From: a candidate division WOR-3 bacterium
Lineage (GTDB): Bacteria > Hydrothermota > UBA3073 > JACQXS01 > JAGMCI01
Direction: 5' to 3'
Length of the DNA stretch: 64,000 bases
Assembly (NCBI GenBank): GCA_023129325.1
Contig: JAGMCI010000011.1
Coordinates: forward strand, 45,549 to 109,548
Notes under the pieces: model-generated
The model's input: only the letters and a program-made list of their open reading frames with translations
Databases searched by the model: none
Told to the model about the DNA's origin: nothing
Translations under genes and position numbers: made by a program
In this document: positions 1 to 64,000 of the stretch, one piece after another
Position numbering within the stretch: position 1 is the first letter of the stretch
How the letters are laid out: every line of letters starts with the position of its first letter

Positions 1-74
1 ATACCAAACAAAATTATATTAAAATATAAAGCTTTGGATAGGGTTCTATGAGGAATCATTTTTTTCTTATCCAT
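1..74 (-). CDS. Possible 5' end of a gene running off the window (MDKKKMIPHRTLSKALYFNIILFG...)
   Basis: ATG at 74 opens a frame to the window edge, divergent from plsY; only 24 codons visible. Confidence 0.35.
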   Translation of the reverse strand, partial: MDKKKMIPHRTLSKALYFNIILFG

Positions 75-164
75 TAAGGTATATTATTAAACAAACGCCC
101 AAAAGTCAACCTTTTAAAACTTTTTATTTGACAAAGTCTCTTATGGTAGTTAATATATTATTTA

Positions 165-785
165 ATGGTGTTCCTTTTGATAATAATTGGCTATCTTATA
201 GGGTCTATTCCATGCGGATATATAGCAGGCAAGATAAAAGGAGTAGATGTGATGAAAGAGGGATTCAAGAAAATAGGGGCTTCTAATATTTATAGAACAA
301 TGGGTCCTCTTCCTGCCTTACTTGTATTTTTTGGTGATTTTATGAAAGGTATTATTCCAATACTTATTGGTAAAGCTATGGGATTTCCAGAGTCTCTTGC
401 GTCTATTGCCGGGATTGCGGCTATTTGTGGTCATAATTGGCCTGTATGGCTTGGATTTAAAAGCGAGGGAAGAGGGACTGCTACTTCCTTGGGGGCATTA
501 TATTACCTTATGCCACGCGAAGCCCTCATTTTGTTTGTTGTAATTGTTGTTGGACTTACCTTGATTGTGAAAAGCACACCAGTTGCATTCCTTATTTTCT
601 TCTTTCTTATGCCATTTGGAACAAGATTATTTCATGAGCCTTTATGGATGGCTTGGTTTGCAATCGGTATATTTGGGCTTATATTATTTACAAGAATTAT
701 CAGTGGCATGAAAGAAATTAAAGCAAGTGAATCAAAAAAGAAAACACTTTTAAATCTGATTTTATTTGATAAAATAAGCAGATAA
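165..785 (+). CDS. plsY: Glycerol-3-phosphate acyltransferase PlsY
   Basis: GYLIGSIP, GASNIYR, DFMKG, GHNWPVW, GRGTAT motifs; multi-TM. Confidence 0.9.
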   Translation: MVFLLIIIGYLIGSIPCGYIAGKIKGVDVMKEGFKKIGASNIYRTMGPLPALLVFFGDFMKGIIPILIGKAMGFPESLASIAGIAAICGHNWPVWLGFKSEGRGTATSLGALYYLMPREALILFVVIVVGLTLIVKSTPVAFLIFFFLMPFGTRLFHEPLWMAWFAIGIFGLILFTRIISGMKEIKASESKKKTLLNLILFDKISR

Positions 786-1940
786 AGGAAGAATTTTTTT
801 AAGGGTCTTTATGCCGCTCATTAAAGTAAAGAGTTCCTTCTTATATTCTTTATATCTTTGGAGTTCCTTTCCTTTTAAAGGTTTAATGGAAGGCGGATTT
901 AATTTAAGTGGATTTATCCACTTGCCATGTTTCTTTAATCTGAAATCAAGGTGAGGTCCTGTTGAAAGTCCTGTAGAACCAACATAACCTATTACCTTTC
1001 CCTGCTTTACATATTTTCCCTTCTTGATTCCTTTTCTAAATCTTGATAAATGTCCATAATATGATTTAAATCCTCTACTATGCCGAATAATCACCTGTCT
1101 ACCGAAACCTTTTCTCCATCCAACAAATGTCACTTTTCCATCGCCTATGGTCCTGATAGGTGTTCCTGTTGGAGCCGCATAATCTACTCCCAAATGAGGT
1201 CTCCGAATGCGTAATATGGGATGAAACCTTGAATAAGAAAATCTGGACGATACCCTTACATAGCTAAGCGGAGCTTTTAAAAACAGACGCTGTAAAGATT
1301 TTCCATCTAAACTGTAATATCCATGTCTTCCTTTGGGGTAATAAATGCCTGTGTATTTTTTATTTTTTTGCCACTCCTTTGGCAGGTAGGTAGCAAATAA
1401 TATCTTTCCATAGCCTATAAACCTATTCTCTATATACCTTGCAGTTGTGAAGATCTCAAATTTATCTCCATTTCTTGTTTCAACATTGAAGTCAATATCC
1501 CATGGGAACACTGTTTCGGCAAATTCATATACCAGTTTCGGAGTTCCGCCAATTGAGAGTAAAGCGTCCCATAATGAACCTTTTTCAATAGTTCCTTTTA
1601 AATAAATAAGAACTTTTCTTTCTTTTAATTTAGATACATTATTTAAACTATCAACAACCCAGGTAGCATGTGGCTGCTCATATTTAAGCTCAATAAATTT
1701 GCCCTCCCTCCCCGACGGCTGGCTAGCGGGTCTGGTAGTAATATATAATTTATCACCGGGTTTGCATTTTCTTAAATTTATTTTCTTGCCAAGAGCCGAG
1801 ACTACTTGAGCTGTGCTTTTCTTTGAGATTCCATTTGAGAGTAAAATTTCAGCTATATTCTCGCCTGATTTTAAAGTATGGGTCCGAGTAACTAATAAAA
1901 AGGAGACAAAAATCCAGAACATCTGGTTCAGTATACACAT
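762..1940 (-). CDS. M23 family peptidoglycan DD-endopeptidase (MepM/Csd3-like)
   Basis: HLGVDYAAP (HxxxD), YGHLS, STGPHLDF; carries in-frame palindromic insert RPASQPSGREG. Confidence 0.9.
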   Translation of the reverse strand: MCILNQMFWIFVSFLLVTRTHTLKSGENIAEILLSNGISKKSTAQVVSALGKKINLRKCKPGDKLYITTRPASQPSGREGKFIELKYEQPHATWVVDSLNNVSKLKERKVLIYLKGTIEKGSLWDALLSIGGTPKLVYEFAETVFPWDIDFNVETRNGDKFEIFTTARYIENRFIGYGKILFATYLPKEWQKNKKYTGIYYPKGRHGYYSLDGKSLQRLFLKAPLSYVRVSSRFSYSRFHPILRIRRPHLGVDYAAPTGTPIRTIGDGKVTFVGWRKGFGRQVIIRHSRGFKSYYGHLSRFRKGIKKGKYVKQGKVIGYVGSTGLSTGPHLDFRLKKHGKWINPLKLNPPSIKPLKGKELQRYKEYKKELFTLMSGIKTLKKILPLSAYFIK

Positions 1941-1983
1941 AATTTTTCATTTTGCAACCTTTTTCTTAATGAAATTATAAACG

Positions 1984-2116
1984 CCACAAAACCACACAGT
2001 GTTTAGTTAATTAGCCATTAGTTAATTAGAGATTAGTTGATTATCTTGCCTTACTAATTAACCAGTTAACTAATTCACTAATCAACTACTTCAACTCTCT
2101 GTGTTCTCTGTGGTTG
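1984..2116. repeat. Inverted low-complexity tandem repeat (TTAGTTAA units followed by their complement AACTAAT units), flanked by ACCAC/GTGGT arms
   Basis: Read directly in the intergenic region. Confidence 0.6.
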
Positions 2117-2126
2117 CAGTTTTTCC

Positions 2127-2154
2127 TTGACAAAGAGAGTAGATTTTGTATAAT
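2127..2154 (+). promoter_or_regulatory. Sigma70-type promoter of asnS, probably leaderless
   Basis: TTGACA-N16-TATAAT; ATG 6 nt after the -10; no SD. Confidence 0.7.
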
Positions 2155-2160
2155 GTGATA

Positions 2161-3453
2161 ATGGCATATATTAAAGAGATTGCAAAGTACGAGGGCCAGG
2201 AAATTACAATTAAAGGCTGGCTCTATAATAAGAGGTCAAGTGGTAAAATATATTTTCTTCTTATCCGTGATGGAACTGGAATTATACAAGGATTAGTATT
2301 AGAAGATAATGTAAGTAAAAAAACATTTGAACTCTGTGACAGACTTACTCAAGAGTCCTCAATTATAGTAAAGGGTAAAGTTAGAAAAGATTCCCGTGCC
2401 CCTGGTGGTTATGAACTTGAATTAAATGATATAAAAGTTGTCCAACTTACAGAGTCTTATCCTATATCAAAAAAAACTCACGGGATTGACTTTCTTCTTT
2501 CTAATCGTCATCTCTGGCTCAGGTCAAGGCGTCAATATGCTATTTTGAAGGTAAGGGCTGAGGTCATAAGAGCGATAAATGATTTTTTTGATTCTCGTGG
2601 TTTCTTGAGATTTGATGCCCCTATTCTGACACCATCATCTTGTGAAGGGACAACGACGCTATTTGAAGTTCCTTATTTTGACAACAAGGTTTATCTTTCC
2701 CAGTCAGGACAACTTTATGCAGAAGCAGGCTGTATGGCTTTTGGCAAGGTGTATACCTTTGGACCTACTTTCCGTGCCGAACTTTCAAAGACAAAGCGTC
2801 ATATTACTGAATTCTGGCAAATAGAGCCCGAGGTTGCTTATGCAAATCTTGATGATATAATGAAATTAGCTGAAGAATTTGTAAGTTACATAGTTAAAAG
2901 AGTGCTTGATAAAAGGGAAGAAGAACTTTCTATTCTTGAGCGTGATACAAAACTCTTAGAAAAAATAAAACTCCCATTCTCGCGTATTACTTACAAGGAG
3001 GCTCTTAATTTGCTTGACAAGCAAACTGAAGCGCCTAAACTCAAATGGGGGGAAGACCTTGGTGCTCCTCAGGAGACTTATTTAGCGAATCAGTTTGAAG
3101 TACCATTTTTTATTCATCACTATCCGGCAAGCTGTAAAGCCTTTTATATGAAACGCGACCCTGAAAATTCTGAACTTTCTCTGTGTATTGATATGCTCGC
3201 ACCTGAAGGGTATGGTGAGATAATGACTGGTTCAGAAAGGGAAGATAATTTGAAAATATTAGAACAAAGACTAAAAGAATTTAATTTACCAAAGAAACCA
3301 CAGGAATGGTATCTTGACCTCCGTAGATATGGTTCAGTCCCTCATTCAGGATTTGGGCTTGGACTTGAACGCACAATTGCATGGTTATGTGGACTTAAGC
3401 ATATTCGCGAAGCTATCCCATTCCCAAGAACAATTGATAGAGCATATCCATAA
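2161..3453 (+). CDS. asnS: Asparagine--tRNA ligase
   Basis: OB fold [42 protein letters not shown]; start moved to ATG 2161. Confidence 0.95.
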
Positions 3454-3519
3454 TAAAAGTGTAATCCGGCAACTGACGGATTAAAATGCAAAATTAAACC
3501 ACAGAGAGATTGCTGAGGA

Positions 3520-4599
3520 ATGCAGATTTTTTTACTTATAGTAGTTTTAAGTTTAATTAGATGGACACAAGCAAAGACATACCCAACTCTTATTGTTCGA
3601 GAGAGTCTTCCAAAGATAGAAGTTGAGCCATTCCATTTTTTCCCTTATCGGGGTATTTATTTGAATCATTATAGAGCTACAAGATTAAAAGAATATTTGC
3701 CTCATATTGACAAGACTGAGATAAATTGCATAGTAGTTGATTTTAAAGAAGCAAGAGGAATGGTAACTTATAATACTAATGTAGAATTTGCCAAAACTAT
3801 AGGTGCCAGAAAACCTTATATAAATCTTGAGCGTTTACTTTCTATGTGCAAATCTCATGGACTTAGACTTATCGGGAGGGTAGTGGTCTTTCAAGATTCT
3901 ATACTCGCCTGCTATAATGACGGTGAATATTCTATGAAGTCTCTTGATGGAAGAATCTGGAAAGATGGACATGGTAGGTGCTGGACAAATCCCTGTTTAA
4001 AAGAGGTTCAGAAATATAATATTGAGATTGCCAAAGACCTCACGAGGAGAGGTGTTCCTGAGATTCAATTTGATTACATTAGATTTCCATCAAAAACAGG
4101 CAGATTTAGACCTTATAAACTTGATTGTGAGGACAAAACAAAAGTTATCGCCAGTTTTCTAAAACTGGCAAGGCAAGAATTAAAGCCATTAGGAGCTACG
4201 ATTGCTGGTGATGTATATGGGTATGCACTCTGGTATCCTCTCAAGGGTGAAGGGCAAAATCTCAGGCTTATGGCAAAGTGGCTTGATATAATTAATCCAA
4301 TGCTTTATCCTTCGCATTTTCACAAACACCATGAAAAGTCATCTGGCCCAGGGAAAAGGGAGTATAACCTCATTTTTAAAAGCATAGTTAAAGGAGAAGC
4401 ACTTATTGGCGAATCCTTGTCCGCCTCAGGCGGAAAATTTGTTCCTTATATTCAGGGCTTTAATTTAAAGTCACCTAATTTTGGACCTGACTACATAGCC
4501 AACCAGATAGAAGCAGTCCGCAATTCTCGTGCCTGGGGCTACATAGTCTGGAATTCAAGAGGCAAATACAAACCCCTCTGGGAACTGCTTGAAAGATGA
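3520..4599 (+). CDS. Putative glycoside hydrolase (DUF4015/GH27-like TIM barrel)
   Basis: VVDFK, GRVVVFQD, EIQFDYIRFP, PMLYPSH motifs; N-terminal hydrophobic segment. Confidence 0.8.
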   Translation: MQIFLLIVVLSLIRWTQAKTYPTLIVRESLPKIEVEPFHFFPYRGIYLNHYRATRLKEYLPHIDKTEINCIVVDFKEARGMVTYNTNVEFAKTIGARKPYINLERLLSMCKSHGLRLIGRVVVFQDSILACYNDGEYSMKSLDGRIWKDGHGRCWTNPCLKEVQKYNIEIAKDLTRRGVPEIQFDYIRFPSKTGRFRPYKLDCEDKTKVIASFLKLARQELKPLGATIAGDVYGYALWYPLKGEGQNLRLMAKWLDIINPMLYPSHFHKHHEKSSGPGKREYNLIFKSIVKGEALIGESLSASGGKFVPYIQGFNLKSPNFGPDYIANQIEAVRNSRAWGYIVWNSRGKYKPLWELLER

Positions 4600-4706
4600 G
4601 TCACGGATGAACACGGATAACGACACGGAACTTCACTGATTTTCTAACCACGAATTAAAAAAAGGCACACAGATTAACACAGAAAAAACGCAGATAAACA
4701 CTGATT
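4600..4706. repeat. ACACGGAT/ACACAGAT-type degenerate tandem repeats
   Basis: cacggatgaacacggataacgacacggaa...cacagattaacacagaaaaaacgcagataaacactgat; complementary units recur at 10292-10360, 49550 and 60040. Confidence 0.6.
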
Positions 4707-4739
4707 TTTTTCTTGACTTTCTCACTTTACAAAAATGTC

Positions 4740-4808
4740 ACCTCACCTCCTCCGTGTTTGTGAAGTCCTAAAGGGATTTAGCGAAGTATTGCAAATACGC
4801 TGTTATAC
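4740..4808 (-). mobile_element. attC-like integron cassette site (69 bp) with a degenerate R' box
   Basis: Minus strand: GTATAAC-AGCGTATTTGCAA...TTCACAAACACG-GAGGAG-GTGAGGT; imperfect inverted repeat 12 nt after a stop codon; homologous to the site at 62223-62269. Confidence 0.6.
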
Positions 4809-4820
4809 GCAGTGGCGGTT

Positions 4821-5867
4821 CTATAGTTCATATAGCCAACTTCTTCCAATTTCTTCTGAATATCTTTTGGAATTATACTTACCTGGCAAACAGAAGACTA
4901 CCTGGACATCCGGATGCGACTGACAAAATAGATATGTAGCTACCGTTTGCAATTTGCTACACTGCGGAGTAATTGCTATATTGAAATTTTCGTAAAGTAT
5001 TCTCCCTTCTATCTCAGATATATAGGTTTTCTCAAGTTCATCAATGATTTTTGAAATGTAAAAAGTTGATATTGGTTTATTCTTTTTTAAATAAGGATAT
5101 TGTTCAAATACTCTAAACTTTTCATGCAACTTCATAGAAAATTGAGTTCTCCACTTAAAATATTCATGAGGTGAATCCCCGTAACAAGGAATTACGACAT
5201 TAGGTCGGTAGGTTTCCAAAAGTCCGATAGCTCGTGATGGCTCATATCCTACAAAGAAAATTAGAGTTGTAGGGAAATCTTCTTTGAAACTCCCTTTAAA
5301 ATCAGTAGGAATTAATGTTTCCCGTGCACCAGATGCTTGAAGTTTTTCACTTAATTTCATTATACTCTCATCATCTTTTTTCTCTGCAAGCGTTAGTATT
5401 TCATCTTGCTCATCTTCTTTGGGATAATAGTTTTTTGCTTCTGTATATAAGATAAAAATCTTTTTATCATAAAAAATAGTGTGTGCCATTTTTAATATAA
5501 GAAGGATCAAGAAATTTGTCATTCCTGAAATGTCAATAAAGATAGCTTCAATTTCTTCTCTCGGTATTTTCTTTAATCTATCTGTCAAATTGTCTCGGCT
5601 GAAAAGTAGATTATCTATATCAATTTTTACATTTTTAAGATGATAAGATGAGCATTTATCTAATGAGTCTTCCAGAAAATCTAAATTTTCTTTGTTATCT
5701 TCTTGGTGCACAGTGTACTCCGAGATAAAAGAATACTTGAAAACCTTTTCATTTAATTTTTGGAGGATATTAATTATTCCTTTCACTCTATCTTCAAATC
5801 CCCCTGCACAGATGTATAAAGAATTTTTTCTGTTTGTTATTAAGTCGGGTTTAAACTCCTGTATCAT
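4821..5867 (-). CDS. Uncharacterised Rossmann-like (CARF-like) protein, partner of the kinase-ATPase
   Basis: ICAGGFEDR, FIDISGMT, LYTEAKNYYP, FVGYEPSR, ITPQCSKLQ pattern resembles proteins I recall beside ORC/CDC6-like ATPases; ATG 5867 has a GGGG SD (ORF track starts at TTG 5891). Confidence 0.6.
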   Translation of the reverse strand: MIQEFKPDLITNRKNSLYICAGGFEDRVKGIINILQKLNEKVFKYSFISEYTVHQEDNKENLDFLEDSLDKCSSYHLKNVKIDIDNLLFSRDNLTDRLKKIPREEIEAIFIDISGMTNFLILLILKMAHTIFYDKKIFILYTEAKNYYPKEDEQDEILTLAEKKDDESIMKLSEKLQASGARETLIPTDFKGSFKEDFPTTLIFFVGYEPSRAIGLLETYRPNVVIPCYGDSPHEYFKWRTQFSMKLHEKFRVFEQYPYLKKNKPISTFYISKIIDELEKTYISEIEGRILYENFNIAITPQCSKLQTVATYLFCQSHPDVQVVFCLPGKYNSKRYSEEIGRSWLYEL

Positions 5868-8568
5868 TTTTATTGCCCCTTTTAAAGTCAAAAAGCATAG
5901 GTTGAGAATCGTCCTTTATACCTTTCTCAATTAACCTCTTCCTAAATCTATCTGGCTCTGTCAGAAATTCTTCAAGTTGTTTTTTGATGAGTCGCAAATG
6001 CTCTCTTTCCCTGAAGGTTGTTCTGAGTTTAGGAGTATATTTCTTGTGCAAAGTAAATTTTTGGACTAATCCCATCTGCTCTCTTGAGAAACTAAAACCT
6101 TTATCGAGAAACACAGAATGACGAATTAATTTTCCTAACAACTTCTCTGCATTGCCAGAGAGTTTTTCTGAATCTTTTCGTTCTATTGTAATCATTTCAT
6201 ATTTTCTACCTTTTTTCTTTGTTATCTCTCGCTCTAAGTATTTTCTTGAAATTTCACCAAAATTTCTAACAACATCAAAAATTTCTTTGCCTATGGATTC
6301 AATGTTGATTAGAGAAGCATATACTTCCTCAGAATATTTTCTAATTCCTTTGTCTTGAATTTCTATAGAGATTATATCCTCACCCTTTTTCAGTTTTTCG
6401 TGTTTTTGGGGGTCTCCGTATTGTTTAAAAATAGACTCGCAAATTGCTAACCCGTCCCGAACACTCCAAGAAGATAATTGAACAAGCAACTTCCACCCAC
6501 CGTATTTAGTTTTAGTGTAAGTTTTTTTTGATAAAAAATCAATTAACTTTTCATGTGTATAGGGCAGTTTTTTAAGATACTCTTTTATTTTTTTAGCGTA
6601 TCCCCCAATTTCTAATTGTCGATTTATTATTTTTTTAAGATACTCTTTATAATTATCCATCTCAGACATATCAATATATGCATAATCATGAGGTAGTTGT
6701 AATGCCTTGCCAAACATATCTTCAAAAGTATAGGCGTATTTATCTGTTGAGAACTTGCAGCAATATATTTCATTGTGACAAGCCATTAGACAATTGAGTA
6801 TCTTTTGGACTTCCAGATTGACTTGAGGTTCACTGACATCATCGAATATAATATAAAACCTTTTATCCAATAGCTCAGAAACAGATTTTTTAACTGTTTT
6901 AAAGAATTGTATCAAAATATTTTCATTTAATAATTTGCTTTCAGATGGGTATTTTGGTATATCTCCTAATATATCTATGCAACAATTCTCTTCATTTCTT
7001 AAAATAGATGTGAGCTCCTTAAAGGGTTTCTCACGAGCAGATATAGTCATTCTAATTTCCTTAAGCAACAGATAATCAGAAAGAAAATTCAATATTAATT
7101 CTGGTTTGGGCTCACTCGTGAATATTTCCTCATTGTACGCCTCAGCTATTAAAGAAACTGTTCTTCTAATAATTTTCAATATCAGTATGTGCTTAAGAAA
7201 TAGCTGATTTTTAAATTCTTTGAAATTGTACTGTTTATCAGAAAAATACTTAAATTCACCTTGCCTACAAGGGAAATAGATGCCAAAAATTCCTTTAAAA
7301 TAAGCTACTTTGTTTTTTATCTTTATATATTGGGGTTTTTGAGCTAATTTTATTAATCTAGGGATAAAACTTAACGATCTCAGATAAATTGTTTTACCTC
7401 CACCTCTTGGGCCCGAACATATAAGTGGTCCAAAATTTATAAAATTGCTGTATAGTCGAAGTTCGGGCTCAAACCGCTCAAGCCACAAGAGCTCTTTTAC
7501 ATCGTAGTTTTCAAATATAAGATAATTAAACGGTTGTTCTATAGAAAGTTTTTCACCACTTGGTATTTTCTCCGAAAGACCATTAATTACTGCTTCAATA
7601 GAAGTATATTTGTTTTGAATAAGATTACCATATATATAAAAAAGTCTCTCCTCTAATTTTTTTCTATCTATTTTGCCCGATGGAGTTAAACAATATTTTC
7701 TAATTATTTTGAGAAAGTTCTCTTTAAAATATTCAAAGTCAGTTTTCTCATATTCTCTGAACTCCCCAGATGAGTTTACCCCAATGAAATCTATGAGTCT
7801 AAAATGAAATATTCCTCGTTTTTGATATTCTTCTATTTCATCATCCTCTACTAAAATATTGTTATCATGAAGGTCTCCATGCATAAACCCATTGTCTTTA
7901 ATTGTTTTTAGTGCTCCTCCTACTTCCCTGATGAAATTTCTTAATGTTTCCTGTAAGGCCATGTTTGTATTTTTTGCTAAAAATTCCCTCAAGGAATCGC
8001 CTTCAACATATTCCATCACGACATACTTCAAATTTATATCAGTATAAGGAAATTCGCCCCAGTCAAATGGAACCACTAAATGCGAAGATTTGAGATGGAT
8101 TATTTTTTTAATCTTTTCTTCAAAATTTATATGATCTAATATGCCTGGTTTGAACACCTTCAGTACAACATCTCGTCCAGTTTTTTTTATATTTGCTTTG
8201 TAAGTTACAGAAGTAGAACCTTTGCCTAATGACTTCATTAAAGTGTATCCATTAATTATTTTAGGAGGTAAATTACTAATATCGTATTGGGAATATTTCA
8301 CCGTTTTTACTATGTCTTTCCCTTTTTCAGAGAGGCTAAGCACCTCTTCCTTTAATTCTATGAATTTATTGGCTATCAAAAAGTCCATTAGAGTATCAAA
8401 TTGGGGGAGAAGTTTCTCGACTTTTCCTTTTAAACCAGATAATTTAATCCCTTGGTGTCGACTAATATAGATTAGCAGTATTAATGCCTCCTTGTTCTTC
8501 AGAAGTTTTGTTTCTTTTTTATACTTTTCCAATAGTTTCCAAATTTCTCTTATGCTACTTGTTGTCAT
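5851..8568 (-). CDS. wHTH + Ser/Thr protein kinase + P-loop (ORC/CDC6/STAND-like) ATPase fusion
   Basis: Kinase LGKGSTSVTYKA, VVLKVF, VVMEYVEG, HGDLHDNNILV, LIDF; Walker A GPRGGGKT; Walker B FYIIFDD; N-terminal helix-wing pattern ending LSLSEKGKDIV. Confidence 0.85.
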   Translation of the reverse strand: MTTSSIREIWKLLEKYKKETKLLKNKEALILLIYISRHQGIKLSGLKGKVEKLLPQFDTLMDFLIANKFIELKEEVLSLSEKGKDIVKTVKYSQYDISNLPPKIINGYTLMKSLGKGSTSVTYKANIKKTGRDVVLKVFKPGILDHINFEEKIKKIIHLKSSHLVVPFDWGEFPYTDINLKYVVMEYVEGDSLREFLAKNTNMALQETLRNFIREVGGALKTIKDNGFMHGDLHDNNILVEDDEIEEYQKRGIFHFRLIDFIGVNSSGEFREYEKTDFEYFKENFLKIIRKYCLTPSGKIDRKKLEERLFYIYGNLIQNKYTSIEAVINGLSEKIPSGEKLSIEQPFNYLIFENYDVKELLWLERFEPELRLYSNFINFGPLICSGPRGGGKTIYLRSLSFIPRLIKLAQKPQYIKIKNKVAYFKGIFGIYFPCRQGEFKYFSDKQYNFKEFKNQLFLKHILILKIIRRTVSLIAEAYNEEIFTSEPKPELILNFLSDYLLLKEIRMTISAREKPFKELTSILRNEENCCIDILGDIPKYPSESKLLNENILIQFFKTVKKSVSELLDKRFYIIFDDVSEPQVNLEVQKILNCLMACHNEIYCCKFSTDKYAYTFEDMFGKALQLPHDYAYIDMSEMDNYKEYLKKIINRQLEIGGYAKKIKEYLKKLPYTHEKLIDFLSKKTYTKTKYGGWKLLVQLSSWSVRDGLAICESIFKQYGDPQKHEKLKKGEDIISIEIQDKGIRKYSEEVYASLINIESIGKEIFDVVRNFGEISRKYLEREITKKKGRKYEMITIERKDSEKLSGNAEKLLGKLIRHSVFLDKGFSFSREQMGLVQKFTLHKKYTPKLRTTFREREHLRLIKKQLEEFLTEPDRFRKRLIEKGIKDDSQPMLFDFKRGNKNDTGV

Positions 8569-9159
8569 TTATCTTACTCCTTTATATTTTACATAAGTAT
8601 AGTATATTGAAACTATTCTTATATCTTCAGCTATTTCTGATACTTTTTTACCCACCTTGCATTTATTGATATCATCCCTACAAAAAGTATCTAAATGTCC
8701 CTTACCCCCACGGATGAAGCCTATATTATCATTTAGTGTCCATGCGGAATGAGACTTACAATCGTTTGCATAGAAGCAATATATTTTTGAGACACACTCT
8801 GGAAGACCAGAAAAGGCACTTAATTCATGCTCTACCCCTGGACAATTTGGAACATATATAAATACAGCTATGTCGCACCAATGTTCTATTGAATATTTCT
8901 CAAAAGCGGTTATATTTGAGAATTCTTTCCCTTGCTTTTTTGCCTCTTCATATGCTTCTTCTGGTAATACTGCATTGTGCTTATTTTCTATCAACAATTT
9001 CTTGATTTGCAAACGCTTGTTATAACATGCCTTCGCATACTCATCAGGGTTTCCTTTACCGGGACCAAATATTAGGACTTTCAGTTTCTCTTTTTGTAGA
9101 GCATTTTCGTATTTTTTTACCATACTACTTTTTATAAATTCAATCTCACTATTGCTCAT
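8569..9159 (-). CDS. Nucleoside-deoxyribosyltransferase (NDT)-like protein resembling retron St85/Ec86-type effectors
   Basis: VLIFGPG...KR...VLPEE...E...CDIAVFI...PGVEHELSAF mirrors the IFLCG...PE...D.I.I..ESPGS.AELGAF pattern. Confidence 0.55.
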   Translation of the reverse strand: MSNSEIEFIKSSMVKKYENALQKEKLKVLIFGPGKGNPDEYAKACYNKRLQIKKLLIENKHNAVLPEEAYEEAKKQGKEFSNITAFEKYSIEHWCDIAVFIYVPNCPGVEHELSAFSGLPECVSKIYCFYANDCKSHSAWTLNDNIGFIRGGKGHLDTFCRDDINKCKVGKKVSEIAEDIRIVSIYYTYVKYKGVR

Positions 9160-9994
9160 ACTTTTTCACCTTGTTTTTATAGAAAACAAGAATAGAAGCG
9201 TGTTTGCTTGTCTCTTTAAGACTCATCATAGCTTTATCAATATATTCTTTTTTTATATCTATACCGATGGAGTTTCTGTTTAATTTCAAAGCCTCTAAAT
9301 TTGTTGTTCCTATTCCACAAAATGGATCTAACACAGTATTGCCATAAAAAGAATACATTTTAATTAACCTATAGGGAAGTTCATTAGGGAAAACCGCTGG
9401 ATGCTCTTTCTTGCTCACTCCATTTAAATACCATATTGGTTCCCTGAATTTTCTAAATTCTTCTTTTGTTATTCTAGATTTTTCTTTTATTTCTTTGGAA
9501 ACTTTTCTCCTTCCTATTTTTCTGAATACATGAATCGCTTCCAATGCCGTAGAAATCATAAAATTGGAAGGATAGGGATAACTACCAAATAGAACAGCAC
9601 CGTTCCGTGAGGTAGTTTTTTTCCAATAAATAGTACCCATAAATTTCAAGTCTTTGTGCTTATCCAAAAATTTCCATAAGTCTAAAATCAAATTTACAGT
9701 ATACTTTCTTTTCTCATCGTTTTTATTACTATAAATATTGCCCATATTTAAAGCAATTTTACCATCTGGTAATAATATCCTGATGCACTCTTTAAAAATA
9801 TTTCCCATTTTTATAAGATACTCTTCATACTTATCATTGAAACCAATCTGTTTATGATGCTTATAATCTCGGGCATTCCAATAAGGTGGAGAAGTAACTA
9901 TTAGTTGCACACTAGCATTTCTTAGCTCACGTAGTTCTTCATCGGTGCCACCTACATATAGCTCATGTATAGTTTTGTTGCATGTCTCATTCAT
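9149..9994 (-). CDS. Site-specific DNA methyltransferase, beta class (N4-C/N6-A)
   Basis: TSPPYW precedes HPAVFP and VLDPFCGIGTT (motif IV before motif I). Confidence 0.9.
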   Translation of the reverse strand: MNETCNKTIHELYVGGTDEELRELRNASVQLIVTSPPYWNARDYKHHKQIGFNDKYEEYLIKMGNIFKECIRILLPDGKIALNMGNIYSNKNDEKRKYTVNLILDLWKFLDKHKDLKFMGTIYWKKTTSRNGAVLFGSYPYPSNFMISTALEAIHVFRKIGRRKVSKEIKEKSRITKEEFRKFREPIWYLNGVSKKEHPAVFPNELPYRLIKMYSFYGNTVLDPFCGIGTTNLEALKLNRNSIGIDIKKEYIDKAMMSLKETSKHASILVFYKNKVKKYEQ

Positions 9995-10028
9995 ATTTTC
10001 ATCTTCCTATTATTCAAACTACTATTGT

Positions 10029-10048
10029 GTATAACTTATCTATATCCA
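10029..10048 (-). mobile_element. attI-like or core recombination site at the cassette 5' end
   Basis: Minus strand TGGATATAGATAA-GTTATAC; GTTATAC is the exact complement of the GTATAAC at the far end of the cassette (4802-4808). Confidence 0.5.
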
Positions 10049-10076
10049 ATTTTACTATAAAAAACACATTTGTCAA
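10049..10076 (-). promoter_or_regulatory. Sigma70-type promoter (Pc-like position) driving the four-gene cassette
   Basis: TTGACA-N16-TAAAAT immediately upstream of the GTT core. Confidence 0.6.
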
Positions 10077-10177
10077 GAAATAATTTAACACGAACAAGAC
10101 ACGAACAAAAACCAATCTCAATATCCGTATGGACAAAACACGAACTTACTCACAAAAATTTTTACAAAGAAAAATGG

Positions 10178-10252
10178 TTCGCCCCGTTTCCATACGGAAC
10201 GGGGTTCGTGTGCTGTTCGCCCCGCACCGAGATTTCTCTGGTGCGGGGTTCG
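10178..10252. mobile_element. Two CCCCG...CGGGG mini-elements, each with a TTCG target duplication, inside CACGAAC/GTTCGTG repeats
   Basis: TTCG-CCCCGTTTCCATACGGAACGGGG-TTCG (10182-10204) and TTCG-CCCCGCACCGAGATTTCTCTGGTGCGGGG-TTCG (10220-10248). Confidence 0.8.
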
Positions 10253-10359
10253 TAAATGTTCGTGCTGAGTTCGTGTTAAAACCTGTTTAATTTAATCTGT
10301 GGCTATTTCTCTCTGTGTGCTCTGTGAACTCTGTGGTTGCAACTTTGTGTGCTTTGTGG

Positions 10360-11424
<1,065 letters not shown>

Positions 11425-11540
11425 TTAATTTTACATTAAAAGATTAAAAAATCAAGATTATTCTATATAATAATTATCAAATTCTCAAAGAATTAGATGG
11501 AAATAATAGGAAAATAAGTTTTTAATTGACAAGATTTTTC

Positions 11541-11569
11541 TTGACAAGAGGCTTTTTTTAAGATATAAT
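11541..11569 (+). promoter_or_regulatory. Sigma70-type promoter of the fabH-oxidoreductase operon
   Basis: TTGACA-N17-TATAAT, 12 nt before ATG, no SD. Confidence 0.7.
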
Positions 11570-11581
11570 TAAATTCAGACA

Positions 11582-12562
11582 ATGAGGAAATTGAAAATTA
11601 TTGGCACTGGCTCCTATGTCCCCCCAAAAGTTCTCACGAACTTTGATTTAGAAAAGATGGTAGATACTTCAGACGAGTGGATAAGGGGACGCACTGGAGT
11701 CAAGGAGAGGCATATTGTTGAAGGCAACACAGCAACATCTGACTTAGCAGTTGAAGCTGCTAAAGATGCACTTTCTGATGCTGGTCTTAAGGCTCAAGAC
11801 CTTGATGTCATAATAATAGCCACTGCCACTCCAGACACAGCTTATCCCTCCACTGCCTGCTGGACTCAGAAGGGGCTTGGCATAAAAGATATACCTGTTT
11901 TTGATATAGGAGCTGCTTGTTCTGGCTTCCTTTATGGGTTTGAAGTAGCTGCCAGTCTGATAGCGACAGGTAAATATAATAATATTTTAGTCTCAGGTGC
12001 TGAAGTAATGTCTAAAGTTGTGGATTGGGAAGACAGGAACACTTGTGTTTTATTTGGTGACGGAGCAGGTGCCTGTATTGTAGCTGCGACTGATGGCGAC
12101 AGTGGTATTCTTGCTTCTTATTTAGGGGCAGATGGGACAATTGGCCACCTCTTGGTCCAGCCAGCTGGTGGCACCCGGATGCCTGCTTCTCATGAGACAG
12201 TTGATAAGAAGCTGCATACAGTACATATGCAAGGTCGTGAAGTATTCAAATATGCTGTGAGGACAATGGGGGGTTCAGTAGCCAAAGTCCTAAAGGAGGC
12301 AAATCTAACAGCCGAAGACATAGCCCTTTATGTTCCTCATCAAGCCAATCTTCGCATTGTTGAAGCCACTTGCAGGAGGGTAAATATGCCAATGTCCAAG
12401 ACTTCAGTGATAATTGACAAATATGGCAATGTTCCTGCTTCTTCAATTCCATTGGCGCTTGATGCGGCAAACAAGAAAGGGAAGATAAAATCTGGAGATT
12501 TAGTTCTTTTTTCTGCATTTGGTGCTGGTTTTACATGGGGGGCAATGATATTTAAATGGTAA
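11582..12562 (+). CDS. fabH: Beta-ketoacyl-ACP synthase III
   Basis: DTSDEWI, AACSGF (Cys), LFGDGAGA, HQAN, YGN, FGAGFTWG. Confidence 0.95.
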   Translation: MRKLKIIGTGSYVPPKVLTNFDLEKMVDTSDEWIRGRTGVKERHIVEGNTATSDLAVEAAKDALSDAGLKAQDLDVIIIATATPDTAYPSTACWTQKGLGIKDIPVFDIGAACSGFLYGFEVAASLIATGKYNNILVSGAEVMSKVVDWEDRNTCVLFGDGAGACIVAATDGDSGILASYLGADGTIGHLLVQPAGGTRMPASHETVDKKLHTVHMQGREVFKYAVRTMGGSVAKVLKEANLTAEDIALYVPHQANLRIVEATCRRVNMPMSKTSVIIDKYGNVPASSIPLALDAANKKGKIKSGDLVLFSAFGAGFTWGAMIFKW

Positions 12563-12793
12563 ATGGAAGAAACAATAACTAAGCTTAAAGCAAAAATAAA
12601 GATTATTGAGACACTTTGTAAAGGATGTGGCTATTGTATTGATGCCTGTCCTAAGAAGATTTTGGAGATGGCTTCTTATTCTAATCAAAGCGGCTATCAT
12701 CCAGCTCGTTGTATTAAACCCGAGGATTGCATAGGCTGCGCCTTATGCTATCAAGTCTGCCCAGAAATAGCGATAGAAGTTGAGAAGTTATGA
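12563..12793 (+). CDS. 2[4Fe-4S] ferredoxin (delta subunit of 2-oxoacid:ferredoxin oxidoreductase)
   Basis: CKGCGYCIDACP and CIGCALCYQVCP. Confidence 0.9.
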   Translation: MEETITKLKAKIKIIETLCKGCGYCIDACPKKILEMASYSNQSGYHPARCIKPEDCIGCALCYQVCPEIAIEVEKL

Positions 12794-13905
12794 AGAACAT
12801 GGAAAAATATAAGATGGGTGAGAAGGTGTTAATGAAGGGTAATGAGGCACTTGCAGAGGGTGCCGTTAGGGCGGGTTGCAGGTTTTTTGCTGGCTATCCG
12901 ATTACACCACAAAATGAGATTCCAGAGTATCTATCTTGGCGTATCTTTGAAGTCGGTGGCACTTTCATACAATCTGAATCTGAGATTGCTGCTATCAATA
13001 TGATATTTGGCGTAGCGGCTTGTGGTGTTAGGGGGATGACATCCTCATCTGGCTGTGGCATAAGTTTAAAGCAAGAAGGCATCTCGTATATAGCTTCAGC
13101 AGAGCTGCCGTTCTTTTATGCAAACATAATCCGTGGTGGTCCGGGACTTGGCAATATTGCCCCAGCTCAAAGTGACTACTTTCAGGCAACTCGTGGTGGT
13201 GGGCATGGCGATTATCGGGTGATTGTTTTGGCGCCAAATTCGGTGACTGAGATGGGTAATTTCCCAAAGTTAGCTTACGACTTGGCAGATAAGTATAGGA
13301 ATCCGTGCATGGTACTTGCTGATGGATTGCTGGGGCAAATGATGGAGCCAATGGAATTTAACTTTGACTGGGTTGACCCAGATAAACTCCCGCCAAAGGA
13401 CTATATTGTGACAGGTTGTAAAGGTAGACCAAGGAGGATTATAAATACGCTTCATATGATACCAAGTATCCTTGAAAAGCACAACTGGCATTTGTATGAA
13501 AAATATCAAAGAATAGAAGAAAATGAAGTGCGGTTTGAGGGGTGCAACTTAGAAGATGCTGAAATTGTCATCGTAGCATATGGGACTTCAGCCCGTATTT
13601 CAACTGAAGCTGTGATAAAAGGTAGAAAAAAGGGTATAAAAGTTGGGCTCTTTAGGCCGATAACTTTATGGCCCTTTCCGAAGAAGGCTATTAATGAGCT
13701 TGCTGATAGAGTCAAGAAGCTTTTGGTAGTAGAAATGAATATGGGACAAATGGTTGAGGATGTGGAGATAGCTGTTTCTGGTAAATCTGCTATTCATTTC
13801 CTGGGTCGCCCTGGAGGTAGCTTACCAACAGGAGATGAAGTATTAGATAAAGTAGAAGAAATATTAAGCAAACCTGCTTCGCCGGAGCGAGAGCGAGGCA
13901 AGTAA
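12790..13905 (+). CDS. vorB: 2-oxoacid:ferredoxin oxidoreductase alpha subunit (VorB type)
   Basis: MKGNEALAEG, GYPITPQ, ESEIAA, RGGPGLG, VVEMNMGQM. Confidence 0.85.
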   Translation: MKNMEKYKMGEKVLMKGNEALAEGAVRAGCRFFAGYPITPQNEIPEYLSWRIFEVGGTFIQSESEIAAINMIFGVAACGVRGMTSSSGCGISLKQEGISYIASAELPFFYANIIRGGPGLGNIAPAQSDYFQATRGGGHGDYRVIVLAPNSVTEMGNFPKLAYDLADKYRNPCMVLADGLLGQMMEPMEFNFDWVDPDKLPPKDYIVTGCKGRPRRIINTLHMIPSILEKHNWHLYEKYQRIEENEVRFEGCNLEDAEIVIVAYGTSARISTEAVIKGRKKGIKVGLFRPITLWPFPKKAINELADRVKKLLVVEMNMGQMVEDVEIAVSGKSAIHFLGRPGGSLPTGDEVLDKVEEILSKPASPERERGK

Positions 13906-13906
13906 A

Positions 13907-14653
13907 ATGGGAAGAATTTACAAAAAGCCAGTGAGTATGACCAAGATTGCGATGCGTTACTGCCCTGGTTGTGGACACAGTATTGCTCATCGTTTAATTG
14001 CAGAAGTAATTGATGAGCTTGATATAAGGGAGCGTGCGGTTGGTATTGCGCCTGTGGGATGTTCTGTGTTCCTTGATGAGTATATGGACTGTGATATGAT
14101 ACAAGTTCCACATGGCAGGGGTTGTGCATCTGCCACAGGTATGAAGAGGGTGCGTCCAGATTTAATTGTCTTCTCATATCAGGGCGATGGTGATTTAGCT
14201 GCTATTGGGACAGCTGAGACCATTCATGCAGCCACTCGGTCAGAAAACTTTACGGTCATCTTTATTAACAACGCCATCTATGGCATGACTGGTGGTCAGC
14301 AGGCGCCAACGACGATGCCAGGACAGAAGACGACAACCAATCCTTATGGCAGGGAGGTCAAGGTTCACGGGTATCCCATAAAAGTCTGTGAGATGCTGTC
14401 TGCTCTGGATGGACCTATATATCTGGAGAGAGTCGCTGTAAATAATGTTCCCAATGTTCTGAAAGCGAAGCGTGCCATTAAGAAGGCATTCCAAATTCAG
14501 CTTGATGGACTTGGATTTACATTAGTAGAGATTCTTTCACCGTGTCCTACAGGCTGGGGTGTAATTCCTAAGAAAGCTTGTGAATATGTGGACGAGAAGA
14601 TGAGCAAATATTATCCATTGGGTGTATACAAGGATTTGACCAAAAAGAAATGA
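13907..14653 (+). CDS. 2-oxoacid:ferredoxin oxidoreductase beta subunit (TPP-binding)
   Basis: YCPGCGH, GDGDLAAIG, NNAIYGMTGGQ, SPCPTGW. Confidence 0.9.
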   Translation: MGRIYKKPVSMTKIAMRYCPGCGHSIAHRLIAEVIDELDIRERAVGIAPVGCSVFLDEYMDCDMIQVPHGRGCASATGMKRVRPDLIVFSYQGDGDLAAIGTAETIHAATRSENFTVIFINNAIYGMTGGQQAPTTMPGQKTTTNPYGREVKVHGYPIKVCEMLSALDGPIYLERVAVNNVPNVLKAKRAIKKAFQIQLDGLGFTLVEILSPCPTGWGVIPKKACEYVDEKMSKYYPLGVYKDLTKKK

Positions 14654-15189
14654 GACAAGAGGTAATCATAGCTGGTTTTGGTGGTCAGGGAGTTATCAAG
14701 GCTGGTGTATTACTGGCAACTTCGGCTATGAATGAGGGTAAGCATTGCACACACTTTCCATCCTATGGGGCTGAAATGAGAGGCGGTACAGCTAACTGCT
14801 CAGTGATTATTTCCACTGACGAAATTGCTTCTCCTGTGGTTACTGAGCCAGATACAGTTATTGCTATGAACGAGCCTTCCCTTGACAAGTTTGAGCCCAG
14901 GCTGAAGAAAGGGGGATTGCTTATATACAATTCGTCACTTATCTCAAGGAAACCAAAAAGAAATGATATTGAAGTTCTTGCCGTGCCAGCCAATGAGATA
15001 GCAGAAAAACTTGGGACTGTAAAGTGTGCCAATATGGCTGTTGTAGGAGCATACATATCTAAAACAAAAGCTATTGCCCTTGAGAGTATAAAGTCATCAC
15101 TCCCTACGGTCTTCTATAAACTAAAGCAAGATTTCATCAACATAAATAAAAACGCCCTTGATAAAGGCTCCACATATGCACAGAAGTAG
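14650..15189 (+). CDS. 2-oxoacid:ferredoxin oxidoreductase gamma subunit
   Basis: AGFGGQGV, PSYGAEMRGG. Confidence 0.9.
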   Translation: MRQEVIIAGFGGQGVIKAGVLLATSAMNEGKHCTHFPSYGAEMRGGTANCSVIISTDEIASPVVTEPDTVIAMNEPSLDKFEPRLKKGGLLIYNSSLISRKPKRNDIEVLAVPANEIAEKLGTVKCANMAVVGAYISKTKAIALESIKSSLPTVFYKLKQDFININKNALDKGSTYAQK

Positions 15190-15402
15190 CTAATTTTCAA
15201 CTCTGCCTGTCGGATATTTCGCTCTAAAATCCATCAGTATCTTACCTCCAGTGTGGCTCTGAGCCACTACTCATTATATTTTATAAAGCATATTGCAAGA
15301 AAAAAACTTGACAAATTTAATTTAGCTATTAAAATAAATAACTAAAGGGAAAAGATGATTTTGGTTTTTGATATTTAATCTTTGATATTTGATTTTATTT
15401 AT

Positions 15403-15475
15403 GGGGGTGTAGCTCAGTTGGGAGAGCGTCTGGCTGGCAGCCAGAAGGTCAGGGGTTCGACCCCCCTCACCTCCA
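15403..15475 (+). tRNA. tRNA-Ala (GGC)
   Basis: Cloverleaf: acceptor GGGGGTG/CACCTCC with G3:U70, anticodon loop CT-GGC-AG, T loop TTCGACC; CCA not encoded; TTGACA-N16-TAAAAT at 15308-15335. Confidence 0.95.
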
Positions 15476-15495
15476 TAATTAACAGGAGGAGAGAA

Positions 15496-16890
15496 ATGAA
15501 AGGAATGATTATGGGAAGCAAAAGATTATTAAGCTTTTTGTTGCTTGGATGCTTGGTTTTTGGCTTGTTTGTAAGTATAGGTTGTAAGAGTAAAGGTGGA
15601 TATCAGGATATTGCTCTTGTTAAGCAGGCGACAAGAGAAATCAGGAGAATAAGAAATGCACTTGAAGAATATAAATTGGATTATAGTTATTATCCATCCG
15701 AAGGAAGTGATTTAAAGGTTAGACTTGCTTCTTATTTATCCAAGTTCTCCTATCATGAGGACAAGATAGTGCGTGAGTATTCAGGAACTGTTCTCTCTGC
15801 GCAAAACACTCTTGACCAAATAATTAACATACTTTCTGGATGCGGGAGGATAAAAAATGAGCAAATTGAAGACAGATTTGCTAAGGTTCAGGAGAATCTT
15901 GAGCTTTACAAAGAAGAGCTTGAAGGAATTTCACATAAAATTCCATCAATAGTTGAAGATGTTAAAAAGATACAATCAGTTATTAATGACTTGAATCCTG
16001 AGAAATCAAAATCTTTAAAACAAGATTCTCTTATTAGTCTTGGAGATAGGATTGTAACTACTGTAGATTCACTGATTAAGGAGGTAACTGGCGAAGAGAA
16101 AACTCACTTACAAAATATAGGGAGTACTTTTGGTTGGTATAAGTTAAAGCTTCTTGGCAAGGAGCCCAAAAAGCCACCTGAGCTTTATTCTCCGGAGGGG
16201 GAGATTACCACTTTGAAAGGAGTAAGCAAAGATACTATATCTCTGTCCGAGGAATGGCAAATGGGAATACTTGAGCTTGAAGGGATGATAGAAAATTATC
16301 GGCAAATTGAGTCTTCAATAAATTATTGTGATTTCCTTATAGGAACTCAAAAAGATATTAACCGTGCCTTAAAACTTATTTCAAGTTTTCAAGAAAAGAG
16401 AGAGAAAGCTAAAAAGGCAGCTGTGATTGTGGAAGCACAAGCGAAGTTGTATCGTATGGCTGATGTTTTAAGAGATTATAGAAGAAAGAATTTAACATTC
16501 CCTGAACCAAATGTAAATACAGACTCCCTTTTTCATCCTTATTTTATAGAGACAACGATGAGTGGTGAGCAAATAGACCGCTGGGAAGCTACTTTATCTT
16601 GGTTTTCGTCCAGTCCAGTGTATAAGACTAAAGACCCAACTACAAGTTTTATGCTTGAGGCAAAAGTCAATAATAAAGAGCGCACTTCTCTCGCCTGTTG
16701 GGTTCAGGTTGAAAATCAGTGGGGCAAGATATTAAGTTCTTTTTCAAGTCCATTGATTTATACCACTCCGGATTCTCTTCGGACTTATTTTATAAAAGCA
16801 AGAGCAAAAGACAGTGGCAAAACTTGGATAACAGACCGTCCACCAATTGCCAAGACCCGTCTGCCGTCTGTCGGGCAGAAAGGAGGCTAA
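15496..16890 (+). CDS. Lipoprotein with two GspG/pilin-like segments
   Basis: SD AGGAGG then ATG 15496 (the ORF-track start overlaps the tRNA); lipobox SIGC; IRNALEEYKLDYSYYP and MADVLRDYRRKNLTFP. Confidence 0.6.
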   Translation: MKGMIMGSKRLLSFLLLGCLVFGLFVSIGCKSKGGYQDIALVKQATREIRRIRNALEEYKLDYSYYPSEGSDLKVRLASYLSKFSYHEDKIVREYSGTVLSAQNTLDQIINILSGCGRIKNEQIEDRFAKVQENLELYKEELEGISHKIPSIVEDVKKIQSVINDLNPEKSKSLKQDSLISLGDRIVTTVDSLIKEVTGEEKTHLQNIGSTFGWYKLKLLGKEPKKPPELYSPEGEITTLKGVSKDTISLSEEWQMGILELEGMIENYRQIESSINYCDFLIGTQKDINRALKLISSFQEKREKAKKAAVIVEAQAKLYRMADVLRDYRRKNLTFPEPNVNTDSLFHPYFIETTMSGEQIDRWEATLSWFSSSPVYKTKDPTTSFMLEAKVNNKERTSLACWVQVENQWGKILSSFSSPLIYTTPDSLRTYFIKARAKDSGKTWITDRPPIAKTRLPSVGQKGG

Positions 16891-18063
16891 ATGAGTAAAT
16901 CCTTATATCTTACCCGCCTGCTATTCGTCGGGCAGGTATCTGTTTTGTGTCTTATAATTAGTTGTGCACCACCACCCGGATTAGAGGAGAAACCAGAGGG
17001 CTCAAATGCCCAATTTAGCGAATCCAAAAAGCACTATAGTTTTTGTCGAGAGTATCTTAAAAATAAGATGTGGGATGATGCAATTAAGAATTGCGAACTT
17101 GCTGTTCAGGAAAGCACCTCTTATGTTGATGCTTATGTGGGACTTGGATTAGCTTATCGGGGAAAAAGGGAATATAATAAAATGGAAGAGACCTATGTTA
17201 AAATGATAGAAATTGCTCCACTTAAAGGTCATTATGCTTTAGGGCAACTTTATACTGAAGAAAGGAAATATGAAAAAGCTTTATCCCGTTATAAAGAAGC
17301 TCTGAAAGTAGATACAAGTTATGCTGATGCTTGGTATGGTATAGGGTATGTTTATGAAAAAAGAGGCGACCTCTCGACTGCTATTAAGAATTACAAACAT
17401 GCTTTAAAACTTGACCCTGAGAGTGAGAATATAAGATATAGTCTTGGAAAAGCATATATAGAGAGTGGAGAACATGAAAAGGGCATAGCCGAACTTAAAA
17501 TTTTAATTGCTACTTATCCAGAAGACTTGGATATCAGAGCCGCACTTGGAAAAGCTTATTTGTCCTTAAAAGATTATAATAAAGCCAAACAGGAATTTAG
17601 TTATATCATCCAGCAATCTCTAACTGATGTTACAAATAGGCTGAATTTTGGCATAACATGTGAGGGATTAAAGGATTATGAATCTGCTGTCCATATATAT
17701 AAAGAAGCCATTTCTATAGATACGACAAACATTTCTTCGTATTGTCATTTGATAAACCTTTACATAAAGTTGAAGGACCCGGCTAAAGCTCTTAAATATC
17801 TGAATAAAGCTCGCCAAATAAATCCGAAGAGCCAAATCCTTTACTGTCTTTTTGGAGATATTCATATTTTAAGCGGAGATAAGCTATTCAATAAAAAGGA
17901 ATTTGATGCCTCTATATCAAAATATAATAAAGCAATCAAAGAGTATAAGCTTGCTATTCAAGGGGAAGAAGCTGAATGGGTCTCTTATGCCCAAAAGGCT
18001 ATAAAAATGGCAAAGGCTAAAATTAAAAATGCAGAAGAAGAAGCCTTCTGGCACCGTAAATAA
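16891..18063 (+). CDS. TPR-repeat lipoprotein
   Basis: Lipobox IISC; many AYxxLGxxY TPR units. Confidence 0.85.
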   Translation: MSKSLYLTRLLFVGQVSVLCLIISCAPPPGLEEKPEGSNAQFSESKKHYSFCREYLKNKMWDDAIKNCELAVQESTSYVDAYVGLGLAYRGKREYNKMEETYVKMIEIAPLKGHYALGQLYTEERKYEKALSRYKEALKVDTSYADAWYGIGYVYEKRGDLSTAIKNYKHALKLDPESENIRYSLGKAYIESGEHEKGIAELKILIATYPEDLDIRAALGKAYLSLKDYNKAKQEFSYIIQQSLTDVTNRLNFGITCEGLKDYESAVHIYKEAISIDTTNISSYCHLINLYIKLKDPAKALKYLNKARQINPKSQILYCLFGDIHILSGDKLFNKKEFDASISKYNKAIKEYKLAIQGEEAEWVSYAQKAIKMAKAKIKNAEEEAFWHRK

Positions 18064-18556
18064 AGCGTGTCTTGTTTTAAACCAGAACTATGAACCTCTT
18101 TCAATAACTCGTGTTAAGAGAGCTTTTTGCCTTATTTATCTCGGGAAGGCTGAAGTAGTTGAGCCTTACTCTTTTAAAATTCACTCCATCTCTACCTCTT
18201 TTGTTGCTCCATCGGTTTTAAGATTGCTCTATTTTATTCATGTAAAAAGGCCAAGCCTTCCACTCACCAAACGCAATATTTTAAAACGCGATAATTATAC
18301 CTGTCAGTATTGTGGCGCCCAGAATGTTTCTATGACCACAGACCATATAATCCCTAAAAAACTTGGTGGTGAGGATAGCTGGGAAAATATGGTCTGTGCC
18401 TGTGTTAGATGTAATAATAAAAAAGGAGACAGCACTCTGGAAAAAGCAGGGCTGAAACTAATCAAGCGTCCCAAAAAGCCACATTTCTTTTTTATCATCC
18501 ATAATTTGGTGACAATCCCTGACACCAGATGGAGACAATACCTGTTTATAGATTAA
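18029..18556 (+). CDS. HNH endonuclease (McrA-like)
   Basis: LVLNQNYEPL, RDNYTCQYCG, DHIIPKKLGG, WENMVCACVRCNNKKG. Confidence 0.9.
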   Translation: MQKKKPSGTVNKACLVLNQNYEPLSITRVKRAFCLIYLGKAEVVEPYSFKIHSISTSFVAPSVLRLLYFIHVKRPSLPLTKRNILKRDNYTCQYCGAQNVSMTTDHIIPKKLGGEDSWENMVCACVRCNNKKGDSTLEKAGLKLIKRPKKPHFFFIIHNLVTIPDTRWRQYLFID

Positions 18557-18572
18557 TAGAAGTTTTTTACAC

Positions 18573-18656
18573 ATTGTAGGCACAAATTCAATTTGTGCAA
18601 GCACGATTTTCATGCCCGAGGCAGATTCGCCTTTGGCGAAAAATCGTGCCTACAAT
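18573..18656. repeat. Composite GTAG-type REP doublet with an internal TTCGCCTTTGGCGAA palindrome
   Basis: ATTGTAGGCAC...GCACGATTTT...AAAATCGTGCCTACAAT. Confidence 0.7.
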
Positions 18657-18671
18657 TGATTTCACATGTAA

Positions 18672-20330
18672 ATGGGAATTCTTCTGATTATTCTGATTTT
18701 AAGTGCTCCTATTATAGTCGGGAATAAGTATTTCTCTTCTAAACTTATTTCAAAGACTTTAAAAGAAAAAAATCCTGAACATCTGCTTGATTTATACAAG
18801 ACCAACGGCTTTCTTAAAGTAAAAATTAAGGTTATAGGAGATACAATTTTAATTGAAGAAGGACCTCAATTTAGAATTGGAAGTATAAAACTTAAAGGTA
18901 ATAAAATATTTAGAGACCAAGATATTTTACACCTGTTAAAAACTCAATCAAATGAAGTTTTCAATGAAGTTGACTTTAAAAATGATATGGAAACAATTTT
19001 AACAAAATATGAAAATGTAGGTTATCCATATTGTAAAATAAAACCTTTTGACTTTGAACTTAAGGCTGATTCTGCCCGCCGTCAGGTAGGCGTCGGGCAG
19101 GTGAATTTTGGACTTGAAATTATTGAGGGACCTCTTGTAAGGATAAGTGGTATCAAAGTCCAGGGTAATAAAGTGACAAAAGATTATGTGATTTCAAGGG
19201 AGTTAAGAATTAAACAAGGCGATATTTTCAGTGAACATAGCCTTAAGGAAGCTGAGCTCAGGCTTCGTAAACTTAGGTTTCTTGAGTCTGGGGAAATAGA
19301 CCTTGTTGAGATGCCCGCCTACCCCGCTCCGACCCCGTTTCGATGGAATCGGGATTCTTTCGGAACAAGCGAAACGGGACGGAGTCGGCAAGGCAGGAAT
19401 GAACTTGAAGTCAAGGTAAAAGAAGGACTTATGAATCGTGTTGATGGAATTATTGGCTACAGGAACCGTGAATTTATTGGACTGATTGACCTTGAGCTTC
19501 TTAATCTTTTTGGAACTGGAAGAGCCATTAAGGTTAGCTGGCAGAAGCTAAGCAAACTTTCAACTTTCTTTGAACTTGGATATGAAGAACCCTGGCTATT
19601 TGGCTCTCCAATTAATCTTGTTATCAATGGGACACACAGAGTAGAAGACACAGTTTATATCAAGAATACAGCTGAAATTTTATTTAAAGCCCCAATCACT
19701 TTATCCTTTATGATAAATGGTGGTTTATGTGGCAACTGGATAGAAAGTAGCGCAGGGGTTTATCCCCCGCATCATAGAGAGGAAGAATATAGAGGGGTAT
19801 TGGGAATTGATTTTGATACTTATGGAAAATCAAGTATTCATTATAAAGTGAAGACTGAATATGATACTAATGGATTAGAAAGGATGATACTTAATCTTAA
19901 TAATTATTTATCTGTTCCTCCTTCTCACTCAGGCGGGCAGGTCTTTTTATCTCTCAATTGGCAACAAATATTTCGCAAAGAAGTTCCTGAATATGAGTTC
20001 TTTAAACTCGGCGGTTCACGAACACTTCGTGGTTATTGGGAAGAAGAGTTCCAAGGAGCTAAAGTTGGCTGGTTGAATCTTGAATACAGACGATTTGTTG
20101 GGGGTGGGTCTTACTTCTTTCCATTTTACGACATTGGTTACATATCTTGCCTGCCTGCCCGACATCTGGCAGGCGGGTCGGCAGACAGGGATGGTGATAT
20201 AAAACAAGGTTTTGGATTAGGGGTTGCTCTGAATTCACCCATAGGCGTAATTACTCTCGCTTATGGACTTGTAAAAGGAGTCAGTTTTATGGAAGGCAAA
20301 ATCCACCTCTCAATCTCCTCACGCTTCTGA
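18672..20330 (+). CDS. BamA/TamA-family outer-membrane protein (POTRA + beta barrel)
   Basis: POTRA motifs GNKVTKDYVISREL and YENVGYP; NLFGTGR; LGGSRTLRGY; C-terminal Phe; at least 5 in-frame repeat inserts. Confidence 0.85.
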   Translation: MGILLIILILSAPIIVGNKYFSSKLISKTLKEKNPEHLLDLYKTNGFLKVKIKVIGDTILIEEGPQFRIGSIKLKGNKIFRDQDILHLLKTQSNEVFNEVDFKNDMETILTKYENVGYPYCKIKPFDFELKADSARRQVGVGQVNFGLEIIEGPLVRISGIKVQGNKVTKDYVISRELRIKQGDIFSEHSLKEAELRLRKLRFLESGEIDLVEMPAYPAPTPFRWNRDSFGTSETGRSRQGRNELEVKVKEGLMNRVDGIIGYRNREFIGLIDLELLNLFGTGRAIKVSWQKLSKLSTFFELGYEEPWLFGSPINLVINGTHRVEDTVYIKNTAEILFKAPITLSFMINGGLCGNWIESSAGVYPPHHREEEYRGVLGIDFDTYGKSSIHYKVKTEYDTNGLERMILNLNNYLSVPPSHSGGQVFLSLNWQQIFRKEVPEYEFFKLGGSRTLRGYWEEEFQGAKVGWLNLEYRRFVGGGSYFFPFYDIGYISCLPARHLAGGSADRDGDIKQGFGLGVALNSPIGVITLAYGLVKGVSFMEGKIHLSISSRF

Positions 20331-20381
20331 TATCTTTAGCAATTATACTACTTTCTCCACAATTCTGTAAATCTGCAGTTA

Positions 20382-20407
20382 CCCCGCACTTATGCATAAG
20401 TGCGGGG
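20382..20407. repeat. Perfect 26-bp palindrome CCCCGCACTTATGCATAAGTGCGGGG; supplies the Mrp stop codon and may act as a terminator between convergent genes
   Basis: Direct reading; same core at 39063-39086. Confidence 0.8.
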
Positions 20408-21250
20408 CTGAATATTGTCACGAATTTTGGCTACTATTTCTTTAAATGCCTTGCTCGCCGACGAATCAGGGAAATTTTTAATAAATAAAGTACCACTATC
20501 AGAAGTCTCTACAATATTAACATCAATTGGAATTCTACCCAGAAAGGGGACATTGAGTTCTTTGGCAGATTTTTCTCCTCCACCGACCTTAAAAAGATTT
20601 ATCTCCTTTTTACAATATGGACATATAAAACCACTCATATTCTCCACAATGCCAAGGATAGGTATCTTGAGCTGTCTCAGGAAATTAACACACTTTCTTG
20701 AGTCTGAGAGGGCAATAGCTTGGGGGGTAGTAACGATAATGCCACCATTTAATTCTGGTATAAGCTGGCAAATTGATAAAGGCTCATCACCAGTGCCAGG
20801 TGGAGAATCAACTATGAGATAATCAAGTTTTCCCCAGTTTACTTCACCAATAAATTGTTTCAATGCAATCCCTTTTAGTGGACCTCTCCAGATGACCGGC
20901 ACATCAGGACTATTTAGCAATGAAGCCATTGAAAATGCCCATAAATTGGGTTTTACAAGCATAGGGGTTAAGCCCTCAGAAGTTGCTACTGGTTTTTTAC
21001 CCTCAAATCCCATCATTTTTGCTATTGATGGACCATGAATGTCTGCATCCAGTATGCCTATCTTGGCGTTATCCTCACTGAGACAGGCAGCAAGGTTTAC
21101 TGCTACAAAACTTTTGCCAACGCCACCTTTATTGGAAAGAACCAAGAGCTTGTGTTTTATCTTCTCCAAGTTTTTTTGAATCTTGTGGTTCAATTCAGCT
21201 TGCTGTCTTTGCCGTTCCTCGGCAGTATTTTTTTGTTTACTTGTATTCAT
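20390..21250 (-). CDS. Mrp/NBP35 (ApbC) Fe-S cluster carrier ATPase
   Basis: [41 protein letters not shown]; start moved to SD-supported ATG 21250. Confidence 0.9.
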
Positions 21251-22178
21251 AATATCTCCTTCCTCCATAATTATAGGTTTTAATTTTACTCTCTTTTTTA
21301 AGAATTTCAAGATATTTTATTACTTCATTTCTATGTATTCCTAAAGAGTCAGAAATATCGGATAAAGTGACAGGACGTCTTTTGACTAATTCAATAATTC
21401 TATTTTCCATAGCTATAGGGTATGCTTTTTGTAGCTTCTTTTTAAATTCAGGAATGATTTCACAATTTTCACCAAAGGCATTTTTAATTTTTTCCAATTC
21501 AATGGGAGTCAGGGGGGAAATGGATTTCTCAGTTGGAGGACGGATTACTGTATTTAACTGCACTTTATCAAACCCTATTTCTGAAATAATTGACTTAAAA
21601 TGCTCAATCTCTTGAGAAGAAGCATTAATTCCTTTAATAAGCATTATTTCAAGCCATATTTTGCCCTTAAATTCGTGCCTAAAATCCTTTAACCCAAGTA
21701 TAATTTCATCAAAATTAAGCGAAGCGTGTGGACGATTTACAAGATTAAAAGTCTCCAAATCAGCAGCATCCAGTGATGGAATGACTAAATCAGCTGGAAG
21801 CAGCTCTTTTCTCACTGTTCTGTCATATAGCAAAGACCCATTGGTGAGAACTGCAAGAGGTATTTTTGTTAACTTTTTGATACCGAGTATGATTTCTCCA
21901 ATAGCTGAATTAAGGGCTGGTTCACCAGAACCCGAGAGAGTAATATAATCAATTTTTTGGTTCAGAGAAATTGCTTCCTTAACCTGTGGCAGAATGTTGT
22001 CCCTTTTAACATATTCTTTTCTCTCAATAGTTTGGTTAGTCGTCACCCCTAATTGACAGTAAATACAGTCAAATGAACAAGTTTTATAAGGGACAAGGTC
22101 AACACCTAAAGAAAATCCAAGTCTTCTGGATGGAACAGGTCCGTAAATATACTTTTGCATATCCTTAATTTCAGTCAC
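21237..22178 (-). CDS. Radical SAM protein
   Basis: [24 protein letters not shown]. Confidence 0.85.
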
Positions 22179-22744
22179 AGAAAAACAGAGAACTGAAGAC
22201 AGAGAACAGAAGACAAAAATTCTGACTTCTGGCTTCTGACATCTGACTTCTGATTTTTTATTATGTCTTTAATAATTTCTCTGTTACTGGAAAAGGGTAT
22301 AAATGGTAATTTTTCAACTCCTATAAACTTCACTTCTACCGTATCGGTGCCTGGTAGGAGTTTCCCTTTTTCTATCTTCACCTCATAGGCAATAAGCAAC
22401 ACATTCTTGTAAATTTTTGTCTTCTGGCTATATACACCAATCAATCTTAAAATCTTTCCCTTTAAACCAGTTTCCTCTTTTAATTCTCTTAAGCAAGCTT
22501 TTTCTGGAGTCTCATTTATTTCTATAAATCCTGATGGCAAAGCCCATCTTCCTTTATGAGGGCTGACTCCCCTTTTTATTAAAAGGATTTCATTTTTTGA
22601 GTTCTTGACCAATGCTACCACAGAAGGAAGCGGGTTCTCATAATTTATCCAGTTACATTTGGGACACACAAGCCTCTTACGGCCATCCATTTTAAGTGTT
22701 TTAAGTAAATGTTTGCATCTCGGACAATATTTAATATTGGTCAT
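22175..22744 (-). CDS. NUDIX hydrolase with N-terminal zinc ribbon
   Basis: CPRC...CPKC; GFIEINETPEKACLRELKEETG Nudix box; C-terminus encoded by heptamer repeats. Confidence 0.9.
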   Translation of the reverse strand: MTNIKYCPRCKHLLKTLKMDGRKRLVCPKCNWINYENPLPSVVALVKNSKNEILLIKRGVSPHKGRWALPSGFIEINETPEKACLRELKEETGLKGKILRLIGVYSQKTKIYKNVLLIAYEVKIEKGKLLPGTDTVEVKFIGVEKLPFIPFSSNREIIKDIIKNQKSDVRSQKSEFLSSVLCLQFSVFL

Positions 22745-23343
22745 TTTTCATTCTCCTTTATAAATGAAAGGGGAAACACTATGTCACTTGTGCAACAAGG
22801 AATCCAAACTCCAAGAAATAAAAACAAGAAGGTAATGGCAAACAAGGCTAAATTTATTGTCCCACCTAACGCCATAATTATGTGAAACAGTGTTGCCCAG
22901 GTACTTAATAAGACATGTCCGGCATGGGGAAATTTAGTTCTGGGTCTAAAATAAGCAATTGTAATACCCACGAATGCCAAAGGATTCACAAGCCACCATT
23001 TTTCAATAAAACCTATATGGATTCCTCTATTAGGTAAATTAAGTAAAGTTTCACCAAGATAGGGAATTATTGAATCACTTAATGTGGCGATACCAATTGA
23101 CCCAAAATAACCAATTAAGAGCAATCCCCAGAGTTTAGGCTTTTTTTTAATATGAAGTTCATACATAGATGCAGTTACAAGTGCGCTCAGGAGAACATGA
23201 ATTGGATGTAAAATATAAAAAATATTATATGAGACCTTAAAAGGAAGATTACGAAAAACTATCATAATACCAATTCCCGTGAGAGCTCCAAAAGCAGTAA
23301 ATGGAGCGTGACGCTTAAGTTCAATTATTATCTGTTTAAACAT
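22741..23343 (-). CDS. Conserved hypothetical membrane protein (His-containing TM segments)
   Basis: Hydrophobic helices; HAPFT, HPIH, PHAGH, PCCTSDI. Confidence 0.6.
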   Translation of the reverse strand: MFKQIIIELKRHAPFTAFGALTGIGIMIVFRNLPFKVSYNIFYILHPIHVLLSALVTASMYELHIKKKPKLWGLLLIGYFGSIGIATLSDSIIPYLGETLLNLPNRGIHIGFIEKWWLVNPLAFVGITIAYFRPRTKFPHAGHVLLSTWATLFHIIMALGGTINLALFAITFLFLFLGVWIPCCTSDIVFPLSFIKENEK

Positions 23344-23346
23344 TAT

Positions 23347-23712
23347 TTATTCGGTTTTATCCAAGCCATAGCCCTTGCCAAGTCCAGGCTTACATATATT
23401 TTCTCCTCCCTTAAGAGTTCCTTTAACCAATTTATCTATCACCTCATCTATACTGCCGCTAATCCCGATAATAGGTTCAACTCCTTGCTCAGCAAATAAT
23501 CCAGAAGCACGGTGCCCCATACCACCTGCAACAATACAATTTACTCCCATATTGTGTAAAAATTGAGGTAAATACCCTGGGTGATGCCCGGGGTTATCAA
23601 TAGTTTTTTTACTTACTAAATTACCATCTTCAATTTTTACAATGGTAAAAGAAGGACATCTTCCAAAATGTTGGGATACAAAATTACTATCTGTTGAAAT
23701 TGCAATAATCAT
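23347..23712 (-). CDS. NifB/NifX family cofactor-binding protein
   Basis: HFGRCPSF, GGMG. Confidence 0.85.
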   Translation of the reverse strand: MIIAISTDSNFVSQHFGRCPSFTIVKIEDGNLVSKKTIDNPGHHPGYLPQFLHNMGVNCIVAGGMGHRASGLFAEQGVEPIIGISGSIDEVIDKLVKGTLKGGENICKPGLGKGYGLDKTE

Positions 23713-23723
23713 TTTACCTCCTT

Positions 23724-24686
23724 TTAAAATTTTGGTTTTAAAACATTATTTTTAAGATTTTTAAACTTTAACCCTTGAAAAAAATTTCTTCTTGTAAGTT
23801 CTTGTTCAATGCGAGAGACAATTTCGCTTTTTGTAAGATTCCATTTTGGTGCAATTAGCATATCGTCTTCAAGAACCTCACCTACGAGTCGTTGAATAGT
23901 AATATTTGGCGGAAGCAGTTCAATTATATCAGAGACAAGCGGTATATACTCTTCAATAGAAAGAGTTTTGAATTCTTTCTTTTCAAAATCTTTTGCAAGG
24001 TTTGTACTTTTAATTACTTGAAGATGATGGATTTTAATTCCATCTATATCCATTTTTGCTAATGTTTTTACTGTTTCAAGCATATCCTTTTTTGTCTCAT
24101 CAGGCAAACCAAGAATAATGTGAACACAAATAAAGATATTTCTGTTCCGAGTTCTTTTAATTGCATCTTTAAATTGGGCAAAGTTATGTCCACGATTGAT
24201 TCTTAATAGTGTTTTATTATGTATTGATTGCAACCCATACTCAAGCCATACCTGACATTTTTTTGCGTAACTCTCAATAAGGTCAAGCACCTCATCAGGC
24301 ACGCAATCTGGCCTTGTGCCAATACAGAGTCCAACAATATCAGGGTCAAGTAGAGCTTCATCATAAACTTTTTTTAAAAATTTTACATCAGCATAAGTAT
24401 TTGTATAGGGTTGAAAGTAAGCAAGAAATTTTGTGCTTTTTCTCTCAAGTAATTTCTTTCCATATTGTATCTGGTCATAAACACTTGTCTTTGTTCTTCC
24501 TGTCTGCCGATAGGCAAGAAATGTTGGCAAACTAAAACTTTGAGCATTACAGTAAGTACAGCCACTATACCCTAATGTTCCGTCTCTTGTAGGGCAGGTA
24601 AAACCAGCGTCTATAGGTATTTTGTAAACCTTGAATCCAAATTTATCTTTCAAAAACTGACTAAATGAATAATATCTTTGGTTCAT
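23724..24686 (-). CDS. YhcC/TIGR01212-type radical SAM protein
   Basis: DAGFTCPTRDG...GCTYC, YFQPYTNTY, GTRPDC, EYGLQS. Confidence 0.9.
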   Translation of the reverse strand: MNQRYYSFSQFLKDKFGFKVYKIPIDAGFTCPTRDGTLGYSGCTYCNAQSFSLPTFLAYRQTGRTKTSVYDQIQYGKKLLERKSTKFLAYFQPYTNTYADVKFLKKVYDEALLDPDIVGLCIGTRPDCVPDEVLDLIESYAKKCQVWLEYGLQSIHNKTLLRINRGHNFAQFKDAIKRTRNRNIFICVHIILGLPDETKKDMLETVKTLAKMDIDGIKIHHLQVIKSTNLAKDFEKKEFKTLSIEEYIPLVSDIIELLPPNITIQRLVGEVLEDDMLIAPKWNLTKSEIVSRIEQELTRRNFFQGLKFKNLKNNVLKPKF

Positions 24687-24688
24687 TT

Positions 24689-25570
24689 CTAAATATTTAT
24701 TCCTTTTAGCACTATATCGCCATCTTTTAAGCCTATGTCTTTAGCTATTACAGGGCACTTTATTTTTAGGAGGAAAAATATAGGCCGCTTTTCTTCTGAA
24801 AGTGCTTCGTAATTTCCTTGTCCCTTGCTTATGATGAATTTTGCATTATTGTAAACTTTTCTAAACTCTTTATTTGTAGTTTTAAGGACAACACCGGGAG
24901 CATCTGTGCCTGAAGATAAAATGGTTGCAACTTGAGAAAGTCCTGCTTCTACAGCATCCTCGCGAGTTGCATCATTTATTACTGGTTTTTCCCTTACGAC
25001 AAATGTTGTAGGTTTATTCACCCCGCCCTTGTGCACAAGGGCGGGGTTCATTTCTTCTATTAAAATTCTGTCAAATACAGTTTCACCTGCATTATCTCCA
25101 ATGTATAAAATCTCATCAGTAGACGCAAGATGCTCTTTGAACTTATTATAATCACATATTGCAAATTTTTTCTCCTTTTTCAATATTTCATATATTTCTT
25201 TCTCAAGCTCAAACTCTCTATCTGCACCAAAGTCTATGACATTTCCAGCAATGGAAAGTCTTATTGCTGTGAGCAATCTATCTTTTGATTCTTCAATCTC
25301 TTTCTTTAAAAATGGATAAAGTTTTAAAGCTATTTTTGTATATTTTTCTTTTATTTTTTTAAATGGGTCAGGAACACCGAGCATTTCTCTTATTTTTTTA
25401 TATACTAATCTCCCGGTTTCCGGTGGCGAACTATTAAGGGGAATATCTTTTACCATCATTCCAATTTCATCTAATATTTCTTTTATCTTCTTTTCATCAT
25501 TAGTTATTATCCGGGATGCCCAGAGTGCTTGTTTTAAAAAACAAGGGATACAATCAAGATATGTCCTCAT
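24689..25570 (-). CDS. DUF89/ARMT1-like damage-control phosphatase
   Basis: DCIPC, AGNVIDFG, GDNAGETVFD, KGQGNYE; in-frame 30-nt insert NPALVHKGGV. Confidence 0.9.
   Translation of the reverse strand: MRTYLDCIPCFLKQALWASRIITNDEKKIKEILDEIGMMVKDIPLNSSPPETGRLVYKKIREMLGVPDPFKKIKEKYTKIALKLYPFLKKEIEESKDRLLTAIRLSIAGNVIDFGADREFELEKEIYEILKKEKKFAICDYNKFKEHLASTDEILYIGDNAGETVFDRILIEEMNPALVHKGGVNKPTTFVVREKPVINDATREDAVEAGLSQVATILSSGTDAPGVVLKTTNKEFRKVYNNAKFIISKGQGNYEALSEEKRPIFFLLKIKCPVIAKDIGLKDGDIVLKGINI
25017..25050. mobile_element. CCCCG...CGGGG mini-element with TTCA duplication, in frame in the DUF89 gene
   Basis: TTCA-CCCCGCCCTTGTGCACAAGGGCGGGG-TTCA. Confidence 0.85.
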
Positions 25571-26223
25571 TTCCTCTCACCGAATATTAAAGTCCCAATT
25601 CTTACAATATTTGCTCCTTCTTCTATCGCGATTTTGTATGAATTTGTCATCCCCATTGAAAGGTATTTCATCTCTATATTTGGAAGCTTAAGGGTTTTTA
25701 TCTTCTCAAAAACCTTTTTTGTCTCAATAAAATAAGGTCTTGAGTCTTCTGGATTTCCAAATCTTGGGCCCATTGTCATTAAGCCCAAAACCTTTATATG
25801 CGGAAGCTTTGAAATTTCTATTATAAGTTTTTCTGTGTTTTCAGGAAAGACACCAGCTTTCTGAATTTCTTTGCCACTATTCACTTCTACTAAGACAGGC
25901 ATAACCTTATCTAAAGCAGAACATCTCTTATTTATTTCTTCTGCGAGTTTGATAGAATCAATGGTCTCTATCAGAGACACGAACTTTACAAGTTTTCTAA
26001 CTTTGTTTTTTTGAGGATGACCGATAAAATGCCATTTTACCTTATTTCCTATCTCTTTGTATCTATTTTCCATCTCTTGTGCATAGTTATCTCCTACAAT
26101 TTTTATTCCTGCATCAATAGCTTCTAAAATTTCTTTAGTAGTTTTTGTCTTTATTGCTGCCTCTAAGATAATTCCTTCTGGTAGTTTCTTAAGTATAGCC
26201 CTTACATTTTCTCTTATTCCCAT
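25567..26223 (-). CDS. yggS: YggS/PROSC PLP-homeostasis protein
   Basis: WHFIGH.QKNK, GLMTMG, LSMGM, VRIGTLIFG. Confidence 0.9.
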   Translation of the reverse strand: MGIRENVRAILKKLPEGIILEAAIKTKTTKEILEAIDAGIKIVGDNYAQEMENRYKEIGNKVKWHFIGHPQKNKVRKLVKFVSLIETIDSIKLAEEINKRCSALDKVMPVLVEVNSGKEIQKAGVFPENTEKLIIEISKLPHIKVLGLMTMGPRFGNPEDSRPYFIETKKVFEKIKTLKLPNIEMKYLSMGMTNSYKIAIEEGANIVRIGTLIFGERK

Positions 26224-26226
26224 TTT

Positions 26227-27144
26227 TTATCTGTGATTACAAAGTGCTTTTATATTATTCCACATAATTTTTATGATTTTAGAGGCAGCATTTTCAGAAT
26301 ATTCTACTACAGGAACGCCATTTACCAATGCTTCTATAACTATTTTATCAAAAGGTATCTTGCCTATTAGATTGATATTTGACTTTTGGCAATATTCTTC
26401 GATAAATTTTGTATTTTTAAGATTTAAGTCATATTTATTTATGCAAACTACTGTTTTGACACCGAAGTGATTTGTTACTTTTATAATTCTTTCCATATCA
26501 TGAATGCCTGAAAGACTTGGCTCTGTGACAATTAAAGCAAGGTCTGCCCCAGAGAGACTTGCAATTACAGGGCAACCAATACCAGGCGGACCATCAATTA
26601 TGATATAATCCATTCCGCTTGAGGCGGACTCAGTAACGGATATTGCGTTTTGTCTTACTAAAGTTACAAGTCTGCCTGAATTCTCTTCAGCAATTCCTAA
26701 TTTTGCATGAACTAATGCCCCATATTTAGTGTCAGAAATATACCACTCTCCAGATATGTTTTCTCTCATTGTAATTGCATTCTCTGGACATATATACTTA
26801 CAAACTCCACATCCCTCACATGAAATTGTGTCAATTTCCACTATGTCATGCTGAACTTGTTTCAGCATCTCTCGCTTCCGACCCCTGACTTCTGATATTG
26901 CATCAAATCGACATACATTTATACATTTACCGCATTGAGTACATTTTTCTTGATTTATAATTGCTTTCTTGCTTCCCATAAATTGGTGTGTCTCTTTTAC
27001 ATCAGGATGCAAAAGAAGATGAAGGTCAGCCGCATCCACATCACAATCTGCCATTACTTTTTTCTCAGCCAATGCAGCAAAACTCGCAGCAATAACTGTC
27101 TTTCCTGTTCCTCCTTTACCACTAATGATAACAATTTGTTTCAT
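26227..27144 (-). CDS. MinD-like P-loop ATPase with inserted 4Fe-4S ferredoxin domain
   Basis: SGKGGTGKT, DCDVDAADL, CTQCGKC, CEGCGVC, DGPPGIGCP. Confidence 0.9.
   Translation of the reverse strand: MKQIVIISGKGGTGKTVIAASFAALAEKKVMADCDVDAADLHLLLHPDVKETHQFMGSKKAIINQEKCTQCGKCINVCRFDAISEVRGRKREMLKQVQHDIVEIDTISCEGCGVCKYICPENAITMRENISGEWYISDTKYGALVHAKLGIAEENSGRLVTLVRQNAISVTESASSGMDYIIIDGPPGIGCPVIASLSGADLALIVTEPSLSGIHDMERIIKVTNHFGVKTVVCINKYDLNLKNTKFIEEYCQKSNINLIGKIPFDKIVIEALVNGVPVVEYSENAASKIIKIMWNNIKALCNHR
26844..26870 (+). repeat. TGTC-type REP-like palindrome, in frame (REMLKQVQHD)
   Basis: TGTC-ATGCTGAA-CTTGT-TTCAGCAT-CT. Confidence 0.7.
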
Positions 27145-28301
27145 TTTGACCTTCTTTTGACCTCTTCATATACTTCTTTGAGTGGAATTTTATATTTCTT
27201 AGCTATTTTCCCACAGTCTTCATACTCGGGGGAAAAGTTTTTTGCTCCATTTTCGGCTATACCAACCTTAATTTTAATCTTTCCAAATTTTGTATCAATA
27301 ATTTTAGTTTCTCTTTTAAGTTTTTTCCGCCTCTTTATTTCTGAGATCCTTACTCCTAAGGTAGTGGTCTCTTTGAATATAATTGTTAAAAGTTCATCAA
27401 CCTTGTCAAGTGGGGATATAACACTGAGTATTATTCCAGGTCTTGTCTTTTTCATATAGACTGGTGTAAGGAAGACATCCTTGGCTCCTTTCTTAAGCAA
27501 TAATTCCATAACATAACCATAGAGTTCAGGATTCATATCATCAATATTAGTCTCTAACTCAATTACCCTGTCCTCATCATGTATAATATCAGTGTCGCCA
27601 ATTAAGACCCTTAATGCATTTGGTATGGATAGTTTTCGGCTCCCAAGACCGTAACCAATGCTTTCTATTTTCATTGGTGGCATCTCTCCAAAACTTTTAG
27701 ATAAAATGGTAATGATACCAGCACCCGTCGGGGTTACAAGTTCGCTTCTTATACCGGTTGAGTAAATGGGGATACCTTTTAATAGTTCCATAGTAGCTGG
27801 AGCAGGGACTGGGAGTTTACCGTGAGCACAATCAATAAAGCCAGTTCCGGTATGTAATTTTGAAGCATAAATTTCTTGTATATCCATTTCTTTAATAAGA
27901 ATCATTGCACCAACAATATCAATTATTGAGTCTATGGCGCCTACTTCATGCAGATGAATTTCATTTATTTTCTTATTATGTATTTTAGCCTCAGCAGAAG
28001 CAATTTTTGAGAAAACTTTTTTGCTCTTTTCTTTAATCTCCTTATATAAGCCACTCTCATCAATTATCTGGAATATATCCTTTATTTTCCTTTCCGACTG
28101 TTTTTGAGTTAAATTAACATCAAATTTAGTCCCCCAAATCCCATTTCTTTCTTCTTTTTCTGAAGTTATCTTGTAGCCCGAAAGATTTAATTTCTTAAGT
28201 TCAGCTTTCAAATATTTAATATCTACCCCAGCGTCAATCATTGAGCCAATTATCATATCTCCTGCTATGCCAGAAAAACAATCAAAATAAGCTACTCTCA
28301 T
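27141..28301 (-). CDS. larC: Nickel pincer cofactor biosynthesis protein LarC
   Basis: DCFSGIAGDM, HLHEVGAIDSI, PVPAPAT, TPTGA, ETNIDD, MKKTRPG, PEYED. Confidence 0.95.
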   Translation of the reverse strand: MRVAYFDCFSGIAGDMIIGSMIDAGVDIKYLKAELKKLNLSGYKITSEKEERNGIWGTKFDVNLTQKQSERKIKDIFQIIDESGLYKEIKEKSKKVFSKIASAEAKIHNKKINEIHLHEVGAIDSIIDIVGAMILIKEMDIQEIYASKLHTGTGFIDCAHGKLPVPAPATMELLKGIPIYSTGIRSELVTPTGAGIITILSKSFGEMPPMKIESIGYGLGSRKLSIPNALRVLIGDTDIIHDEDRVIELETNIDDMNPELYGYVMELLLKKGAKDVFLTPVYMKKTRPGIILSVISPLDKVDELLTIIFKETTTLGVRISEIKRRKKLKRETKIIDTKFGKIKIKVGIAENGAKNFSPEYEDCGKIAKKYKIPLKEVYEEVKRRSK

Positions 28302-29047
28302 CTCATTTGATTTATCAAGCTAGCTATATAGCCAGCTCCAAATCCGTTATCTATGTTCACTACAGCTATACCAGGGGCACAGGAATTAAGCATAGTTAAT
28401 AAAGGCGCCAGACCTTGAAAATTAGTTCCATATCCAACACTGGTTGGGACAGCAATTACAGGACGGTCAACCATACCACAAACCACGCCAGGGAGAGCTC
28501 CTTCCAGCCCGGCAACCACTATTAAAACATTTGCTGAAAATAAACTTTCCCTGTTATCAAGTAGACGATGCAATCCAGCAATTCCAACATCATACAGACG
28601 CTCAACTTTATTGCCCATTACTTCTGCTGTTAAAGCCGCTTCTTCAGCTACCGGTATATCAGCTGTTCCAGCAGTGATGACAAGTATAGTCTTTTTATTT
28701 TCTCTCCTTGGTCTCTTCCCGATTACGATTGCTCTTGCTTCCTTACAATATTCAACTTTAGGAGCTATGCCTTTTATCTCTTGGTATATTTCATCACTCA
28801 CTCGTGTGGCAAGAATTGTCCGATTTAGAGGCAACATCTGTCTAACAATCTTTTTGATTTGTGATTTTGATTTGCCTTCGCAAAAGATAACTTCAGGAAA
28901 TCCTTTTCTTAAACCCCGATGGGTATCTATTTTTGCAAATCCAATATCCTGGTAAGGAAGGCATTTAAGCTTTTCCATTGCCTCTTTGATAGTGAACTTG
29001 CCAGACTTAACATCTTCTAATATTTGTTTGATTTTTAGCTTATCCAT
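28298..29047 (-). CDS. larB: Nickel pincer cofactor biosynthesis protein LarB
   Basis: GFPEVIFCEGK, AGTADIPVAEEA, DVGIAGLHRL, PTSVGYG, NIDNGFGA. Confidence 0.95.
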   Translation of the reverse strand: MDKLKIKQILEDVKSGKFTIKEAMEKLKCLPYQDIGFAKIDTHRGLRKGFPEVIFCEGKSKSQIKKIVRQMLPLNRTILATRVSDEIYQEIKGIAPKVEYCKEARAIVIGKRPRRENKKTILVITAGTADIPVAEEAALTAEVMGNKVERLYDVGIAGLHRLLDNRESLFSANVLIVVAGLEGALPGVVCGMVDRPVIAVPTSVGYGTNFQGLAPLLTMLNSCAPGIAVVNIDNGFGAGYIASLINQMR

Positions 29048-29198
29048 CTTCTTACTTCAATAAAAAAAGGATTCGAGGATTCGAGGCGTCAAGGATTCAA
29101 GTTCCCCTTGATTCCTAACCGATCTTAGTGGCTTTGTGCCTTGGCGGCAGAAAAAGTTGTAATTTAACATTTACTTCCCACTTCTTACTTCCTACTTC

Positions 29199-29987
29199 TT
29201 ACTTCCCACTTCTTCGGTAACCCTCAAGGTCTAATGTTATATGTTTATAGCCTAACTCCTTAAAAGATTCAGTTATTTGCTGAATAAGTTTGGGTTGCGT
29301 AAATTTAATAATATCCTCTTTAATTGTCTCAATTCTGGCAATATTGTTATGCTCCCTGACCCTCGCTCCTTTTATACCAAGCTTTCTGAGAAAAGATTCT
29401 GCTTTGTCAATTCTCTCTAATTTATCAATTGTCAATTTTTCATTATATGGGATTCTTGTTGCTAAACAGGTATTAGGAAATTTGTCCCAGTTTTTAAGAC
29501 CAAATTTTTTAGAAAAATTCCTAATCTCAAGTTTAGTAAGTCCTACTTCCTCTAAAGGACTTTTAATGCCAAACTCAATTGCGGCCTTTCTTCCAGGACG
29601 ATAAGCATCAGCATCACTATAATTGGAGCCATCTAAAATATAGTTCAAGTCATTCTGGCTTGCTATTTCCAATAAACTTGAGAACATCATCTTTTTACAG
29701 ATATAACACCTGTTTTTAGGATTATTGACAAAATTTGGATTCTCTAATTGGTGAACATCAAAAAACTTCTGTTTGACATCAAGAAAATTAGCAATTTTTC
29801 GTGCATCCTTAATCTCATAAGAAGGAAAAATAGGTCCTGTTGCTGTTGCAGCTACTGTATTGTCTGGAAGCACTTCTTTGGCAATCAATAATAAGAAACT
29901 GCTATCCACGCCTCCGGAGCTTGCAATCAAAACGCTCTTCATGTCACTTATCGTATTCTTTAGATTTTTTAATTTAAGGAAAGTCAT
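29199..29987 (-). CDS. larE: ATP-dependent sacrificial sulfur transferase LarE
   Basis: SGGVDS PP-loop, RCYICK, YRPG, CLATRIPY, LDLEGYR. Confidence 0.9.
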   Translation of the reverse strand: MTFLKLKNLKNTISDMKSVLIASSGGVDSSFLLLIAKEVLPDNTVAATATGPIFPSYEIKDARKIANFLDVKQKFFDVHQLENPNFVNNPKNRCYICKKMMFSSLLEIASQNDLNYILDGSNYSDADAYRPGRKAAIEFGIKSPLEEVGLTKLEIRNFSKKFGLKNWDKFPNTCLATRIPYNEKLTIDKLERIDKAESFLRKLGIKGARVREHNNIARIETIKEDIIKFTQPKLIQQITESFKELGYKHITLDLEGYRRSGK

Positions 29988-29992
29988 TCTTT

Positions 29993-30877
29993 TTAGTTCC
30001 TGATTAACTTTTCAATCTGTAACCAAAGATTCTTAAATTTCAGCCCCCAGTCCTTTTTATATAAAACAAAAGGTATGCCATTAGAGTATGTTACAGCAAT
30101 TTCTCTATCAAAAGGAATATGCATTAAAATAGGTATTCTTTCTTGCTTACAATATTCTGTTACTTTTTTATCTCCAATATCAGACCTATTTATGATTACA
30201 CCAAAAGGAATACCAAGTTTTCTTAAGACCTCAACTGCAAGAATTAAATCGTTTAATCCAAATGGTGTAGGTTCTGTTACAAGTAAGCAAAAATCACTTC
30301 CCTTTACTGCTTCTATTACAGGACAGGAAGTACCAGGCGGAACATCAATAATCGTAATTCCATTTTCACTTTTAACTTTTAACTTTACACTTCTTATTAC
30401 AGGTGTAGCCCTTACCTCTCCAATATTGAGTTTCCCATGGATAAAATTGATTGCATCAGCCCTTCCTTCTTCAATAATACCTATTTCTCTTTTTATTTCA
30501 GAAATTGCGTCTTCTGGGCAAAGAAGGCTACATCCCCCGCACCCATTGCAAAGTTCAGGAAATATGAGGACATTATTCTTGACAACAGCAATAGCATTAT
30601 ATTGGCATACTTCTACGCATTTGCCACAATATGTACACTTCCTTTTGTCAACTTCAGGTACAGGAATAGTTACTTGATAAGTTTTTTTAAATTTGGGTTT
30701 TAAAAATATATGTGCATTTGGTTCTTCTACATCGCAGTCAAGAAATAGGATATTAGAATTTGTAGCCGAACCCTTTAGGGTTCGCTTCTTGTTTATCGGA
30801 GCTATTGAGAGAGCTAAATTAGTAGCGATTGTTGTCTTGCCTGTTCCACCTTTACCACTTGCAACTGAAATTATCAT
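29993..30877 (-). CDS. MinD-like P-loop ATPase with 4Fe-4S domain (second paralogue)
   Basis: SGKGGTGKTT, DCDVEEPN, CTYCGKC, CNGCGGC, PPGTSCP; start ATG 30877. Confidence 0.9.
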   Translation of the reverse strand: MIISVASGKGGTGKTTIATNLALSIAPINKKRTLKGSATNSNILFLDCDVEEPNAHIFLKPKFKKTYQVTIPVPEVDKRKCTYCGKCVEVCQYNAIAVVKNNVLIFPELCNGCGGCSLLCPEDAISEIKREIGIIEEGRADAINFIHGKLNIGEVRATPVIRSVKLKVKSENGITIIDVPPGTSCPVIEAVKGSDFCLLVTEPTPFGLNDLILAVEVLRKLGIPFGVIINRSDIGDKKVTEYCKQERIPILMHIPFDREIAVTYSNGIPFVLYKKDWGLKFKNLWLQIEKLIRN

Positions 30878-30969
30878 ATAATTAATTTCCACCCATCAAG
30901 ACTTGTAAATATCGCTGATGATAGCCCAGCAGGTCCACCACCAACAATTACCACATCTCTTTGTTCCAT
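30874..30969 (-). pseudogene. N-terminal fragment of a thioredoxin-reductase-like flavoprotein
   Basis: SD GGAGG; MEQRDVVIVGGGPAGLSSAIFTSLDGWKLII then stop; FAD-binding GxGxxG only. Confidence 0.7.
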
Positions 30970-30986
30970 AAAACACCTCCTTGAAA

Positions 30987-31388
30987 TTAAGATAATACTA
31001 TATGTTTTCTGTCCTCGCCTCTGTTTTTCTCCTGTATTATCTTATCCATATTATCTCGGACAAGTTCAATTGCTTCCTTGATAGTTTCCCTTCTTGCCAC
31101 TATACACACGATTTTTTTAAGTAATCTCGGCAAATTGGGTCCAAATCTTCTCCCCACAACACCATCTAATCCTTTTAGTACCGAGGATGTTGCTTGAGCT
31201 TTTCGGGAGTCTCCATGAAACATGGATTCGTCAAATTCCACTTTAACATTATCCCTTTTTTCAACGAATTCTTCTCTCTTTTCAGAAAATCTGTAGACAT
31301 AATAATATTTAGCCATACCGCAATGTCCCTTATTCAAATTCTCACCATCATCAGTGCCAAAAGCTATTAATAGTTCCATTAATTTCAC
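30987..31388 (-). CDS. NifB/NifX family protein
   Basis: IAFGTDDG, GHCGMAKYY, RRFGPN. Confidence 0.7.
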   Translation of the reverse strand: MKLMELLIAFGTDDGENLNKGHCGMAKYYYVYRFSEKREEFVEKRDNVKVEFDESMFHGDSRKAQATSSVLKGLDGVVGRRFGPNLPRLLKKIVCIVARRETIKEAIELVRDNMDKIIQEKNRGEDRKHIVLS

Positions 31389-31392
31389 CTCC

Positions 31393-32034
31393 TTAGTTTT
31401 TCATTACCTTGATTAGTCTCACATACTTACCGAACAAGAAATGTTCCTCAAAATGGCTAAATCCATAATTTGCCAATATTTTTTTCCAATCCCTTTTAAT
31501 AAAATCAAACATATACGGGCATTCAAAAAGTGTAAAAGGAATCTTTAAATAAAAGGGTATTGAAAACTCATTATAATCTAAAATAAGAAACCTCCCACTG
31601 TTTTTTAACAAATTAAAGGCATTTTTTATGATTATTTCCCTGACAACTTGGGGAAACCCATGGAGTACAAAGCAAATAAAAACTTTATCAAACTTTTCCC
31701 TAAAGGGTAAAGACTTATCAACTCTTGCATTGATAATTTTAGCATTCGGAAATTCAGCACACCTCTTCTTAAACTGAGAAATCATCTCCCAAGAAATATC
31801 AACTCCAATTAATTTTCCTTTTCGTAAAAGGTATTGTAACATTAAATAAGCATTTTTACCTGTTCCTGTCCCCAAGTCAAGAATTTTATCTGTAGGTTTA
31901 ATTCCAATTAACTTAATGCATTTTTTTATCATTAAGGAATATCTCCAGAGTGTTGCAAGGTCCAATATGGTGTCGTAATGCCTTGCCATAAATCCTTTTG
32001 TCTCAACTTTTGATTCAGGATAATAATTGCCCAT
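31393..32034 (-). CDS. Class I SAM-dependent methyltransferase
   Basis: ILDLGTGTG; FDKVF..FVLHG. Confidence 0.85.
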   Translation of the reverse strand: MGNYYPESKVETKGFMARHYDTILDLATLWRYSLMIKKCIKLIGIKPTDKILDLGTGTGKNAYLMLQYLLRKGKLIGVDISWEMISQFKKRCAEFPNAKIINARVDKSLPFREKFDKVFICFVLHGFPQVVREIIIKNAFNLLKNSGRFLILDYNEFSIPFYLKIPFTLFECPYMFDFIKRDWKKILANYGFSHFEEHFLFGKYVRLIKVMKN

Positions 32035-32093
32035 TTACTCCCCTTGCCTATAGATACATGCTGATATAAGAATTTGCGTCCATTCGCCTTTTC

Positions 32094-32588
32094 TCAGTAA
32101 TCATGAGGAATACCTTTAATATGTAAAGATAGATGTTCTCGGTCTTCTAATTTTTCTATCCATCCGTAGTTAGCATCACATTTAGAATCTAGGTCCTTTA
32201 TGTAAGGTTTGATATCAAGTAGTGGGGTCCCATCAATTACATCTAATCCTGATGTGAAGATCTCGTTATTGATTATCCGCTTCACCCGGACAATGCTGAG
32301 TCCTATTGGGTTTGGACGAACCGGTGCTCTACTTGCAAACAAGCCTACCTTCATATCCCCAGTCCATGGAGGAATTACAGTTATTGACTCCTTACGTTTT
32401 ATCCTATGCATATAGTAGATAACATAGATATAATGAAAAAGGTCAAGTTCATGAAGGCCCTCAGCATATGCGGAATCGATTACAATACGGAATTCACCTT
32501 TATCATTGTTTATGGGCTGATAAGGTGCATTATCAGTGTATGGCGTTCGAATTGTGCCAATCTGTTTCAACTCGAAACTCATAGACAT
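32094..32588 (-). CDS. tsaA: tRNA m6t6A37 methyltransferase TrmO/TsaA domain
   Basis: IGTIRTPY, GLFASRAPVRPNPIGLS, GLDVIDGTPLLDIKPY. Confidence 0.9.
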   Translation of the reverse strand: MSMSFELKQIGTIRTPYTDNAPYQPINNDKGEFRIVIDSAYAEGLHELDLFHYIYVIYYMHRIKRKESITVIPPWTGDMKVGLFASRAPVRPNPIGLSIVRVKRIINNEIFTSGLDVIDGTPLLDIKPYIKDLDSKCDANYGWIEKLEDREHLSLHIKGIPHDY

Positions 32589-32740
32589 TTCTCTTTTAGC
32601 TTCACCTCGATCTCTGCCTCCAGCTTCATTACCGCCTCTTGCACACTATGCACAAGGTAGTCCCTGATAAGAATTCCCAGAAAAGGAAGAGCCATTGTGA
32701 GTATAATTTTGTTATCTTTGATAGCTATATCTTTAATCAT
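32579..32740 (-). pseudogene. Fragment of a DUF59/SufT-like Fe-S assembly protein
   Basis: Translated by hand: MIKDIAIKDNKIILTMALPFLGILIRDYLVHSVQEAVMKLEAEIEVKLKEKCL; N-terminal part absent. Confidence 0.5.
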
Positions 32741-33279
32741 TTTTTATAATCCTTCTCACCAGCTCGTAACTCTACTTTTAACCAATTCTCTGGAGGTACA
32801 AAAGGACAAGCGTAATGCTCGCTATATGCACACCACGGATTGTATGCCTTATTAAAATCAAGAATCCATTTACCATCAATATAATGCTCACTTGCATCAA
32901 GGTCAATATATCTTCCTGCTCCGTATGTCTCTTTTCCACTTGTTGCATCCCGGAAAGGGATAAACAATCTCTTTTCCATAGGCTCACTTTTATATGCCTG
33001 AAGTGTATAATCCTTACCTTCTATTTTAAATCTAAATTCACCCCATTGCAAGAAATTTCTTTCGTTTCCAATAGTATCTTGCACTTTCACTATTTCTTTC
33101 TCTTTATGCTCGTGAAGTTCAAGCTCAAACCTATATTTTGGGTCAGGAGGATAATAGCCAAGTCCCTTAAAATTCATATGCTCTTCAGGAGGTATTGGAG
33201 ACTGGAAATGTTGCCCAAAGAACATATCCTTATTTTCTCGCTCTAATTCAATGCGCTTTTTCCATTCAGAAATTTCCAT
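32737..33279 (-). CDS. DUF1684 family protein
   Basis: FRDATSGKETYGAGRY, LDFNKAYNPWCAYS, CP. Confidence 0.9.
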   Translation of the reverse strand: MEISEWKKRIELERENKDMFFGQHFQSPIPPEEHMNFKGLGYYPPDPKYRFELELHEHKEKEIVKVQDTIGNERNFLQWGEFRFKIEGKDYTLQAYKSEPMEKRLFIPFRDATSGKETYGAGRYIDLDASEHYIDGKWILDFNKAYNPWCAYSEHYACPFVPPENWLKVELRAGEKDYKK

Positions 33280-33841
33280 ATTTTTTCCTGAAATTTAAAA
33301 TATAACCCTTATTATAGTTATCATCGTGCATAAGTTTTTTAAAAGTTTTTCTTTCTAAATAAAAATTTACGGCTTCTATTTCTTTTGTAATATCTTTTAA
33401 CTTTAAATTAGTGAGTGTCCATAAGGGTTCATCTAACTTATAATGCTTTGGATAAATTGAAAGAAGACCACCTATCTTTAAGACTTTGTAAACTTCATCA
33501 TATATTTTCTTTCTATTATCTATATAATGTAAAACATCGTAAAGCAAAACTACATCAACAGATTTGTCTTTTATGGGGATTTTTAATTCTCCTGAAGTTT
33601 TTACTATTTCTATGTTTTTTATACCTTTTGATTTCGCTATTTTTATTAATTTAGCTAAGTTTTCTGCATCTTTATCTAATGCATATATCTTACCTTTTTT
33701 ACCAACTACTTTTGCGGCAGGGATTGTGTAGTGCCCCGCCCCACAACCAAAATCAAGGACAATTTGTTCCCTCTTAATGCCTATTTCCTTCAAAAAGAGT
33801 TTTCCCTCATTGTTTAGCCATCTTTTAATATCATTTTTCAC
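33266..33841 (-). CDS. Class I SAM-dependent methyltransferase
   Basis: VLDFGCGAG; VDVVLLYDVLH. Confidence 0.85.
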   Translation of the reverse strand: MKNDIKRWLNNEGKLFLKEIGIKREQIVLDFGCGAGHYTIPAAKVVGKKGKIYALDKDAENLAKLIKIAKSKGIKNIEIVKTSGELKIPIKDKSVDVVLLYDVLHYIDNRKKIYDEVYKVLKIGGLLSIYPKHYKLDEPLWTLTNLKLKDITKEIEAVNFYLERKTFKKLMHDDNYNKGYILNFRKKYGNF

Positions 33842-33850
33842 TTCTTTTTT

Positions 33851-34057
33851 CTACTTCTCAAGAGCTTTGTTTAGATTGCTGAGTAAAGTATCAAGGGGAA
33901 CATTATATTTTTTAGAAGTTTCTTCAACGGTTCCCCATAATGGCTCTCCACATACCAAACAGGGAATCTTTAGGTCTATAAATACTTTAACAGTTTCGGG
34001 ATATTTTTCAAGCACTTCTTCAATAGTTAGGTCTTTTGTTATTTTATCTTTTGGCAT
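33851..34057 (-). CDS. DUF1858 domain protein
   Basis: ITKDLTIEEVLEKYPETVKVF...CLVC. Confidence 0.8.
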   Translation of the reverse strand: MPKDKITKDLTIEEVLEKYPETVKVFIDLKIPCLVCGEPLWGTVEETSKKYNVPLDTLLSNLNKALEK

Positions 34058-34218
34058 TTATTTCATTCCACTTATTACTACAAAACTTCCCTCTCTATCC
34101 CTTTACCAGTTGGAGGAATTGCCTTCTTTAATGCCTTCAATTCAGTTAAATAGAAAGTATCATTCTTGTCAAACCATTTATCGTATTTTTCAGGATAAAG
34201 GTCAAAGGCGTTTTTCAT

Positions 34219-34482
34219 TTACTTTCTACTTTCTAACTGACTGAGTTTTATATAGAGCTGTCCCATCTCTCTATGAAATTTTCGGAACTCAAATTTTAAT
34301 TCAGAAATAGTTGGGATTTCTTCTTGGATAGCTCCTTGAGGACATTCTGCTACACACCAGTGGCAGTTAATGCATCTTGAAAGGTTTATTTTCGCCTTCT
34401 TTAAAAGAGTTATTGCTCCTGTTGGACAAACTTGAGCGCATGACCCACACCCGATACATAACTTTTTTCTGACATGGAGCAT
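34219..34482 (-). CDS. 2[4Fe-4S] dicluster protein with coiled-coil tail
   Basis: CIGCGSCAQVCP; CINCHWCVAECP. Confidence 0.85.
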   Translation of the reverse strand: MLHVRKKLCIGCGSCAQVCPTGAITLLKKAKINLSRCINCHWCVAECPQGAIQEEIPTISELKFEFRKFHREMGQLYIKLSQLESRK

Positions 34483-34730
34483 TACCTGTCTCTTCTACAA
34501 ACACCATCATCAGAGCATGGAGGAGTATCGCATCGCTCCGTCCTTCCACAGCAAGTAGTTCCTTTTGGAGAAGAATCTCCGACTCTAACCATTGTAGGAG
34601 CAGAAATCAATCGCATAAGATTAGTACTCCCACAATGAGAACATATGGCAGGTTCATTAGAAGTCAAGCTCTTTTGAAATATTTCTGTTACCTTGCCACA
34701 CTTTTTGCATCTGTATTCATATACAGGCAT
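34482..34730 (-). CDS. FmdB-type zinc-ribbon protein
   Basis: MPVYEYRCKKCG...CSHCGS; Cys-rich tail. Confidence 0.85.
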   Translation of the reverse strand: MPVYEYRCKKCGKVTEIFQKSLTSNEPAICSHCGSTNLMRLISAPTMVRVGDSSPKGTTCCGRTERCDTPPCSDDGVCRRDR

Positions 34731-34954
34731 TAGTTCTCATTGGGTGGTAAAGAACAAGTTCCAGTAGAGCAAGTGGGACAACTTGAGCTACCAGTAGATA
34801 AGCCCCCCATCCTGACTCCAAACGAAGACAAAAGACGCTCCAATTTTTGGCTACCACACTTTGGACATTTTAGCTCTTTGTTTCCTTTTCCCACACCAAT
34901 CAGAAGGTCAAACTCTTCATTGCACTCTTTGCATTTATAAGAATATACAGGCAT
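34730..34954 (-). CDS. FmdB-type zinc-ribbon protein
   Basis: MPVYSYKCKEC...CPKCGS; CxxCxxxxC tail. Confidence 0.85.
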   Translation of the reverse strand: MPVYSYKCKECNEEFDLLIGVGKGNKELKCPKCGSQKLERLLSSFGVRMGGLSTGSSSCPTCSTGTCSLPPNEN

Positions 34955-34968
34955 TGGTGCCTCCTTTA

Positions 34969-35178
34969 TTATTCTTCCAAAATTATTGCTTCACCAGGAC
35001 AACTCTCAACTGCTTCTTTAACACATTCTATATCATCTGGCTCAGGAGTCTTTACCTTGGCAATATCATCTTCCACTCCGTGGTGAAGGTCGTGGCGAAC
35101 CATCTCAAAAATATCAGGGCAGAGAGATTCACAAATCCCACAGCCTGTGCATTTTTCTTCATCTATTTTCACTTTCAT
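34969..35178 (-). CDS. Monocluster ferredoxin with 9-aa insert VRHDLHHGV
   Basis: CTGCGICESLCP...CP. Confidence 0.9.
   Translation of the reverse strand: MKVKIDEEKCTGCGICESLCPDIFEMVRHDLHHGVEDDIAKVKTPEPDDIECVKEAVESCPGEAIILEE
35073..35102 (-). mobile_element. TGG-flanked 24-nt element (family C), copy 1 of 6
   Basis: TGG-TTCGCCACGACCTTCACCACGGAG-TGG; other copies at 36184, 36767 (12-nt form), 43037, 43577, 52101. Confidence 0.85.
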
Positions 35179-35190
35179 TTCTGTCTCCTA

Positions 35191-35406
35191 TTACCTTGTC
35201 ATCTTGGCACCACATTTAGGGCAGGTCATGTTGTAACAAGGTTGTCCAAGTTTATGGGCGACCTTTGTTCCACATTTTGGGCAGATACAATAGCCGCCGG
35301 GTCCTAAAGCTTGCCCACCTCCAAGACCTCTTCCACCACCTTGCCCTAAACCTCTACCTGTTCCTGGACCCTCGCCTCGTGGTCCTGTTCCATCACCTCT
35401 TGGCAT
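35191..35406 (-). CDS. DUF5320-like small protein with Cys-rich tail
   Basis: MPRGDGTGP; CICPKCG...CPKCG. Confidence 0.8.
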   Translation of the reverse strand: MPRGDGTGPRGEGPGTGRGLGQGGGRGLGGGQALGPGGYCICPKCGTKVAHKLGQPCYNMTCPKCGAKMTR

Positions 35407-35493
35407 AATACCTCCTATGTTAAGTCATTGGGTTATTGAGTTATTAATATCTAATTACCCAATTACTCAATTACTTATTTTTACTGAGTGGTT

Positions 35494-35865
35494 TTATTTT
35501 TTCTGTTCTTGTTTCCTTAGCTCATCCATTCGTGTTTTAATTGCATCCATTTCAGACTTAAGAGCATCAGCTTGAGCTTTTAACATTTGAAGTTCATCTT
35601 GTGGCGCTGGCTGTGAATACCCGAAAGTTTGTGCATAAGGCTGTGAATAGTATGAAGGGCTATAAGTTGGGTAAGGAGTATATGGATATGCTTGACCTCT
35701 CCAAAACCGGCCACGACCTCTACCCAAACCGAGTCCATATCCAAAGTAGCCTCTTCCAGGAATTGGATTTGTAAATCCTGGCGCAGAATAGCCAGCGCAG
35801 TAACCTGCTGCTCTACCTGTCATAGGTCCCATACCGGCGGGACCAGTTCCATCACCTCTTGGCAT
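35494..35865 (-). CDS. DUF5320 family protein
   Basis: MPRGDGTGPAGMGPMTGRAAGYCAG; C-terminal coiled coil. Confidence 0.85.
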   Translation of the reverse strand: MPRGDGTGPAGMGPMTGRAAGYCAGYSAPGFTNPIPGRGYFGYGLGLGRGRGRFWRGQAYPYTPYPTYSPSYYSQPYAQTFGYSQPAPQDELQMLKAQADALKSEMDAIKTRMDELRKQEQKK

Positions 35866-35890
35866 AATACCTCCTATGTTAAGTCACTGA

Positions 35891-35952
35891 GTAGGGGCAG
35901 GGCTTGCCCCTGCCCTAAATCTCAGTGGGGCAACCGCAAGGGGTGCCCCTAC
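35891..35952. repeat. GTAG-type REP inverted doublet (REPIN-like)
   Basis: GTAGGGGCAGGGCTTGCCCCTGCCC-spacer-GGGCAACCGCAAGGGGTGCCCCTAC. Confidence 0.8.
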
Positions 35953-35954
35953 AA

Positions 35955-36590
35955 TTACTTATTTTTACTGAGTTCTTTTATCCTTTTATTAATTTCATCA
36001 ACTTGTTGTTTTAAAGAATCTGCCTGCTGCTTTAAAAGTGAAATTTCTTGTTCTTTTGTAGGTTGTTGCATTTGACCCATTCCCGGAGTCCCAAATCCCG
36101 TCCCAGGTGTTTGAGGCATTTGTTGGTATCCCATACCCATACCTCTTCCCATTCCACGTCCCATACCCATACCTCTTCCCATTCCACTCTGTGGTGAAGG
36201 TCGTGGTGAACCATAACCGTCCCCCATTCCTACTCCAAAGTGGGAAGGGACATTGGGTTGGACAGTGGGTTGGAGCTGACCTGTTTTATATTTCTGGATT
36301 GCATCCTGAACTGTTCCGGTAACTCCAACAATTACCTGAACTCCAGCTGCCTGAAGTGTCTGAAAAGCATTTGGGCCACAACTACCAGTCAGAAGAACCT
36401 GTGTTCCTTTGTTTGCAATAAGTTGTGCAGATTGAATACCTGCCCCACTCATAGCTTGGATATTAGGATTCTTTACTGCCTCAAACTTTAGAGTATCAGA
36501 GTCTACAAATATAAAGTAAGTACATCTTCCAAATCGTGGGTCAACTTGAGAGTTAAGGTCAGGTCCTGTAGTTGTAATTGCAATCTTCAT
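35955..36590 (-). CDS. NifB/NifX domain protein with GMGRG repeats and DUF5320-like coiled coil
   Basis: DPRFGRC, GAGIQSAQ, TGSCGPNAF. Confidence 0.85.
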   Translation of the reverse strand: MKIAITTTGPDLNSQVDPRFGRCTYFIFVDSDTLKFEAVKNPNIQAMSGAGIQSAQLIANKGTQVLLTGSCGPNAFQTLQAAGVQVIVGVTGTVQDAIQKYKTGQLQPTVQPNVPSHFGVGMGDGYGSPRPSPQSGMGRGMGMGRGMGRGMGMGYQQMPQTPGTGFGTPGMGQMQQPTKEQEISLLKQQADSLKQQVDEINKRIKELSKNK

Positions 36591-36964
36591 TTTTTCCCTC
36601 CTTCTAATTCTTTAATCCTTTGTCTTATGCCATCAAGTTCGTCCTCCAATATTTCAGCCTGTCCCTTTAACATATTCAATTCCTGTTCTGGCGCAATAGG
36701 TGCAGCTCCCCATGGGTCATAAGGAGTTGGAAAACCAGTCATCGGAAACCCCGAAGTTGGAGTATATGGTTCACCACGGAGTGGAATTTGACCTGCTTGC
36801 CAAGAATAATTCATCTGGGGCGTAGGCCAGGTTCCATACATCAAATATTGAGCCGCAGGACCAACTCCATACGGACTTCTACCTACCCATCCAGGTGAAT
36901 ATCCAAATCTCACCCAGCCAGGAAGGCCAGTTGCGTAGTACATATACCGATGTCTATTACCCAT
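36587..36964 (-). CDS. DUF5320-like Gly/Pro/Tyr-rich protein
   Basis: YYATGLPGWVRFG; coiled-coil tail; start moved to ATG 36964 after SD-like AAGGGGG. Confidence 0.75.
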   Translation of the reverse strand: MGNRHRYMYYATGLPGWVRFGYSPGWVGRSPYGVGPAAQYLMYGTWPTPQMNYSWQAGQIPLRGEPYTPTSGFPMTGFPTPYDPWGAAPIAPEQELNMLKGQAEILEDELDGIRQRIKELEGGKK

Positions 36965-37152
36965 AATAACACCCCCTTCTTCGTCTACTCTTGCCAATTT
37001 ATTGGCTTAGAGTGGCGTGAGTCCCGCACTTATCTTTTAAATTATCAGGGCTGAATATAAGTGCGGGATGGATATTGTTTGTTTTTTGGTGCTTGTGATT
37101 TGAAATTTCTTCATAATTTGTGCCTCATTTCTAAATACCCTTTTAATTATAT

Positions 37153-37168
37153 AGCAAAATCTGTGCCA
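37153..37168 (-). promoter_or_regulatory. Sigma-54 (-24/-12) promoter of the metallocofactor operon
   Basis: TGGCAC-AGATT-TTGCT; candidate activator sites TGTTTC...GCAACA/GAAACA at ~37245-37275; adjacent bEBP gene. Confidence 0.85.
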
Positions 37169-37307
37169 CAAGTTAGTATTTCAGGCTAATGCCAAGCGAC
37201 ACAAAGAATTAGACAAAAGAACCCTCTCATAGATTGTAATCTTTTGTTTCGCAATTGCAACAATGTTTGAAACATTAGTTCCAATGCTGCAACTTAATAA
37301 ACTATTT

Positions 37308-39044
37308 TTATATAAGCGATAAGTTTTTTGGATAAATCGTTATCTTATGTTTTTTTATTTTTCTCCAAAGAGTGGTGCGGGAGAATTTGAGGGCTTTGGC
37401 GGTTTTTAGTTTATTCCAATTATTTTTCTTTAATGCCTCAAGGATAAGCTTTTTTTCTAACTCATCCAAAGTTAGTTCTCCGGAAGGACGGGCAGGGACA
37501 AGCCCTGCCCCTACAAGTTCATCTGGTTTTATTTCATCTGGCAGGTGTTGAGTTTGGATTATCTTGCTGCGGCAATGGACAAAGGCGTGTTCAACTGCAT
37601 TTTCTAATTCTCTTACATTCCCGGGCCAGTTGTAGTCAATGAGTATATCCATTACCTGAGGTGATACATTTTCTATATTCTTACCTGTTTTTTTTCTGAA
37701 TTTCTGGATAAAATGTTTGACAAGAATAGGTATATCATCCCTTTTTTCTCTTAACGGGGGTAAGGAAATTGATACAACATTTAGTCTGTAATATAAGTCT
37801 TGCCTGAATTTTCTATCTTTTATTAGCTGTTTAAGGTCACGGTTAGTTGCGGCAATAATCCTGACATCTGCTTTTACAGTCTTTGTCCCTCCTATTCTTT
37901 CAAACTCTCCATCTTCTAGTACTCTAAGTAACTTAGCTTGCACATTACCTGGTATTTCTCCAATTTCATCTAAAAATATAGTACCTTCATTGGCAAGCTC
38001 AAATCTTCCAGGTTTATCTCTAATAGCTCCTGTAAAGGCTCCTTTTGTATGGCCGAAAAGTTCTGATTCTAAAAGATTTTCGGAAAGGTTGGCACAAAGT
38101 ACTTTTATGAAAGGTTTATCTTTCCTTGGTGAATTGTAGTGAATTGCTCTTGCTACTAATTCTTTGCCAGTGCCTGTTTCACCCAAAACAAGAACTGTAG
38201 CTGATGTTTCACTAACAATTCCTAAAAGGTCATATATTTCTTGCATCTTGGGATTTTTACCTACAATGTTGCTAAAGCTATATCTTTCGGCAAGCTCTTT
38301 GCTAAGATATTTTATTTTTGATAGGTCTCTAAAAGTTTCAACGCCTCCCATTATTTCACCCTCTTCATCAATAAGGAGAGCTGTTGACACAGCTACTGGT
38401 ATCTTTTTATGATTTTTAGTTAAGATTTCAATTTCGAAGTTAGATATTGGTTTACCTGTTTCCATAGTTTTACGAAGTGGGCAATTTTCTTTACAAACAT
38501 TACTTCTGAATATAAGGCGACATTCTTTACCTATTGCTGCTTCTCTTTTGAAGCCTGTTATTTTCTCAGCTGATTGATTAAAACTGGTTATTTTCCACTC
38601 AGCATTTACAGTGAATACTCCATCTGCAATACTCTCAACAATAGCATGAAGCCTATTTCTTTCATTTAGGAGTTCAGAGCTAATTGTTTGAAGTTCGGCA
38701 ATATTTCTAAATGCAAGTATGGCTCCAACTATCTTATGATTGACATTCTTTAAGGGAGTTGCGTTAATGGATATAGGGATTTTTATACCATTGGCAGTTT
38801 GTATGTTAACTATAATATTTGAAACTGCCTTTCCTGTTTTAATTACTTTTTGGACAGGACAATTTTTTTCGCAAAGTTCTGATTTAAAGATGTCTTTACA
38901 ATTTTTACCCAAAACTTTTCCTGCACTATGGTGAGTTATTCTTTCAGCACTCTCACTCCAACTAACAATATGCAAATCTTTATCAATAAATGCAACTCCA
39001 TCGCCAAGGGCTTCTAACATTTGTTCTGATAATTCTATTGGCAT
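37308..39044 (-). CDS. Sigma-54-dependent activator (2 PAS + AAA + Fis HTH)
   Basis: GETGTGKE, ESELFGHTKGAFTGA, FLDEIG, WPGNVREL, RTTLWRK; start uncertain (the ORF-track N-terminus comes from a palindrome). Confidence 0.9.
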   Translation of the reverse strand: MPIELSEQMLEALGDGVAFIDKDLHIVSWSESAERITHHSAGKVLGKNCKDIFKSELCEKNCPVQKVIKTGKAVSNIIVNIQTANGIKIPISINATPLKNVNHKIVGAILAFRNIAELQTISSELLNERNRLHAIVESIADGVFTVNAEWKITSFNQSAEKITGFKREAAIGKECRLIFRSNVCKENCPLRKTMETGKPISNFEIEILTKNHKKIPVAVSTALLIDEEGEIMGGVETFRDLSKIKYLSKELAERYSFSNIVGKNPKMQEIYDLLGIVSETSATVLVLGETGTGKELVARAIHYNSPRKDKPFIKVLCANLSENLLESELFGHTKGAFTGAIRDKPGRFELANEGTIFLDEIGEIPGNVQAKLLRVLEDGEFERIGGTKTVKADVRIIAATNRDLKQLIKDRKFRQDLYYRLNVVSISLPPLREKRDDIPILVKHFIQKFRKKTGKNIENVSPQVMDILIDYNWPGNVRELENAVEHAFVHCRSKIIQTQHLPDEIKPDELVGAGLVPARPSGELTLDELEKKLILEALKKNNWNKLKTAKALKFSRTTLWRKIKKHKITIYPKNLSLI

Positions 39045-39052
39045 TAGAAATG

Positions 39053-39096
39053 CAGATGTCATCCCGCACTTATGCATAAGTGCGGGATGACATCTG
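39053..39096. repeat. Perfect 44-bp palindrome
   Basis: CAGATGTCATCCCGCACTTATG|CATAAGTGCGGGATGACATCTG. Confidence 0.9.
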
Positions 39097-39107
39097 ACTT
39101 CTGTTTT

Positions 39108-42100
39108 TTATTTAATCCTGATTGCTTTCTTTATCTGTATGAAATTGCCAGCTTTCATACGATAAAAGTAAATTCCTGCTGGAACTCTTTTGCCTATCTC
39201 GTTATGACCATTCCAGATAACTTTATAGTAATTGGGTTTTTGTGATTCATTTACTAATGTGCGAATGAGAGTGCCGGTAATGTCATATATTTTGAGAGAG
39301 ACCGTGATATTCTTTTGTCTTAAGTCAGGAATCTGGTATCTAATTTCTGTGGTCTTAGTAAACGGATTAGGCACATTTTGATGGATAGCAAAAACTCTTG
39401 GCAATGAAGGGGGTTTTTCTTCTATTCCTGTTTCTACAATTATTATCCATTGAGTAGAATCATTGAGAATACCATCACTAACTATAACTTTAACTGTATC
39501 CACAGTCTTTTCATGGGACGAATACAAATAAGTTGAACCAGATGCTGTAGTGTCAATACTCCATTTATAAGTTAAAGAATCTTCAGGATTCGGGGCGTGA
39601 GCATATACTGTTAATAAAATAGAACTATCAATTTGAGTAGTACACGGGGATTGTGGGTTGATACTATCAATTACAGGTGTCTCTCCTTGGGAAGTTGTAG
39701 TTAAAGTCACTGGTACAGATACTATAGGCTCATCTGGGTCATTTGAATTTATCTTAAGCCAGGCATAGTAAGTAGAATCTAATGTAAGTCCTGACGCATC
39801 ATAAGAAATGAGTATATCAATACTATCTTCAGGCGGAATTGTGCCAGATATTGGGTCTTCAGAGAGCCATTTCATCTTATCTTTCGAAATCTTGATTACC
39901 AAATTATCGTGGACATAAGGGGTATTATAAGCAACTTGAAGTCCAATTGTTCCATCCTCATTTTGAATGCCAAGTGTAGCCTTATCAACCTGCTTTGCTG
40001 GCTCCGTCCCGCTTCGCTTGTCGGAGCGGGGCAGGCAGGTAAGTGTTCTCATCAACTGATATTGATAGGTTATCACACCATCAGCAGCCAAAATTATTTC
40101 AAAAGTATATGGTCCCTCTCCAGAAGCTTGTGATACATTATAGTATTCAACAATCAGCTTATCCTCATCAGAGTAATAATAAGCATTACCTCCGGCTGAA
40201 AAATCAAGGTCATCCCAAAAAGGTGCTAATAAATTAAAAGGTGCACTTGTATTAGGTAAAGTAGTATTATTAAAGTGAGCTGCTGTACTTGTGAAACTCA
40301 CCCATCCATTAGTACAAAACCTAAAAGATGTAAATTCATTTCCATAAAATGGGAAGGTAAAGCCAATAGGAAGAGGTCCAATATTTGAATCATCCCCAAG
40401 TCCTATTATTTCTGTTCCTGTTTTTGTAATATCAATCCAATCATAAGTGGGGCCACCAAGTTCATCAGAATCTATCCAACTGTAGCTGGCTGAATCTGGT
40501 CCCCCGGAACCATATTTATTGTCCCCAGTAGCAGGCAGGTTTGATTCAGTTATTCTAAATTCAAGTGTATCGTTGCCAAAATTGTTGATTATTATTATTT
40601 GAGATGTAGTATCATTTACTTTTAAAACTGCTTGAAGTGACTCAGGTAACACCTTTATATCAGGTGCTCTCAAGACAAAGTCTATTTCAGTATCTGGCGG
40701 CACGCTCGCATAAACTGGGTTAGAATTAAGAAATTCGGACGCTGATGCAATGAGAGTATAAGCTCCACCAGGCAAGTTGACAATTGTATAATAACCGCAG
40801 ACATCAGTTGTATCTATGCCAAAGCTTGGTCCGGTACAAATTACTATTGCATCTGGTATTCCAAGCCCTGTTGCGTCCGTAGCTCGTCCCGAAATTGTGC
40901 TGAAATGCCGTACTAAAATATTAAAATTAGATACCCAAATGGAACCAAGAATATCTTGGCAAGTCAAATTAAATGTCACTAAATGGCTATCTGGTGCGAC
41001 TGAATCTACTTCAAAAATATATGGAGGTGTTTTTAAAGAATCTCCTGGTTCAATAGTCCCAAATGTTTCTAAACTATCTATAACTGTGATAAAGGTATCA
41101 GTTGTTGAGATTTTACCTTCCACATTGTGAGCAGTATTAGTGCCGTAATTTTTTACCCACAGAGACATCTCAATTATCTCACCTTCATTTACAATTCCAT
41201 CTCCATTCCCACTTGATGCTCCAATTGAATCATCATCTATTAAAGGATTAAAACATGCAACATAGCAACCCTCAAGCACGGTTACTTTTACACTGTCTGA
41301 TTTAGATACATTAAGGTCACTTGCTTTTAAAGTATATGTTGTTGTTATAGGAGGAGATACTTTAGGATTTTTAATATTTGAATCAGGTAAGTCAAATTCA
41401 GAGGACCAAAGATATGTGTATCCTGGTGGAGATTCTGCATAATTTGGAGCACCATTCGTGACTGTTGGGTCCAGTGTTATAGTGTCACCATAATATATTG
41501 ATGTGTCATTTCCTGCATCTACAAAAAGGGGTGCATATTCTGCATTATAAGTATAGTAACCTAAATTACATTTCCCTTTTTCTATTCTCATATAACCGTT
41601 TTCTCCCCACCATTTACCCCAACTATTTTTAATTATCCAGTAAGTTGAATCATCATTCCAACCAACAAATACAATGGCATGGTTAAGTATTTCATCAGGT
41701 GATGGAGTATATGAATATATACCTCCGCTGTAGGACCACCATCCATTGTCAACCCATACGGTAGTGCTTAAAGGATGATTTATTAAAGCATTTTTAATGT
41801 CATTTTCATTATACCACCCGCCTGTTACTTGATTATATGATGTAATTTTTCTTGCCTGAGATTGCCAGTCTAAACATCTGTCACAAGGACCATTAGATGC
41901 TGTGTAAGGGTCACAGGATTCTAAAGGAATACCAGTATCTCTTGTGTAATGAAGCCCTGCATCATGCCAACCTCCATTACAACTTCCACACCAAGTGCAA
42001 CAATCTGTAACTAATGTTTGTTCAGCAAGGTCAAGGTCAATAGAGGTATCATTTTCTGCCACATTTATTAATGCTTCAATATGCCCAACAGCTGCAAATG

Positions 42101-42866
42101 CCCAACAACTGCCACAACCACCCTGGCTTTTAACTTCTGTCATCCAATTTTGGCCGTCTTTGTCCCGCCAGTCAAGAGATGAAGGGAAAAGCTTCCCGGT
42201 TTTGGGATATTTCAATTCTTGGGGAGAAACATCAGATGGAGGTAATAAACCAAGTAATTTTTGTCTATCTTTATCTGATAACATAAAGATTGGATTAAGC
42301 CCTGCTGCCCATTGGGCACCAGTAGCAAGTATGTTTTCTCTAATTTTTCTTAACTCATTGAACCTCTTGAACACAAAGTCCCGTAGGTTTTCATCAATGT
42401 TAGCTTCGCCTATGTAATTGAATATATCCTCTGCTTGAGAAGTATTATATACAAATTTATTTGCCTGACTTACTCTAATAGTATCTTTAGCAGAAATACC
42501 TTCTATGAAAATAGATATTTCAAATTCGCCCCGTAAGGCCTTTAGTCTCTTGCGGGGTTCATCTAATTCTTTTAACATATCTAATAATTTGGAAGCATTT
42601 ATGATAACCTCACCCTCACGAATATCATCAGGAGATAACCTGTCTAAATATTTATCCTCTATATAGATACATCCTATCGGATTATTTAGCAGTTCCCGTC
42701 TGCCAGATGTCGGGCAGGGAGACTGAAATGATATCCTTGTGGTTTCCTGTTTCGCCGAGAGGGTGATTTCTGCATTTAAGAGGTTTGCAAAAAGAATACC
42801 TATAAATAGTGTTAAGGAAAGTCTTATTATTTTATATTTTGTAATTTGAGCAAATAGATTATTTAT
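39108..42866 (-). CDS. Secreted C1A papain-like cysteine protease with Ig-like modules and FlgD-Ig/T9SS-like C-terminal domain
   Basis: QGGCGSCWAF, NHAIVFVGW, IKNSWG; QNVPNPF...GIYF tail; frame open for 96 codons upstream of 42578 to an ATA behind AGGAGGT, adding a signal peptide. Confidence 0.85.
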   Translation of the reverse strand: MNNLFAQITKYKIIRLSLTLFIGILFANLLNAEITLSAKQETTRISFQSPCPTSGRRELLNNPIGCIYIEDKYLDRLSPDDIREGEVIINASKLLDMLKELDEPRKRLKALRGEFEISIFIEGISAKDTIRVSQANKFVYNTSQAEDIFNYIGEANIDENLRDFVFKRFNELRKIRENILATGAQWAAGLNPIFMLSDKDRQKLLGLLPPSDVSPQELKYPKTGKLFPSSLDWRDKDGQNWMTEVKSQGGCGSCWAFAAVGHIEALINVAENDTSIDLDLAEQTLVTDCCTWCGSCNGGWHDAGLHYTRDTGIPLESCDPYTASNGPCDRCLDWQSQARKITSYNQVTGGWYNENDIKNALINHPLSTTVWVDNGWWSYSGGIYSYTPSPDEILNHAIVFVGWNDDSTYWIIKNSWGKWWGENGYMRIEKGKCNLGYYTYNAEYAPLFVDAGNDTSIYYGDTITLDPTVTNGAPNYAESPPGYTYLWSSEFDLPDSNIKNPKVSPPITTTYTLKASDLNVSKSDSVKVTVLEGCYVACFNPLIDDDSIGASSGNGDGIVNEGEIIEMSLWVKNYGTNTAHNVEGKISTTDTFITVIDSLETFGTIEPGDSLKTPPYIFEVDSVAPDSHLVTFNLTCQDILGSIWVSNFNILVRHFSTISGRATDATGLGIPDAIVICTGPSFGIDTTDVCGYYTIVNLPGGAYTLIASASEFLNSNPVYASVPPDTEIDFVLRAPDIKVLPESLQAVLKVNDTTSQIIIINNFGNDTLEFRITESNLPATGDNKYGSGGPDSASYSWIDSDELGGPTYDWIDITKTGTEIIGLGDDSNIGPLPIGFTFPFYGNEFTSFRFCTNGWVSFTSTAAHFNNTTLPNTSAPFNLLAPFWDDLDFSAGGNAYYYSDEDKLIVEYYNVSQASGEGPYTFEIILAADGVITYQYQLMRTLTCLPRSDKRSGTEPAKQVDKATLGIQNEDGTIGLQVAYNTPYVHDNLVIKISKDKMKWLSEDPISGTIPPEDSIDILISYDASGLTLDSTYYAWLKINSNDPDEPIVSVPVTLTTTSQGETPVIDSINPQSPCTTQIDSSILLTVYAHAPNPEDSLTYKWSIDTTASGSTYLYSSHEKTVDTVKVIVSDGILNDSTQWIIIVETGIEEKPPSLPRVFAIHQNVPNPFTKTTEIRYQIPDLRQKNITVSLKIYDITGTLIRTLVNESQKPNYYKVIWNGHNEIGKRVPAGIYFYRMKAGNFIQIKKAIRIK

Positions 42867-42916
42867 AACTACCTCCTTTTATATAAATAAGGTATAATCT
42901 ATTACTTGTCAACTTT

Positions 42917-45073
42917 TTAATTTTGAATCCGGTTTAGATGAAAATCTATACCAATTATAACCTCAGAATCTTTCACTTCCACAAGAGTAGCATTGTCAGG
43001 AATCTTTACTAACCAAGGGGTAGTGTCTACACAATCTGGTTCACCACGACATTCACCACGGAGTGGCTCCGATAAATCTATGCCTTCATACCATTGTTCT
43101 ATGTAGCCATTAAATTTGCCAGTTCTCAGGAAATACTTGCCAGGAGTAAGTCCTTTAAGTTTATAACTTCCATCATTAGAGTCCGTAAATTGAGCCATAT
43201 GCCCTGTGGAATCATAAGCAATAATAGTTCCTGATGTTGAGACTTTACCTGAAATTAAGGAAGTATCATAAATAGTGCCACAAATCTGACATTCCCCAGG
43301 TGTGACATTAAAAGCAACCTCGGTCGTCTTCCCTTTTTCTATTTTGATAATCTTATTTCTTAAATCATTAAATTTTCTCCCTCCCCCAAACCATATAGCC
43401 GCAAAGTCAGAGTTAGGTGAGAAGGCACAGAGTTTGTATTCACCAGGGGAAAGCCCTGTAATCCTGTAACCACCACTAAATGTATTTTCACCTAATTTTA
43501 TGACCTGATTCTCATTCGTGAAATCTGGACAAACAGAATAGGCAATGATTTTAAATTTAATAGAGTCGCTTGATAATGGTTCACCACGACCTTCACCACG
43601 GAGTGGAAAGTTATTCCTGGCGTCTCCGTTAGCTAACGGACGACGAATAAATCCTCTAACCCATCCTCCAATAGATAATTTAAAATCAATATTAGTTGTG
43701 TTATATCCTTCTTTTATCTCAATCAGAGTGGAATTCTTGAAGCGAGTTGAGTTTTTGTAGTATTTATCAATATGAGTTATATGAGTGCGTGAATCAAAGG
43801 AATTTATCTTCAGTCTATATTTACCAGGTGGAATTTGTTTGAGTTCATATTTGCCTGTCGGTGAATGAAATGCCCACCTTTCTGGGAGTTTTTCTCCTTC
43901 TGGTGTATAAAGAGTTAAGTTAAATTCTTTTATAGGTTCTTCATTCTCATCTTTGACTATCCCTGAAATCATTCCTCCACTCTTAAGTTGAAAATCAATT
44001 CCAGTTATAGTATCTCTTGGAGTTACTGATAGCAGTGTCCCATAGGAAGGACTAATAGCATCCCTGTAATATTGCCAACAGTATGGACTTTCACGAGATG
44101 GAGAGAGTTTTATCCTATATCTACCCTCTGGCAAGCCTGAAATTATATAGTGTCCTGTGGAGTCCACTTCTTTTTCAAGTCCTCCTTCTTTACTTATTAC
44201 TTGGATTGAGACCTGTCCAATTTGTAGGGGCAATTCCCTGCGGTTGCCCACTCGAGGTGTAACTTTTCCTGAGATTGTGGCTCCTGGACTTACTTCAAAG
44301 TTGATTTCAGAAACAGTGTCAAGAATACTTTCTACCACTTGGGCACTATCCCAGCTTTGTAGGGGCAAGCCCTTGCGATTGCCCACTCTTTGTAGGGGCG
44401 AACCCGTGTGTTCGCCCCGTTTCCGTGCGGAACGGGGTTCGCCCACATAAAAGCTACCAATCCAGCCATCGGGTTCAATATAAATTTTATATGCACCAGG
44501 TTCTATGCCTGTTATTAAATATTTGCCAAGCGAATCTGTCAGGGAAAGATAAGTTGTGTATGAATTTTTTGATTTGTAAGCTTTTAGGAAAAAAGGGATT
44601 TTAATGACCGGTTTTTCAGTTCTTGCATCTATAATTTTACCTCGTATTACCCCTCCAGATTCAAGCAAAAAGTTTATCCCGGTTACAACCTTTCCTTTTT
44701 GTACACTAATTAGATTTGCATCTTCCCACCAATAAGTATTTTTATAATATTCCCCAGCATATCTACCTCCTGTGCCATAATATTCACCAGAATTGATTTT
44801 TAGAATATAATCTCCAGGGAGCAAATCACGAATTATATATCTACCATGAATATCTGTAGAAGCACAGCTTGTTATATATCCGTATTTGTTGTATGCCCAG
44901 ACCATAACTCCTGATATTGGGGTTTTCCCAGCACTCTCATAAGCCAATCCCTGGATTCCTCCTGTTTCCTTTACTTTGATTGGGATAAATTCTATTTTCT
45001 GTTGCCTAACGGATACACACCCAGAAATAAGCAAGAAGTAGGAAGTAAGAAGTAATAGGTTTCGAGGTTTCAA
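42917..45073 (-). CDS. Lipoprotein with repeated carboxypeptidase-regulatory-like (transthyretin-fold) domains
   Basis: Lipobox ISGC; repeated G.I.G...TD..G.Y.I.GL.PG.Y units; several in-frame repeat inserts. Confidence 0.8.
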   Translation of the reverse strand: MKPRNLLLLTSYFLLISGCVSVRQQKIEFIPIKVKETGGIQGLAYESAGKTPISGVMVWAYNKYGYITSCASTDIHGRYIIRDLLPGDYILKINSGEYYGTGGRYAGEYYKNTYWWEDANLISVQKGKVVTGINFLLESGGVIRGKIIDARTEKPVIKIPFFLKAYKSKNSYTTYLSLTDSLGKYLITGIEPGAYKIYIEPDGWIGSFYVGEPRSARKRGEHTGSPLQRVGNRKGLPLQSWDSAQVVESILDTVSEINFEVSPGATISGKVTPRVGNRRELPLQIGQVSIQVISKEGGLEKEVDSTGHYIISGLPEGRYRIKLSPSRESPYCWQYYRDAISPSYGTLLSVTPRDTITGIDFQLKSGGMISGIVKDENEEPIKEFNLTLYTPEGEKLPERWAFHSPTGKYELKQIPPGKYRLKINSFDSRTHITHIDKYYKNSTRFKNSTLIEIKEGYNTTNIDFKLSIGGWVRGFIRRPLANGDARNNFPLRGEGRGEPLSSDSIKFKIIAYSVCPDFTNENQVIKLGENTFSGGYRITGLSPGEYKLCAFSPNSDFAAIWFGGGRKFNDLRNKIIKIEKGKTTEVAFNVTPGECQICGTIYDTSLISGKVSTSGTIIAYDSTGHMAQFTDSNDGSYKLKGLTPGKYFLRTGKFNGYIEQWYEGIDLSEPLRGECRGEPDCVDTTPWLVKIPDNATLVEVKDSEVIIGIDFHLNRIQN
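44359..44446 (+). repeat. Tandem GTAG-type REPs, the second interrupted by a TTCG-flanked CCCCG element; in frame
   Basis: GTAGGGGCAAGCCCTTGCGATTGCCC; GTAGGGGCGAACCCGTGTG-TTCG-[CCCCGTTTCCGTGCGGAACGGGG]-TTCG-CCC; a third REP at 44224-44249. Confidence 0.85.
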
Positions 45074-45133
45074 GGTTTCGAGGTTTCGTGGTTTCAGTTT
45101 TTCCTTGACCCCTTGACCCCTTGACCCCTCTTT

Positions 45134-45823
45134 TCATTTTATTTTCTTTACTCTTTCTATATCCTCGTTTTGCCCAAGAAGCACAAGCCTATCTCCTTTA
45201 ATCAACCCATCATCAGGCATCGGGGCTATTAGTATGTTTTCGCCAATTCCAGCCTTTCCATTTTTATCAACTTTGGTAACTTTACGCTTTATTGCCACGA
45301 CCTGAACCCTATATTTTGAACGAATTGCCAATTCTCCAATAGTCTTTTCTTCAAAATTTTTAGGGACATCAACTTCCACAAGAGTATGAGTTGGAGAGAG
45401 TTTAATATGCTCAAAAATGCCTGGTTTTATAAGAGATTCAGTTACTTTGGCACCCATTTCTCTCTCTGGATAAATAACCCTGCTGGCTCCAAGTTTTGTT
45501 AATACCTTTCCCTGGAGTGAAGTAAAAGCTTTGGCAATAATTGTTTTAATTTCAAATTCCTTTAAAATAAGAGTTATAAGAATGCTTGAAGCAATATTCC
45601 GTCCTATTCCGACTACAGCAACATCTACATCTGGGACACCTGCGTCCCTGAGAGCCGTTTCATCAGTTGCATCAAGCTCAATCGCCCGTGCAGCAAATTC
45701 TGATGCTATTTTTACTTTTTTCTCATCCATATCTATGGCAAGAACTTGAACACCCTTTTTACTTAGTGTCTGAGCCACAGACATTCCAAAACGCCCGAGC
45801 CCTATTACTGCGAATTGTTTCAT
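45134..45823 (-). CDS. trkA: Trk/Ktr potassium uptake NAD-binding (RCK) subunit
   Basis: VIGLGRFG; PEREMG; TrkA-C domain. Confidence 0.85.
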   Translation of the reverse strand: MKQFAVIGLGRFGMSVAQTLSKKGVQVLAIDMDEKKVKIASEFAARAIELDATDETALRDAGVPDVDVAVVGIGRNIASSILITLILKEFEIKTIIAKAFTSLQGKVLTKLGASRVIYPEREMGAKVTESLIKPGIFEHIKLSPTHTLVEVDVPKNFEEKTIGELAIRSKYRVQVVAIKRKVTKVDKNGKAGIGENILIAPMPDDGLIKGDRLVLLGQNEDIERVKKIK

Positions 45824-45925
45824 CTCTCCCCCTTACATCAAATACCTAAATACCTAAACACCTAAAATCCTAAATCCTTTTTTTAGACATTTAGGCATTT
45901 TGGACTTTTAGGCATTTGTTTCTTC

Positions 45926-47299
45926 CTATCCTGTTAAAACATCTTCCTTCGGAAGTTTGAATGTTTCAGGTCTGGCTCTTTGAATAATAGCTGTCCCTAT
46001 AGTTATAGAGCCTATTCTTCCTATAAGCATTGTTAGAATAATTATAAATTTCCCAAGTCCTGTAAAATCGTGAGAAAGACTGCAAGCAGGGTTGATTTTT
46101 GACCCCATTGAAAGCCCGACCGTGCCAAAGGCTGAAATTTCTTCAAAAACAATGTTAATGAAACTTTTCCCTGTCTCTGTTAAAGTAAGTACTATTATCC
46201 CAATGACCAAGAAAAGAACACTGATAAATACAATCATAAAAGCTCTATCTATAATTGCTCTATCAACTCTTCGGTTAAAAGCTGAAATATTTTTTCTGCC
46301 CCGAAAATAGGCTATCATACTTATAAAAATAAGAGTGATAGTTGTCGTTTTTACCCCTCCTCCTGTTCCCCCAGGCGATGCGCCGATAAACATAAGAATT
46401 GAAGTAAAGAATTTTGTCCCAAGTTTAAATTTACTAACCGGGACAACCTGGAAGCCAGCAGTTCTTGGCGTGCTTGCTTGAAAAAAAGCATTTGAGAGTT
46501 TATGCCCGATGCTCATATTTTTCAAAACGCCATTCCACTCCATTGTGAGAATCCCAATAGTTCCAACACAGAGTAGAATGAGAGTGGCACATAAGACCAA
46601 TTTTGTATGTAAACTTAAGAAGGTAAGTTTCTTCTTTCCCGCCTGCCAAAACGAAGTGGCGGGCAGGAATCGCCAGTGTAATTCATTTACAACTATAAAT
46701 CCCAGACCTCCAATAATAAAAAGTCCACTCACAGTAAAAATAAGCAATGGGTCTTTTGAAAATCTAATAAGACTATCAGAGAAAAGCGAAAATCCTGCAT
46801 TGCAGAATCCACTTATTGAGTGAAATATGCCATTAAAAAAGGCATTTGCTAAAGTAAAACCAAGTCTTGAAAAATGAAGTGTTAATATGACAGTTCCTAA
46901 TAATTCAACTCCAAATGTAAGTTTAACAGCTTGTAATATAAGTTGTTTCATTTCTCCAGATGAGTATCCCATAGCTTCAGAAGTCACGGTGGCTTGTCTT
47001 ATGGATAGTCTTTTCCTGATAAATAGAAAAAGCAAACTTGCCAAAGTCATATATCCCAGCCCTCCAAGCTGTATCAGGAAAAGAATAATTCCTTTCCCAA
47101 ATCTTGTAAAGTCATGAGGAGTATCCTTAACAATCAGTCCTGTGACACACACAGCTGATGTAGATGTAAAAGCACTGTCTATAATTGAACATTTCTCAGA
47201 AGTTGAGGCGACAGGAAGAGAAAGGAGTAAAGTTCCAATAAGTATTATAATTATATAACCTAATAAAATAGCTCTCTGGGGGGTAAAAAGCTTTCGCAT
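45926..47299 (-). CDS. trkH: Trk/Ktr potassium uptake membrane subunit (TrkH/KtrB)
   Basis: SAVCVTGL, SGFCNAGF, RTAGF, SAFGTVGLS. Confidence 0.85.
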   Translation of the reverse strand: MRKLFTPQRAILLGYIIIILIGTLLLSLPVASTSEKCSIIDSAFTSTSAVCVTGLIVKDTPHDFTRFGKGIILFLIQLGGLGYMTLASLLFLFIRKRLSIRQATVTSEAMGYSSGEMKQLILQAVKLTFGVELLGTVILTLHFSRLGFTLANAFFNGIFHSISGFCNAGFSLFSDSLIRFSKDPLLIFTVSGLFIIGGLGFIVVNELHWRFLPATSFWQAGKKKLTFLSLHTKLVLCATLILLCVGTIGILTMEWNGVLKNMSIGHKLSNAFFQASTPRTAGFQVVPVSKFKLGTKFFTSILMFIGASPGGTGGGVKTTTITLIFISMIAYFRGRKNISAFNRRVDRAIIDRAFMIVFISVLFLVIGIIVLTLTETGKSFINIVFEEISAFGTVGLSMGSKINPACSLSHDFTGLGKFIIILTMLIGRIGSITIGTAIIQRARPETFKLPKEDVLTG

Positions 47300-47495
47300 T
47301 CTTTATATAAAGTAACATAAAATCTTTAAAAGTCAAGAAAATCTTTCTGATGACCTCAATTTTATTGAGGTCTAATGATTAGATTTTCTGACCCCGCACA
47401 AATGTGTTTTGTGCTGTGGTCAAGAAAAAACTGCAACTATGAGATAAGGTGGTTATCTCCTTGTGAAATTACAGTTCGTTAGTTAGAGATTTTAG

Positions 47496-47852
47496 TTACT
47501 TTTCAGTTGACTTTGGGGGAGGTGATGTTTTGGGTGTTTCTTTTTTTGTGTTTTTAATTACTTTTTTCTCTTTCTTTTCAACAACTTTCTCTTTCTCAGA
47601 TGGCTTTGTGGCTATTTTCTTTGATAGGAGTTTGGCAAGTCTTGATTTTTTGCGAGCCGCAGTGTTGGGGTGTAGAACTCCCTTTTTTACAGCTCTATCA
47701 AGAACAGAGTAAATCTCTTTTAAAGATTTGGGAGATTTAGATGCTTTTGATTTCTTCACAACAGAGCGTATTTCAGATTTTGCTTTTCTGTTTCTTAATC
47801 TCCTCTTCTTATTTTGGCGGGCACGTTTAATTGTTGAGCGATGACGAAGCAT
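47496..47852 (-). CDS. rpsT: 30S ribosomal protein S20 with Lys-rich C-terminal extension
   Basis: STIKRARQNKKRRLRN; LDRAVKKGVLHPNTAARKKSRL; SD GGAGG before ATG 47852. Confidence 0.9.
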   Translation of the reverse strand: MLRHRSTIKRARQNKKRRLRNRKAKSEIRSVVKKSKASKSPKSLKEIYSVLDRAVKKGVLHPNTAARKKSRLAKLLSKKIATKPSEKEKVVEKKEKKVIKNTKKETPKTSPPPKSTEK

Positions 47853-47945
47853 TTTTCCCTCCTCCAAAGGATTATAATCTTTACTTCACTACTTGTCAAG
47901 TTTTTTCTTGACACAAAGTTTAAATAATGTATACTTTTACACCTA

Positions 47946-48467
47946 ATGTCTGATATAAAGTCTGTTCATATAAAAGAACGTGCTTTTCTTGCAATGATAC
48001 TTTCATCTGTTGAAGTTTATAGATATGAGACGCTCGGAATTTTACTTGGTTATAAGGGCGAAGATTCATTTGTTGTTGAATATGCTATTCCTTATCAAAC
48101 TGCCGTTAAGGGTTATTCTTGGGTAGCCCCGAAGTCAAGAGCATCTGAAAGGATGGTCAAAATTCTTGAGCGTATGTCAATTAATGTTATAGGAGATTTC
48201 CATTCTCATACTCAGTGGGGTGACTTTAAAGGTAAACCCGTCCCTTCAGGGGAGGATATTGCTGATATGGAACTTAATAAAATTTATGCCATCGTTGCCG
48301 TTAATGATAAACAAAAGAAGGAATCGTGGCATCGTACAGAAGCAGGCACTATTGTTGGGACTTTGAGTGATTATAGTCTGGAGATTGGAGCCCATATTCT
48401 TGTCAGTAATTACAAATCAAAGTCTGTAAAAATAATATGCCCAAGCGCCACGGGGCTATCATATTAA
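47946..48467 (+). CDS. JAB/MPN (JAMM) metalloprotease-domain protein
   Basis: ETLGILLG...GDFHSHT...PSGEDI (E-HxH-S-D); promoter TTGACA-N16-TATACT at 47908-47935. Confidence 0.8.
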   Translation: MSDIKSVHIKERAFLAMILSSVEVYRYETLGILLGYKGEDSFVVEYAIPYQTAVKGYSWVAPKSRASERMVKILERMSINVIGDFHSHTQWGDFKGKPVPSGEDIADMELNKIYAIVAVNDKQKKESWHRTEAGTIVGTLSDYSLEIGAHILVSNYKSKSVKIICPSATGLSY

Positions 48468-48468
48468 A

Positions 48469-49488
48469 GTGATGAAATATAAAGAGGCTGGTGTTGATAT
48501 AGAAAAGGGCGACACCTTTAAAAAATATATTAAAAAGCTAAGTAATGTTATTGGAGGCTTTGGGGGGACTTTTGAGATTCCAAAAGGCTACAAACATCCT
48601 CTCCTTGTTTCCTCAGTGGATAGTGTGGGCACAAAGCTTAAAATTGCAATGCAACTCGGAATCCATAATACAGTTGGTAAAGATATAGTCAATCATTGCG
48701 TAAATGATATTTTAACCCTTGGCGCCAAGCCTTTATATTTTATGGATTATATAGGAACTGGAAAGTTAAATTTAGAACAGCAAAAAGAAGTAATAAATGG
48801 AATTGTAGATGCTTGCAAAGAAAACGATATTTTGCTGCTTGGTGGCGAGACAGCTGAATTACCAGGACTTTACAATCTTGAAGAATACGATTTAGTTGGC
48901 TTTATTACTGGAATAGTAGAAAAAAATAATTTAATAGATGGAAGTAAGATAATGCCAGGCGATAAACTCATCGGCCTTCCTTCAAACGGACTTCATACTA
49001 ATGGGTATTCACTTGTCCGAAAGATTATAAAGGATAAAGGTCTATCACTTAATCTTAAAATTCCAGAACTTGGTTCTGGACTTGGCGAAGAGCTTTTGAA
49101 AATCCACAGGTCTTATAAGGACTTGCTCACTCCCTTCCTTGACAAAGTAAAAGGACTTATTCACATAACAGGTGGTGGATTTTATGGAAATGTGCCAAGA
49201 ATTTTGCCAAAAGGGTTGGGAGCTAAAATTTATAAAGACTCATGGGACATCCCACCTATATTTAAATTTATTCAGCATGAAGGAGAAGTTGAAGAAAGAG
49301 AAATGTTTGAAGTTTTTAATATGGGAATAGGAATGATTGTGATTGTGGATGACTTTGAAGTACTCTCTGGGATTTGTGCCATAAGCACATCCCTGCCCGA
49401 TGGACGGCAGGCGGGCACCTTTGGTGGAAAGGAAAAAATATCATTTATAGGAGAAATTAAGAGGGGAGAAAGAGTAGAAATTATTTGA
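48469..49488 (+). CDS. purM: Phosphoribosylformylglycinamidine cyclo-ligase
   Basis: YKEAGVDI, GGETAELPG, SNGLHTNGYSL, HITGGG, FNMGIG. Confidence 0.95.
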   Translation: MMKYKEAGVDIEKGDTFKKYIKKLSNVIGGFGGTFEIPKGYKHPLLVSSVDSVGTKLKIAMQLGIHNTVGKDIVNHCVNDILTLGAKPLYFMDYIGTGKLNLEQQKEVINGIVDACKENDILLLGGETAELPGLYNLEEYDLVGFITGIVEKNNLIDGSKIMPGDKLIGLPSNGLHTNGYSLVRKIIKDKGLSLNLKIPELGSGLGEELLKIHRSYKDLLTPFLDKVKGLIHITGGGFYGNVPRILPKGLGAKIYKDSWDIPPIFKFIQHEGEVEEREMFEVFNMGIGMIVIVDDFEVLSGICAISTSLPDGRQAGTFGGKEKISFIGEIKRGERVEII

Positions 49489-49557
49489 TGACAAATTAAA
49501 AATCAAAATGCAAAAATCAAAAATAATAATATTTAATACTTTATGAGAATATCTGCG

Positions 49558-49633
49558 TTCACCCCGTTAGATGACTTTTCGTATCTAACGGGGTTCATTT
49601 GCGTCTAATCCCGCACATAAGTCATGTGCGGGA
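49558..49633. mobile_element. TTCA-flanked CCCCGTTAGA...TCTAACGGGG element followed by a TCCCGCAC...GTGCGGGA palindrome
   Basis: TTCA-CCCCGTTAGATGACTTTTCGTATCTAACGGGG-TTCA (49562-49593); TCCCGCACATAAGTCATGTGCGGGA. Confidence 0.8.
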
Positions 49634-49645
49634 CAATTTTAAATT

Positions 49646-50563
49646 TTGAATTTTCTTGATTATATATTCCTGTTGCGTCCAACCCTTTTTGTTCCAGTAT
49701 GGACTTTCTTCTTGCTTGGATTTTATAAAGGGAACTTATTGCAAGAAGGTTATTCAAATTATCAAATAACAAAACCGTTTGTTCTTGCCTTTATCTTGTA
49801 TACTCTTCTCATGGGTGGTGTTTATATATTAAATCAAATCACAGACATAAAATCAGATAAAATAAACAAAAAACTCTACCTCTTACCCGGAGGTTATATA
49901 TCAGTTAAATATGCTTACCTTGAGATGATAATTCTTTTTGTCATCGCTTTTGTTCTTGCCATTCCTTTTTCCAGACAATTTAAAATTATACTTCTCGCCT
50001 CGTTAGCTTTAGGAATCTTATATTCCAGCCAGCCATTCAAATTTAAAGCCAGACCTTTTATTGATTTGTTATCAAACTCATTTGGTTATGGAATACTTGC
50101 CTTTTCTCTTGGTTGGGTTACCGGAAATCCGTTATCCAAAAAGACATTTCTTTTTGCCTTACCCTACTTCTTTGCTGTGGGAGCTGTTTTTATAAATACA
50201 ACTATCCCTGATATTGAAGGAGATAGGAAGGCAAATCAGGTAACAACCAGCATATTTATAGGAGAAAAGAAAGCCTATTTGTTAAGCACAAGTCTACTTT
50301 TTATATCACTTGGGTTTTCAATTTACCTAAAAGATTGGCTCTGTGGAATTGCATGCTTAGGTGCTATGCCATTCTTTATATTGGCACTCCTAAAAAATGA
50401 TTTGAAAAATTGCTTTTTGTCAATAAGGATAGGAGCTCCAATTCTTGTAATACTTGTTGGTATTAAATTTCTCTGGTTTATTCCACTCCTTGTTGTTCTT
50501 TTCTTTGGTTTAAAAGCTTATTATAAAAAACGCTTTAACATAATGTATCCTAAAATAATATAA
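49646..50563 (+). CDS. UbiA family prenyltransferase
   Basis: NQITDIKSDKINK; YS..PFKFK; PDIEGDRK; multi-TM. Confidence 0.85.
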   Translation: MNFLDYIFLLRPTLFVPVWTFFLLGFYKGNLLQEGYSNYQITKPFVLAFILYTLLMGGVYILNQITDIKSDKINKKLYLLPGGYISVKYAYLEMIILFVIAFVLAIPFSRQFKIILLASLALGILYSSQPFKFKARPFIDLLSNSFGYGILAFSLGWVTGNPLSKKTFLFALPYFFAVGAVFINTTIPDIEGDRKANQVTTSIFIGEKKAYLLSTSLLFISLGFSIYLKDWLCGIACLGAMPFFILALLKNDLKNCFLSIRIGAPILVILVGIKFLWFIPLLVVLFFGLKAYYKKRFNIMYPKII

Positions 50564-50627
50564 GAAATAATAAAAAAAACTTGACAAATTTAAAAAGTAT
50601 AGTATAGATTAAGAAAGGAGGTATTTT

Positions 50628-50819
50628 ATGCGTTGGCCTATAGTAATTACTATTGTAGCAGCAGTATCTTTCATTTTTGGAATAATAAGTAGATTAATGT
50701 ATCCAGCAGGAGCTGGAGCTCTGTTCAGGATAAAGCCTCTTTCCTATATATCTGTTGCTGAGATGCTTCTCTTATTTGCTATCTCAATTGCTTGCATCAT
50801 AAAATTCAAGAAAGACTGA
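50628..50819 (+). CDS. Small two-TM membrane protein
   Basis: Strong SD AGGAGG, TTGACA at 50581, two hydrophobic helices. Confidence 0.65.
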   Translation: MRWPIVITIVAAVSFIFGIISRLMYPAGAGALFRIKPLSYISVAEMLLLFAISIACIIKFKKD

Positions 50820-50823
50820 AAGC

Positions 50824-52131
50824 TCATAGAGCTAAGAGTTCGCCGATAAGATATAAGGAACCTGTAGCTAAAATTAAATCATCGGGTTGAGCGCGCTGGC
50901 GTGCAAGGTGAAAAGCACTTTCTGTATTTTGTGTAATTTGGACTTGCACCTTTTTTTGTTTAAAAAGTTGAAAAATATCTTCTGGATTTGCTGAGCGTTC
51001 TGATTTAAGAGATGTTACATAAGTATAGTCAGTAATTGGTGATAATACTTGAATTATTCCTTCTTTATCTTTATCCTTCAAAACTCCAAAAATAAGTATT
51101 AAGTGCCTGAAATTAAATAATTCAATAATAGCCCTTCGCAATACCCATGCAGAAGCAACATTATGTGCTCCGTCAAATACAATCCACGGGTTTTTGTTAA
51201 TAATTTCTAATCTACCCGATGATTTAACTTCACGAAGCCCCTCTTTTATAAGAGTATCTGGAATATTGCAAACCCGAGCTGTGCAAATTGAAGTGAGTGC
51301 ATTTATTATTTGATGTCTGCCTAAAAGGGGAAGCTCGTATCTCTTCACACTTCCTACTTCCCACTTCCTACTTCTCGGTGAAGCAGGTGATATTTTGAAT
51401 CTTGAACCCGTTAGGTCACACTCTATATCTTCACAAAAAAGGTCTTCTCCAATAACTTGAAGAGTTGTCTTTTTATCTTGGCAAGCTTTTTTAATTACTT
51501 CTAAAACTTCTGGAGCCTGGGGACTTGATATAACCTGCCCACCTTCTTTTATTATGCCACACTTTTCATTAGCTATTGAGGTTAAAGTATGACCAAGAAT
51601 TTTTGTATGGTCAAAACTTATTGGAGTTAGAATTGAGACCTCTGGGGTCAAAACATTTGTAGCATCAAGTCTCCCTCCAAGTCCAACTTCAAAGATAGAA
51701 AAATCTGTCTTTTCTCTTGCAAAATAAGTAAAAGCAAGGGAAGTAAGAATCTCGTATGTTGAACATTCACTGGTGAGGTACGGTTTCATTTTTTCAAGAA
51801 GCTGAACAAAATCAGATTCAGGGATAGGCTGGTCATTTATTTTTATTCTCTCACGGATATTTACAAGATGTGGCGAAGTGAAAGTCCCTGTTTTCCCAAC
51901 TTTCTTAAATATTGAAGACAAAATATGTGCCGTAGAACCTTTGCCTTTGGTGCCTGCTATTAAGATAGGTCTCTTAAGTTGAGAATGAGGATAGTCAATT
52001 TTTTTGAGAAATTTATGGAATGAAGAAAGATTAAATTCATAGCGTCTTCCCCTTTCCCAATCTTTAAAACTGTATATAAATTCTAAAGCCTTTTTAAAAT
52101 CCACTCCGTGGTGAAGGTCGTGGTGAACCAT
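50824..52131 (-). CDS. folC: Folylpolyglutamate synthase / dihydrofolate synthase
   Basis: AGTKGKGST, TSPHL, EVGLGGRLDATN, DGAHN, TGSLYL; N-terminal insert VHHDLHHGV. Confidence 0.95.
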   Translation of the reverse strand: MVHHDLHHGVDFKKALEFIYSFKDWERGRRYEFNLSSFHKFLKKIDYPHSQLKRPILIAGTKGKGSTAHILSSIFKKVGKTGTFTSPHLVNIRERIKINDQPIPESDFVQLLEKMKPYLTSECSTYEILTSLAFTYFAREKTDFSIFEVGLGGRLDATNVLTPEVSILTPISFDHTKILGHTLTSIANEKCGIIKEGGQVISSPQAPEVLEVIKKACQDKKTTLQVIGEDLFCEDIECDLTGSRFKISPASPRSRKWEVGSVKRYELPLLGRHQIINALTSICTARVCNIPDTLIKEGLREVKSSGRLEIINKNPWIVFDGAHNVASAWVLRRAIIELFNFRHLILIFGVLKDKDKEGIIQVLSPITDYTYVTSLKSERSANPEDIFQLFKQKKVQVQITQNTESAFHLARQRAQPDDLILATGSLYLIGELLAL

Positions 52132-52208
52132 TATTCAATTTTCCGTCCGTTCTTGCCAATTTATTGACTTAGAACGGCGAGAATCCCGCACCAAAATCGG
52201 TGCGGGGC

Positions 52209-53927
52209 CTATCGTTGGTTAATGGATTCTATAAATCCTCCATCTCTAAAATCAATAATAGAGTAAACCTCTTTCTCAATAGTCGGAGTGATTATTTCAA
52301 GATTCTTATCCTCATCTATATTTTTAAATTCGGGTTGTCCTGTATAAGTTTCTATTTCTTTTGATAAAGAATAAATTTGAGCATAAACCCCATTTTGAAC
52401 TTCGTATATTATAATTCTTTTGCCATTAAGCTGAACAGCTTCATTGGTCAAGCCATTTCCATTAACATCTCTTAATCCTATACTGGGTATCTCACTGGGG
52501 ATAATAGAAGTTTTTGCTATCCACATAATTTCATTAACTAAAGTTTTCAATTTTTCTTTAATGATTTCAGCATCTTTTTTCCCGTCAGCTGAGGGATTAA
52601 ATAATCCGACCCTAATTCTATACCATCCTTCATCTGAGGGACCAAATTTAGAAACCCAGGCAGGATAATAAGCAAGACGCAAAAATTCTGCCAACTGCTC
52701 GGCATTACTGTAATTACGGCTTGAGCCAACTTGAATTGTAAAAAATGAAGTCTTTGTAAAAATCCGTTGTTTAACAGACTCAGCTGATGGCCTATCAGCT
52801 AATGGGTAAGGTTTTTTTGCTTTTATGATAATCTTTTTACCACCTTTTATCTTTAGACGAGCTTGGACTTTAAAGCCATTGGAATTTATTACTATTAATT
52901 CATCTGGAGTAAGATAATACACTCTCGAATCACCAAAACTTGTCACCAAATCGCTTAATTTCAGAAATAATGTATCCGTTAGCTGGCAAATTAGTTCATC
53001 TGTTCCTGTATCAAAGAAACTAACTTTGTTTTCTTCTACAATAATACCATAGCTACCATCTCTGGATAAGAATAACTTTTTACCTTTTCTTATGGGTAAT
53101 CTTTTTTCAACCCGATTAGTTACCCTTTTTATCACATAAAGTTCATTTGAGGTAAGACAATACAATTTATTGCTACCGGGTGTGAACTTGAGAACAATCG
53201 GAGTTCCATTAATCTTTATACTTGTCATAAGAGCAAATGTCTGTGTATCAAAGACATCAATTAATCCGCCTGAAGCGGAAGACCTGCCAATGTATAATCT
53301 GAGTCCGTAGGGAGCAATGGCAAAGTCTGTTATATTAGATAAAGGAATTTGTGCCTCTTTTTCAAAATCAATAAGCTTATAAATATATAAACCACTCTTA
53401 TTAAGTACCCATATACGATTAAAATCAATAACAAATTTTGTAACACTTTCTTTAAGTTGAATTGTCCTTTTACCAAGGAGTTCAGAAATCTTATTAGGTG
53501 TCAGAACATAAATATTCTCTCCTTTCTTTATCACTTTTTCACAATTCTTTGGCAAATCACATACCCTTTTGAAATCTCCTTCTCGCCTCGCTGAGGCTCT
53601 CGCCTCGCTGAAGCTTCGGCGAAGCGGGTCGGCGAGGCGGGGCACCAACTGAAATAAGGCTTCACCTGCTATCCAGAGCGTGTCTTTTGATAGTCCAATT
53701 TGCTTTATTCTATCAGCTAACAGAGAAGGAAGTTTGAACTTGTTTAAAATTGAATCCTTCTCAAGATTAATTGTATAAACATCATTCTCTGTAAAGACAT
53801 AGCCAATAGATTTACCAAGCTCTTCCTCTCTTACCGGCAATTTTTGAGTTTTAGTAGTTTTCCGTTTACATCCACCAAAGCCGATTAAGAGTCCAATTAA
53901 CAGAAAAATACCAAAATATCTAATCAT
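52209..53927 (-). CDS. Lipoprotein with YVTN-like beta-propeller and SPOR domain
   Basis: Lipobox FGGC; FTIQVGSS...WYRIRVGLF SPOR motif; in-frame inserts. Confidence 0.7.
   Translation of the reverse strand: MIRYFGIFLLIGLLIGFGGCKRKTTKTQKLPVREEELGKSIGYVFTENDVYTINLEKDSILNKFKLPSLLADRIKQIGLSKDTLWIAGEALFQLVPRLADPLRRSFSEARASARREGDFKRVCDLPKNCEKVIKKGENIYVLTPNKISELLGKRTIQLKESVTKFVIDFNRIWVLNKSGLYIYKLIDFEKEAQIPLSNITDFAIAPYGLRLYIGRSSASGGLIDVFDTQTFALMTSIKINGTPIVLKFTPGSNKLYCLTSNELYVIKRVTNRVEKRLPIRKGKKLFLSRDGSYGIIVEENKVSFFDTGTDELICQLTDTLFLKLSDLVTSFGDSRVYYLTPDELIVINSNGFKVQARLKIKGGKKIIIKAKKPYPLADRPSAESVKQRIFTKTSFFTIQVGSSRNYSNAEQLAEFLRLAYYPAWVSKFGPSDEGWYRIRVGLFNPSADGKKDAEIIKEKLKTLVNEIMWIAKTSIIPSEIPSIGLRDVNGNGLTNEAVQLNGKRIIIYEVQNGVYAQIYSLSKEIETYTGQPEFKNIDEDKNLEIITPTIEKEVYSIIDFRDGGFIESINQR
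53582..53641. mobile_element. 30-nt palindromic element inserted into a second copy of itself, in frame
   Basis: CTCGCCTCGCTGAGGCT-[CTCGCCTCGCTGAAGCTTCGGCGAAGCGGG]-TCGGCGAGGCGGG. Confidence 0.8.
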
Positions 53928-54641
53928 TTACTTAATAAGGGTTATCATTTCTTTCACTGCTCTCTCAAGTCCCACAAATATAGCTCTTGCAATGATAGAA
54001 TGCCCAATGCTAAATTCTGCAATTTCAGGAATGGTTGCTACTTGCTGGACATTACGGTAGTTAAGCCCATGACCAGCATGAACCTCAAGCCCAAGTGAAG
54101 AAGCTAAAGTCGCCGCATCTTTAATTCGCTTGAGTTCATTTGCCATTTCAGTTTCAGTAGTGGCTTCTGAGTATTTGCCAGTATTTATTTCTATAGTATC
54201 GGCTCCACATTCGGGGACGGCTTTTATTAATTTTTCATCAGGCTCAATAAAAATAGTGCTCAATATCCCGGCGAGCTTTAACTTTTTGATAGCCTTTTTA
54301 GTTGATTCCATAAACCTAATAATATTTAGTCCCCCTTCAGTAGTTACTTCTTCAGCCCTTTCCGGAACAAAACAGCAGGCACTGGGTTTTATCTTTAAGA
54401 TGAAATTTAGTATCTTCTCATTTAAGCTTAATTCCACATTTAAGCATGATTTAATAGTTTGCTTAAGAAGTTCAACATCTCTCTCTTTTATATGACGCAT
54501 ATCTTGCCGTAAATGAACAGTTATCCCATAAGCGCCTGCCGACTCAACTAACACAGCAGCTTGAACTGGGTCAGGATAATTTATCCCTCTTGCTTCCCTC
54601 ACAGTAGCAACATGGTCTATATTTACTGAAAGTCTTGCCAT
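53928..54641 (-). CDS. pdxJ: Pyridoxine 5'-phosphate synthase
   Basis: VNIDHVATVREAR, ITVHLR.D.RHI, EVTTEGG, HAGHGL, IGHSII. Confidence 0.95.
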   Translation of the reverse strand: MARLSVNIDHVATVREARGINYPDPVQAAVLVESAGAYGITVHLRQDMRHIKERDVELLKQTIKSCLNVELSLNEKILNFILKIKPSACCFVPERAEEVTTEGGLNIIRFMESTKKAIKKLKLAGILSTIFIEPDEKLIKAVPECGADTIEINTGKYSEATTETEMANELKRIKDAATLASSLGLEVHAGHGLNYRNVQQVATIPEIAEFSIGHSIIARAIFVGLERAVKEMITLIK

Positions 54642-55336
54642 AATTCCTCCCTTTTACATTTTGAGATTTGCATTTTAAATTTATATGTCCTTTCTCTTAA
54701 ATTTGCCTGCCCGCCGTCTTTTAACTCTGACAGGCGGGGATGATTAAATAAATCTCCTGCTACACAAATACCATCTGCTCCAGCATTCAAAACTTTGTCA
54801 ATCTTATCAAGAGTTATACCACCAATCCCAAGAATTTGTAGGGGCGTATTGCTATACGCCCCTATCACTTTTTTAATCTCAGAAATAAGAGATAATTTAA
54901 CAAGAGGTTTAGATTTTGTAGAGGATGGAAATAAACAACCTACAGCTACATAATTAGCCCCAGATTTAACTGCCTCAAGTGCCTGATTGACAGAATTTAC
55001 ACTTGTTCCAATTATCTTGTTTCCTAAAATCTTCCTGGCGTGGGAGGGAGGCATATCAGATTCACCAAGATGTACTCCATCTGCTTGAGTTGCTAAAGCT
55101 ACATCTGCTCTATCATTCACAATAAATGGGACCTTGAACTTTCCCGTTGCTCGCCAGATTGCGGTTCTAACTGTTAATGCATCTTGAAGAAAAGCCCTCG
55201 TATCCTGGGTTTTCTCGCGAAGTTGAATTACCGTGGCTCCTCCAAGGACTAAATCCTCTACAATTTTAGTTAAATTTCTTGATTCACGACTTATATACTT
55301 CTCATCCAATATGACATATAAACTAAAGTCTATCAT
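54623..55336 (-). CDS. thiE: Thiamine-phosphate synthase
   Basis: IQLREK, IVNDRAD, GVHLG, FPSSTK, GIGGI. Confidence 0.9.
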   Translation of the reverse strand: MIDFSLYVILDEKYISRESRNLTKIVEDLVLGGATVIQLREKTQDTRAFLQDALTVRTAIWRATGKFKVPFIVNDRADVALATQADGVHLGESDMPPSHARKILGNKIIGTSVNSVNQALEAVKSGANYVAVGCLFPSSTKSKPLVKLSLISEIKKVIGAYSNTPLQILGIGGITLDKIDKVLNAGADGICVAGDLFNHPRLSELKDGGQANLRERTYKFKMQISKCKREELWQDFQ

Positions 55337-55353
55337 TTATTGTAGGCACAAAT

Positions 55354-55857
55354 TTATCTGTGTTTACCTGCCCGCCGCTTTGCTTTGGCAGGCGGGTCTG
55401 CGGTTAAAACTTTAAGTAATGTTTTCTCAAGGTCATAAATCTTAAATCTTATTTCCTTAACTTGAGACGAGATTTTGGCACTAAATAATTTGCTAAATTC
55501 TTCTATTGCCCGACACCCCTCTTGAGCCCTTCTTAGATTTCTTTGGACAATCTCTTTTAAATCTTTATAAGAATGAGTATCAAAGTTACCATATTTCCCT
55601 AAATCCTTTCCTGTATCCCTGAATTCAATGAGATTAGAATTGGCAAAGAGACTACTTAATTTATGCCTTTCAGTTTTTATCTCTTTGGTCAACTTTTTAT
55701 CCTTAAGTATAAATCTTGCAACCTCCTCAACAATTCTTAAGCCTTCTCTTGCCCTGTTCAAGTTAGCATCAATGATTTGAAGAACCTCCCCGCCTTGACT
55801 CGCAACAGGCGAGGCAGGTAAGTTGAACTTTTCTTGGTGGAGAGATATATTTTTCAT
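55354..55857 (-). CDS. ThiD2-type domain (stand-alone N-terminal domain of long ThiE proteins)
   Basis: IIDANLNRAREGLRIVEE...RDT..DLG...N..RAQEG.R.IEE...RF.IY. Confidence 0.8.
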   Translation of the reverse strand: MKNISLHQEKFNLPASPVASQGGEVLQIIDANLNRAREGLRIVEEVARFILKDKKLTKEIKTERHKLSSLFANSNLIEFRDTGKDLGKYGNFDTHSYKDLKEIVQRNLRRAQEGCRAIEEFSKLFSAKISSQVKEIRFKIYDLEKTLLKVLTADPPAKAKRRAGKHR

Positions 55858-56086
55858 TATATTTATATAATACAAATATAATACAAAAAGTCAACTTTTT
55901 ATTTCTTGACTTATTTCTATATTTACTTATAATTTTTATGAGGTCTATGAAATAGAAACTATTAATTTGGGAAGCTAACAGAGAAAAATTAAAATCACTT
56001 GTTAAAAGTTGCATTTCAACAGCAACTTTACTATATAGGAAACAAATTGCAGGAATTATGGGTAAATTTATTAGAAAGGAGGAGTA

Positions 56087-59000
56087 ATGAAAAAATGCAT
56101 TTTGTCTTTTTTCAGTATATTGTTTGTTTCTATGCCATTATTTGCTCCTACAATTAAAGTAGCAAGTTCTACAGCGAATAATCTTATAGTAGGAGTCTCT
56201 TTACCCGAAGTTGAATTTACAAAAAGGGAATATCAAGATGGGAATATCTACTCAAGCCTTAAAGTCCACGGCAGTGGTATATGGAAAATAGGTAATCCAG
56301 AGATTCCTTGTTTTGGTAAGTGGATTCTTGTCCCTAATGGAGCGAGTGCGCATATTAATACTTATCCGGGTAAACCAGTAATTTATAAGGATATTGATTT
56401 ACCACCTGTCCAGCCACCCCAGCCAGACTTAAAGAATGCCCCCCCTCAATACTTTACCAGGAATGAGCAAATTTATAATGAAGATAAGGATTACCCATGG
56501 AAGTTTGCCTTAATTGAGCCACTGAAAAAGATGCGTGGTCAGTCCTGCACTATTTTATGGATTTTGCCTTATCAATATAATCCAGTTAAGAAGACATTGA
56601 AAGTATATCCTGACTTACGAGTAAATGTTGATTTCTCTGGACCAATAAAACCAATACCGTCCAATTTAAAGAGCAAAAACTATGAAAAAAAGATTCTTGG
56701 TATGGCTCTCAATGCCAGAGAAGTTTTAAATGCCCAGGAGAATGTTAAGGATAGCAAGAGGGATAATAACAGTAAAACTAATGGATGTGAATTACTTATT
56801 ATTACACACGATGATTTTGAAAGTGCTGCTAATACATTGGCTGATTGGAAGATGAAAACCGGGTTAATAACAAAGGTGGCGAAAACCTCTATCATTGGGG
56901 ATACAACTGTTGATATTGAAGCTTATATAGATAGTGCTGTTAGTAATTGGAGTCCGGCACCGGAATATCTGCTATTTTTGGGTGATGCTGAATATGTTCC
57001 TACCTGGTATAAGAATTTTCATCCCTATCCATCTCAAGGACCCACAGGTACTGATATTTTTTATGCAGATATAGATAATCCAGCAGATTATGTCGCTGAC
57101 CTGGGTTATGGAAGATTATCAGTAGATACGCCCGAACAAGCAGATAGCTTGGTTGCCCGTATCATTAGATATGAGAAAATAGCAAATAGCAATAGTTATT
57201 ACTCAAATACTACAATGGCAGGTTGCTTCCAAGACGGTGCTTATGGTGACCCGCCAGACAGCGTGGCAAATAGGAGATTTGCTAAAACAAGTGAAGATGT
57301 AAGGAATTATCTGAATATTCAAGGATTTATGACGCAAAGGATTTATGCAACCTATAATGGATATGATTATACCGAAATATTTCCGAAATATTGGAGCACA
57401 TACTATGTTTTTGAAAATGATACTTCCGGTGTAGAAATTCCTGCTGATTTACAAAAACCCACTTTCCCCTGGAATGGCAGCACCGCAGATGTTTCCAATG
57501 CTGTTAATAATGGGACTTTCTTTTTATTGCACCGCGACCATGGGGGACGGAGTGGTTGGGGGGAGCCGTATTTCCGCAAGTGGGATGTAGATGCTCTTAA
57601 TAATGGAGAAAAAAGACCCATTGTCTGGAGTATCAACTGTAACACCGGTTGGTTTGATAATGAGACAGATAGTGTCGGATGTGGGACGGATTTCAGTGAC
57701 GAGTGTTTTGCAGAACATTGGCTTAGACACAATACTGGTGGGAGTTGTGGTCTTATTGCTGCTACAAGAGTTAGTTACTCGGGCATAAATGACAGATTGG
57801 TATGGGGATGGATGGATGCTATTTGGCCTGGATTTCTTACCTGGTGTAATAACCCTTATGGAGGCAGCGAGCGGATATATAGAATAGGAGATGTCTTAAA
57901 TTATGGGAAAGAATATATGAGGACAAAATATTATTTCGACGATTATATACGAACTGCTCTTGAAGAATTTCACTGGCTTGGAGACCCTACAATGATTATC
58001 TGGACAGGTATTCCAGAGATAATGGCTGTAAGCTATCCCTCTACTGTTTCCATTGGCTCAGGTAGCCTCACAGTATATGTTGAAACCACTCCCAAGGGAA
58101 CACCGATAGACAGTGCCTGGGTATGCGTTATGAAGGGTGATGAGGTTTATGAGCGGGGATTGACAGATGCCTCTGGAAATGTAATACTTTCTATATCGTC
58201 ATCAACTATTGGGACACTCTGGGTAACTACAATAGGAGAAAATTATATCCCAGATGAAGGTTCTGCCCTTGTTGTTTGCTATGGTGATGTAAGCCCAGAT
58301 TCAGTCATAAATCCGACAGATACTGTTTTTGTTGACTCTATCTACTTGCCCGGGGTATATGTAAAAAATATGGGAACAGACACAATTCAAGCTTTTGATG
58401 TCACTTGCACAATTGATACTTCAGGAGTTAAAGGCTACAGTGATATACAACCTGTTTCCAATCTTGCTGGTGGAGATAGTGTTATTGTGACATTTTCAGG
58501 ATGGACAGTTCCTTTTGCGAGAAAGAGTTATACAATTACTTTCTTTGCTTCAGGCACATTTTTGGTTGATACTAACCCTTCAAATGATACGCTGGTAAGC
58601 ACTGTGTATGAATATAATGATGCACCATTAGTCTCAGGTCTGCCTGATACAAGTTTTTCGGAAGATGATACTCTCTATATAAACCTTAATAACTATGTAT
58701 TTGATAGCGATGACCCAGATTCGTCTCTTAACTGGAATTATTCAATCTATGAAACTAAGAATAAAAGCGGTGTGTCTCTGAAAGCATCTCTACCAGCAAG
58801 TAGAGATAAAGGTCTAAGTTTGCCAAGATACAGTAAAAATAGTCCACTTTATGTAGATATTGACTTAACTGCTCACATTGCTACAATTACAGCTGACCCT
58901 GATTGGAGTGGTTCGCGAAATATTGTCTTTACAGCAGAAGACCCATGGGGACTAAGTGATTCTGATACAATGATTCTTACAGTCAAGTCTGTAAATGATG

Positions 59001-59887
59001 CACCAGTAGTATTTATCCCGGATACAAGTTTTAATGAAGATGATTCACTAATGCTTTATCTAAATGATTATGTTAGTGATGTGGATAATCCTCTTGATAG
59101 TCTTATATGGAGCTGTTCGGGAAATGATACTATTATTGTAGACATAGACCCTGTAACACATTGGGCAACCTTCTCTGCTCCAAAAAACTGGCGCGGCAGT
59201 GAACTACTTATATTTATGGTTGATGATGCTACCTCAAAGGCAACCACCACAGACTCAGCCACAATTACAGTTATATCTGTCAATGACCTACCTGTAATTG
59301 ATAGTTCTGCTCCAGAGTCGCCCTGTTCTACTTTTGTGGATTCAATTCTTTTATTTTATGTATTTGCTCATGATGTGGATGTAACTGACACATTAGCTTA
59401 TGACTGGATTATTAATGGGACTCTTGATACGACAACTTATACTGGAATTTATTCCTATTCAAGTTCAGAAGAGACAGTGGATACAATGAAAGTCAGGGTA
59501 AGTGATGGAGTATTGGGAGATTCAGTTATGTGGATAGTAACTGTCAAATCTATAGGTGTAGAAGCTGAAAGCCCTCAAGTACCTAATGATTTTTCTCTTT
59601 CACAAAACTGTCCAAATCCATTTATGCAAACAACTGAAATTAGATATGCGATTCCAGAGGATGTACAAGTAGAGATTGCTATTTACAATATACTGGGACA
59701 AAAAGTTATGACGCTGATAAACCGTAATCAAAAAGCTGGTTATTATGCAATAAAATGGAGTGGCATAGATGATTCTGGGGAAAGGGTAGCAAGCGGTATT
59801 TATTTTTACAGAATCAAAGCCCACCCAACGGATGGCGGGCAAGCAGAAAAATATACAGCAACTAAGAAAATGTATCGGATGAGGTAA
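56087..59887 (+). CDS. Gingipain-like C25 cysteine peptidase with propeptide, tandem cadherin-like repeats and FlgD-Ig/T9SS-like tail
   Basis: Signal peptide; YLLFLGD, GRLSV, HRDHG (His), SINC (Cys), LGDP; repeated NDAP...EDD units; SQNCPNPF...SGIYFY. Confidence 0.9.
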   Translation: MKKCILSFFSILFVSMPLFAPTIKVASSTANNLIVGVSLPEVEFTKREYQDGNIYSSLKVHGSGIWKIGNPEIPCFGKWILVPNGASAHINTYPGKPVIYKDIDLPPVQPPQPDLKNAPPQYFTRNEQIYNEDKDYPWKFALIEPLKKMRGQSCTILWILPYQYNPVKKTLKVYPDLRVNVDFSGPIKPIPSNLKSKNYEKKILGMALNAREVLNAQENVKDSKRDNNSKTNGCELLIITHDDFESAANTLADWKMKTGLITKVAKTSIIGDTTVDIEAYIDSAVSNWSPAPEYLLFLGDAEYVPTWYKNFHPYPSQGPTGTDIFYADIDNPADYVADLGYGRLSVDTPEQADSLVARIIRYEKIANSNSYYSNTTMAGCFQDGAYGDPPDSVANRRFAKTSEDVRNYLNIQGFMTQRIYATYNGYDYTEIFPKYWSTYYVFENDTSGVEIPADLQKPTFPWNGSTADVSNAVNNGTFFLLHRDHGGRSGWGEPYFRKWDVDALNNGEKRPIVWSINCNTGWFDNETDSVGCGTDFSDECFAEHWLRHNTGGSCGLIAATRVSYSGINDRLVWGWMDAIWPGFLTWCNNPYGGSERIYRIGDVLNYGKEYMRTKYYFDDYIRTALEEFHWLGDPTMIIWTGIPEIMAVSYPSTVSIGSGSLTVYVETTPKGTPIDSAWVCVMKGDEVYERGLTDASGNVILSISSSTIGTLWVTTIGENYIPDEGSALVVCYGDVSPDSVINPTDTVFVDSIYLPGVYVKNMGTDTIQAFDVTCTIDTSGVKGYSDIQPVSNLAGGDSVIVTFSGWTVPFARKSYTITFFASGTFLVDTNPSNDTLVSTVYEYNDAPLVSGLPDTSFSEDDTLYINLNNYVFDSDDPDSSLNWNYSIYETKNKSGVSLKASLPASRDKGLSLPRYSKNSPLYVDIDLTAHIATITADPDWSGSRNIVFTAEDPWGLSDSDTMILTVKSVNDAPVVFIPDTSFNEDDSLMLYLNDYVSDVDNPLDSLIWSCSGNDTIIVDIDPVTHWATFSAPKNWRGSELLIFMVDDATSKATTTDSATITVISVNDLPVIDSSAPESPCSTFVDSILLFYVFAHDVDVTDTLAYDWIINGTLDTTTYTGIYSYSSSEETVDTMKVRVSDGVLGDSVMWIVTVKSIGVEAESPQVPNDFSLSQNCPNPFMQTTEIRYAIPEDVQVEIAIYNILGQKVMTLINRNQKAGYYAIKWSGIDDSGERVASGIYFYRIKAHPTDGGQAEKYTATKKMYRMR

Positions 59888-60064
59888 GGTCAGAAGTAAT
59901 TTTACTGGACAGGTTTGTAATTTGCCAGGAGAGGATTCTGTAATCACCAGAATATTTTTCTAATTTTTCCTCACAAATTTGAGAAAAGAGCGGCATTATA
60001 AACCACAAGATTTACGCGAGAAGTGTCATCTTGTGAAAATCTGTGTAATCTGTGGTTATTTTTC

Positions 60065-60093
60065 TTGACTTCTTTAAATATGTAGTTTATAAT
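60065..60093 (+). promoter_or_regulatory. Sigma70-type promoter of purE-murA, probably leaderless
   Basis: TTGACT-N17-TATAAT; ATG 6 nt downstream. Confidence 0.7.
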
Positions 60094-60099
60094 TTTTTT

Positions 60100-60501
60100 A
60101 TGACTGAAATAAGTATTGTTATAGGAAGTAAATCAGACGAACCTTGGCTTAAGGAATGTACCAAAGTACTCGCTGAGGCAAAACTCTCTTACGAAGTTGC
60201 AATAACATCTTGCCACCGAGAGCCTGAAAAGACGAGAAATTATGCTAAATCACTCAAAAAGAGAGGAATAAAAGTTGTTATTGCAATGTGTGGGTATTCG
60301 TGTGCACTTCCTGGGTTTATAGCTTCGCACACTGATTTACCCGTTATAGGAGTCCCGCTTCCAACTTCACCACTAAAAGGCATTGATTCGTTACTTTCAA
60401 TAGTTGAGCTTCCATCTGGAGTTCCAGTTGCTACAATGGGAATAGGTAAAGCTGGAGCTAAGAATGCTGCCCTCTTTGCATGCAAGATACTTAAAAAATG
60501 A
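60100..60501 (+). CDS. purE: N5-CAIR mutase / AIR carboxylase
   Basis: GSKSD, S.HR.P, LPG, PVIGVP, PSGVPVAT, NAA; start ATG 60100. Confidence 0.9.
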   Translation: MTEISIVIGSKSDEPWLKECTKVLAEAKLSYEVAITSCHREPEKTRNYAKSLKKRGIKVVIAMCGYSCALPGFIASHTDLPVIGVPLPTSPLKGIDSLLSIVELPSGVPVATMGIGKAGAKNAALFACKILKK

Positions 60502-61742
60502 AGAAGTTTGTCATTGAGGGAGGGCGTCCACTTAAAGGTGAAGTTACTCTTTCGGGCTCTAAAAATGCTTCTCTTCCTATTTTAGCCGCCACTTTACTTG
60601 CCCCTGGCGAACATATAATACATAATGTGCCAATGCTTGGTGATGTTAAAACAATGATAAAAATTTTAAAAGCTACAGGAGCAATTACGAAATTTGAAAA
60701 CCATACACTTGTTATAAATACAAAATCAATAACTAATTCCAAAGTTCCTTATGAGCTTGTTTCTACTATGAGAGCTTCTTTTCTCATTGCTGGAGCTTTG
60801 ATTGGTAGACTTGGCGAAGCTTATGTATCAAGACCTGGCGGCTGTGCAATAGGGTCAAGACCAATTGATGGACATTTAAAGGGCTTTGAGGCTCTGGGTG
60901 TAAAAATTGAAGAAAAACATGGATATATCAATGCAACTACCAAGGACCTCAAAGGAGCTGAAATATGGCTTAATGAACGCTCGGTTACTGGAACTGAAAA
61001 TATTTTGCTCGCTTCAGTATTTGCAAAGGGAGAAACACGTGTCACAAACTATGCTAAGGAACCACATGTTATTGACCTTATAAAATTCTTAAATTCTATG
61101 GGCGCAAAAATTAAGGCTCAAGACGATAGCATTATAATTGAAGGCGTTAAAAAACTTCAACCTAAAGAATATACTATATCCCCGGATTATAATGAAGCTG
61201 GGACATTTATGATTGGAAGCGCAATTACAGGCGGAGATATTTTCTTGAGAGATGTAAGATGGGAAGACTCAATCTCAGAGATTGCAAAACTTCGTGAAAT
61301 AGGAGTAGAGGTCAAAAAAGATAAGCTCGGTATAAGAGTGAAAAGAAAAAAAATAATAAAACCCTGCACTGTAAAAACCGCCCCTTGTCCTGGCTTCCCA
61401 ACTGACCTTCAGCCACAAATAACAGCCTTACTTACTCTCGCAGATGGCACTTCAATAGTGACAGAAACAATGTTTGAACAAAGATTTAATCATATTCCAG
61501 AGCTCCGAAGAATGGGCGCTCAAATAGAACTTGAAGAAAGGAGCGCCATAATTAAAGGGGTTTCTGAACTATCAGGCGCAAAAGTTATGGCTTCAGACAT
61601 TCGTGCAGGAGCAGCTCTTGTCCTTGCAGGACTTTCTGCAAAAGGAGTAACAGAAATATCAAGAATCTACCATATAGATAGAGGCTACGAAAACCTTGAA
61701 ACTAAATTAAGCACCTTAGGTGCCAAAATAAAAAGAGTATGA
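60498..61742 (+). CDS. murA: UDP-N-acetylglucosamine 1-carboxyvinyltransferase
   Basis: SGSKNASLP, MRAS, PGGCAIGSRP, GFPTDLQ, HIDRGY. Confidence 0.95.
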   Translation: MKKFVIEGGRPLKGEVTLSGSKNASLPILAATLLAPGEHIIHNVPMLGDVKTMIKILKATGAITKFENHTLVINTKSITNSKVPYELVSTMRASFLIAGALIGRLGEAYVSRPGGCAIGSRPIDGHLKGFEALGVKIEEKHGYINATTKDLKGAEIWLNERSVTGTENILLASVFAKGETRVTNYAKEPHVIDLIKFLNSMGAKIKAQDDSIIIEGVKKLQPKEYTISPDYNEAGTFMIGSAITGGDIFLRDVRWEDSISEIAKLREIGVEVKKDKLGIRVKRKKIIKPCTVKTAPCPGFPTDLQPQITALLTLADGTSIVTETMFEQRFNHIPELRRMGAQIELEERSAIIKGVSELSGAKVMASDIRAGAALVLAGLSAKGVTEISRIYHIDRGYENLETKLSTLGAKIKRV

Positions 61743-62212
61743 GAATTACAATTTTAATTTGGACAATTATAATATTTTTGTTAGTGGGTTGCAATAAACT
61801 AAATCATCAATATAAAGTTACTATTCCTGTTAATAAAGAAATTGTAGCAGATGGGGTTGGAGACCATAATGGTATCGCTTCAGAAGATGAGTTAAAATTC
61901 ATTGAAGAATATTTTAATTCTGACCCCGAAGCTTGGTGCATGGGTTACTTTCCACTCTCCTATGCAGGCAAAACTCAAATTCCAGCGGATACAGTTCTGT
62001 GGGCATTTAAGCAAAATAGCCTTGCAGGACCTTACAAAAGTGAAACGGAGTTAAGGGAAGCATTCAAAGGAGTTAATATAAGAACTCCGTGTGTGGGAGT
62101 ATATGTGCTTATATTAGATGAAGAATGCGAAATTACGCATCTTTTTCGAGCTCCAGGGCCTCAGTTTAGCAAGAGCGAATGGATTCAAATGAAAGTCGTG
62201 CTTGGTGGATGA
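61739..62212 (+). CDS. Hypothetical lipoprotein
   Basis: Lipobox LVGC; followed by an attC-like site. Confidence 0.6.
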   Translation: MRITILIWTIIIFLLVGCNKLNHQYKVTIPVNKEIVADGVGDHNGIASEDELKFIEEYFNSDPEAWCMGYFPLSYAGKTQIPADTVLWAFKQNSLAGPYKSETELREAFKGVNIRTPCVGVYVLILDEECEITHLFRAPGPQFSKSEWIQMKVVLGG

Positions 62213-62222
62213 TAAATACTGC

Positions 62223-62269
62223 ATCTAACAGCATATTCGCGGACTTCACAAACACACAGGATGTTATGC
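62223..62269 (+). mobile_element. Shortened attC-like site
   Basis: ATCTAAC-AGCATATTCGC-GGACTTCACAAACAC-ACAGGAT-GTTATGC; shares AACAGC.TATT.GC and GGACTTCACAAACAC with 4740-4808. Confidence 0.6.
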
Positions 62270-62302
62270 ATCATTGCTTCACAGAGAAATTGTGGGGATT
62301 AA

Positions 62303-63301
62303 ATGAAAATTAAGGGAATATGTTATGATACTGGAACAGGGTTCACTCCCACCTATTTTTCAAGGGATAAATTAACAACGAAAACAATGCAAAAAGAAAT
62401 TAAGATTATTAAAAACGAATTGAATTGCAACGCGGTTCGTATCTATGGGGATAGGATTAACAGATTGATGTCGTGTTCAAAAATTGCAATTGATAATAAT
62501 CTGGAAGTTTGGATTTCTCCAAGATTTGTTGATAGAACAGAGGAAGAAACATTAAAATTAACAGGAGAATGTGCTAAAGAAGCTGAGGGACTGAGAAAAT
62601 TAAATTCAGAATTAGTTTTTGTTGTTGGAAACGAACTGACTTTGGATATGACAGGATTATTATTTGGAGAAACAGCCCAAAAGAGGGTGCAATATTTATG
62701 GCACTGCAAGGATGGCTCTTTTGCTCTATTAAAAGAACGGCTTAGAAATTCAAATGAGTTATTAAATCAATTTTTAGAAAAGCTTGTTACTTATACCAAA
62801 AATTCTTTTAAGGGAGAGATAACCTATGGTGCAGGTGAGTGGGAGCAAATTAATTGGGACTTTTTCGATATTATTAGCCTAAATAGATATTTACCAAAAT
62901 CAGAGAAAGAAAAATTAGTTAGAGAATTCAGGAAATTAAAAGAATCCGGCAAACCAATAGCAATAACTGAATTTGGTTCTGAATCCTATGCGGGTGTGTT
63001 TGATAAAGGGCCCGGGAGATGTGATCCTGTTGATTGGAAAAACTTTGAAATTAAAGACGGTTTTAAAAGAAGTGAAAAGGAACAAGCAGATTATATGAAG
63101 TACGATTTAGAATTATTTGAGAAGGAGGGAATATTAGCAACATTTGTGTATACTTTTACAGAACCACTTTATACATATTCAAAAAACCCTAAAAAAGATT
63201 TAGATATAGGCAGTTGTAATGTTGTGAGGGTATATGCTGATGGGCATATAGAGCCTAAAAAATCTTTTCAGGTTATTTCCAATTTTTATAAAAACCACTA
63301 A
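62303..63301 (+). CDS. GH-A clan-like TIM-barrel protein (family I recall annotated as 'abortive infection protein')
   Basis: KGICYDTG, LNCNAVRIYG, VGNEL (acid/base), ITEFG (nucleophile). Confidence 0.65.
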   Translation: MKIKGICYDTGTGFTPTYFSRDKLTTKTMQKEIKIIKNELNCNAVRIYGDRINRLMSCSKIAIDNNLEVWISPRFVDRTEEETLKLTGECAKEAEGLRKLNSELVFVVGNELTLDMTGLLFGETAQKRVQYLWHCKDGSFALLKERLRNSNELLNQFLEKLVTYTKNSFKGEITYGAGEWEQINWDFFDIISLNRYLPKSEKEKLVREFRKLKESGKPIAITEFGSESYAGVFDKGPGRCDPVDWKNFEIKDGFKRSEKEQADYMKYDLELFEKEGILATFVYTFTEPLYTYSKNPKKDLDIGSCNVVRVYADGHIEPKKSFQVISNFYKNH

Positions 63302-63318
63302 ATATATGAAGTAATGGT

Positions 63319-63340
63319 ATCTAACAGCATGTTTGCAGTT
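63319..63340 (+). mobile_element. Left half of an attC-like site (remnant)
   Basis: ATCTAAC-AGCATGTTTGCAG 17 nt after the stop; right arm not found. Confidence 0.5.
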
Positions 63341-63478
63341 CTTTGTAAGGATAATGTGAAATGAAATTTGCATTTTAAAAATCCACCTGCCTCACCAGTC
63401 AAGGCAGGTGTGGTTATTATTTGAGTAATTCGTGAATTTCGTGGTTGTTTTTTCTTGGCTTTTTAAGTTCCTATAATA

Positions 63479-63955
63479 TTGTATTGGTCAGAGAAAATGA
63501 AAGTATTTAATAAGAATTTGTCAAATATAGTAATAAGGAATTTCTGTATAGAAGATTATGATACACTTATAACACTATGGGATAATGCACAGCTTCCATA
63601 TAAACCAAAAGGCCGAGATAGACGAGATAAGATTAAACAGGAGCTCAATTGGGGAAATGCTATTTTTTTGGTCGCTGAGGCAAATGGCAAATTAGTAGGC
63701 TCTATTTTAGGCACGCATGATGGTCGAAAAGGCTGGATAAATAGACTTGCAGTAGCTCCTGAATTTCAGAAACAAGGCATTGCGAGAAAGCTCGTGGCTG
63801 AAGTAGAAGCTCGTCTTTCTGAACTTGGAATTGAAATAGTAGCTTGTTTGATTGAAGACTGGAATACGAAATCTATGCAAGCTTTTGAAAGATTAGGATA
63901 TAAGCAGTCCCCGGAAGTAATGTATTTTTCTAAAAGAAAAAATTCAGATGTATAA
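63479..63955 (+). CDS. GNAT acetyltransferase (YpeA-like)
   Basis: THDGRKGWINRLAVAPEFQKQGIA; FERLGY; true start may be slightly downstream. Confidence 0.85.
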   Translation: MYWSEKMKVFNKNLSNIVIRNFCIEDYDTLITLWDNAQLPYKPKGRDRRDKIKQELNWGNAIFLVAEANGKLVGSILGTHDGRKGWINRLAVAPEFQKQGIARKLVAEVEARLSELGIEIVACLIEDWNTKSMQAFERLGYKQSPEVMYFSKRKNSDV

Positions 63956-64000
63956 TACAGCACAGCAGATAACATGGTGTGTACGATTCATGGAGTTTAT

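Follow-up and report, generated by a model that had tools for sequence, protein, structure and literature searches.

The window, by which we mean the whole 64,000-nt stretch analysed, comes from an uncultured bacterium found in cold-seep metagenomes, whose 2.0-Mb genome (36% GC) is represented by a metagenome bin of 57 contigs that is 89% complete. The host gene names given by the first-pass annotation were backed by Pfam matches to M23 peptidase, DUF4015 hydrolase, POR, POTRA/Omp85, radical SAM, ARMT1/DUF89, CbiA plus Fer4, sigma-54 activator, C1 and C25 peptidase, TrkH, Mur ligase, SPOR, TMP-TENI and ThiD2 families, and by these matches the host genes are functionally unrelated. The background of the window is 31–43% GC, and the GC-rich islands that had been reported within its AT-rich ORFs are present at the positions collected in Table 1. 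DNA folding of 10 stretches that span the intended hairpin gave z values from -1.4 to -5.1.

Table 1. Hairpin repeats and GC-rich inserts in the window, with the evidence for each (positions in nt of the window)
Position	Strand	Element and host	Evidence
1710..1733	-	24-nt GC-rich insert (RPASQPSG), M23 peptidase	8-aa gap in G001 orthologue
4417..4434	+	Family B 15-mer TCCGCCTCAGGCGGA + 3 nt (LSASGG), DUF4015 hydrolase	Clean 18-nt insert, conserved flanks vs G001; fold z -3.7
13873..13895	+	D-like GC island, C-terminus of POR/VorB subunit	4-aa gap vs G001 near C-terminus
16855..16878	+	Family A 24-mer (TRLPSVGQ), end of ORF 15382-16890	8-aa gap in G001
16913..16936	+	Family A 24-mer, signal peptide of TPR lipoprotein	Pattern match; reads in frame
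19074..19100	+	27-nt A-like insert, BamA-like protein	9-aa gap in G001
19308..19391	+	84-nt composite hairpin insert, BamA-like protein	28-aa gap in G001; fold z -2.2
19746..19775	+	GTAG REP, family R2 (GTAGCGCAGGGG..CCCCCGC), BamA-like protein	10-aa gap in G001; REP type as beside RAYT at G000:C18
19929..19937	+	9-nt GC insert (SGG), BamA-like protein	3-aa gap in G001
20145..20189	+	45-nt family A composite, BamA-like protein	15-aa gap in G001, conserved flanks
24499..24523	-	GC hairpin insert, radical SAM (YhcC-like) protein	7-aa gap in 5/5 aligned orthologues
25019..25048	-	30-nt insert with 26-nt perfect palindrome, ARMT1/DUF89 protein	10-aa gap in G001; fold z -5.1
26614..26628	-	B-like 15-mer, MinD-like ATPase 1	Partial: +2 aa plus substitutions vs G001, G005
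26842..26877	-	TGTC-tagged REP (family T), MinD-like ATPase 1	12-aa gap in G005; different insert in same loop in G001
30761..30802	-	GTAG REP, family R3 (GTAGCCGAACCCTTTAGGGTTCGC), MinD-like ATPase 2	14-aa gap in G001; identical REP beside RAYT at G000:C56
35891..35949	.	Family R6 REP doublet, intergenic	Same doublet in frame within RAYT gene at G000:C37
37480..37510	-	R6 REP, sigma-54 activator linker	~6 extra aa vs G004 orthologue (70% identity)
39989..40040	-	D2 hairpin insert, C1 peptidase	17-aa gap in 2/2 aligned relatives; fold z -2.9
42695..42718	.	Family A 24-mer, intergenic	Between ORFs 39108-42578 and 42917-45073
46637..46666	-	Family A 30-mer (LPATSFWQAG), TrkH	10-aa gap in G001
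49375..49428	+	54-nt triple hairpin (A 24-mer between two small hairpins), PurM	18-aa gap
51346..51384	-	39-nt ACTTCC-type hexamer-repeat insert (13 aa), FolC	13-aa gap in G001, G005; not palindromic
52580..52600	-	C-like palindrome, SPOR protein	4-aa gap in 2/2 orthologues covering site
53265..53279	-	B-like 15-mer, SPOR protein	4-aa gap in 3/3 orthologues
53582..53649	-	Family D composite, SPOR protein	20-aa gap in 2/2 orthologues covering site
54704..54736	-	Family A 33-mer, ThiE	11-aa gap in G001, conserved flanks
54838..54865	-	R5 REP (GTAGGGGCGTAT..ATACGCCCCTA), ThiE	6-aa gap in G001, G005; net +18 nt, palindrome 28 nt
55365..55404	-	Family A 30-mer forming ThiD2 C-terminal tail	11-aa terminal gap in G001
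55785..55848	-	GC-rich composite insert, ThiD2	20-aa gap in G001; 4-aa gap in G005
59819..59843	+	A-like GC island near C25 peptidase C-terminus	Reads in frame

The comparison with orthologues bore out the proposal that extra peptides map onto the elements. Among the 28 positions listed in the first-pass annotation (five of them in the BamA-like protein), 24 coincided with a gap of 3–28 aa in at least one orthologue and one with a partial gap (26614), while two could not be aligned (16913 and 59819) and one, 42695, lies between two ORFs and not inside a protease as had been claimed. The FolC site does encode 13 extra residues relative to its orthologues, but it is a hexamer-repeat array and not a palindrome. 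An element at the ferredoxin named in that annotation was not located. In a scan by repeat family, 25 of 29 elements, located in 21 host genes with an orthologue, coincided with a gap of at least 2 aa, and outside the window this was the case for 14 of the 16 elements tested. The orthologues of the radical SAM protein came from a wider search, as five close relatives gave no match. The site at 13873 is a weaker case because its flanks are not conserved; 37490, in a variable linker, and 55367, at a C-terminus like 13873, are also among the weaker ones. These alignments show that the intragenic copies are insertions relative to orthologues and keep the reading frame.

The length of the gain differed among sites. 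At 4417, 16855, 20145, 25019 and 54704 the insert had exactly the length of the element and no duplicated flank, which for 16855 follows from the 8-aa gap in G001. At other sites the net gain was smaller than the element: the R5 copy in ThiE added 18 nt for a 28-nt palindrome, family B added 12 nt at 53265 and 6 nt at 26614, and one B-like copy was accompanied by zero length change relative to its orthologue. Such shortened gains are not explained by simple insertion. Neither a target motif nor a target duplication was found at the insertion sites. As PurM of the closest relative has no more than 79% identity, the insert boundaries are uncertain at the nucleotide level.

The effect of an insert on the protein was followed in PurM, where none of 56 orthologues had residues in the 12 columns at the centre of the insert. 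The structure model of PurM had a mean pLDDT of 92, while the blocks at 301–320, which contain the insert, were alone in having low values (57 and 49) and had no regular secondary structure. Hence, the model shows the insert as a predicted disordered surface loop, the sole low-confidence loop of the protein. Homology matching is disturbed by the inserts, as the PurM matches broke off at this point.

The genome-wide census extended the earlier claim of several repeat families, as it counted 712 hairpin repeat copies in at least 17 families, with units of 15–54 nt. The 24-mer pattern, with up to 2 mismatches allowed, had six matches at five loci of the window and none in 100 dinucleotide shuffles. 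Genome-wide, CCCGCCTGCC was present in 72 copies versus 0.28 expected from base composition and 1 for the backwards control pattern, the exact family B 15-mer TCCGCCTSAGGCGGA in 67 copies versus 0 for its control, and TCCGTCAGCTGACGGA in 35 exact copies. The stems are well conserved and the loops variable, and family-specific sequence is maintained across 60–120 copies. The copies occur in both orientations and in every open frame.

By a conservative count, 285 of the 712 copies lie within ORFs of at least 120 aa; of the 1563 ORFs of this size, at least 212 are hit (families B and B′, which overlap in the per-family scan, were merged for these counts). Overall, 285–367 of the 712 copies, or about 40–52%, are intragenic versus a coding share of 90.7%, and so the repeats are strongly depleted from genes. 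The families D2 (26 of 30 copies in ORFs) and R5 (25 of 27) are close to the coding share of 0.907. The gene calls are plain ORFs, whose first tenth is over-represented (74 of 428 elements), which suggests that some of the copies scored as intragenic lie upstream of the true start.

The idea that the elements are frame-preserving was correct in that intragenic copies keep the frame, but for families other than A this is mostly a survivorship effect. The information on 3n length comes from family A only, as the fixed-length patterns of the other families give none. The canonical units of this family, 24 and 30 nt, are multiples of three outside genes as well: a 3n length was seen in 19 of 25 copies there and in 64 of the 65 within ORFs. 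All six frames of family A are free of stop codons, and family B has one in a single frame of six. Signs of a selective filter are the length counts of family A and also the loops of the 15-mers, of which those with the TSA loop are found in ORFs of at least 120 aa in 35 of 67 cases, while those with the same stem and the stop-prone TWA loop are found there in 5 of 34. Among the intragenic copies of family B, 21 of 35 are translated as S-A-S-G-G.

The first-pass annotation had noted that no mobilizing enzyme is present in the window. Indeed, no transposase-like gene was found there, but candidates exist elsewhere in the genome, where five RAYT loci were recognized by NF047646 / PF01797 matches with HUH and Tyr motifs. 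Three of them passed the NF047646 cut-off of 80 with 143.9, 112.8 and 96 bits, the fourth scored 75.6 and has an in-frame TGA, and the fifth is detected as two split hits, being interrupted by an in-frame REP doublet. One RAYT seems disrupted, and another is the carrier of this doublet. Every RAYT adjoins its own dispersed REP family, RAYT 5 on the 3′ side only, and the REP motifs of these families have 15–81 dispersed copies. Two of these families recur in the window, R2 as the BamA insert at 19746 and R3 as the MinD insert at 30762. The 5′ tag is GTAG in R1, R1b, R2, R3, R5 and R6, and GGAG in R4. Family T, with 49 copies of TGTC-ATGCTGAA(C)-TTGT-TTCAGCAT-CTC, is the only one with the layout described for CGTC-tagged REPs, namely CGTC/TGTC, an 8–9-bp stem starting with AT, a 4–5-nt loop and a short tail (PMC3733652), which families A–E do not fit.

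The consensus sequences of families A, B, C, D and E lack GTAG, and these families adjoin none of the five RAYT genes. The number of RAYT genes also does not track the abundance of family B, as genome G006 has 51 B copies and 0 RAYT hits. A self-comparison of all ORFs revealed no multi-copy transposase gene in this metagenome bin, from which insertion sequences may be absent. The clean sites without duplication do not match an origin from a parent insertion sequence with terminal inverted repeats and target-site duplication. The 11 GxxExxY (PDDEXK_3) genes were considered as mobilizers and dropped, because their counts in relatives do not follow family B abundance. Targeting of hairpin loops by family A was also rejected, as exact 6- or 7-bp flank stems were found in 2 of 88 cases, the same as in the shuffled-partner control. 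Nested family A copies seen by eye are anecdotal (three in E2 loops, two in R3 loops and one in an A 30-mer). Copies at the tip of longer stems were seen for B in 13 of 119 cases and for E3 in 7 of 42, versus about 0.02 in controls.

The contigs of other assemblies bear on both the reality of the inserts and their variation. Two Logan contigs (16,650 and 5,259 nt), assembled from what is probably the source run, agree with 13000–32103 apart from 0 and 1 differences; they reassemble the same data and so give no independent evidence. In an independent study, low-depth contigs cover the elements at 19322–19606, 24848–25274, 26388–26635 and 30741–31003 without gaps; those of study P2 include the palindrome at 25019..25048, in one case with a 3-nt loop deletion. 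At 25684–25687, within ORF 25567–26223, the independent contigs have 12 extra nt that form a family-C palindrome. An empty-site allele was not found for the window's own inserts in these contigs, an observation that carries little weight as only contigs were searched. Joints such as that of 19770 to 30761 are cross-matches between REP copies. Relatives have their own GC hairpin inserts elsewhere in ThiD2 and ThiE, and MinD loops contain independent inserts in three lineages. Together with the difference at 25684–25687, these inserts are signs of ongoing change. The spread of the exact B 15-mer is patchy: there are 67 copies here and 3 in the nearest relative, and three genomes from a different family of the same order have 51–85.

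The explanation we prefer, with a probability of about 0.72, is that the repeats are one genome-wide population of REP-like selfish hairpin micro-repeats, which copy themselves into new sites, including genes, and are filtered by selection. The five RAYT (HUH/Y1) transposases would mobilize the families R1–R6 in trans, acting on single-stranded DNA and leaving no target duplication. Insertion could occur anywhere, and selection would purge frameshifts, stop codons and hits in structured parts, leaving 3n, stop-free peptides rich in Gly, Ala, Ser, Pro and Arg in loops, linkers, signal peptides and termini. The untagged GC-rich families A–E would behave alike, and their mover could be the same RAYTs or another agent. 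It is possible, although doubtful, that these families, foremost A with units of 24, 30 or 33 nt and the 15-nt family B, are instead a separate kind of gene-dwelling selfish DNA with a non-RAYT mover, exchanged between lineages of the order. Their unit lengths in multiples of three, their few stop codons and the B copy numbers in the other family and in the nearest relative could suggest this. If so, they would be adapted to persist in coding sequence and would continually supply proteins with new loops.

Other explanations fit parts of the data. A spread without any transposase, in which hairpin oligonucleotides or short stretches are pasted in by break repair, template switching or short-patch gene conversion and then selected, appears unlikely. 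It could account for gains that differ from the element length, where the target was apparently partly replaced (R5 in ThiE, B in the SPOR and MinD proteins), for the 12-nt difference at 25684–25687, which aligns best as two arms around an AGC already in the empty site, and for families A–E having no associated enzyme, as is also reported for CGTC-type REPs of other bacteria (PMC3733652). It is hard to reconcile with the several inserts of exactly element length between conserved flanks, the family-specific sequence held over so many copies, and the cognate RAYTs of the GTAG families, while an identical 15-mer abundant in two families of the order and rare in the nearest relative points to an element with its own dynamics. 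Still less probable is a use of the repeats by the host as DNA or RNA signals (binding sites, mRNA stabilizers, pause sites or uptake-type sequences), whose presence in genes would be selected and not tolerated. The conserved stems with variable loops and the near-random placement of D2 and R5 are what such signals could produce, but the overall genic depletion, the occupation of both orientations and all open frames, the unrelated host functions and the sites not shared by relatives argue against it. An artefact of assembly, binning or adapters would be conceivable for a fragmented metagenome bin, yet the inserts are present in the second assembly and in the independent-study contigs, and long ORFs stay open through all of them, which makes the chance of such an error negligible.

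If the repeats are selfish, as we propose, selfish DNA within protein-coding genes would extend beyond obligate intracellular bacteria, and at higher density, with gene-dwelling repeats tied directly to canonical REP/RAYT pairs. The copies, hundreds in number, would serve as natural experiments that show which protein loops tolerate 5–28 extra residues, and as a test bed for the movement of REPs, especially of hairpin families without a transposase. They are also a practical warning, as the inserts break homology matches and can mislead gene callers.

The Rickettsia palindromic elements, of which RPE-1 is roughly 100–150 bp long, had been named as the precedent for this system. They resemble it in behaviour only, no sequence relation being claimed, as palindromes that invade coding and noncoding DNA in frame. 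In R. felis, 85 of the 728 RPEs are reported to lie within ORFs, or about 12% versus 40–52% here (PMC1166351), and the host is an obligate intracellular parasite, while ours is a cold-seep metagenome bacterium. A closer precedent is provided by the short GTAG/CGTC REPs that Di Nocera et al. described within genes in 2013, Rickettsia RPE-4 and RPE-6 among them; their paper describes tagged short stem–loops in several families per genome, REP-flanked RAYTs, ORF copies that encode peptides, and CGTC types with no dedicated transposase (PMC3733652). The same paper gives most REPs as intergenic and the intragenic ones as a minority, unlike the 40–52% of 712 found here, where the commonest families (A, B, C and E) are also untagged and as short as 15 nt. 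The REPIN/RAYT systems of Pseudomonas and enterobacteria share non-autonomous hairpins, inverted doublets (35891–35949 in the window) and single-copy RAYTs, but they are described as extragenic (PMC3116915, PMC3337134), whereas here singles and doublets lie within genes, even within a RAYT gene. Short hairpin repeats or palindromes in protein-coding genes are also known as repetitive hairpin-forming elements of sponge mitochondria (PMC2800124) and as coding palindromes of Nematomorpha (PMC6649704), which differ in belonging to organelle genomes, in unrelated sequences and in having no RAYT. Because intragenic REPs and Rickettsia RPEs are already described (PMC3733652, PMC1166351), the phenomenon is a known one in a more extreme form, and the system of the window is best viewed as a more extreme, free-living counterpart of the Rickettsia palindromic elements.

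The genome bin that contains the window (G000) is a metagenome bin of 2,018,063 bp in 57 contigs, with 36.3% GC and 89% completeness. Within the window the GC content ranged from 31 to 43% per 2 kb, and 69 short GC islands (at least 11 G+C per 14 nt) stood out from the AT-rich background; the islands named in the first-pass annotation were present where it had placed them. The 24-mer pattern CCCGYCTGCC-N4-RTCGGGCAGG was matched six times at five loci (at most two mismatches), versus none expected from 100 dinucleotide-preserving shuffles. The data showed that the hairpin repeats are genome-wide families rather than a feature of the window only. Copies in G000 numbered 72 for CCCGCCTGCC (0.28 expected, and 1 for the backwards control), 69 for GTCGGGCAGG, 73 for GCGAAGCGGG, and 67 for the exact 15-mer of family B, TCCGCCTSAGGCGGA (control 0). 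A greedy seed search yielded 40 repeat families with at least 18 copies, which were hairpins, ACTTCC-type hexamer arrays, or arrays of 7-9-nt units, the last nearly all intergenic. Seventeen hairpin patterns, written by hand, defined 712 distinct element intervals with a total of 15.3 kb. Ten window elements folded into hairpins as single-stranded DNA (z from -1.4 to -5.1), two further examples of the set of 12 having been left out for wrongly cut borders. The elements have a modular build: in PurM, three consecutive hairpins make up the insert, and an identical triple occurs elsewhere in G000. Throughout the window, nothing but its sole RNA gene, a tRNA-Ala, reached the Rfam threshold.

Proteins were aligned with those encoded by orthologous DNA from G001 (the nearest relative, from the same family, with a 79% identical PurM), G005, G002, G003, G004, and other genomes. 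Of the 28 coordinates in the first-pass annotation (BamA counted as five), 24 fell at a position where one or more orthologues lack 3-28 aa. At 26614 two extra amino acids were found and the rest of the change consisted of substitutions, 16913 and 59819 lay outside any usable alignment, and 42695, which had been taken for a protease insert, proved to be intergenic. At the clean sites with conserved flanks, the insert was the element itself and flank duplication was absent. Across 56 orthologues from a wide range of phyla, no residue occupied the central 12 columns of the PurM insert. An independent pass covered each pattern-defined element in host genes with an orthologue among the fetched DNA (29 elements, 21 genes), and a gap of at least 2 aa was found at 25 of them; outside the window the count was 14 of 16. 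Two of the four exceptions were MinD loops for which the relative chosen has its own, different insert, the third had a gap of 1 aa only, and the fourth, a B-like 15-mer, showed no change in length. In both REP-holding loops of the MinD-like ATPases, relatives carry inserts unrelated to those of G000: a CTCAATT-type repeat in G001 (L019) and a 23-aa stretch in G005 (L030). Three lineages acquired inserts in these loops independently of one another. A 17-aa "insert" flagged in the ORF called from 15382 was rejected as an ORF-calling artefact, because this call overlaps the tRNA-Ala gene and translation probably begins further downstream, with the Met at 15511 as the first residue of a stretch resembling a signal peptide.

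Locations of inserts, candidate transposase genes, and other features (positions without a contig are window positions)
Location	Feature	Size or score	Details
G000:C3:45549-109548	The window
4417-4434	Clean insert	18 nt	DUF4015 hydrolase
16855-16878	Clean insert	24 nt	ORF 15382-16890
20145-20189	Clean insert	45 nt	BamA-like protein
25019-25048	Clean insert	30 nt	ARMT1/DUF89
49375-49428	Clean insert	54 nt	PurM
54704-54736	Clean insert	33 nt	ThiE
15402-15476	tRNA-Ala		Overlapped by the ORF called from 15382 (stretch concerned, 15382-15561)
35891-35949	REP doublet, family R6
G000:C36	RAYT	143.9 bits	GTAGGCAC... alongside
G000:C22	RAYT	112.8 bits	GGAGTGCAAAA... doublets alongside
G000:C18	RAYT	96 bits	GTAGCGCSGGGG... 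alongside
G000:C56	RAYT	75.6 bits	GTAGCCGAACCC... alongside; TGA in frame, last motif apparently in another frame
G000:C37:21243-21800 (- strand)	RAYT-like gene, outside the window	split hits	GTAGGGGCGTAT... on 3' side; 63-nt in-frame REP doublet between HxH and Tyr motifs
G005:C38, G002:C136, G022:C11, G003:C4	RAYT-domain matches in relatives	833-1287 aa	Open frames
G000:C2:28707-29090, C2:52861-53244, C4:107566-107949, and eight more, including G000:C3:13666-14013 (outside the window)	GxxExxY genes (TIGR04256 / PDDEXK_3)
51346-51384; G000:C2:53964-54107	ACTTCC/ACTTCT-type hexamer arrays
39108-42578 and 56087-59887	Large secreted C1 (papain-type) and C25 (gingipain-type) peptidases

The objection that the inserts are assembly artefacts was not upheld, as the elements are carried by a second assembly and by a second study. 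Two Logan contigs of 16,650 and 5,259 nt from the probable source run, which reassemble the same data and are hence not independent, showed 0 and 1 differences to 13000-32103. Low-depth contigs from the second study, which is independent, spanned without gaps the elements at 19322-19606, 24848-25274, 26388-26635, and 30741-31003. They also contained two in-frame variants. One shortens the loop of the 25021 hairpin by 3 nt. The other (cold seep, X2 and X3, depth 2-4.7) adds 12 nt at 25684-25687, which convert GGAAGCTTAA into a family C palindrome in an Ala_racemase_N-type ORF (25567-26223) where the window has no palindrome. No empty-site allele was seen for the window's own inserts, which says little, since rare variants are invisible in contigs.

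Some observations do not fit simple insertion. At certain sites the net gain was smaller than the element, with +18 nt for a 28-nt R5 element (R5 is a REP family) and +12 or +6 nt for family B, and there part of the target seems to have been replaced. The best alignment of the 12-nt strain difference adds two arms around a pre-existing AGC. Together, the short net gains and the two-arm difference keep alive a rival explanation, in which the inserts arise by a repair or conversion-type mechanism. No target motif emerged from the insertion sites.

Signs of the proposed selection filter on REP-like selfish hairpins were observed in length, loop, reading frame, and location. The canonical lengths of family A are 24 and 30 nt, and its copies had a length of 3n in 64 of 65 cases in ORFs versus 19 of 25 outside, the 20- and 32-nt variants being nearly restricted to the latter. 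When the loop is TCA/TGA, 35 of 67 copies of the B 15-mer lay in larger ORFs, compared with 5 of 34 copies of the B stem with a TAA/TTA loop. Five frame-and-orientation combinations are open for B, and the linker-like one dominates: the 35 intragenic copies read S-A-S-G-G (21), PP(E/Q)A (8), or RLRR (6). In an AlphaFold2 model of PurM (57-sequence alignment; mean pLDDT 92, pTM 0.90) the insert was the only low-confidence stretch (pLDDT 57 for 301-310 and 49 for 311-320), without regular secondary structure, between helix 296-299 and strand 324-332. Further inserts were located in a signal peptide, C-terminal tails, a domain linker, and loops with independent inserts in relatives.

CCCGCCTGCC was found 13-19 times in six relatives (control pattern 0-3) and three times in G001. 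The exact B 15-mer had 57, 51, and 85 copies in the three genomes of genus g4, from another family of the order, and 0-5 elsewhere; in 400 kb of the relative G008, 9 of 15 B copies were in ORFs. The repeat counts and these intragenic copies indicate that the phenomenon is a property of the order, with lineage-specific bursts. GC islands of at least 20 nt occurred at 0.38 per kb in the window, and at 0.12, 0.19, and 0.38 in G001, G005, and G008.

Five loci of RAYTs (REP-associated tyrosine transposases; score cut-off 80 bits) were detected in G000. The REP type at C18 is that of the insert in the BamA-like protein (19746), and the type at C56 that of the insert in MinD (30762). An R5 REP directly follows the RAYT-like gene at C37, and 25 of the 27 R5 copies were in ORFs. 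The doublet inside this gene belongs to family R6, like the one at 35891-35949; here a candidate transposase has itself received an element of the type that it presumably mobilises. No tag or flanking enzyme was found for families A-E at the five loci. RAYT matches were present in 24 of 31 genomes searched across the phylum, and their number did not correspond to the abundance of family B. The long RAYT frames in relatives may be fusions, or RAYT domains within very long ORFs.

Ten of the 11 GxxExxY genes are flanked on both sides by 7-9-nt-unit arrays which look inverted (e.g., ACGCAGAT upstream versus ATCTGCGT downstream), similar gene-less arrays are among the commonest intergenic repeats of G000, and the gene varies from 0 to 15 copies across 30 relatives; gene and arrays could form a separate unit. 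Of 110 copies of the hexamer-array seed AAGTGGGAAGT, 72 were in ORFs, and hexamer arrays also lie in frame in genes, such as FolC (+13 aa versus G001 and G005). Both large secreted peptidases end in FlgD_ig/CHU_C type IX secretion tails, and dozens of paralogues of the C-terminal domain exist in G000 and its relatives.

Gene calls were plain ORFs of at least 70 aa, greedily chosen (1780 ORFs, 90.7% of the genome). Of the 712 intervals, 345 were outside these ORFs, so the elements are depleted in genes relative to random placement. Another 24 were within ORFs of 70-119 aa, 58 in the first tenth of ORFs longer than 119 aa, where the true start is possibly downstream, and 285 past the first tenth of ORFs of at least 120 aa, hitting 212 of 1563 such ORFs. 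The intragenic share is thus 40-52%. Searches of open-access papers and preprints found no publications on this lineage and no report of a genome with a comparable genic share across so many hairpin families. PMC3733652 already describes REPs inside genes, REPs that flank RAYT genes, and CGTC repeats without a transposase, and states that REPs are mostly intergenic; the TGTC-tagged family T fits the layout given there for CGTC-type repeats. The in-frame hairpin inserts are real, and they are a more extreme form of a known kind of element. In R. felis, according to PMC1166351, 85 of 728 RPEs are located in ORFs, compared with the 40-52% of elements in genes of G000.

Follow-up and report, generated by a model that had tools for sequence, protein, structure and literature searches.

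The minus-strand segment 4746-10034 of the window (the whole 64-kb stretch of DNA that was analysed) is very probably a single integron-type cassette carrying a complete four-gene operon, which now stands alone and without an integrase. The preliminary description had proposed an unusually large four-gene cassette, and we found this borne out by the match of its end to a family of attC sites, by the pairing of its start with its own R'' and by the arrangement of the same operon as a single cassette on the metagenome contig L060. This matters because published surveys give only one- or two-gene defence cassettes, and here four genes are found in one.

Table 1. Features of the cassette and its flanks in the window.
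Feature	Position	Strand	Remarks
Terminator-like hairpin after tgt	10180..10201	-	separates tgt from the cassette's promoter
Sigma-70-like promoter TTGACA-N16-TAAAAT	10049..10076	-	14 nt upstream of the crossover; 11/12 positions; putative function
Left junction AAAATTGGATATAGATAA|G	10036..10056	-	weak resemblance to the G013/G011/G012 attI in its crossover-proximal half
5' core GTTATAC and extension GTTATACACAATAGT	10021..10035	-	R' half that would rejoin attC in the circular cassette
Cassette proper, 5,289 bp	4746..10034	-	starts at TT of the 5' core (10034), ends at G of R' (4746); model alignment and cognate pairing
DNA methyltransferase, N4/N6 type, 281 aa	9149..9994	-	PF01555 E 3e-42; PADLOC MTase_II E 2e-65
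Nucleoside 2-deoxyribosyltransferase-like (NDT-like) protein, 196 aa	8569..9159	-	PADLOC NDT_II-A E 5e-4
905-aa protein: N-terminal region, Ser/Thr kinase, ORC/Cdc6-like AAA ATPase	5851..8568	-	PF00069 E 6e-15; PF24389 E 8e-33
356-aa protein, two CARF-like Rossmann domains	4821..5891	-	PADLOC CARF6 families E 2e-24
attC site	4740..4820	-	R'' extension 4820-4809, R'' GTATAAC 4808-4802, stem-loop, R' GTGAGGT 4746-4740
Downstream flank of short 'word' repeats	4646..4706		inverted-complementary to 10294-10360; score 42, p ~0.012

Boundaries of the cassette

The motifs named in the preliminary description were all recovered on the minus strand: TTGACA at 10076-10071, a 16-nt spacer, TAAAAT, TGGATATAGATAA and GTTATAC at 10035-10029, and at the other end GTATAAC at 4808-4802, 12 nt past the last stop codon (TAG, 4823-4821). 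We set the limits of the cassette from the AA|C and G|TT crossover positions in the covariance-model alignment, together with the cognate pairing described below. The complementarity between start and end, claimed over 10 nt, proved stronger than that, with positions 10021-10035 pairing with the cassette's own R'' and its extension at 4802-4816 in 14 of 15 positions (11 Watson-Crick and 3 G-T pairs). When the 365-nt upstream spacer was shuffled 20,000 times, 0.045% of the shuffles reached this value (p 4.5e-4), and in the whole genome four AAC-anchored sites among 4,036,126 positions score at least 14, one being the window site and another an exact self-complement. Recombination of a circular form at AA|C (G|TT) would leave the first bases of a cassette complementary to its own R'', and in the mechanism we propose a circular cassette would have recombined through its folded attC at this conserved position.

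At the same time, the cores deviate from the strict consensus, as had been cautioned: GTATAAC is one Y position off RYYYAAC, and GTGAGGT is without the GTT triplet of GTTRRRY. The imperfect hairpin of 69 bp stands as regards its extent, the span from R'' to R' being 69 bp with GTGAGGT at 4746-4740, but not as a stable fold, since its stability is no better than that of shuffles (z 0.00 with no excess stability for 4720-4825 on the minus strand; 0.04 and 0.02 on the two strands for 4736-4816). R' reads GTG at the position where the attC family has GTT, and the stem has accumulated transitions towards A/T, so that the cassette is probably fixed in place; given this GTG and the weakened stem, it is a reasonable inference that decay of R' locked it in.

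A family of attC sites in the phylum

The window copy matches the family covariance models with 81.1 bits (R1, E 4e-20) and 71.6 bits (R2); in Rfam no match was found. Covariance-model matches occur in 44 of the 151 sampled genomes of the phylum. Compensatory pairs are seen in the alignment of nine close copies, and in 36 copies, whose alignment was fitted to the model, changes on both sides were found in 16 of 21 stem pairs, while paired cells amount to 89.6% against 35-55% with the partner slid. The pairing values of these 36 copies were not attained in any of 500 shuffles. In the alignment fitted to the model the stem also shows a strand bias, with 64 G-T against 36 A-C cells. The consensus boxes are GCCTAAC and GTTAGGC; AAC and GTT are conserved outside the stem, and the AAC/GTT pairs are retained in 29-33 of the 36 copies.

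The family thus shares with canonical attC the AAC inverse-core box and the GTT core box, a location behind an ORF and a hairpin that is imperfect and spans 59-107 nt. Of 37 sites, 32 have an ORF stop codon at most 60 nt from the R'' side, and 6 show the mirror arrangement. Moreover, cassette starts pair with their own R'', as they do in canonical cassettes: the 22 cognate pairs have a mean of 12.1 of 15 positions, against 10.3 for 908 non-cognate pairs, and no permutation out of 20,000 attained this cognate mean. Within a single attC site in place, the two sides pair at a mean of 10.3/15.

Same-orientation attC arrays were located by covariance model in genomes of the same class; single-orientation arrays of three to six sites are present in G018, G019, G021 and G011 and on contig L060. 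These arrays contain unrelated genes, and those of G011 and G012 include restriction-modification pairs. The signature recurs in the source genome itself, at C25:770-850 (85 bits) and further on C38, C16, C1, C43 and C42, and the only other site within the window lies at 62215-62273, 57 kb off. The preliminary description had made its reading depend on a similar attC family in this genome or its relatives, and the family is present in both, in G013, G011 and G012 beside integron-type platforms.

Integrases and attI platforms

The characterization of the site as integrase-less held: no integron integrase was found in the source genome (89% complete), whose best matches to TIGR02249, from two tyrosine-recombinase loci, score far under the cut-off of 265 bits. 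Likewise, no TIGR02249 match over the cut-off was obtained in 22 class genomes, nor a canonical IntI at E 1e-40 or better in 272 phylum genomes, in a search in which control genomes were equally silent and whose sensitivity is unproven.

In G013, G011 and G012 we found a common layout of integrase, about 100 nt of attI, G|TTA and first cassette, all in one direction. The attI follows directly after the integrase gene and consists of two imperfect palindromes and then AAC(R)A|GTTA. The array-adjacent integrases are without the IntI-specific insertion. Among solved structures, IntI4 is the closest to the G013 integrase (E 7e-45). In place of 65 residues of IntI4 (residues 172-238, the region of the integron-specific helix), the G013 integrase has 23, so it differs from canonical integron integrases (IntI1; VchIntIA, PDB 2a3v) in having no insertion of the IntI4 length. 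It passes the NCBIfam XerA-type model (235.8 bits, cut-off 220) and fails TIGR02249 (223 bits, cut-off 265). Unlike in a complete integron, no IntI with the integron-specific insertion was found beside attI and array.

Flanks and promoter of the window cassette

The window cassette sits between tgt and a DUF4015 gene, and this solitary position, together with the genome in which no integrase was found, fits the published class SALIN (a single attC, no integron integrase found). The promoter had been described as the cassette's own. A promoter-like motif is indeed present at the place named, but it lies outside the cassette and thus belongs to the site. It is the best of 23 promoter-like sites in 4500-10500, a number that is not enriched (shuffle mean 24.8). 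This flanking promoter would probably drive transcription of the cassette, as Pc does for the first cassette of an integron.

As for the proposed attI-like insertion site, a weak likeness was found, but the attI palindromes were not. At a fixed register the left junction agrees with the attI of G013 and G011 at 10/15 positions each and with that of G012 at 7/15 (local-alignment p ~0.05), and the left flank of the window retains AAATTGG...GGATATA...A|GTTA; the two palindromes are not recognisable there.

The operon in other hosts

The gene order methyltransferase, NDT-like protein, kinase/AAA ATPase and CARF protein is kept in all five relatives. On L060 the operon, at 74% identity, lies between attC 4270-4372 and attC 9579-9682 of a six-site array and forms one cassette of 5,310 bp, with a start/R'' pairing of 13/15; the L060 attC folds at z -3.0. 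Nucleotide likeness between L060 and the window is 77% and extends from the methyltransferase gene until shortly after R''. The L060 cassette start GTTATACGTAATGGC is homologous to the window 5' core, and the sequence upstream of the core differs. Thus, as the preliminary description had anticipated, the boundary of the island in a relative coincides with the GTT core, the likeness beginning exactly at GTTATAC (5' end by eye). The L060 array carries AIPR, Mrr-type, SIR2-like and window-type operon consecutively.

The operon also occurs, at 51% identity, in the archaeal MAG L055 (Ca. Argoarchaeum), with an attC-like site (22 bits) 8 nt after the last stop codon and two further attC-like sites downstream, which enclose a HicAB pair; its neighbours on the contig are of archaeal type (DHQS II, Pab1020-type RNA ligase). 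After the operon, L062 has an attC remnant only and L061 no attC. The nearest relative of the source genome, which belongs to a different genus, shows no synteny at the locus. No empty site, no excision circle and no alternative junction was seen in the assembled contigs, which cannot show rare forms.

Predicted functions of the four genes

The operon probably serves anti-phage defence, to judge from the likeness of its domains. The NDT-like protein has no match in Pfam or NCBIfam, and a profile of five homologues weakly matches the effector of retron Ec86 (E 7e-4, residues 48-181), which makes it a putative effector. The 905-aa protein matches PADLOC CARF6--CARF_STK_AAA (E 7e-19), and its kinase domain resembles those of MAD6 and PglW, the kinases of MADS and BREX. 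For the 356-aa protein, whose start is uncertain (TTG 5891 or ATG 5867), the predicted structure (pLDDT 78.5, pTM 0.83) has a CARF-type Rossmann-like fold, and Foldseek relates it to Csa3, Cam1, Can1 and Can2 with probability 1.00. Together the 905-aa and 356-aa proteins cover a 1,187-position fused profile (positions 36-546 and 877-1179) among the PADLOC candidate families CARF6--CARF_STK_AAA and CARF6--CARF_CARF_CARF. The difference from these families is that the proteins are split here into two genes, always joined to the methyltransferase and NDT-like genes. The NCBIfam scores of the operon proteins are all far below the cut-offs, and no named system was matched as a whole.

Alternative explanations

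The same cassette could instead have entered a secondary genomic site of the attG type, so that the left flank would be no relic of attI and GTG would be the original target. We regard this as unlikely, though it deserves consideration: there is neither an integrase nor a second attC nearby, the attI likeness of the left flank is weak, the intergenic spacer around the cassette is built of repeats and its outer arms continue to match each other, and isolated cassettes expressed from nearby promoters are described in the relevant passages of a preprint by Loot et al. However, GTG does not fit the IntI1 attG consensus GWT as those passages give it, the left junction has GGATATA at the same register as two attI sites, and the 11 nt of the right junction, GTGAGGTGACA, match the family R' extension GTTAGGCGAAA at 8/11, which is unexpected for a random genomic target. 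Slightly less probable again is that a complete integron-type platform once stood here and lost its integrase and the greater part of its attI by deletion, so that the first cassette and the promoter are all that is left of it. With tgt in the integrase's place, then the promoter, then AAATTGGATATAGATAA|GTTA resembling the crossover-proximal part of attI, the order does recall the platforms of G013, G011 and G012; yet tgt and the core are only 325 nt apart, mostly filled by a genome-wide repeat, and beyond that weak likeness no palindromes can be recognised.

That the repeats are 3'-end hairpins (REP- or terminator-like), the operon having moved otherwise and the match at its boundaries being fortuitous, is in our view very improbable. 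Sites directly after stop codons, the poor fold of the window copy, the lack of canonical IntI among the searched genomes of the phylum and the many intergenic hairpin repeats of the genome would suit it, but terminators would not be expected to have AAC/GTT boxes conserved outside the stem, to stand in arrays with unrelated genes, to be followed by starts that pair better with their own R'' than with non-cognate ones or than the two sides of one site do, or to bound the likeness to L060 at the boxes, nor does this account for recombinase platforms with a G|TTA junction. Mere chance, with no cassette at all and cores that are short A/T-rich words, has next to no probability and was rejected: the cores have 7 nt, the genome has about 35% G+C and promoter-like sites are not above shuffles, but against this stand the attC match of 81 bits, the p-value of the start/R'' pairing and the L060 operon between two attC.

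Comparison with published cassettes

For the reading as a four-gene cassette, a close parallel is that of sedentary chromosomal integrons, whose cassettes carry anti-phage genes (Darracq et al., bioRxiv 10.1101/2024.07.02.601686). In the pertinent passages of that work, a RefSeq survey finds that no defence system in an integron has more than two components and that long loci do not occur there. The array of L060 likewise has anti-phage genes as cassettes, whereas here four components lie in one.

Archaea have integrons, CALINs and cross-domain cassette transfer, with attI directly downstream of the integrase and clusters that need less than 4 kb between attC, according to the relevant passages of Ghaly et al. 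2022 (Sci Adv, PMC9668308), in which Methanosarcinales and Halobacteriota are not mentioned. Compatible with that account are an attC-like cassette family in both a bacterium and the archaeal MAG L055, and attI directly downstream of the integrase in G011, G012 and G013. In contrast, the IntIs described there have the IntI-specific domain and the recombinases here are without it, and a 5.3-kb cassette exceeds the <4-kb clustering rule.

We tentatively hypothesise, with a confidence that falls a little short of even for all parts jointly, that Xer/XerA-like recombinases without the IntI insertion run the platforms of this phylum and some archaeal ones, that multi-gene defence cassettes of more than 5 kb exist and cross the boundary between bacteria and archaea, that the two-component limit reflects the 4-kb clustering rule and Proteobacteria-heavy sampling, and that the operon may encode a so far undescribed abortive-infection system, linked to methylation and controlled by CARF and kinase, in which the NDT-like protein acts as effector. 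If so, the published 'two components at most' would be no limit of the cassette mechanism.

Compared with isolated cassettes, in the portions of the literature that describe them, the window cassette is unlike them in its 5.3 kb and four genes, in a GTG outside the GWT target, in flanks that are partly R'- and attI-like and in a phylum in whose searched genomes no canonical IntI was found. It is like them in that a single cassette with its attC stands apart from any integrase or second attC nearby, and in that its expression would depend on a promoter of the flanking DNA.

Boundaries of the four-gene cassette

For the minus strand of the window, we found all the motifs that the preliminary description had read from the sequence at the positions claimed for them (table below). 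The start of the putative cassette (10021-10035) pairs with 4802-4816 at 14 of 15 positions (11 Watson-Crick, 3 G-T), a level that just 0.045% of 20,000 shuffled versions of the upstream spacer attained and that, with the self-complement set aside, two other sites equal genome-wide. Since the 5' start pairs with its own inverse core (R''), the cassette is delimited as 4746-10034, 5,289 bp. Covariance models R1 and R2, both built from copies of the attC family and run with filters off, detected no attC at the 5' boundary (10029-10170). The unusually large four-gene cassette that had been proposed is supported both by this pairing and by a homologous operon, on metagenome contig L060, which is one cassette. 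Altogether, the data support a four-gene, putative defence cassette of unusual size, left stranded and in decay at a site that lacks an integrase.

Features of the cassette and its flanks (window positions)
Feature	Position	Strand	Remarks
Terminator-like hairpin	10201-10180	minus	3' of tgt
Promoter-like site	TTGACA 10076-10071, N16, TAAAAT, then TGGATATAGATAA	minus	read in sequence
5' core GTTATAC	10035-10029	minus	read in sequence
First of four tightly packed ORFs	9994-9149	minus	N4/N6 DNA methyltransferase, PF01555 E 3e-42
Second ORF	9159-8569	minus	196 aa, faintly like nucleoside 2-deoxyribosyltransferase-type effectors, PADLOC NDT_II-A E 5e-4
Third ORF	8568-5851	minus	905 aa, Ser/Thr kinase and ORC/Cdc6-like AAA ATPase, PF00069 E 6e-15, PF24389 E 8e-33
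Fourth ORF	5891-4821	minus	356 aa, PADLOC CARF6 profiles E 2e-24
TAG stop of last ORF	4823-4821	minus	12 nt before R''
R'' GTATAAC	4808-4802	minus	
R' (core) GTGAGGT	4746-4740	minus	R''-to-R' element 69 bp

An attC family in the genome and its relatives

A DNA search matched 4753-4824 at about 80% identity in several genomes of the same class and on another contig of its own genome. Nine copies align with a shared stem-loop and show compensatory changes (e.g. TCCC/GGGA versus TGCC/GGCA). R1 finds a second site in the window (62215-62273) and further sites in the same genome. It has matches in 12 of the 22 class genomes, where arrays of 3-5 sites share a single orientation; R2 matches 44 of 151 genomes sampled from the phylum (35 of 76 genera). 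The attC signature, which the preliminary description had suggested looking for elsewhere, thus recurs in the same genome and in relatives according to both models. Across 36 sites, aligned by fitting to the model, which favours pairing, changes on both sides occurred in 16 of 21 pairs; in the same model-fitted alignment the proportion of paired cells is 89.6% and falls to 35-55% on sliding the partner, and the observed values were not attained in any of 500 shuffles. The consensus boxes around the stem, ...TTTCGCCTAAC-G and GTTAGGCGAAGT..., are by their sequence the inverse core and core of integrons.

The surroundings of these sites are also those of cassettes. Of 37 sites, 32 have an ORF that ends, on the strand opposite the model, no more than 60 nt from the R'' side, and 6 show the mirror layout; the window attC follows the majority layout. 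Moreover, cassette starts (the 15 nt ending at the next site's AAC) pair with their own R'' and its extension at a mean of 12.1 of 15 positions in 22 cassettes, against 10.3 for non-cognate combinations (n=908) and also 10.3 for the two sides of one site in place; the cognate mean was attained in none of 20,000 permutations. This is the footprint expected if each unit was once a circle cut at AA^C (the caret marks the crossover point).

The imperfect hairpin described earlier as attC stands as a member of this family, with an R1 score of 81 bits, but not as a stable structure: single-stranded DNA folds of the 69-81-nt element gave z values of 0.00, 0.04 and 0.02, no better than shuffles on both strands, and therefore the hairpin alone is not above chance. 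On thermodynamics alone the site would be dismissed; it is the family covariance model that retains it.

The second window site (62215-62273, model on the minus strand) is short, scores 31 and 37 bits, and begins 3 nt past the stop of an unannotated 157-aa ORF (61739-62212) that overlaps an EPSP-synthase-family gene; a search for its cognate cassette start found none. Another family site lies just beyond the window, at G000:C3:111851-111949. On contig 38 of the same genome, two attC sites 540 bp apart (G000:C38:8796-8873 and 9339-9437, equal to L052 2797-2874 and 3340-3438) enclose a 136-aa ORF, with a cognate pairing of 14/15, and adjoin HEAT-repeat genes; this pair is a small attC cluster without integrase. 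Scanning the region with Rfam and for tRNAs yielded no relevant feature: one sRNA match at 10181-10256 was sub-threshold, and no tRNA lay near.

The same operon in other loci

Starting from the 905-aa protein, a search for relatives turned up five more loci in which the four genes occur with their order unchanged. The operon on L060 has 74% identity to that of the window (L063 is an overlapping copy), and R2 places six sites on this contig, on the strand opposite to that of the genes: three before the operon and three after it, the one directly after it beginning 5 nt past the last stop (53 bits). Being flanked by attC on both sides, the L060 operon makes up exactly one 5,310-bp cassette. The two cassettes start alike, with GTTATACGTAATGGCGGTTT in L060 and GTTATACACAATAGTAGTTT in the window, and upstream of the G stands the previous attC in L060 and unrelated sequence in the window. 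By BLAST, the two are alike (77%) from the methyltransferase gene up to a point shortly beyond R'', inside the attC. Window 4808-4740 and L060 9579-9682 share R'' and its extension and differ in their attC centres, of GTTTGCGAAG type and ATAAAAGAAG type respectively, both of which are found elsewhere in the family. Every cassette along L060 1-13080 looks defence-related, with AIPR, Mrr-type (Mrr_cat with an NDT-like domain), the operon itself, Mrr_N and SIR2-like genes, and the array terminates in a 175-aa tyrosine recombinase fragment.

Relatives of the four-gene cassette therefore occur in arrays, and also in an archaeon. Contig L055, on which archaeal-type genes (DHQS II and a Pab1020-type RNA ligase) neighbour the operon, comes from a Candidatus Argoarchaeum ethanivorans MAG. 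Here the operon has 51% identity, and an attC-like site (22 bits, E 0.02) lies 8 nt downstream of it, with two weaker sites further on that enclose a HicAB pair. The non-coding flanks of the window and L055 were no more alike than shuffles in free local alignment. L062 retains a site remnant only, and no attC was found after the L061 operon.

A candidate defence system

No named defence system matched the whole operon, with NCBIfam scores all far under the cut-offs, and our literature search, which did not extend to the CARF census behind the PADLOC names, found no description of the four-gene system. The 905-aa and 356-aa proteins jointly span one fused PADLOC profile, CARF_STK_AAA. The predicted structure of the 356-aa protein (pLDDT 78.5, pTM 0.83) is matched by Foldseek to the CARF proteins Csa3, Cam1, Can1 and Can2 with a probability of 1.00. 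A profile of five homologues of the 196-aa protein weakly matched the solved retron Ec86 effector (E 7e-4), and effectors of this type are reported to degrade NAD+ or nucleotides. We tentatively propose that the methyltransferase would label self DNA, that the kinase/ORC-Cdc6 ATPase and the CARF protein might detect infection or a nucleotide signal, and that the NDT-like protein could be a toxic effector attacking NAD+ or nucleotides. The 905-aa family is rare: among 5.8 billion clusters, 67 proteins match at E 1e-10 or better, of which about 41 have 44-78% identity. Records labelled Patescibacteria belong to the family, as does the Argoarchaeum MAG. The operon is a defence candidate not characterised so far, and it has about 40 close relatives in that database. 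For 16 of the 41 close homologues the contig measures 4.8-6.7 kb, approximately the cassette length; assemblies may often break at cassette ends.

Integron cassettes are thought to be small. A 5.3-kb cassette of four genes, delimited as a single unit in L060 and accompanied by attC sites both in a bacterium and in an archaeal MAG, suggests that complex immune systems can pass whole from one domain to another through integron-type recombination, and that large cassettes of this sort would be broken up or overlooked by current screens. Defence genes in cassettes have been published, and the parts cited here of a RefSeq survey state that no system in integrons has more than two components and that long loci are lacking (10.1101/2024.07.02.601686), so the departure of the present cassette from those lies in its size and complexity. 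Likewise, the cited parts of PMC9668308 already describe integrons in Archaea with cross-domain transfer, and the standard detection, which clusters attC sites only when they are less than 4 kb apart.

Recombinases and integron platforms

The site had been described as integrase-less, and this was borne out for its own genome (89% complete), where no integron integrase was found: TIGR02249 matched best at two tyrosine-recombinase loci, which fall far short of the 265-bit cut-off. None of the 22 class genomes had a match over the cut-off, and none of 272 phylum genomes had one at E 1e-40 or better, a search of unproven sensitivity in which the control genomes were silent too.

A platform is nevertheless present in three related genomes (G013, G011 and G012), consisting, in one direction, of a recombinase, a stretch of about 100 nt containing two imperfect palindromes, then AAC(R)A^GTTA and a first cassette, whose start pairs with its own R'' at 11/12 positions in G013 and 13/15 in G011. 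The nearest solved structure to the G013 recombinase is IntI4 (E 7e-45), from which it differs in having 23 residues where IntI4 has 65 (residues 172-238), where the integron-specific helix lies; it passes the XerA-type NCBIfam model and fails the integron model. The G011 recombinase gene is broken into two ORFs (161 and 116 aa). On G011:C2 (L054) and G012:C9 (L064), the recombinase-attI platforms carry restriction-modification pairs as cassettes of 1.9-3.3 kb each (MjaI-type, DpnII-type and AccI-type, with methyltransferases). The first unit of G012 (4.2 kb) was not counted as a large cassette because cognate pairing is absent, for which reason an undetected site may split it. On G019:C95 (L045 825-2878), a five-site attC array has at its end a 281-aa IntI-like/XerA-like recombinase that lies directly against a Y2 transposase of the IS91 family; given this pairing, an oddly oriented IntI was rejected, and the recombinase probably belongs to an IS91-type element inserted beside the array.

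Insertion site and fate of the window copy

An attI-like insertion site had been proposed, of which a weak likeness at the left junction is what stood. In fixed register, AAATTGGATATAGATAA^GTTA agrees with the crossover-proximal part of attI at 10/15 positions for G013 and G011 and 7/15 for G012, and free local alignment gave p about 0.05, so that the likeness in sequence is suggestive and no more. At the right junction, G^TGAGGTGACA agrees with the family R' extension GTTAGGCGAAA at 8/11 positions, which speaks for a target resembling R' or attI in which T was later replaced by G, rather than for a random genomic site. The GTG of the window does not fit the GWT consensus of published secondary sites given in the part cited of the Loot et al. 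preprint. Upstream CGAAC words, considered as attI direct repeats, were rejected as part of a genome-dispersed repeat, and the rest of the spacer also consists of short words recurring elsewhere in the genome. The flanks furthest out, 10294-10360 and 4646-4706, form an inverted-complementary pair across the cassette (p about 0.012), and for this reason the cassette appears to sit within what was once a hairpin spacer. The spacers around the cassette (10084-10280, 10294-10360 and 4646-4706) are made up of 7-9-nt words (CACGAAC, CACAGAG and complements), a 24-nt inverted repeat encloses two G+C-rich hairpins, and pieces of these spacers recur on at least seven other contigs.

The promoter that had been attributed to the cassette exists as a promoter-like site, the best of 23 (11/12 positions) in a region where such sites are no more numerous than in shuffles, but it lies 14 nt upstream of the crossover, outside the cassette. 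This flanking promoter would drive the cassette as Pc, the integron's cassette promoter, drives a first cassette. Single attC sites without integrase (SALINs) and expression from nearby promoters are already described in the Loot et al. preprint, in the part considered here.

The attC stem and the 5' extension of the window copy differ from the family consensus and from L060 mostly by transitions towards A/T, and three of its stem pairs are G-T. Integron recombination cleaves within the conserved AAC/GTT triplet. With a crossover triplet of GTG, a changed stem and a fold at chance, the window copy is probably no longer mobile. In the contigs of one probable source sample, where rare forms would be undetectable, no empty site or circle for 4746-10034 was seen. 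The flanking genes are housekeeping, DUF4015 and asnS-like on one side and tgt and fabH on the other; in G001, of the same family and another genus, tgt, DUF4015 and fabH are on three contigs with other neighbours. The four-gene system is now probably a fixed chromosomal block in the window genome, a natural example of a cassette turning into ordinary chromosome, with its core mutated, its stem eroding and its putative promoter in the flank. Elsewhere in the window, a 1,266-aa gingipain-like C25 peptidase (56087-59887) bears a type IX secretion sorting domain, which places the host among type IX secretion bacteria.

Follow-up and report, generated by a model that had tools for sequence, protein, structure and literature searches.

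Nested short hairpin elements in a candidate division WOR-3 genome and their probable mobility

Nested elements and their host genes

The window, by which we mean the whole stretch of 64,000 nucleotides analysed here, comes from an uncultured cold-seep bacterium and contains short hairpin-forming sequences that lie in protein-coding genes and inside one another. Composite (a) is found in an Omp85/POTRA gene (18672-20330), composite (b) in a SPOR-domain gene (52209-53927, reverse strand) and composite (c) in a gene at 42917-45073 (reverse strand). The modules were assigned to the families F9 (a 24-mer, CCTGCCCGAC-NNNN-GGCAGGCGGG), m20 (20-21 nt), F5 and F6core (both 30 nt), whose consensus ends follow the form 5'-CYYG...CRGG-3', and to a 23-mer family, c23. 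The only Rfam match in the window is one tRNA. The features of composite (a) and of its simple counterparts are given below, with the insertion point written as ^.

20146-20189, forward strand: composite (a), CTTGCCTG followed by a 24-mer (20154-20177) and TCGGCAGACAGG
20154..20177, forward strand: guest of composite (a), 24-mer of family F9, loop variant ATCT
20146..20153, forward strand: left half of the host of composite (a), a 20/21-mer of family m20, CTTGCCTG^
20178..20189, forward strand: right half of the host of composite (a), family m20, ^TCGGCAGACAGG
20145..20189, forward strand: full in-frame insertion of 45 nt, SCLPARHLAGGSADR, in the Omp85/POTRA gene
24499..24518, reverse strand: simple, uninterrupted m20 copy inside a radical-SAM gene
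42695..42718, reverse strand: simple F9 copy with the ATCT loop variant, as in the guest of composite (a)

The 24-mer of composite (a) and its flanks, once joined, each show a single mismatch, to the reverse complements of 42695-42718 and 24499-24518, respectively, as the preliminary description of this DNA had stated. The three parts of 8, 24 and 12 nt add up to 44 nt, and therefore no base is duplicated; the ambiguity of the insertion point amounts to one G. The host 20-mer obtained by joining the flanks has an exact match at C30:11590, and the joined 10+10 flanks occur uninterrupted five times in the genome. A second composite with the same host, in which the guest carries a GAAT loop, was found at C26:13163-13186, and both guest variants (ATCT and GAAT) are known as solo copies too. 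These two composites show four differences, all of them within 24 of the 42 nt compared (chance about 0.1), and the identity of their hosts leaves some strict room, for composite (a) alone, for copying as a unit followed by a change of guest.

The insertion of 45 nt (15 codons, with edges uncertain by about 1-2 nt) is missing in all eight orthologues, which represent five related genera, and Pfam Omp85 matches were found on either side of it. Because of this insertion length the outer element is 21 nt in the Omp85 gene, so that the nesting described earlier holds and the length of 20 nt given for the outer element does not. The value of 21 nt for m20 is taken from the Omp85 alignment, since among 10 relatives no orthologue was found at E<=1e-30 for the radical-SAM gene that carries the simple copy. 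JGI metagenome contigs contained no exact match to composite (a), and of 177 pattern matches to the C-terminal half of the Omp85 gene none was confirmed. Contigs from four cold-seep runs were compared with positions 10001-30000 of the window, and the independent runs contributed short, low-depth contigs of the organism; none was reported to bridge or skip 20146-20189, which at this length and depth is uninformative either way. No strain-level polymorphism was seen.

53582..53641, forward strand: composite (b), an outer F5 copy (53582-53598 and 53629-53641) holding an inner F5 copy
53599..53628, forward strand: guest of composite (b), 30-mer of family F5, without mismatches to the consensus

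Composite (b) is a 30-mer within a second copy of itself and is duplication-free, in line with the earlier account. The interruption of the outer F5 copy, which has two differences from the consensus, falls between its bases 17 and 18 and can be placed without ambiguity. The 60 nt form a 20-codon insertion in the SPOR-domain gene; the 20 residues are missing in the three orthologues that cover the site (3/3), and a fourth orthologue lacks a larger stretch at this position. The joined flanks of composite (b) occur uninterrupted six times in the genome.

44392..44446, forward strand: REP with a GTAG tag, host of c23 in composite (c)
44415..44437, forward strand: c23, a 23-mer, CCCCGTTTCCGTGCGGAACGGGG, with inverted ends of 9-10 nt
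44411..44414, forward strand: TTCG, left copy of the target-site duplication
44438..44441, forward strand: TTCG, right copy of the target-site duplication
10182..10204, forward strand: another c23 copy, flanked by TTCG and TTCG (C3:55730-55752)

Composite (c) likewise corresponds to what had been described, a 23-mer that has TTCG on either side and lies within a GTAG REP. The host without 27 nt measures 28 nt, which is the length of the neighbouring REP (44361-44388). The REP together with c23 is wholly read in frame, and the protein shows an insertion of 27-31 residues relative to six of six orthologues. Eight copies of c23 were found in the genome and two in relatives, and seven of these ten (five of eight and two of two, respectively) are surrounded by 4-nt direct repeats, namely TTCG, TTCG, TTTA, CTCA, TTCA, TTCA and CTCG. 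The ends of c23, CCCCGTT(T)CC and GGAACGGGG, are mutually inverted, and this family thus combines the terminal inverted repeats and the target-site duplication of fixed length by which MITEs are recognised. None of the c23 end pairs encloses a gene, and neither a full-length partner nor a matching transposase was found for them.

Further copies in the window are as follows.

16856-16879 and 16913-16936, reverse strand: two more F9 copies (C3:62404 and C3:62461)
40002..40031, forward strand: F6core 30-mer, CTCCGTCCCGCTTCGCTTGTCGGAGCGGGG, in an m20-type host at ...TGG^CAGGCAGG (C3:85550)
49392..49415, forward strand: F9 copy in a hairpin host of about 30 nt, ..GCACATC^CACCTTTGG.. (C3:94940)

Empty sites, junctions and distribution

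A total of 52 copies of F9 were found in the genome at up to 4 mismatches, 45 of them with at most one mismatch in the 20 fixed bases, and 32 copies of F5 were found with as many as 5 mismatches allowed. Long open frames hold 36 of the 52 F9 copies and 26 of the 31 F6core copies deep within them. The predicted DNA hairpins of the modules are modest, with energies of -3 to -8 kcal/mol and z-scores of -1.3 to -2.2. A literature search with the 10-mer arms returned unrelated papers only.

The preliminary description had called for family models across the genome and for a measure of how often insertion points fall inside other elements. In an excision test the guest was removed and the joined flanks were sought elsewhere with at most two mismatches in 20. 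Joined flanks were found uninterrupted elsewhere for 17 of the 51 F9 24-mers, for 17 of 32 and 22 of 31 in the two 30-mer families and for 8 of 23 in the fourth set, strongly enriched against controls in which the flanks were swapped (3, 2, 0 and 0) or the cuts shifted (1, 0, 1 and 3). F7, a 30-mer family that is not nested, scored 1 of 36. As GC-rich islands make up only 2.0% of the genome, the guests are enriched 16-35-fold in other hairpins, and the binomial tails for nesting range from 1e-8 to 1e-30.

The guests were also found at fixed positions in their hosts. The 30-mers sit in F9 at ...ATGG^CAGGCGGG in seven cases and F6core sits in m20 at ..GCCGT^CAGGCAGG in 17 cases, a set to which the copy at 40002..40031 belongs, while F9 enters a REP at GTAGCCGAACC^CTTYAGGG three times and m20 at CTTGCCTG^TCGG twice. 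Without a guest, the REP site occurs 23 times, the 30-nt hairpin 11 times and the m20 variant five times. The earlier view that hairpins are favoured as targets is therefore upheld by both the enrichment and the constancy of position. The F9 sites of two related genera (G001 and G004) were found to be empty here wherever the alignment crosses the junction, and the empty-site evidence of mobility that had been claimed is thus present within the genome as well as in orthologues.

Flanking repeats of 4 nt were absent from all four duplication-free sets (0/51, 0/32, 0/31 and 0/23 copies), in contrast to their presence around most c23 copies. Two insertion chemistries had been proposed on the basis of such differences; the two types of junction were confirmed, but the Y1/HUH and DDE enzymes assigned to them were not. 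Taken together, the excision test, the gaps in orthologues and the junction counts support mobility, two junction types and a preference for hairpins, and the nested forms are very probably real insertions by mobile modules.

The word found 5' of F9 shows a partial and not a fixed preference for A-T-C. Among the copies of this genome T occurs at position -2 with a frequency of 0.75 and C at position -1 with 0.45, and among the 113 copies listed from other genomes C at -1 reaches 0.75. A-T-C is the most frequent 5' word for nearly all loop variants of F9. A role of the F9 loop as a target guide was considered and rejected, as the mutual information between loop and flanks is low and follows from the relatedness of copies.

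In its own phylum F9 was found in 4 of 201 genomes: the present one has 45 copies and the other three have 8, 3 and 1. In other phyla it occurs at more than 113 loci of species-representative genomes, spread over many phyla and often nested; one of the matches listed belongs to a Cloacimonadota MAG, and genomes rich in F9 include those of Scalindua, Desulfobacteraceae and Thermodesulfovibrionia. The high abundance in this genome, the near absence from the phylum and the presence in distant phyla point to a horizontal spread of F9 or of whatever moves it. Across 2.9 million viral contigs F9 was found at one locus and F5 at three loci, and these counts give no sign of a phage vector for the modules.

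Candidate enzymes and rival explanations

Four Y1 genes, all RAYT-like, were found in the genome (C36:23050, C18:6562, C56:33585 and C22:8619), and the three full-length Y1 proteins tested all pass the cut-off of NCBIfam NF047646 (REP-associated tyrosine transposase). Three of these genes are flanked by GTAG-tagged REPs and the fourth has an untagged palindrome on both sides; F9, F5 and m20 were not found flanking any of the four. Throughout the genome no gene bracketed by modules was found, the 33 neighbouring pairs inspected enclosing ordinary genes, and of 30 Y1 loci in five distant F9-rich genomes just three contain F9, which does not bracket the Y1 gene. Y1 genes are present in 24 of 31 relatives, as against F9 in 4 of the 201 phylum genomes, which appear to include the 31. 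A search for the Y1 and DDE enzymes of the genome, as recommended earlier, succeeded for Y1 but none of the five DDE families tested in Pfam was found in the assembly, which is 89% complete, and no TnpB was found in it either. Insertion sequences are often missing from such incomplete assemblies. The assignment of the duplication-free modules to a Y1/HUH enzyme is not borne out by gene arrangement, as the Y1 genes are bracketed by other hairpins and F9 is rare in Y1 loci elsewhere, and the assignment of c23 to a DDE enzyme of this genome found no counterpart in the assembly.

The precise duplication-free junctions, the hairpin-loop targets, the A-T-C preference and the presence of four Y1 genes are the grounds on which we infer a single-strand, HUH-like chemistry, in which folded single-stranded DNA would be cut and rejoined by an enzyme acting in trans. 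That a hairpin-directed chemistry of this kind moves the duplication-free families is a matter on which we are evenly divided. RAYT-like Y1 (HUH) transposases would be the best available candidates, presumably acting in trans, and it is rather doubtful that a Y1/RAYT enzyme is the catalyst itself.

The elements would accordingly be gene-less, GC-rich imperfect hairpins of 20-30 nt that are mobile now or were so recently. F9, F5, F6core and m20 would integrate exactly, with the target base neither lost nor doubled, either at family-specific preferred positions at or beside the loops of other hairpins or in ordinary AT-rich coding DNA, where copies that keep the frame may survive and be translated. 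Composite (a) would have arisen by entry of a 21-nt m20 element into the Omp85 gene and subsequent entry of the F9 24-mer into the loop of that element, and composite (b) by entry of an F5 copy into the loop edge of an older one. c23 would be a separate family that inserts through a 4-nt staggered cut, giving a duplication of the form YTYR, and may have been moved by a DDE-type transposase absent from the assembly. As a whole, with single-strand chemistry included and the name of the enzyme left aside, this is the explanation towards which we lean slightly.

A route through templated repair would have a single-strand nuclease, for example a small GIY-YIG enzyme, nick hairpins that are then repaired by copying a filled hairpin from elsewhere. 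It agrees with the concentration of nesting in repeated host families at a constant position and with three small stand-alone GIY-YIG genes in the genome, and excerpts of PMC11893778 describe small GIY-YIG Ssn nucleases which cut single-stranded DNA beside dispersed hairpin repeats. The host arms, however, are 8-12 nt long and differ by about 26% between composites, and so offer poor homology for templated repair. For many guests, moreover, the surroundings are unique AT-rich coding DNA without any host homology. The GIY-YIG genes themselves are located within genes for tRNA and RNase P RNA, beside another type of hairpin, and their proteins matched no NCBIfam family above its cut-off. We therefore hold this homing-like route to be improbable. 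The preliminary description had itself named a scenario that would speak against it, in which composites propagate as fixed units and give rise to the simple forms by deletion. F6core is indeed commonest when nested in m20 (17 of 31 copies) and composite (a) was found twice with identical host halves, but hosts and guests have diverged independently: in the 17 F6core-in-m20 composites the host arms differ by 0.26 per site and the guests by 0.035, in a second set the values are 0.146 and 0.022 (n=7) and in a third they are reversed (0.037 and 0.111, n=3). Simple F9 (52 copies) far outnumbers the F9-bearing composites, uninterrupted hosts are common (23, 11 and 5), the guests of the two composite (a) copies belong to different subfamilies, and simple F9 is widespread in species-representative genomes against no exact match of composite (a) in the JGI metagenome contigs. 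This scenario is largely refuted and has only a very small probability.

IS110 elements produce no long duplications on insertion, and REPs are frequent among their targets. An IS110 (DEDD) recombinase with a bridge RNA might accordingly move the modules in trans, and one IS110-family gene (C54:52444-52875) adjoins a GTAG REP. It is present as a single copy, the F9 targets are very diverse and so do not fit one programmed target, and each of several unrelated module families would need matching guide loops; we rate this possibility marginally below that of propagating composites. Chance resemblance between low-complexity GC-rich words, with no insertion at all, might be suspected from arms composed of repeated 4-5-mers (CCTG/CCCG and CAGG/CGGG), for which partial matches are easy. 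It is negligible in view of same-composition controls that gave 0-3 matches against 17-22, of the binomial tails given above and of composites that are exact codon-multiple insertions relative to orthologues; the excision-test controls refute it.

Relation to known small repeats

The SDR1-8 elements of Nostocaceae were reportedly described by Elhai et al. in 2008 as dispersed, hairpin-forming repeats of 21-27 nt nested in their own or other small repeats. We know of no transposase for SDR elements. The modules described here find their closest precedent in them, sharing size (F9 with 24 nt and m20 with 20-21 nt, F5 and F6core being slightly longer at 30 nt), dispersal, hairpin form and nesting at precise positions in their own or other small repeats. 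Excerpts of PMC4390886 and PMC5861425 place SDR5 between bases 3 and 4 of the short palindrome HIP1 and, within these excerpts, report SDR-like repeats from Nostocaceae only. The present genome, which encodes a C25 peptidase and proteins with type IX secretion tails, is not cyanobacterial in gene content and in this respect resembles the FCB group, and so the host phylum differs; the modules are probably unrelated to SDRs in sequence, and unlike SDRs they lie mostly in frame within genes, include a 24-mer present in many phyla and comprise two guests of 30 nt.

Excerpts of PMC2817692, PMC3333891, PMC3116915 and PMC3733652 describe REP, BIME and REPIN sequences, together with the RAYT (TnpA-REP) Y1 enzymes, as short, high-copy, GC-rich imperfect palindromes, some of them intragenic; the part of PMC3733652 concerned also gives REPs within other small palindromes for GTAG-23 of T. 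roseum and a need of RAYTs for the GTAG tag. True GTAG REPs and RAYT genes occur here too, one of the REPs being the host of composite (c), and the tag is present in that host and in the REPs beside three Y1 genes. F9, F5, F6core and m20 differ in having neither GTAG nor a constant CGTC tag, and none of them brackets a RAYT gene.

IS200/IS605 elements insert as single-stranded DNA 3' of a fixed short word, without duplication and with recognition of imperfect hairpins. The absence of target duplication and the imperfect hairpins are shared by the modules, whereas those elements are much longer and their two ends differ from each other, the entire module consisting of one hairpin of 20-30 nt; for F9, moreover, A-T-C is only a preference where IS200/IS605 have a fixed 5' word. 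Their gene-less derivatives provide a further comparison (PMC6006769, in excerpt). c23 resembles DDE MITEs in its terminal inverted repeats, its 4-nt duplication and, in composite (c), its REP host, and differs in that at 23 nt it is scarcely more than two inverted ends. IS elements such as IS1397 are said to target REP loops with duplications of 3-4 bp (Tobes and Pareja, 2006). The Rickettsia palindromic elements RPE-1 to RPE-10 reportedly measure about 100-150 bp and are confined to one genus (Ogata et al., 2000). They share with the modules in-frame insertion into protein genes and translation, and the modules differ in being 20-30 nt, nested and cross-phylum. PMC3733652 mentions them as well.

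F9, F5, F6core and m20 might form a class among the smallest mobile DNAs known, dispersed across phyla in anoxic sediment communities, each of them one imperfect hairpin that would integrate exactly at the loop edges of other hairpins, and moved by neither RAYT nor DDE enzymes; we regard this as speculative and less probable than action of a Y1/RAYT enzyme. The mover would in that case be an undescribed single-strand cut-and-join enzyme or a replication or repair route of the host, not encoded beside the elements, and the sites ..ATGG^CAGGCGGG, CTTGCCTG^TCGG and A-T-C^ would be the first target rules of that activity. The question of what moves REP-like and SDR-like repeats that lack their own transposase dates back to 2008 or earlier. 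Nested insertions are before-and-after pairs within one genome and therefore give the ends of the elements to the base, the absence of duplication and the preferred targets; these exact ends and targets form a direct basis for phylogenetic-profile searches or for enzyme assays. Being read in frame, the modules also add loops of 7-28 residues to outer-membrane, cell-division and surface proteins.

Hairpin families and the three nested structures

The window spans 45549-109548 of contig C3, and its assembly (2.02 Mb, 57 contigs, 36% G+C, 89% complete) has gene content that looks like that of the FCB group, with type IX secretion sorting tails and a C25 peptidase. FlgD_ig / Por_Secre_tail sorting domains are found on two large secreted proteases (39108-42578 and 56087-59887), one papain-like (C1) and one gingipain-like (C25). 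The metagenome with the best match to the window, possibly its source, comes from a cold seep, as do the runs with DNA matching parts of it. Many families of tiny GC-rich imperfect hairpins stand out against the AT-rich genome background and were defined by k-mer counting and consensus building.

Repeat families in the genome
F9: 24-mer, CCTGCCCGAC-NNNN-GGCAGGCGGG; 52 copies at <=4 mismatches, 45 at <=1 mismatch in the fixed bases
m20: 20/21-mer, CTTGCCTGACGGCAGGCAGG and variants; about 35 copies
F5: 30-mer; 32 copies
F6core: 30-mer; 31 copies
F7: 30-mer; 36 copies
F3: 27-28-mer
Perfect palindromes: 15-18 nt; 78 and 149 copies
Further hairpin family: TCCCGCAC..GTGCGGGA
GTAG REPs: several kinds
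Tandem heptamers

The ends CYYG...CRGG are common to F9, F5, F6core, m20 and F3. Read by eye as full-length hairpins, these families have T.G and C.A oppositions a few bases inside the ends, and their end bases are partly unpaired in the folding program. A tRNA was the sole Rfam match in the window, where none of the hairpin families was recognised. Tandem heptamer arrays (CTTCCCACTTCCCAC..., e.g. CTTCCCA) are among the commonest GC-rich words genome-wide; in Nostoc, heptamer arrays accompany the SDR elements.

The three composites of the preliminary description, in each of which a guest module splits a host, were all found letter for letter:
20146-20189, composite (a): CTTGCCTG, the F9 24-mer and TCGGCAGACAGG
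53582-53641, composite (b): an F5 30-mer within another F5 copy, which it splits between bases 17 and 18
44415-44437, composite (c): a 23-mer (c23) within a GTAG-tagged REP, with TTCG at either side

In (a), the 24-mer and the reverse complement of 42695-42718 differ at one base. Once rejoined, the flanks match a 20-mer on another contig exactly and the reverse complement of 24499-24518 with one mismatch. The inner copy of (b) equals the family consensus whereas the outer copy differs at two positions, which rules out a local duplication as the origin of this composite.

Precise insertion into hairpin hosts

Each guest copy was cut out, its 10 + 10 nt flanks were joined, and the resulting 20-mer was sought uninterrupted elsewhere in the genome (<=2 mismatches).

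Excision test (joined flanks found uninterrupted; swapped-order control; cut shifted by 4 nt; copies with 4-nt flanking repeats)
F9: 17/51; 3; 1; 0/51
F5: 17/32; 2; 0; 0/32
F6core: 22/31; 0; 1; 0/31
m20: 8/23; 0; 3; 0/23
F7, un-nested: 1/36 joined flanks

GC-rich islands make up 2.0% of the genome, so the nesting is enriched 16-35-fold (binomial tails 1e-8 to 1e-30) in this genome-wide comparison of consensus families, a check that the preliminary description had proposed. Chance resemblance can practically be discarded as the source of the nested forms, as the scrambled-flank and shifted-cut controls gave 0-3 matches against the 8-22 observed.

The preliminary description had also named the reverse scenario, in which composites are the dominant forms and the simple forms derive from them. 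If composites were the spreading units, host and guest should diverge together, but their divergence was found to be uncoupled. The host arms of the 17 F6core-in-m20 composites show 0.26 differences per site against 0.035 for their guests, and the seven composites of 30-mers in F9 show 0.146 against 0.022, while F9-in-REP composites show the opposite, with hosts (0.037) more conserved than guests (0.111). Hosts without a guest are plentiful (23, 11 and 5 copies at three sites), and an exact search of JGI metagenome contigs gave no match to composite (a) whereas the simple F9 form was found at over 113 loci in species-representative genomes, a lower bound. The two copies of (a) have identical host halves with different guest loops (ATCT and GAAT), both subfamilies of which also occur solo; with n=2, this is suggestive rather than conclusive evidence against the composite as a spreading unit. 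Propagation of the composites as units is thus very unlikely.

The following junctions (^, insertion point) were found to recur:
Both 30-mers into F9 at ...ATGG^CAGGCGGG, 7 cases
F6core into m20 at ..GCCGT^CAGGCAGG, 17 cases
F5 into F3 at CCTGCCTCG^CC, 3 cases
F9 into a REP at GTAGCCGAACC^CTTYAGGGTTCG, 3 cases
F9 into a hairpin of ~30 nt at ..CACATC^CGCCTTTGG.., about 9 cases
F9 into m20 at CTTGCCTG^TCGG, 2 cases (window copy and C26:13163)

By DNA folding, the insertion points lie in or beside predicted hairpin loops, and the hairpins themselves are of modest predicted stability (-3 to -8 kcal/mol; z-scores from -1.3 to -2.2). Together, the enrichment and the recurrent fixed junctions uphold the claim that hairpins are favoured targets. 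On contig C22, upstream of the Y1 (HUH-type transposase) gene 8619-8927, a 21-nt module CCTGTCTCGATGAAAACGGGG lies at the REP position GAACC^CTTTAGGG, which is also the target of F9; the two different guests therefore have one target site in common.

The rejoined flanks of F9, F5, F6core and m20 are intact hosts, so no base is lost or gained on insertion. The c23 module has inverted ends, with a 4-nt direct repeat at five of its eight genome copies (TTCG, TTCG, TTTA, CTCA, TTCA) and at both copies found in 60 relatives searched (TTCA and CTCG), i.e., at 7/10 copies overall with consensus YTYR. The two insertion chemistries proposed earlier are thus real as junction types: homogeneous guests enter genes and diverged hairpin hosts precisely, position-specifically and without duplication, and 4-nt duplications accompany the insertion of a separate family.

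Empty sites in genes

Mobility, too, is borne out by empty sites within the genome and in orthologues. In the Omp85/POTRA gene (18672-20330), composite (a) forms an exact 15-residue insertion, SCLPARHLAGGSADR, that is missing in 8/8 orthologues from five related genera; since its 45 nt include the 24-mer, the outer element contributes 21 nt, not 20. The gene has at least four other in-frame GC-rich inserts (9, 28, 10 and 3 residues; 19071-19104, 19310-19390, 19926-19943) without counterpart in the eight orthologues, which together with (a) makes it a multiply invaded essential-type gene. Composite (b) is a 20-residue insertion in a SPOR-domain protein, missing in all three orthologues covering the site, and the REPs with c23 at (c) form a 27-31-residue insertion missing in six orthologues. 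Further GTAG REPs lie in frame in the surface-protein gene hosting (c) (44236-44251 and 44361-44388), each encoding a ..VGNR.(G/E)LPLQ.. peptide. The reverse case was also observed, with F9 copies in conserved genes of two related genera (G001 and G004) whose counterparts here lack F9 and align straight over the excised junction.

Most copies lie deep within long open frames, in both orientations (36/52 for F9, 26/31 for F6core, 18/32 for F5). The unit lengths (24, 30, 30, 21 and 23+4) are multiples of three, as would fit a gene-dense genome in which insertions survive when they keep the reading frame.

Contigs from the independent cold-seep runs X2 and X4 (depth 2-5) have 12 extra bases at 25684-25687, giving a CCGTCAGCTGACGG-type palindrome where the window has GGAAGCTTAA. 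Strain variation in another hairpin family may account for this gain, which is symmetric around an AGCT centre, unlike a simple insertion.

Candidate enzymes, known systems and distribution

The preliminary description likened the duplication-free insertions to those of Y1/HUH enzymes and the duplication-forming ones to those of DDE enzymes, an attribution that the analysis did not bear out. Four Y1 genes are present, and the three full-length ones tested score 143.9, 95.7 and 113.2 bits against the NCBIfam REP-associated tyrosine transposase (RAYT) model (cut-off 80). GTAG REPs adjoin three of the four, and the fourth has an untagged palindrome at both sides; F9, F5 and m20 were found beside none of these loci. 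No gene bracketed by the modules was found among 33 neighbouring pairs in the genome, and in five distant F9-rich genomes F9 occurs within 3/30 Y1 loci (88 kb), never bracketing the gene. Y1 genes occur in 24/31 relatives, F9 in just 4/201 genomes of the phylum (45, 8, 3 and 1 copies), a sample that appears to include the 31 relatives. Neither DDE_Tnp_1, rve, DDE_Tnp_1_2, DDE_Tnp_4 and DDE_5 nor the TnpB zinc-ribbon domain was found in the 89%-complete assembly.

Outside the window, three small stand-alone GIY-YIG genes (C56:67836-68036, C18:14751-14960 and C45:19546-19758) are each located within or directly next to an RNA gene (RNase P RNA in one case, tRNA in two), and duplicated pieces of the RNA gene follow at their far side. 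A hairpin, CCCAGCACATA..TATGTGCTGGG, flanks the first GIY-YIG gene and is similar to the abundant TCCCGCAC..GTGCGGGA family.

Mechanistically, the sole positive hint comes from the bases directly 5' of F9, where A-T-C is preferred (T at -2, 0.75; C at -1, 0.45; background 0.32 and 0.18), independent of the loop variant; C at -1 reaches 0.75 in 113 copies from other genomes among the matches listed. The duplication-free modules may travel as folded single-stranded DNA, which would be cut at the hairpin foot and then joined to loop DNA that is itself single-stranded. The leading candidate catalyst, if a tentative one, is a Y1/HUH enzyme supplied in trans, and a so far undescribed kind of catalyst is a serious possibility. 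Templated repair after nicking appears rather unlikely. An IS110-type recombinase is highly improbable; the genome has a single IS110-family (DEDD) transposase gene, outside the window (C54:52444-52875), directly adjoining a GTAG REP like that found beside one of the RAYT genes. Overall, the observation is confirmed and the earlier reading partly supported: mobility, the two junction types and hairpin targeting hold, but the enzyme assignment is not supported.

The nearest precedent is the SDR elements of Nostocaceae, which are very small, nest in one another, insert precisely and have no known enzyme. SDR-like repeats were not found outside Nostocaceae, according to PMC4390886 and PMC5861425. 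This genome does contain REP/RAYT systems, but two of their defining features are missing from the modules: the GTAG tag of REPs and a RAYT gene bracketed by its own repeats. REPs inside small palindromes, inside genes and without a dedicated transposase are described in PMC3733652.

Among the matches listed, the F9 pattern was found in Scalindua and other Planctomycetota, Desulfobacteraceae, Thermodesulfovibrionia/Nitrospirota, Omnitrophota, Elusimicrobiota, Bacteroidota, Ignavibacteria, a Cloacimonadota MAG and an archaeal MAG, often nested, including in F9-like hosts at CCTGCCCGCCATC^TGGCAGGCGGG; a few matches in very GC-rich genomes are probably due to chance. F9 is rare in viral contigs, with one locus, and F5 has three loci there. 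Since F9 is patchy within its phylum yet present in distant phyla of similar habitats, its distribution argues for horizontal spread with lineage-specific bursts.
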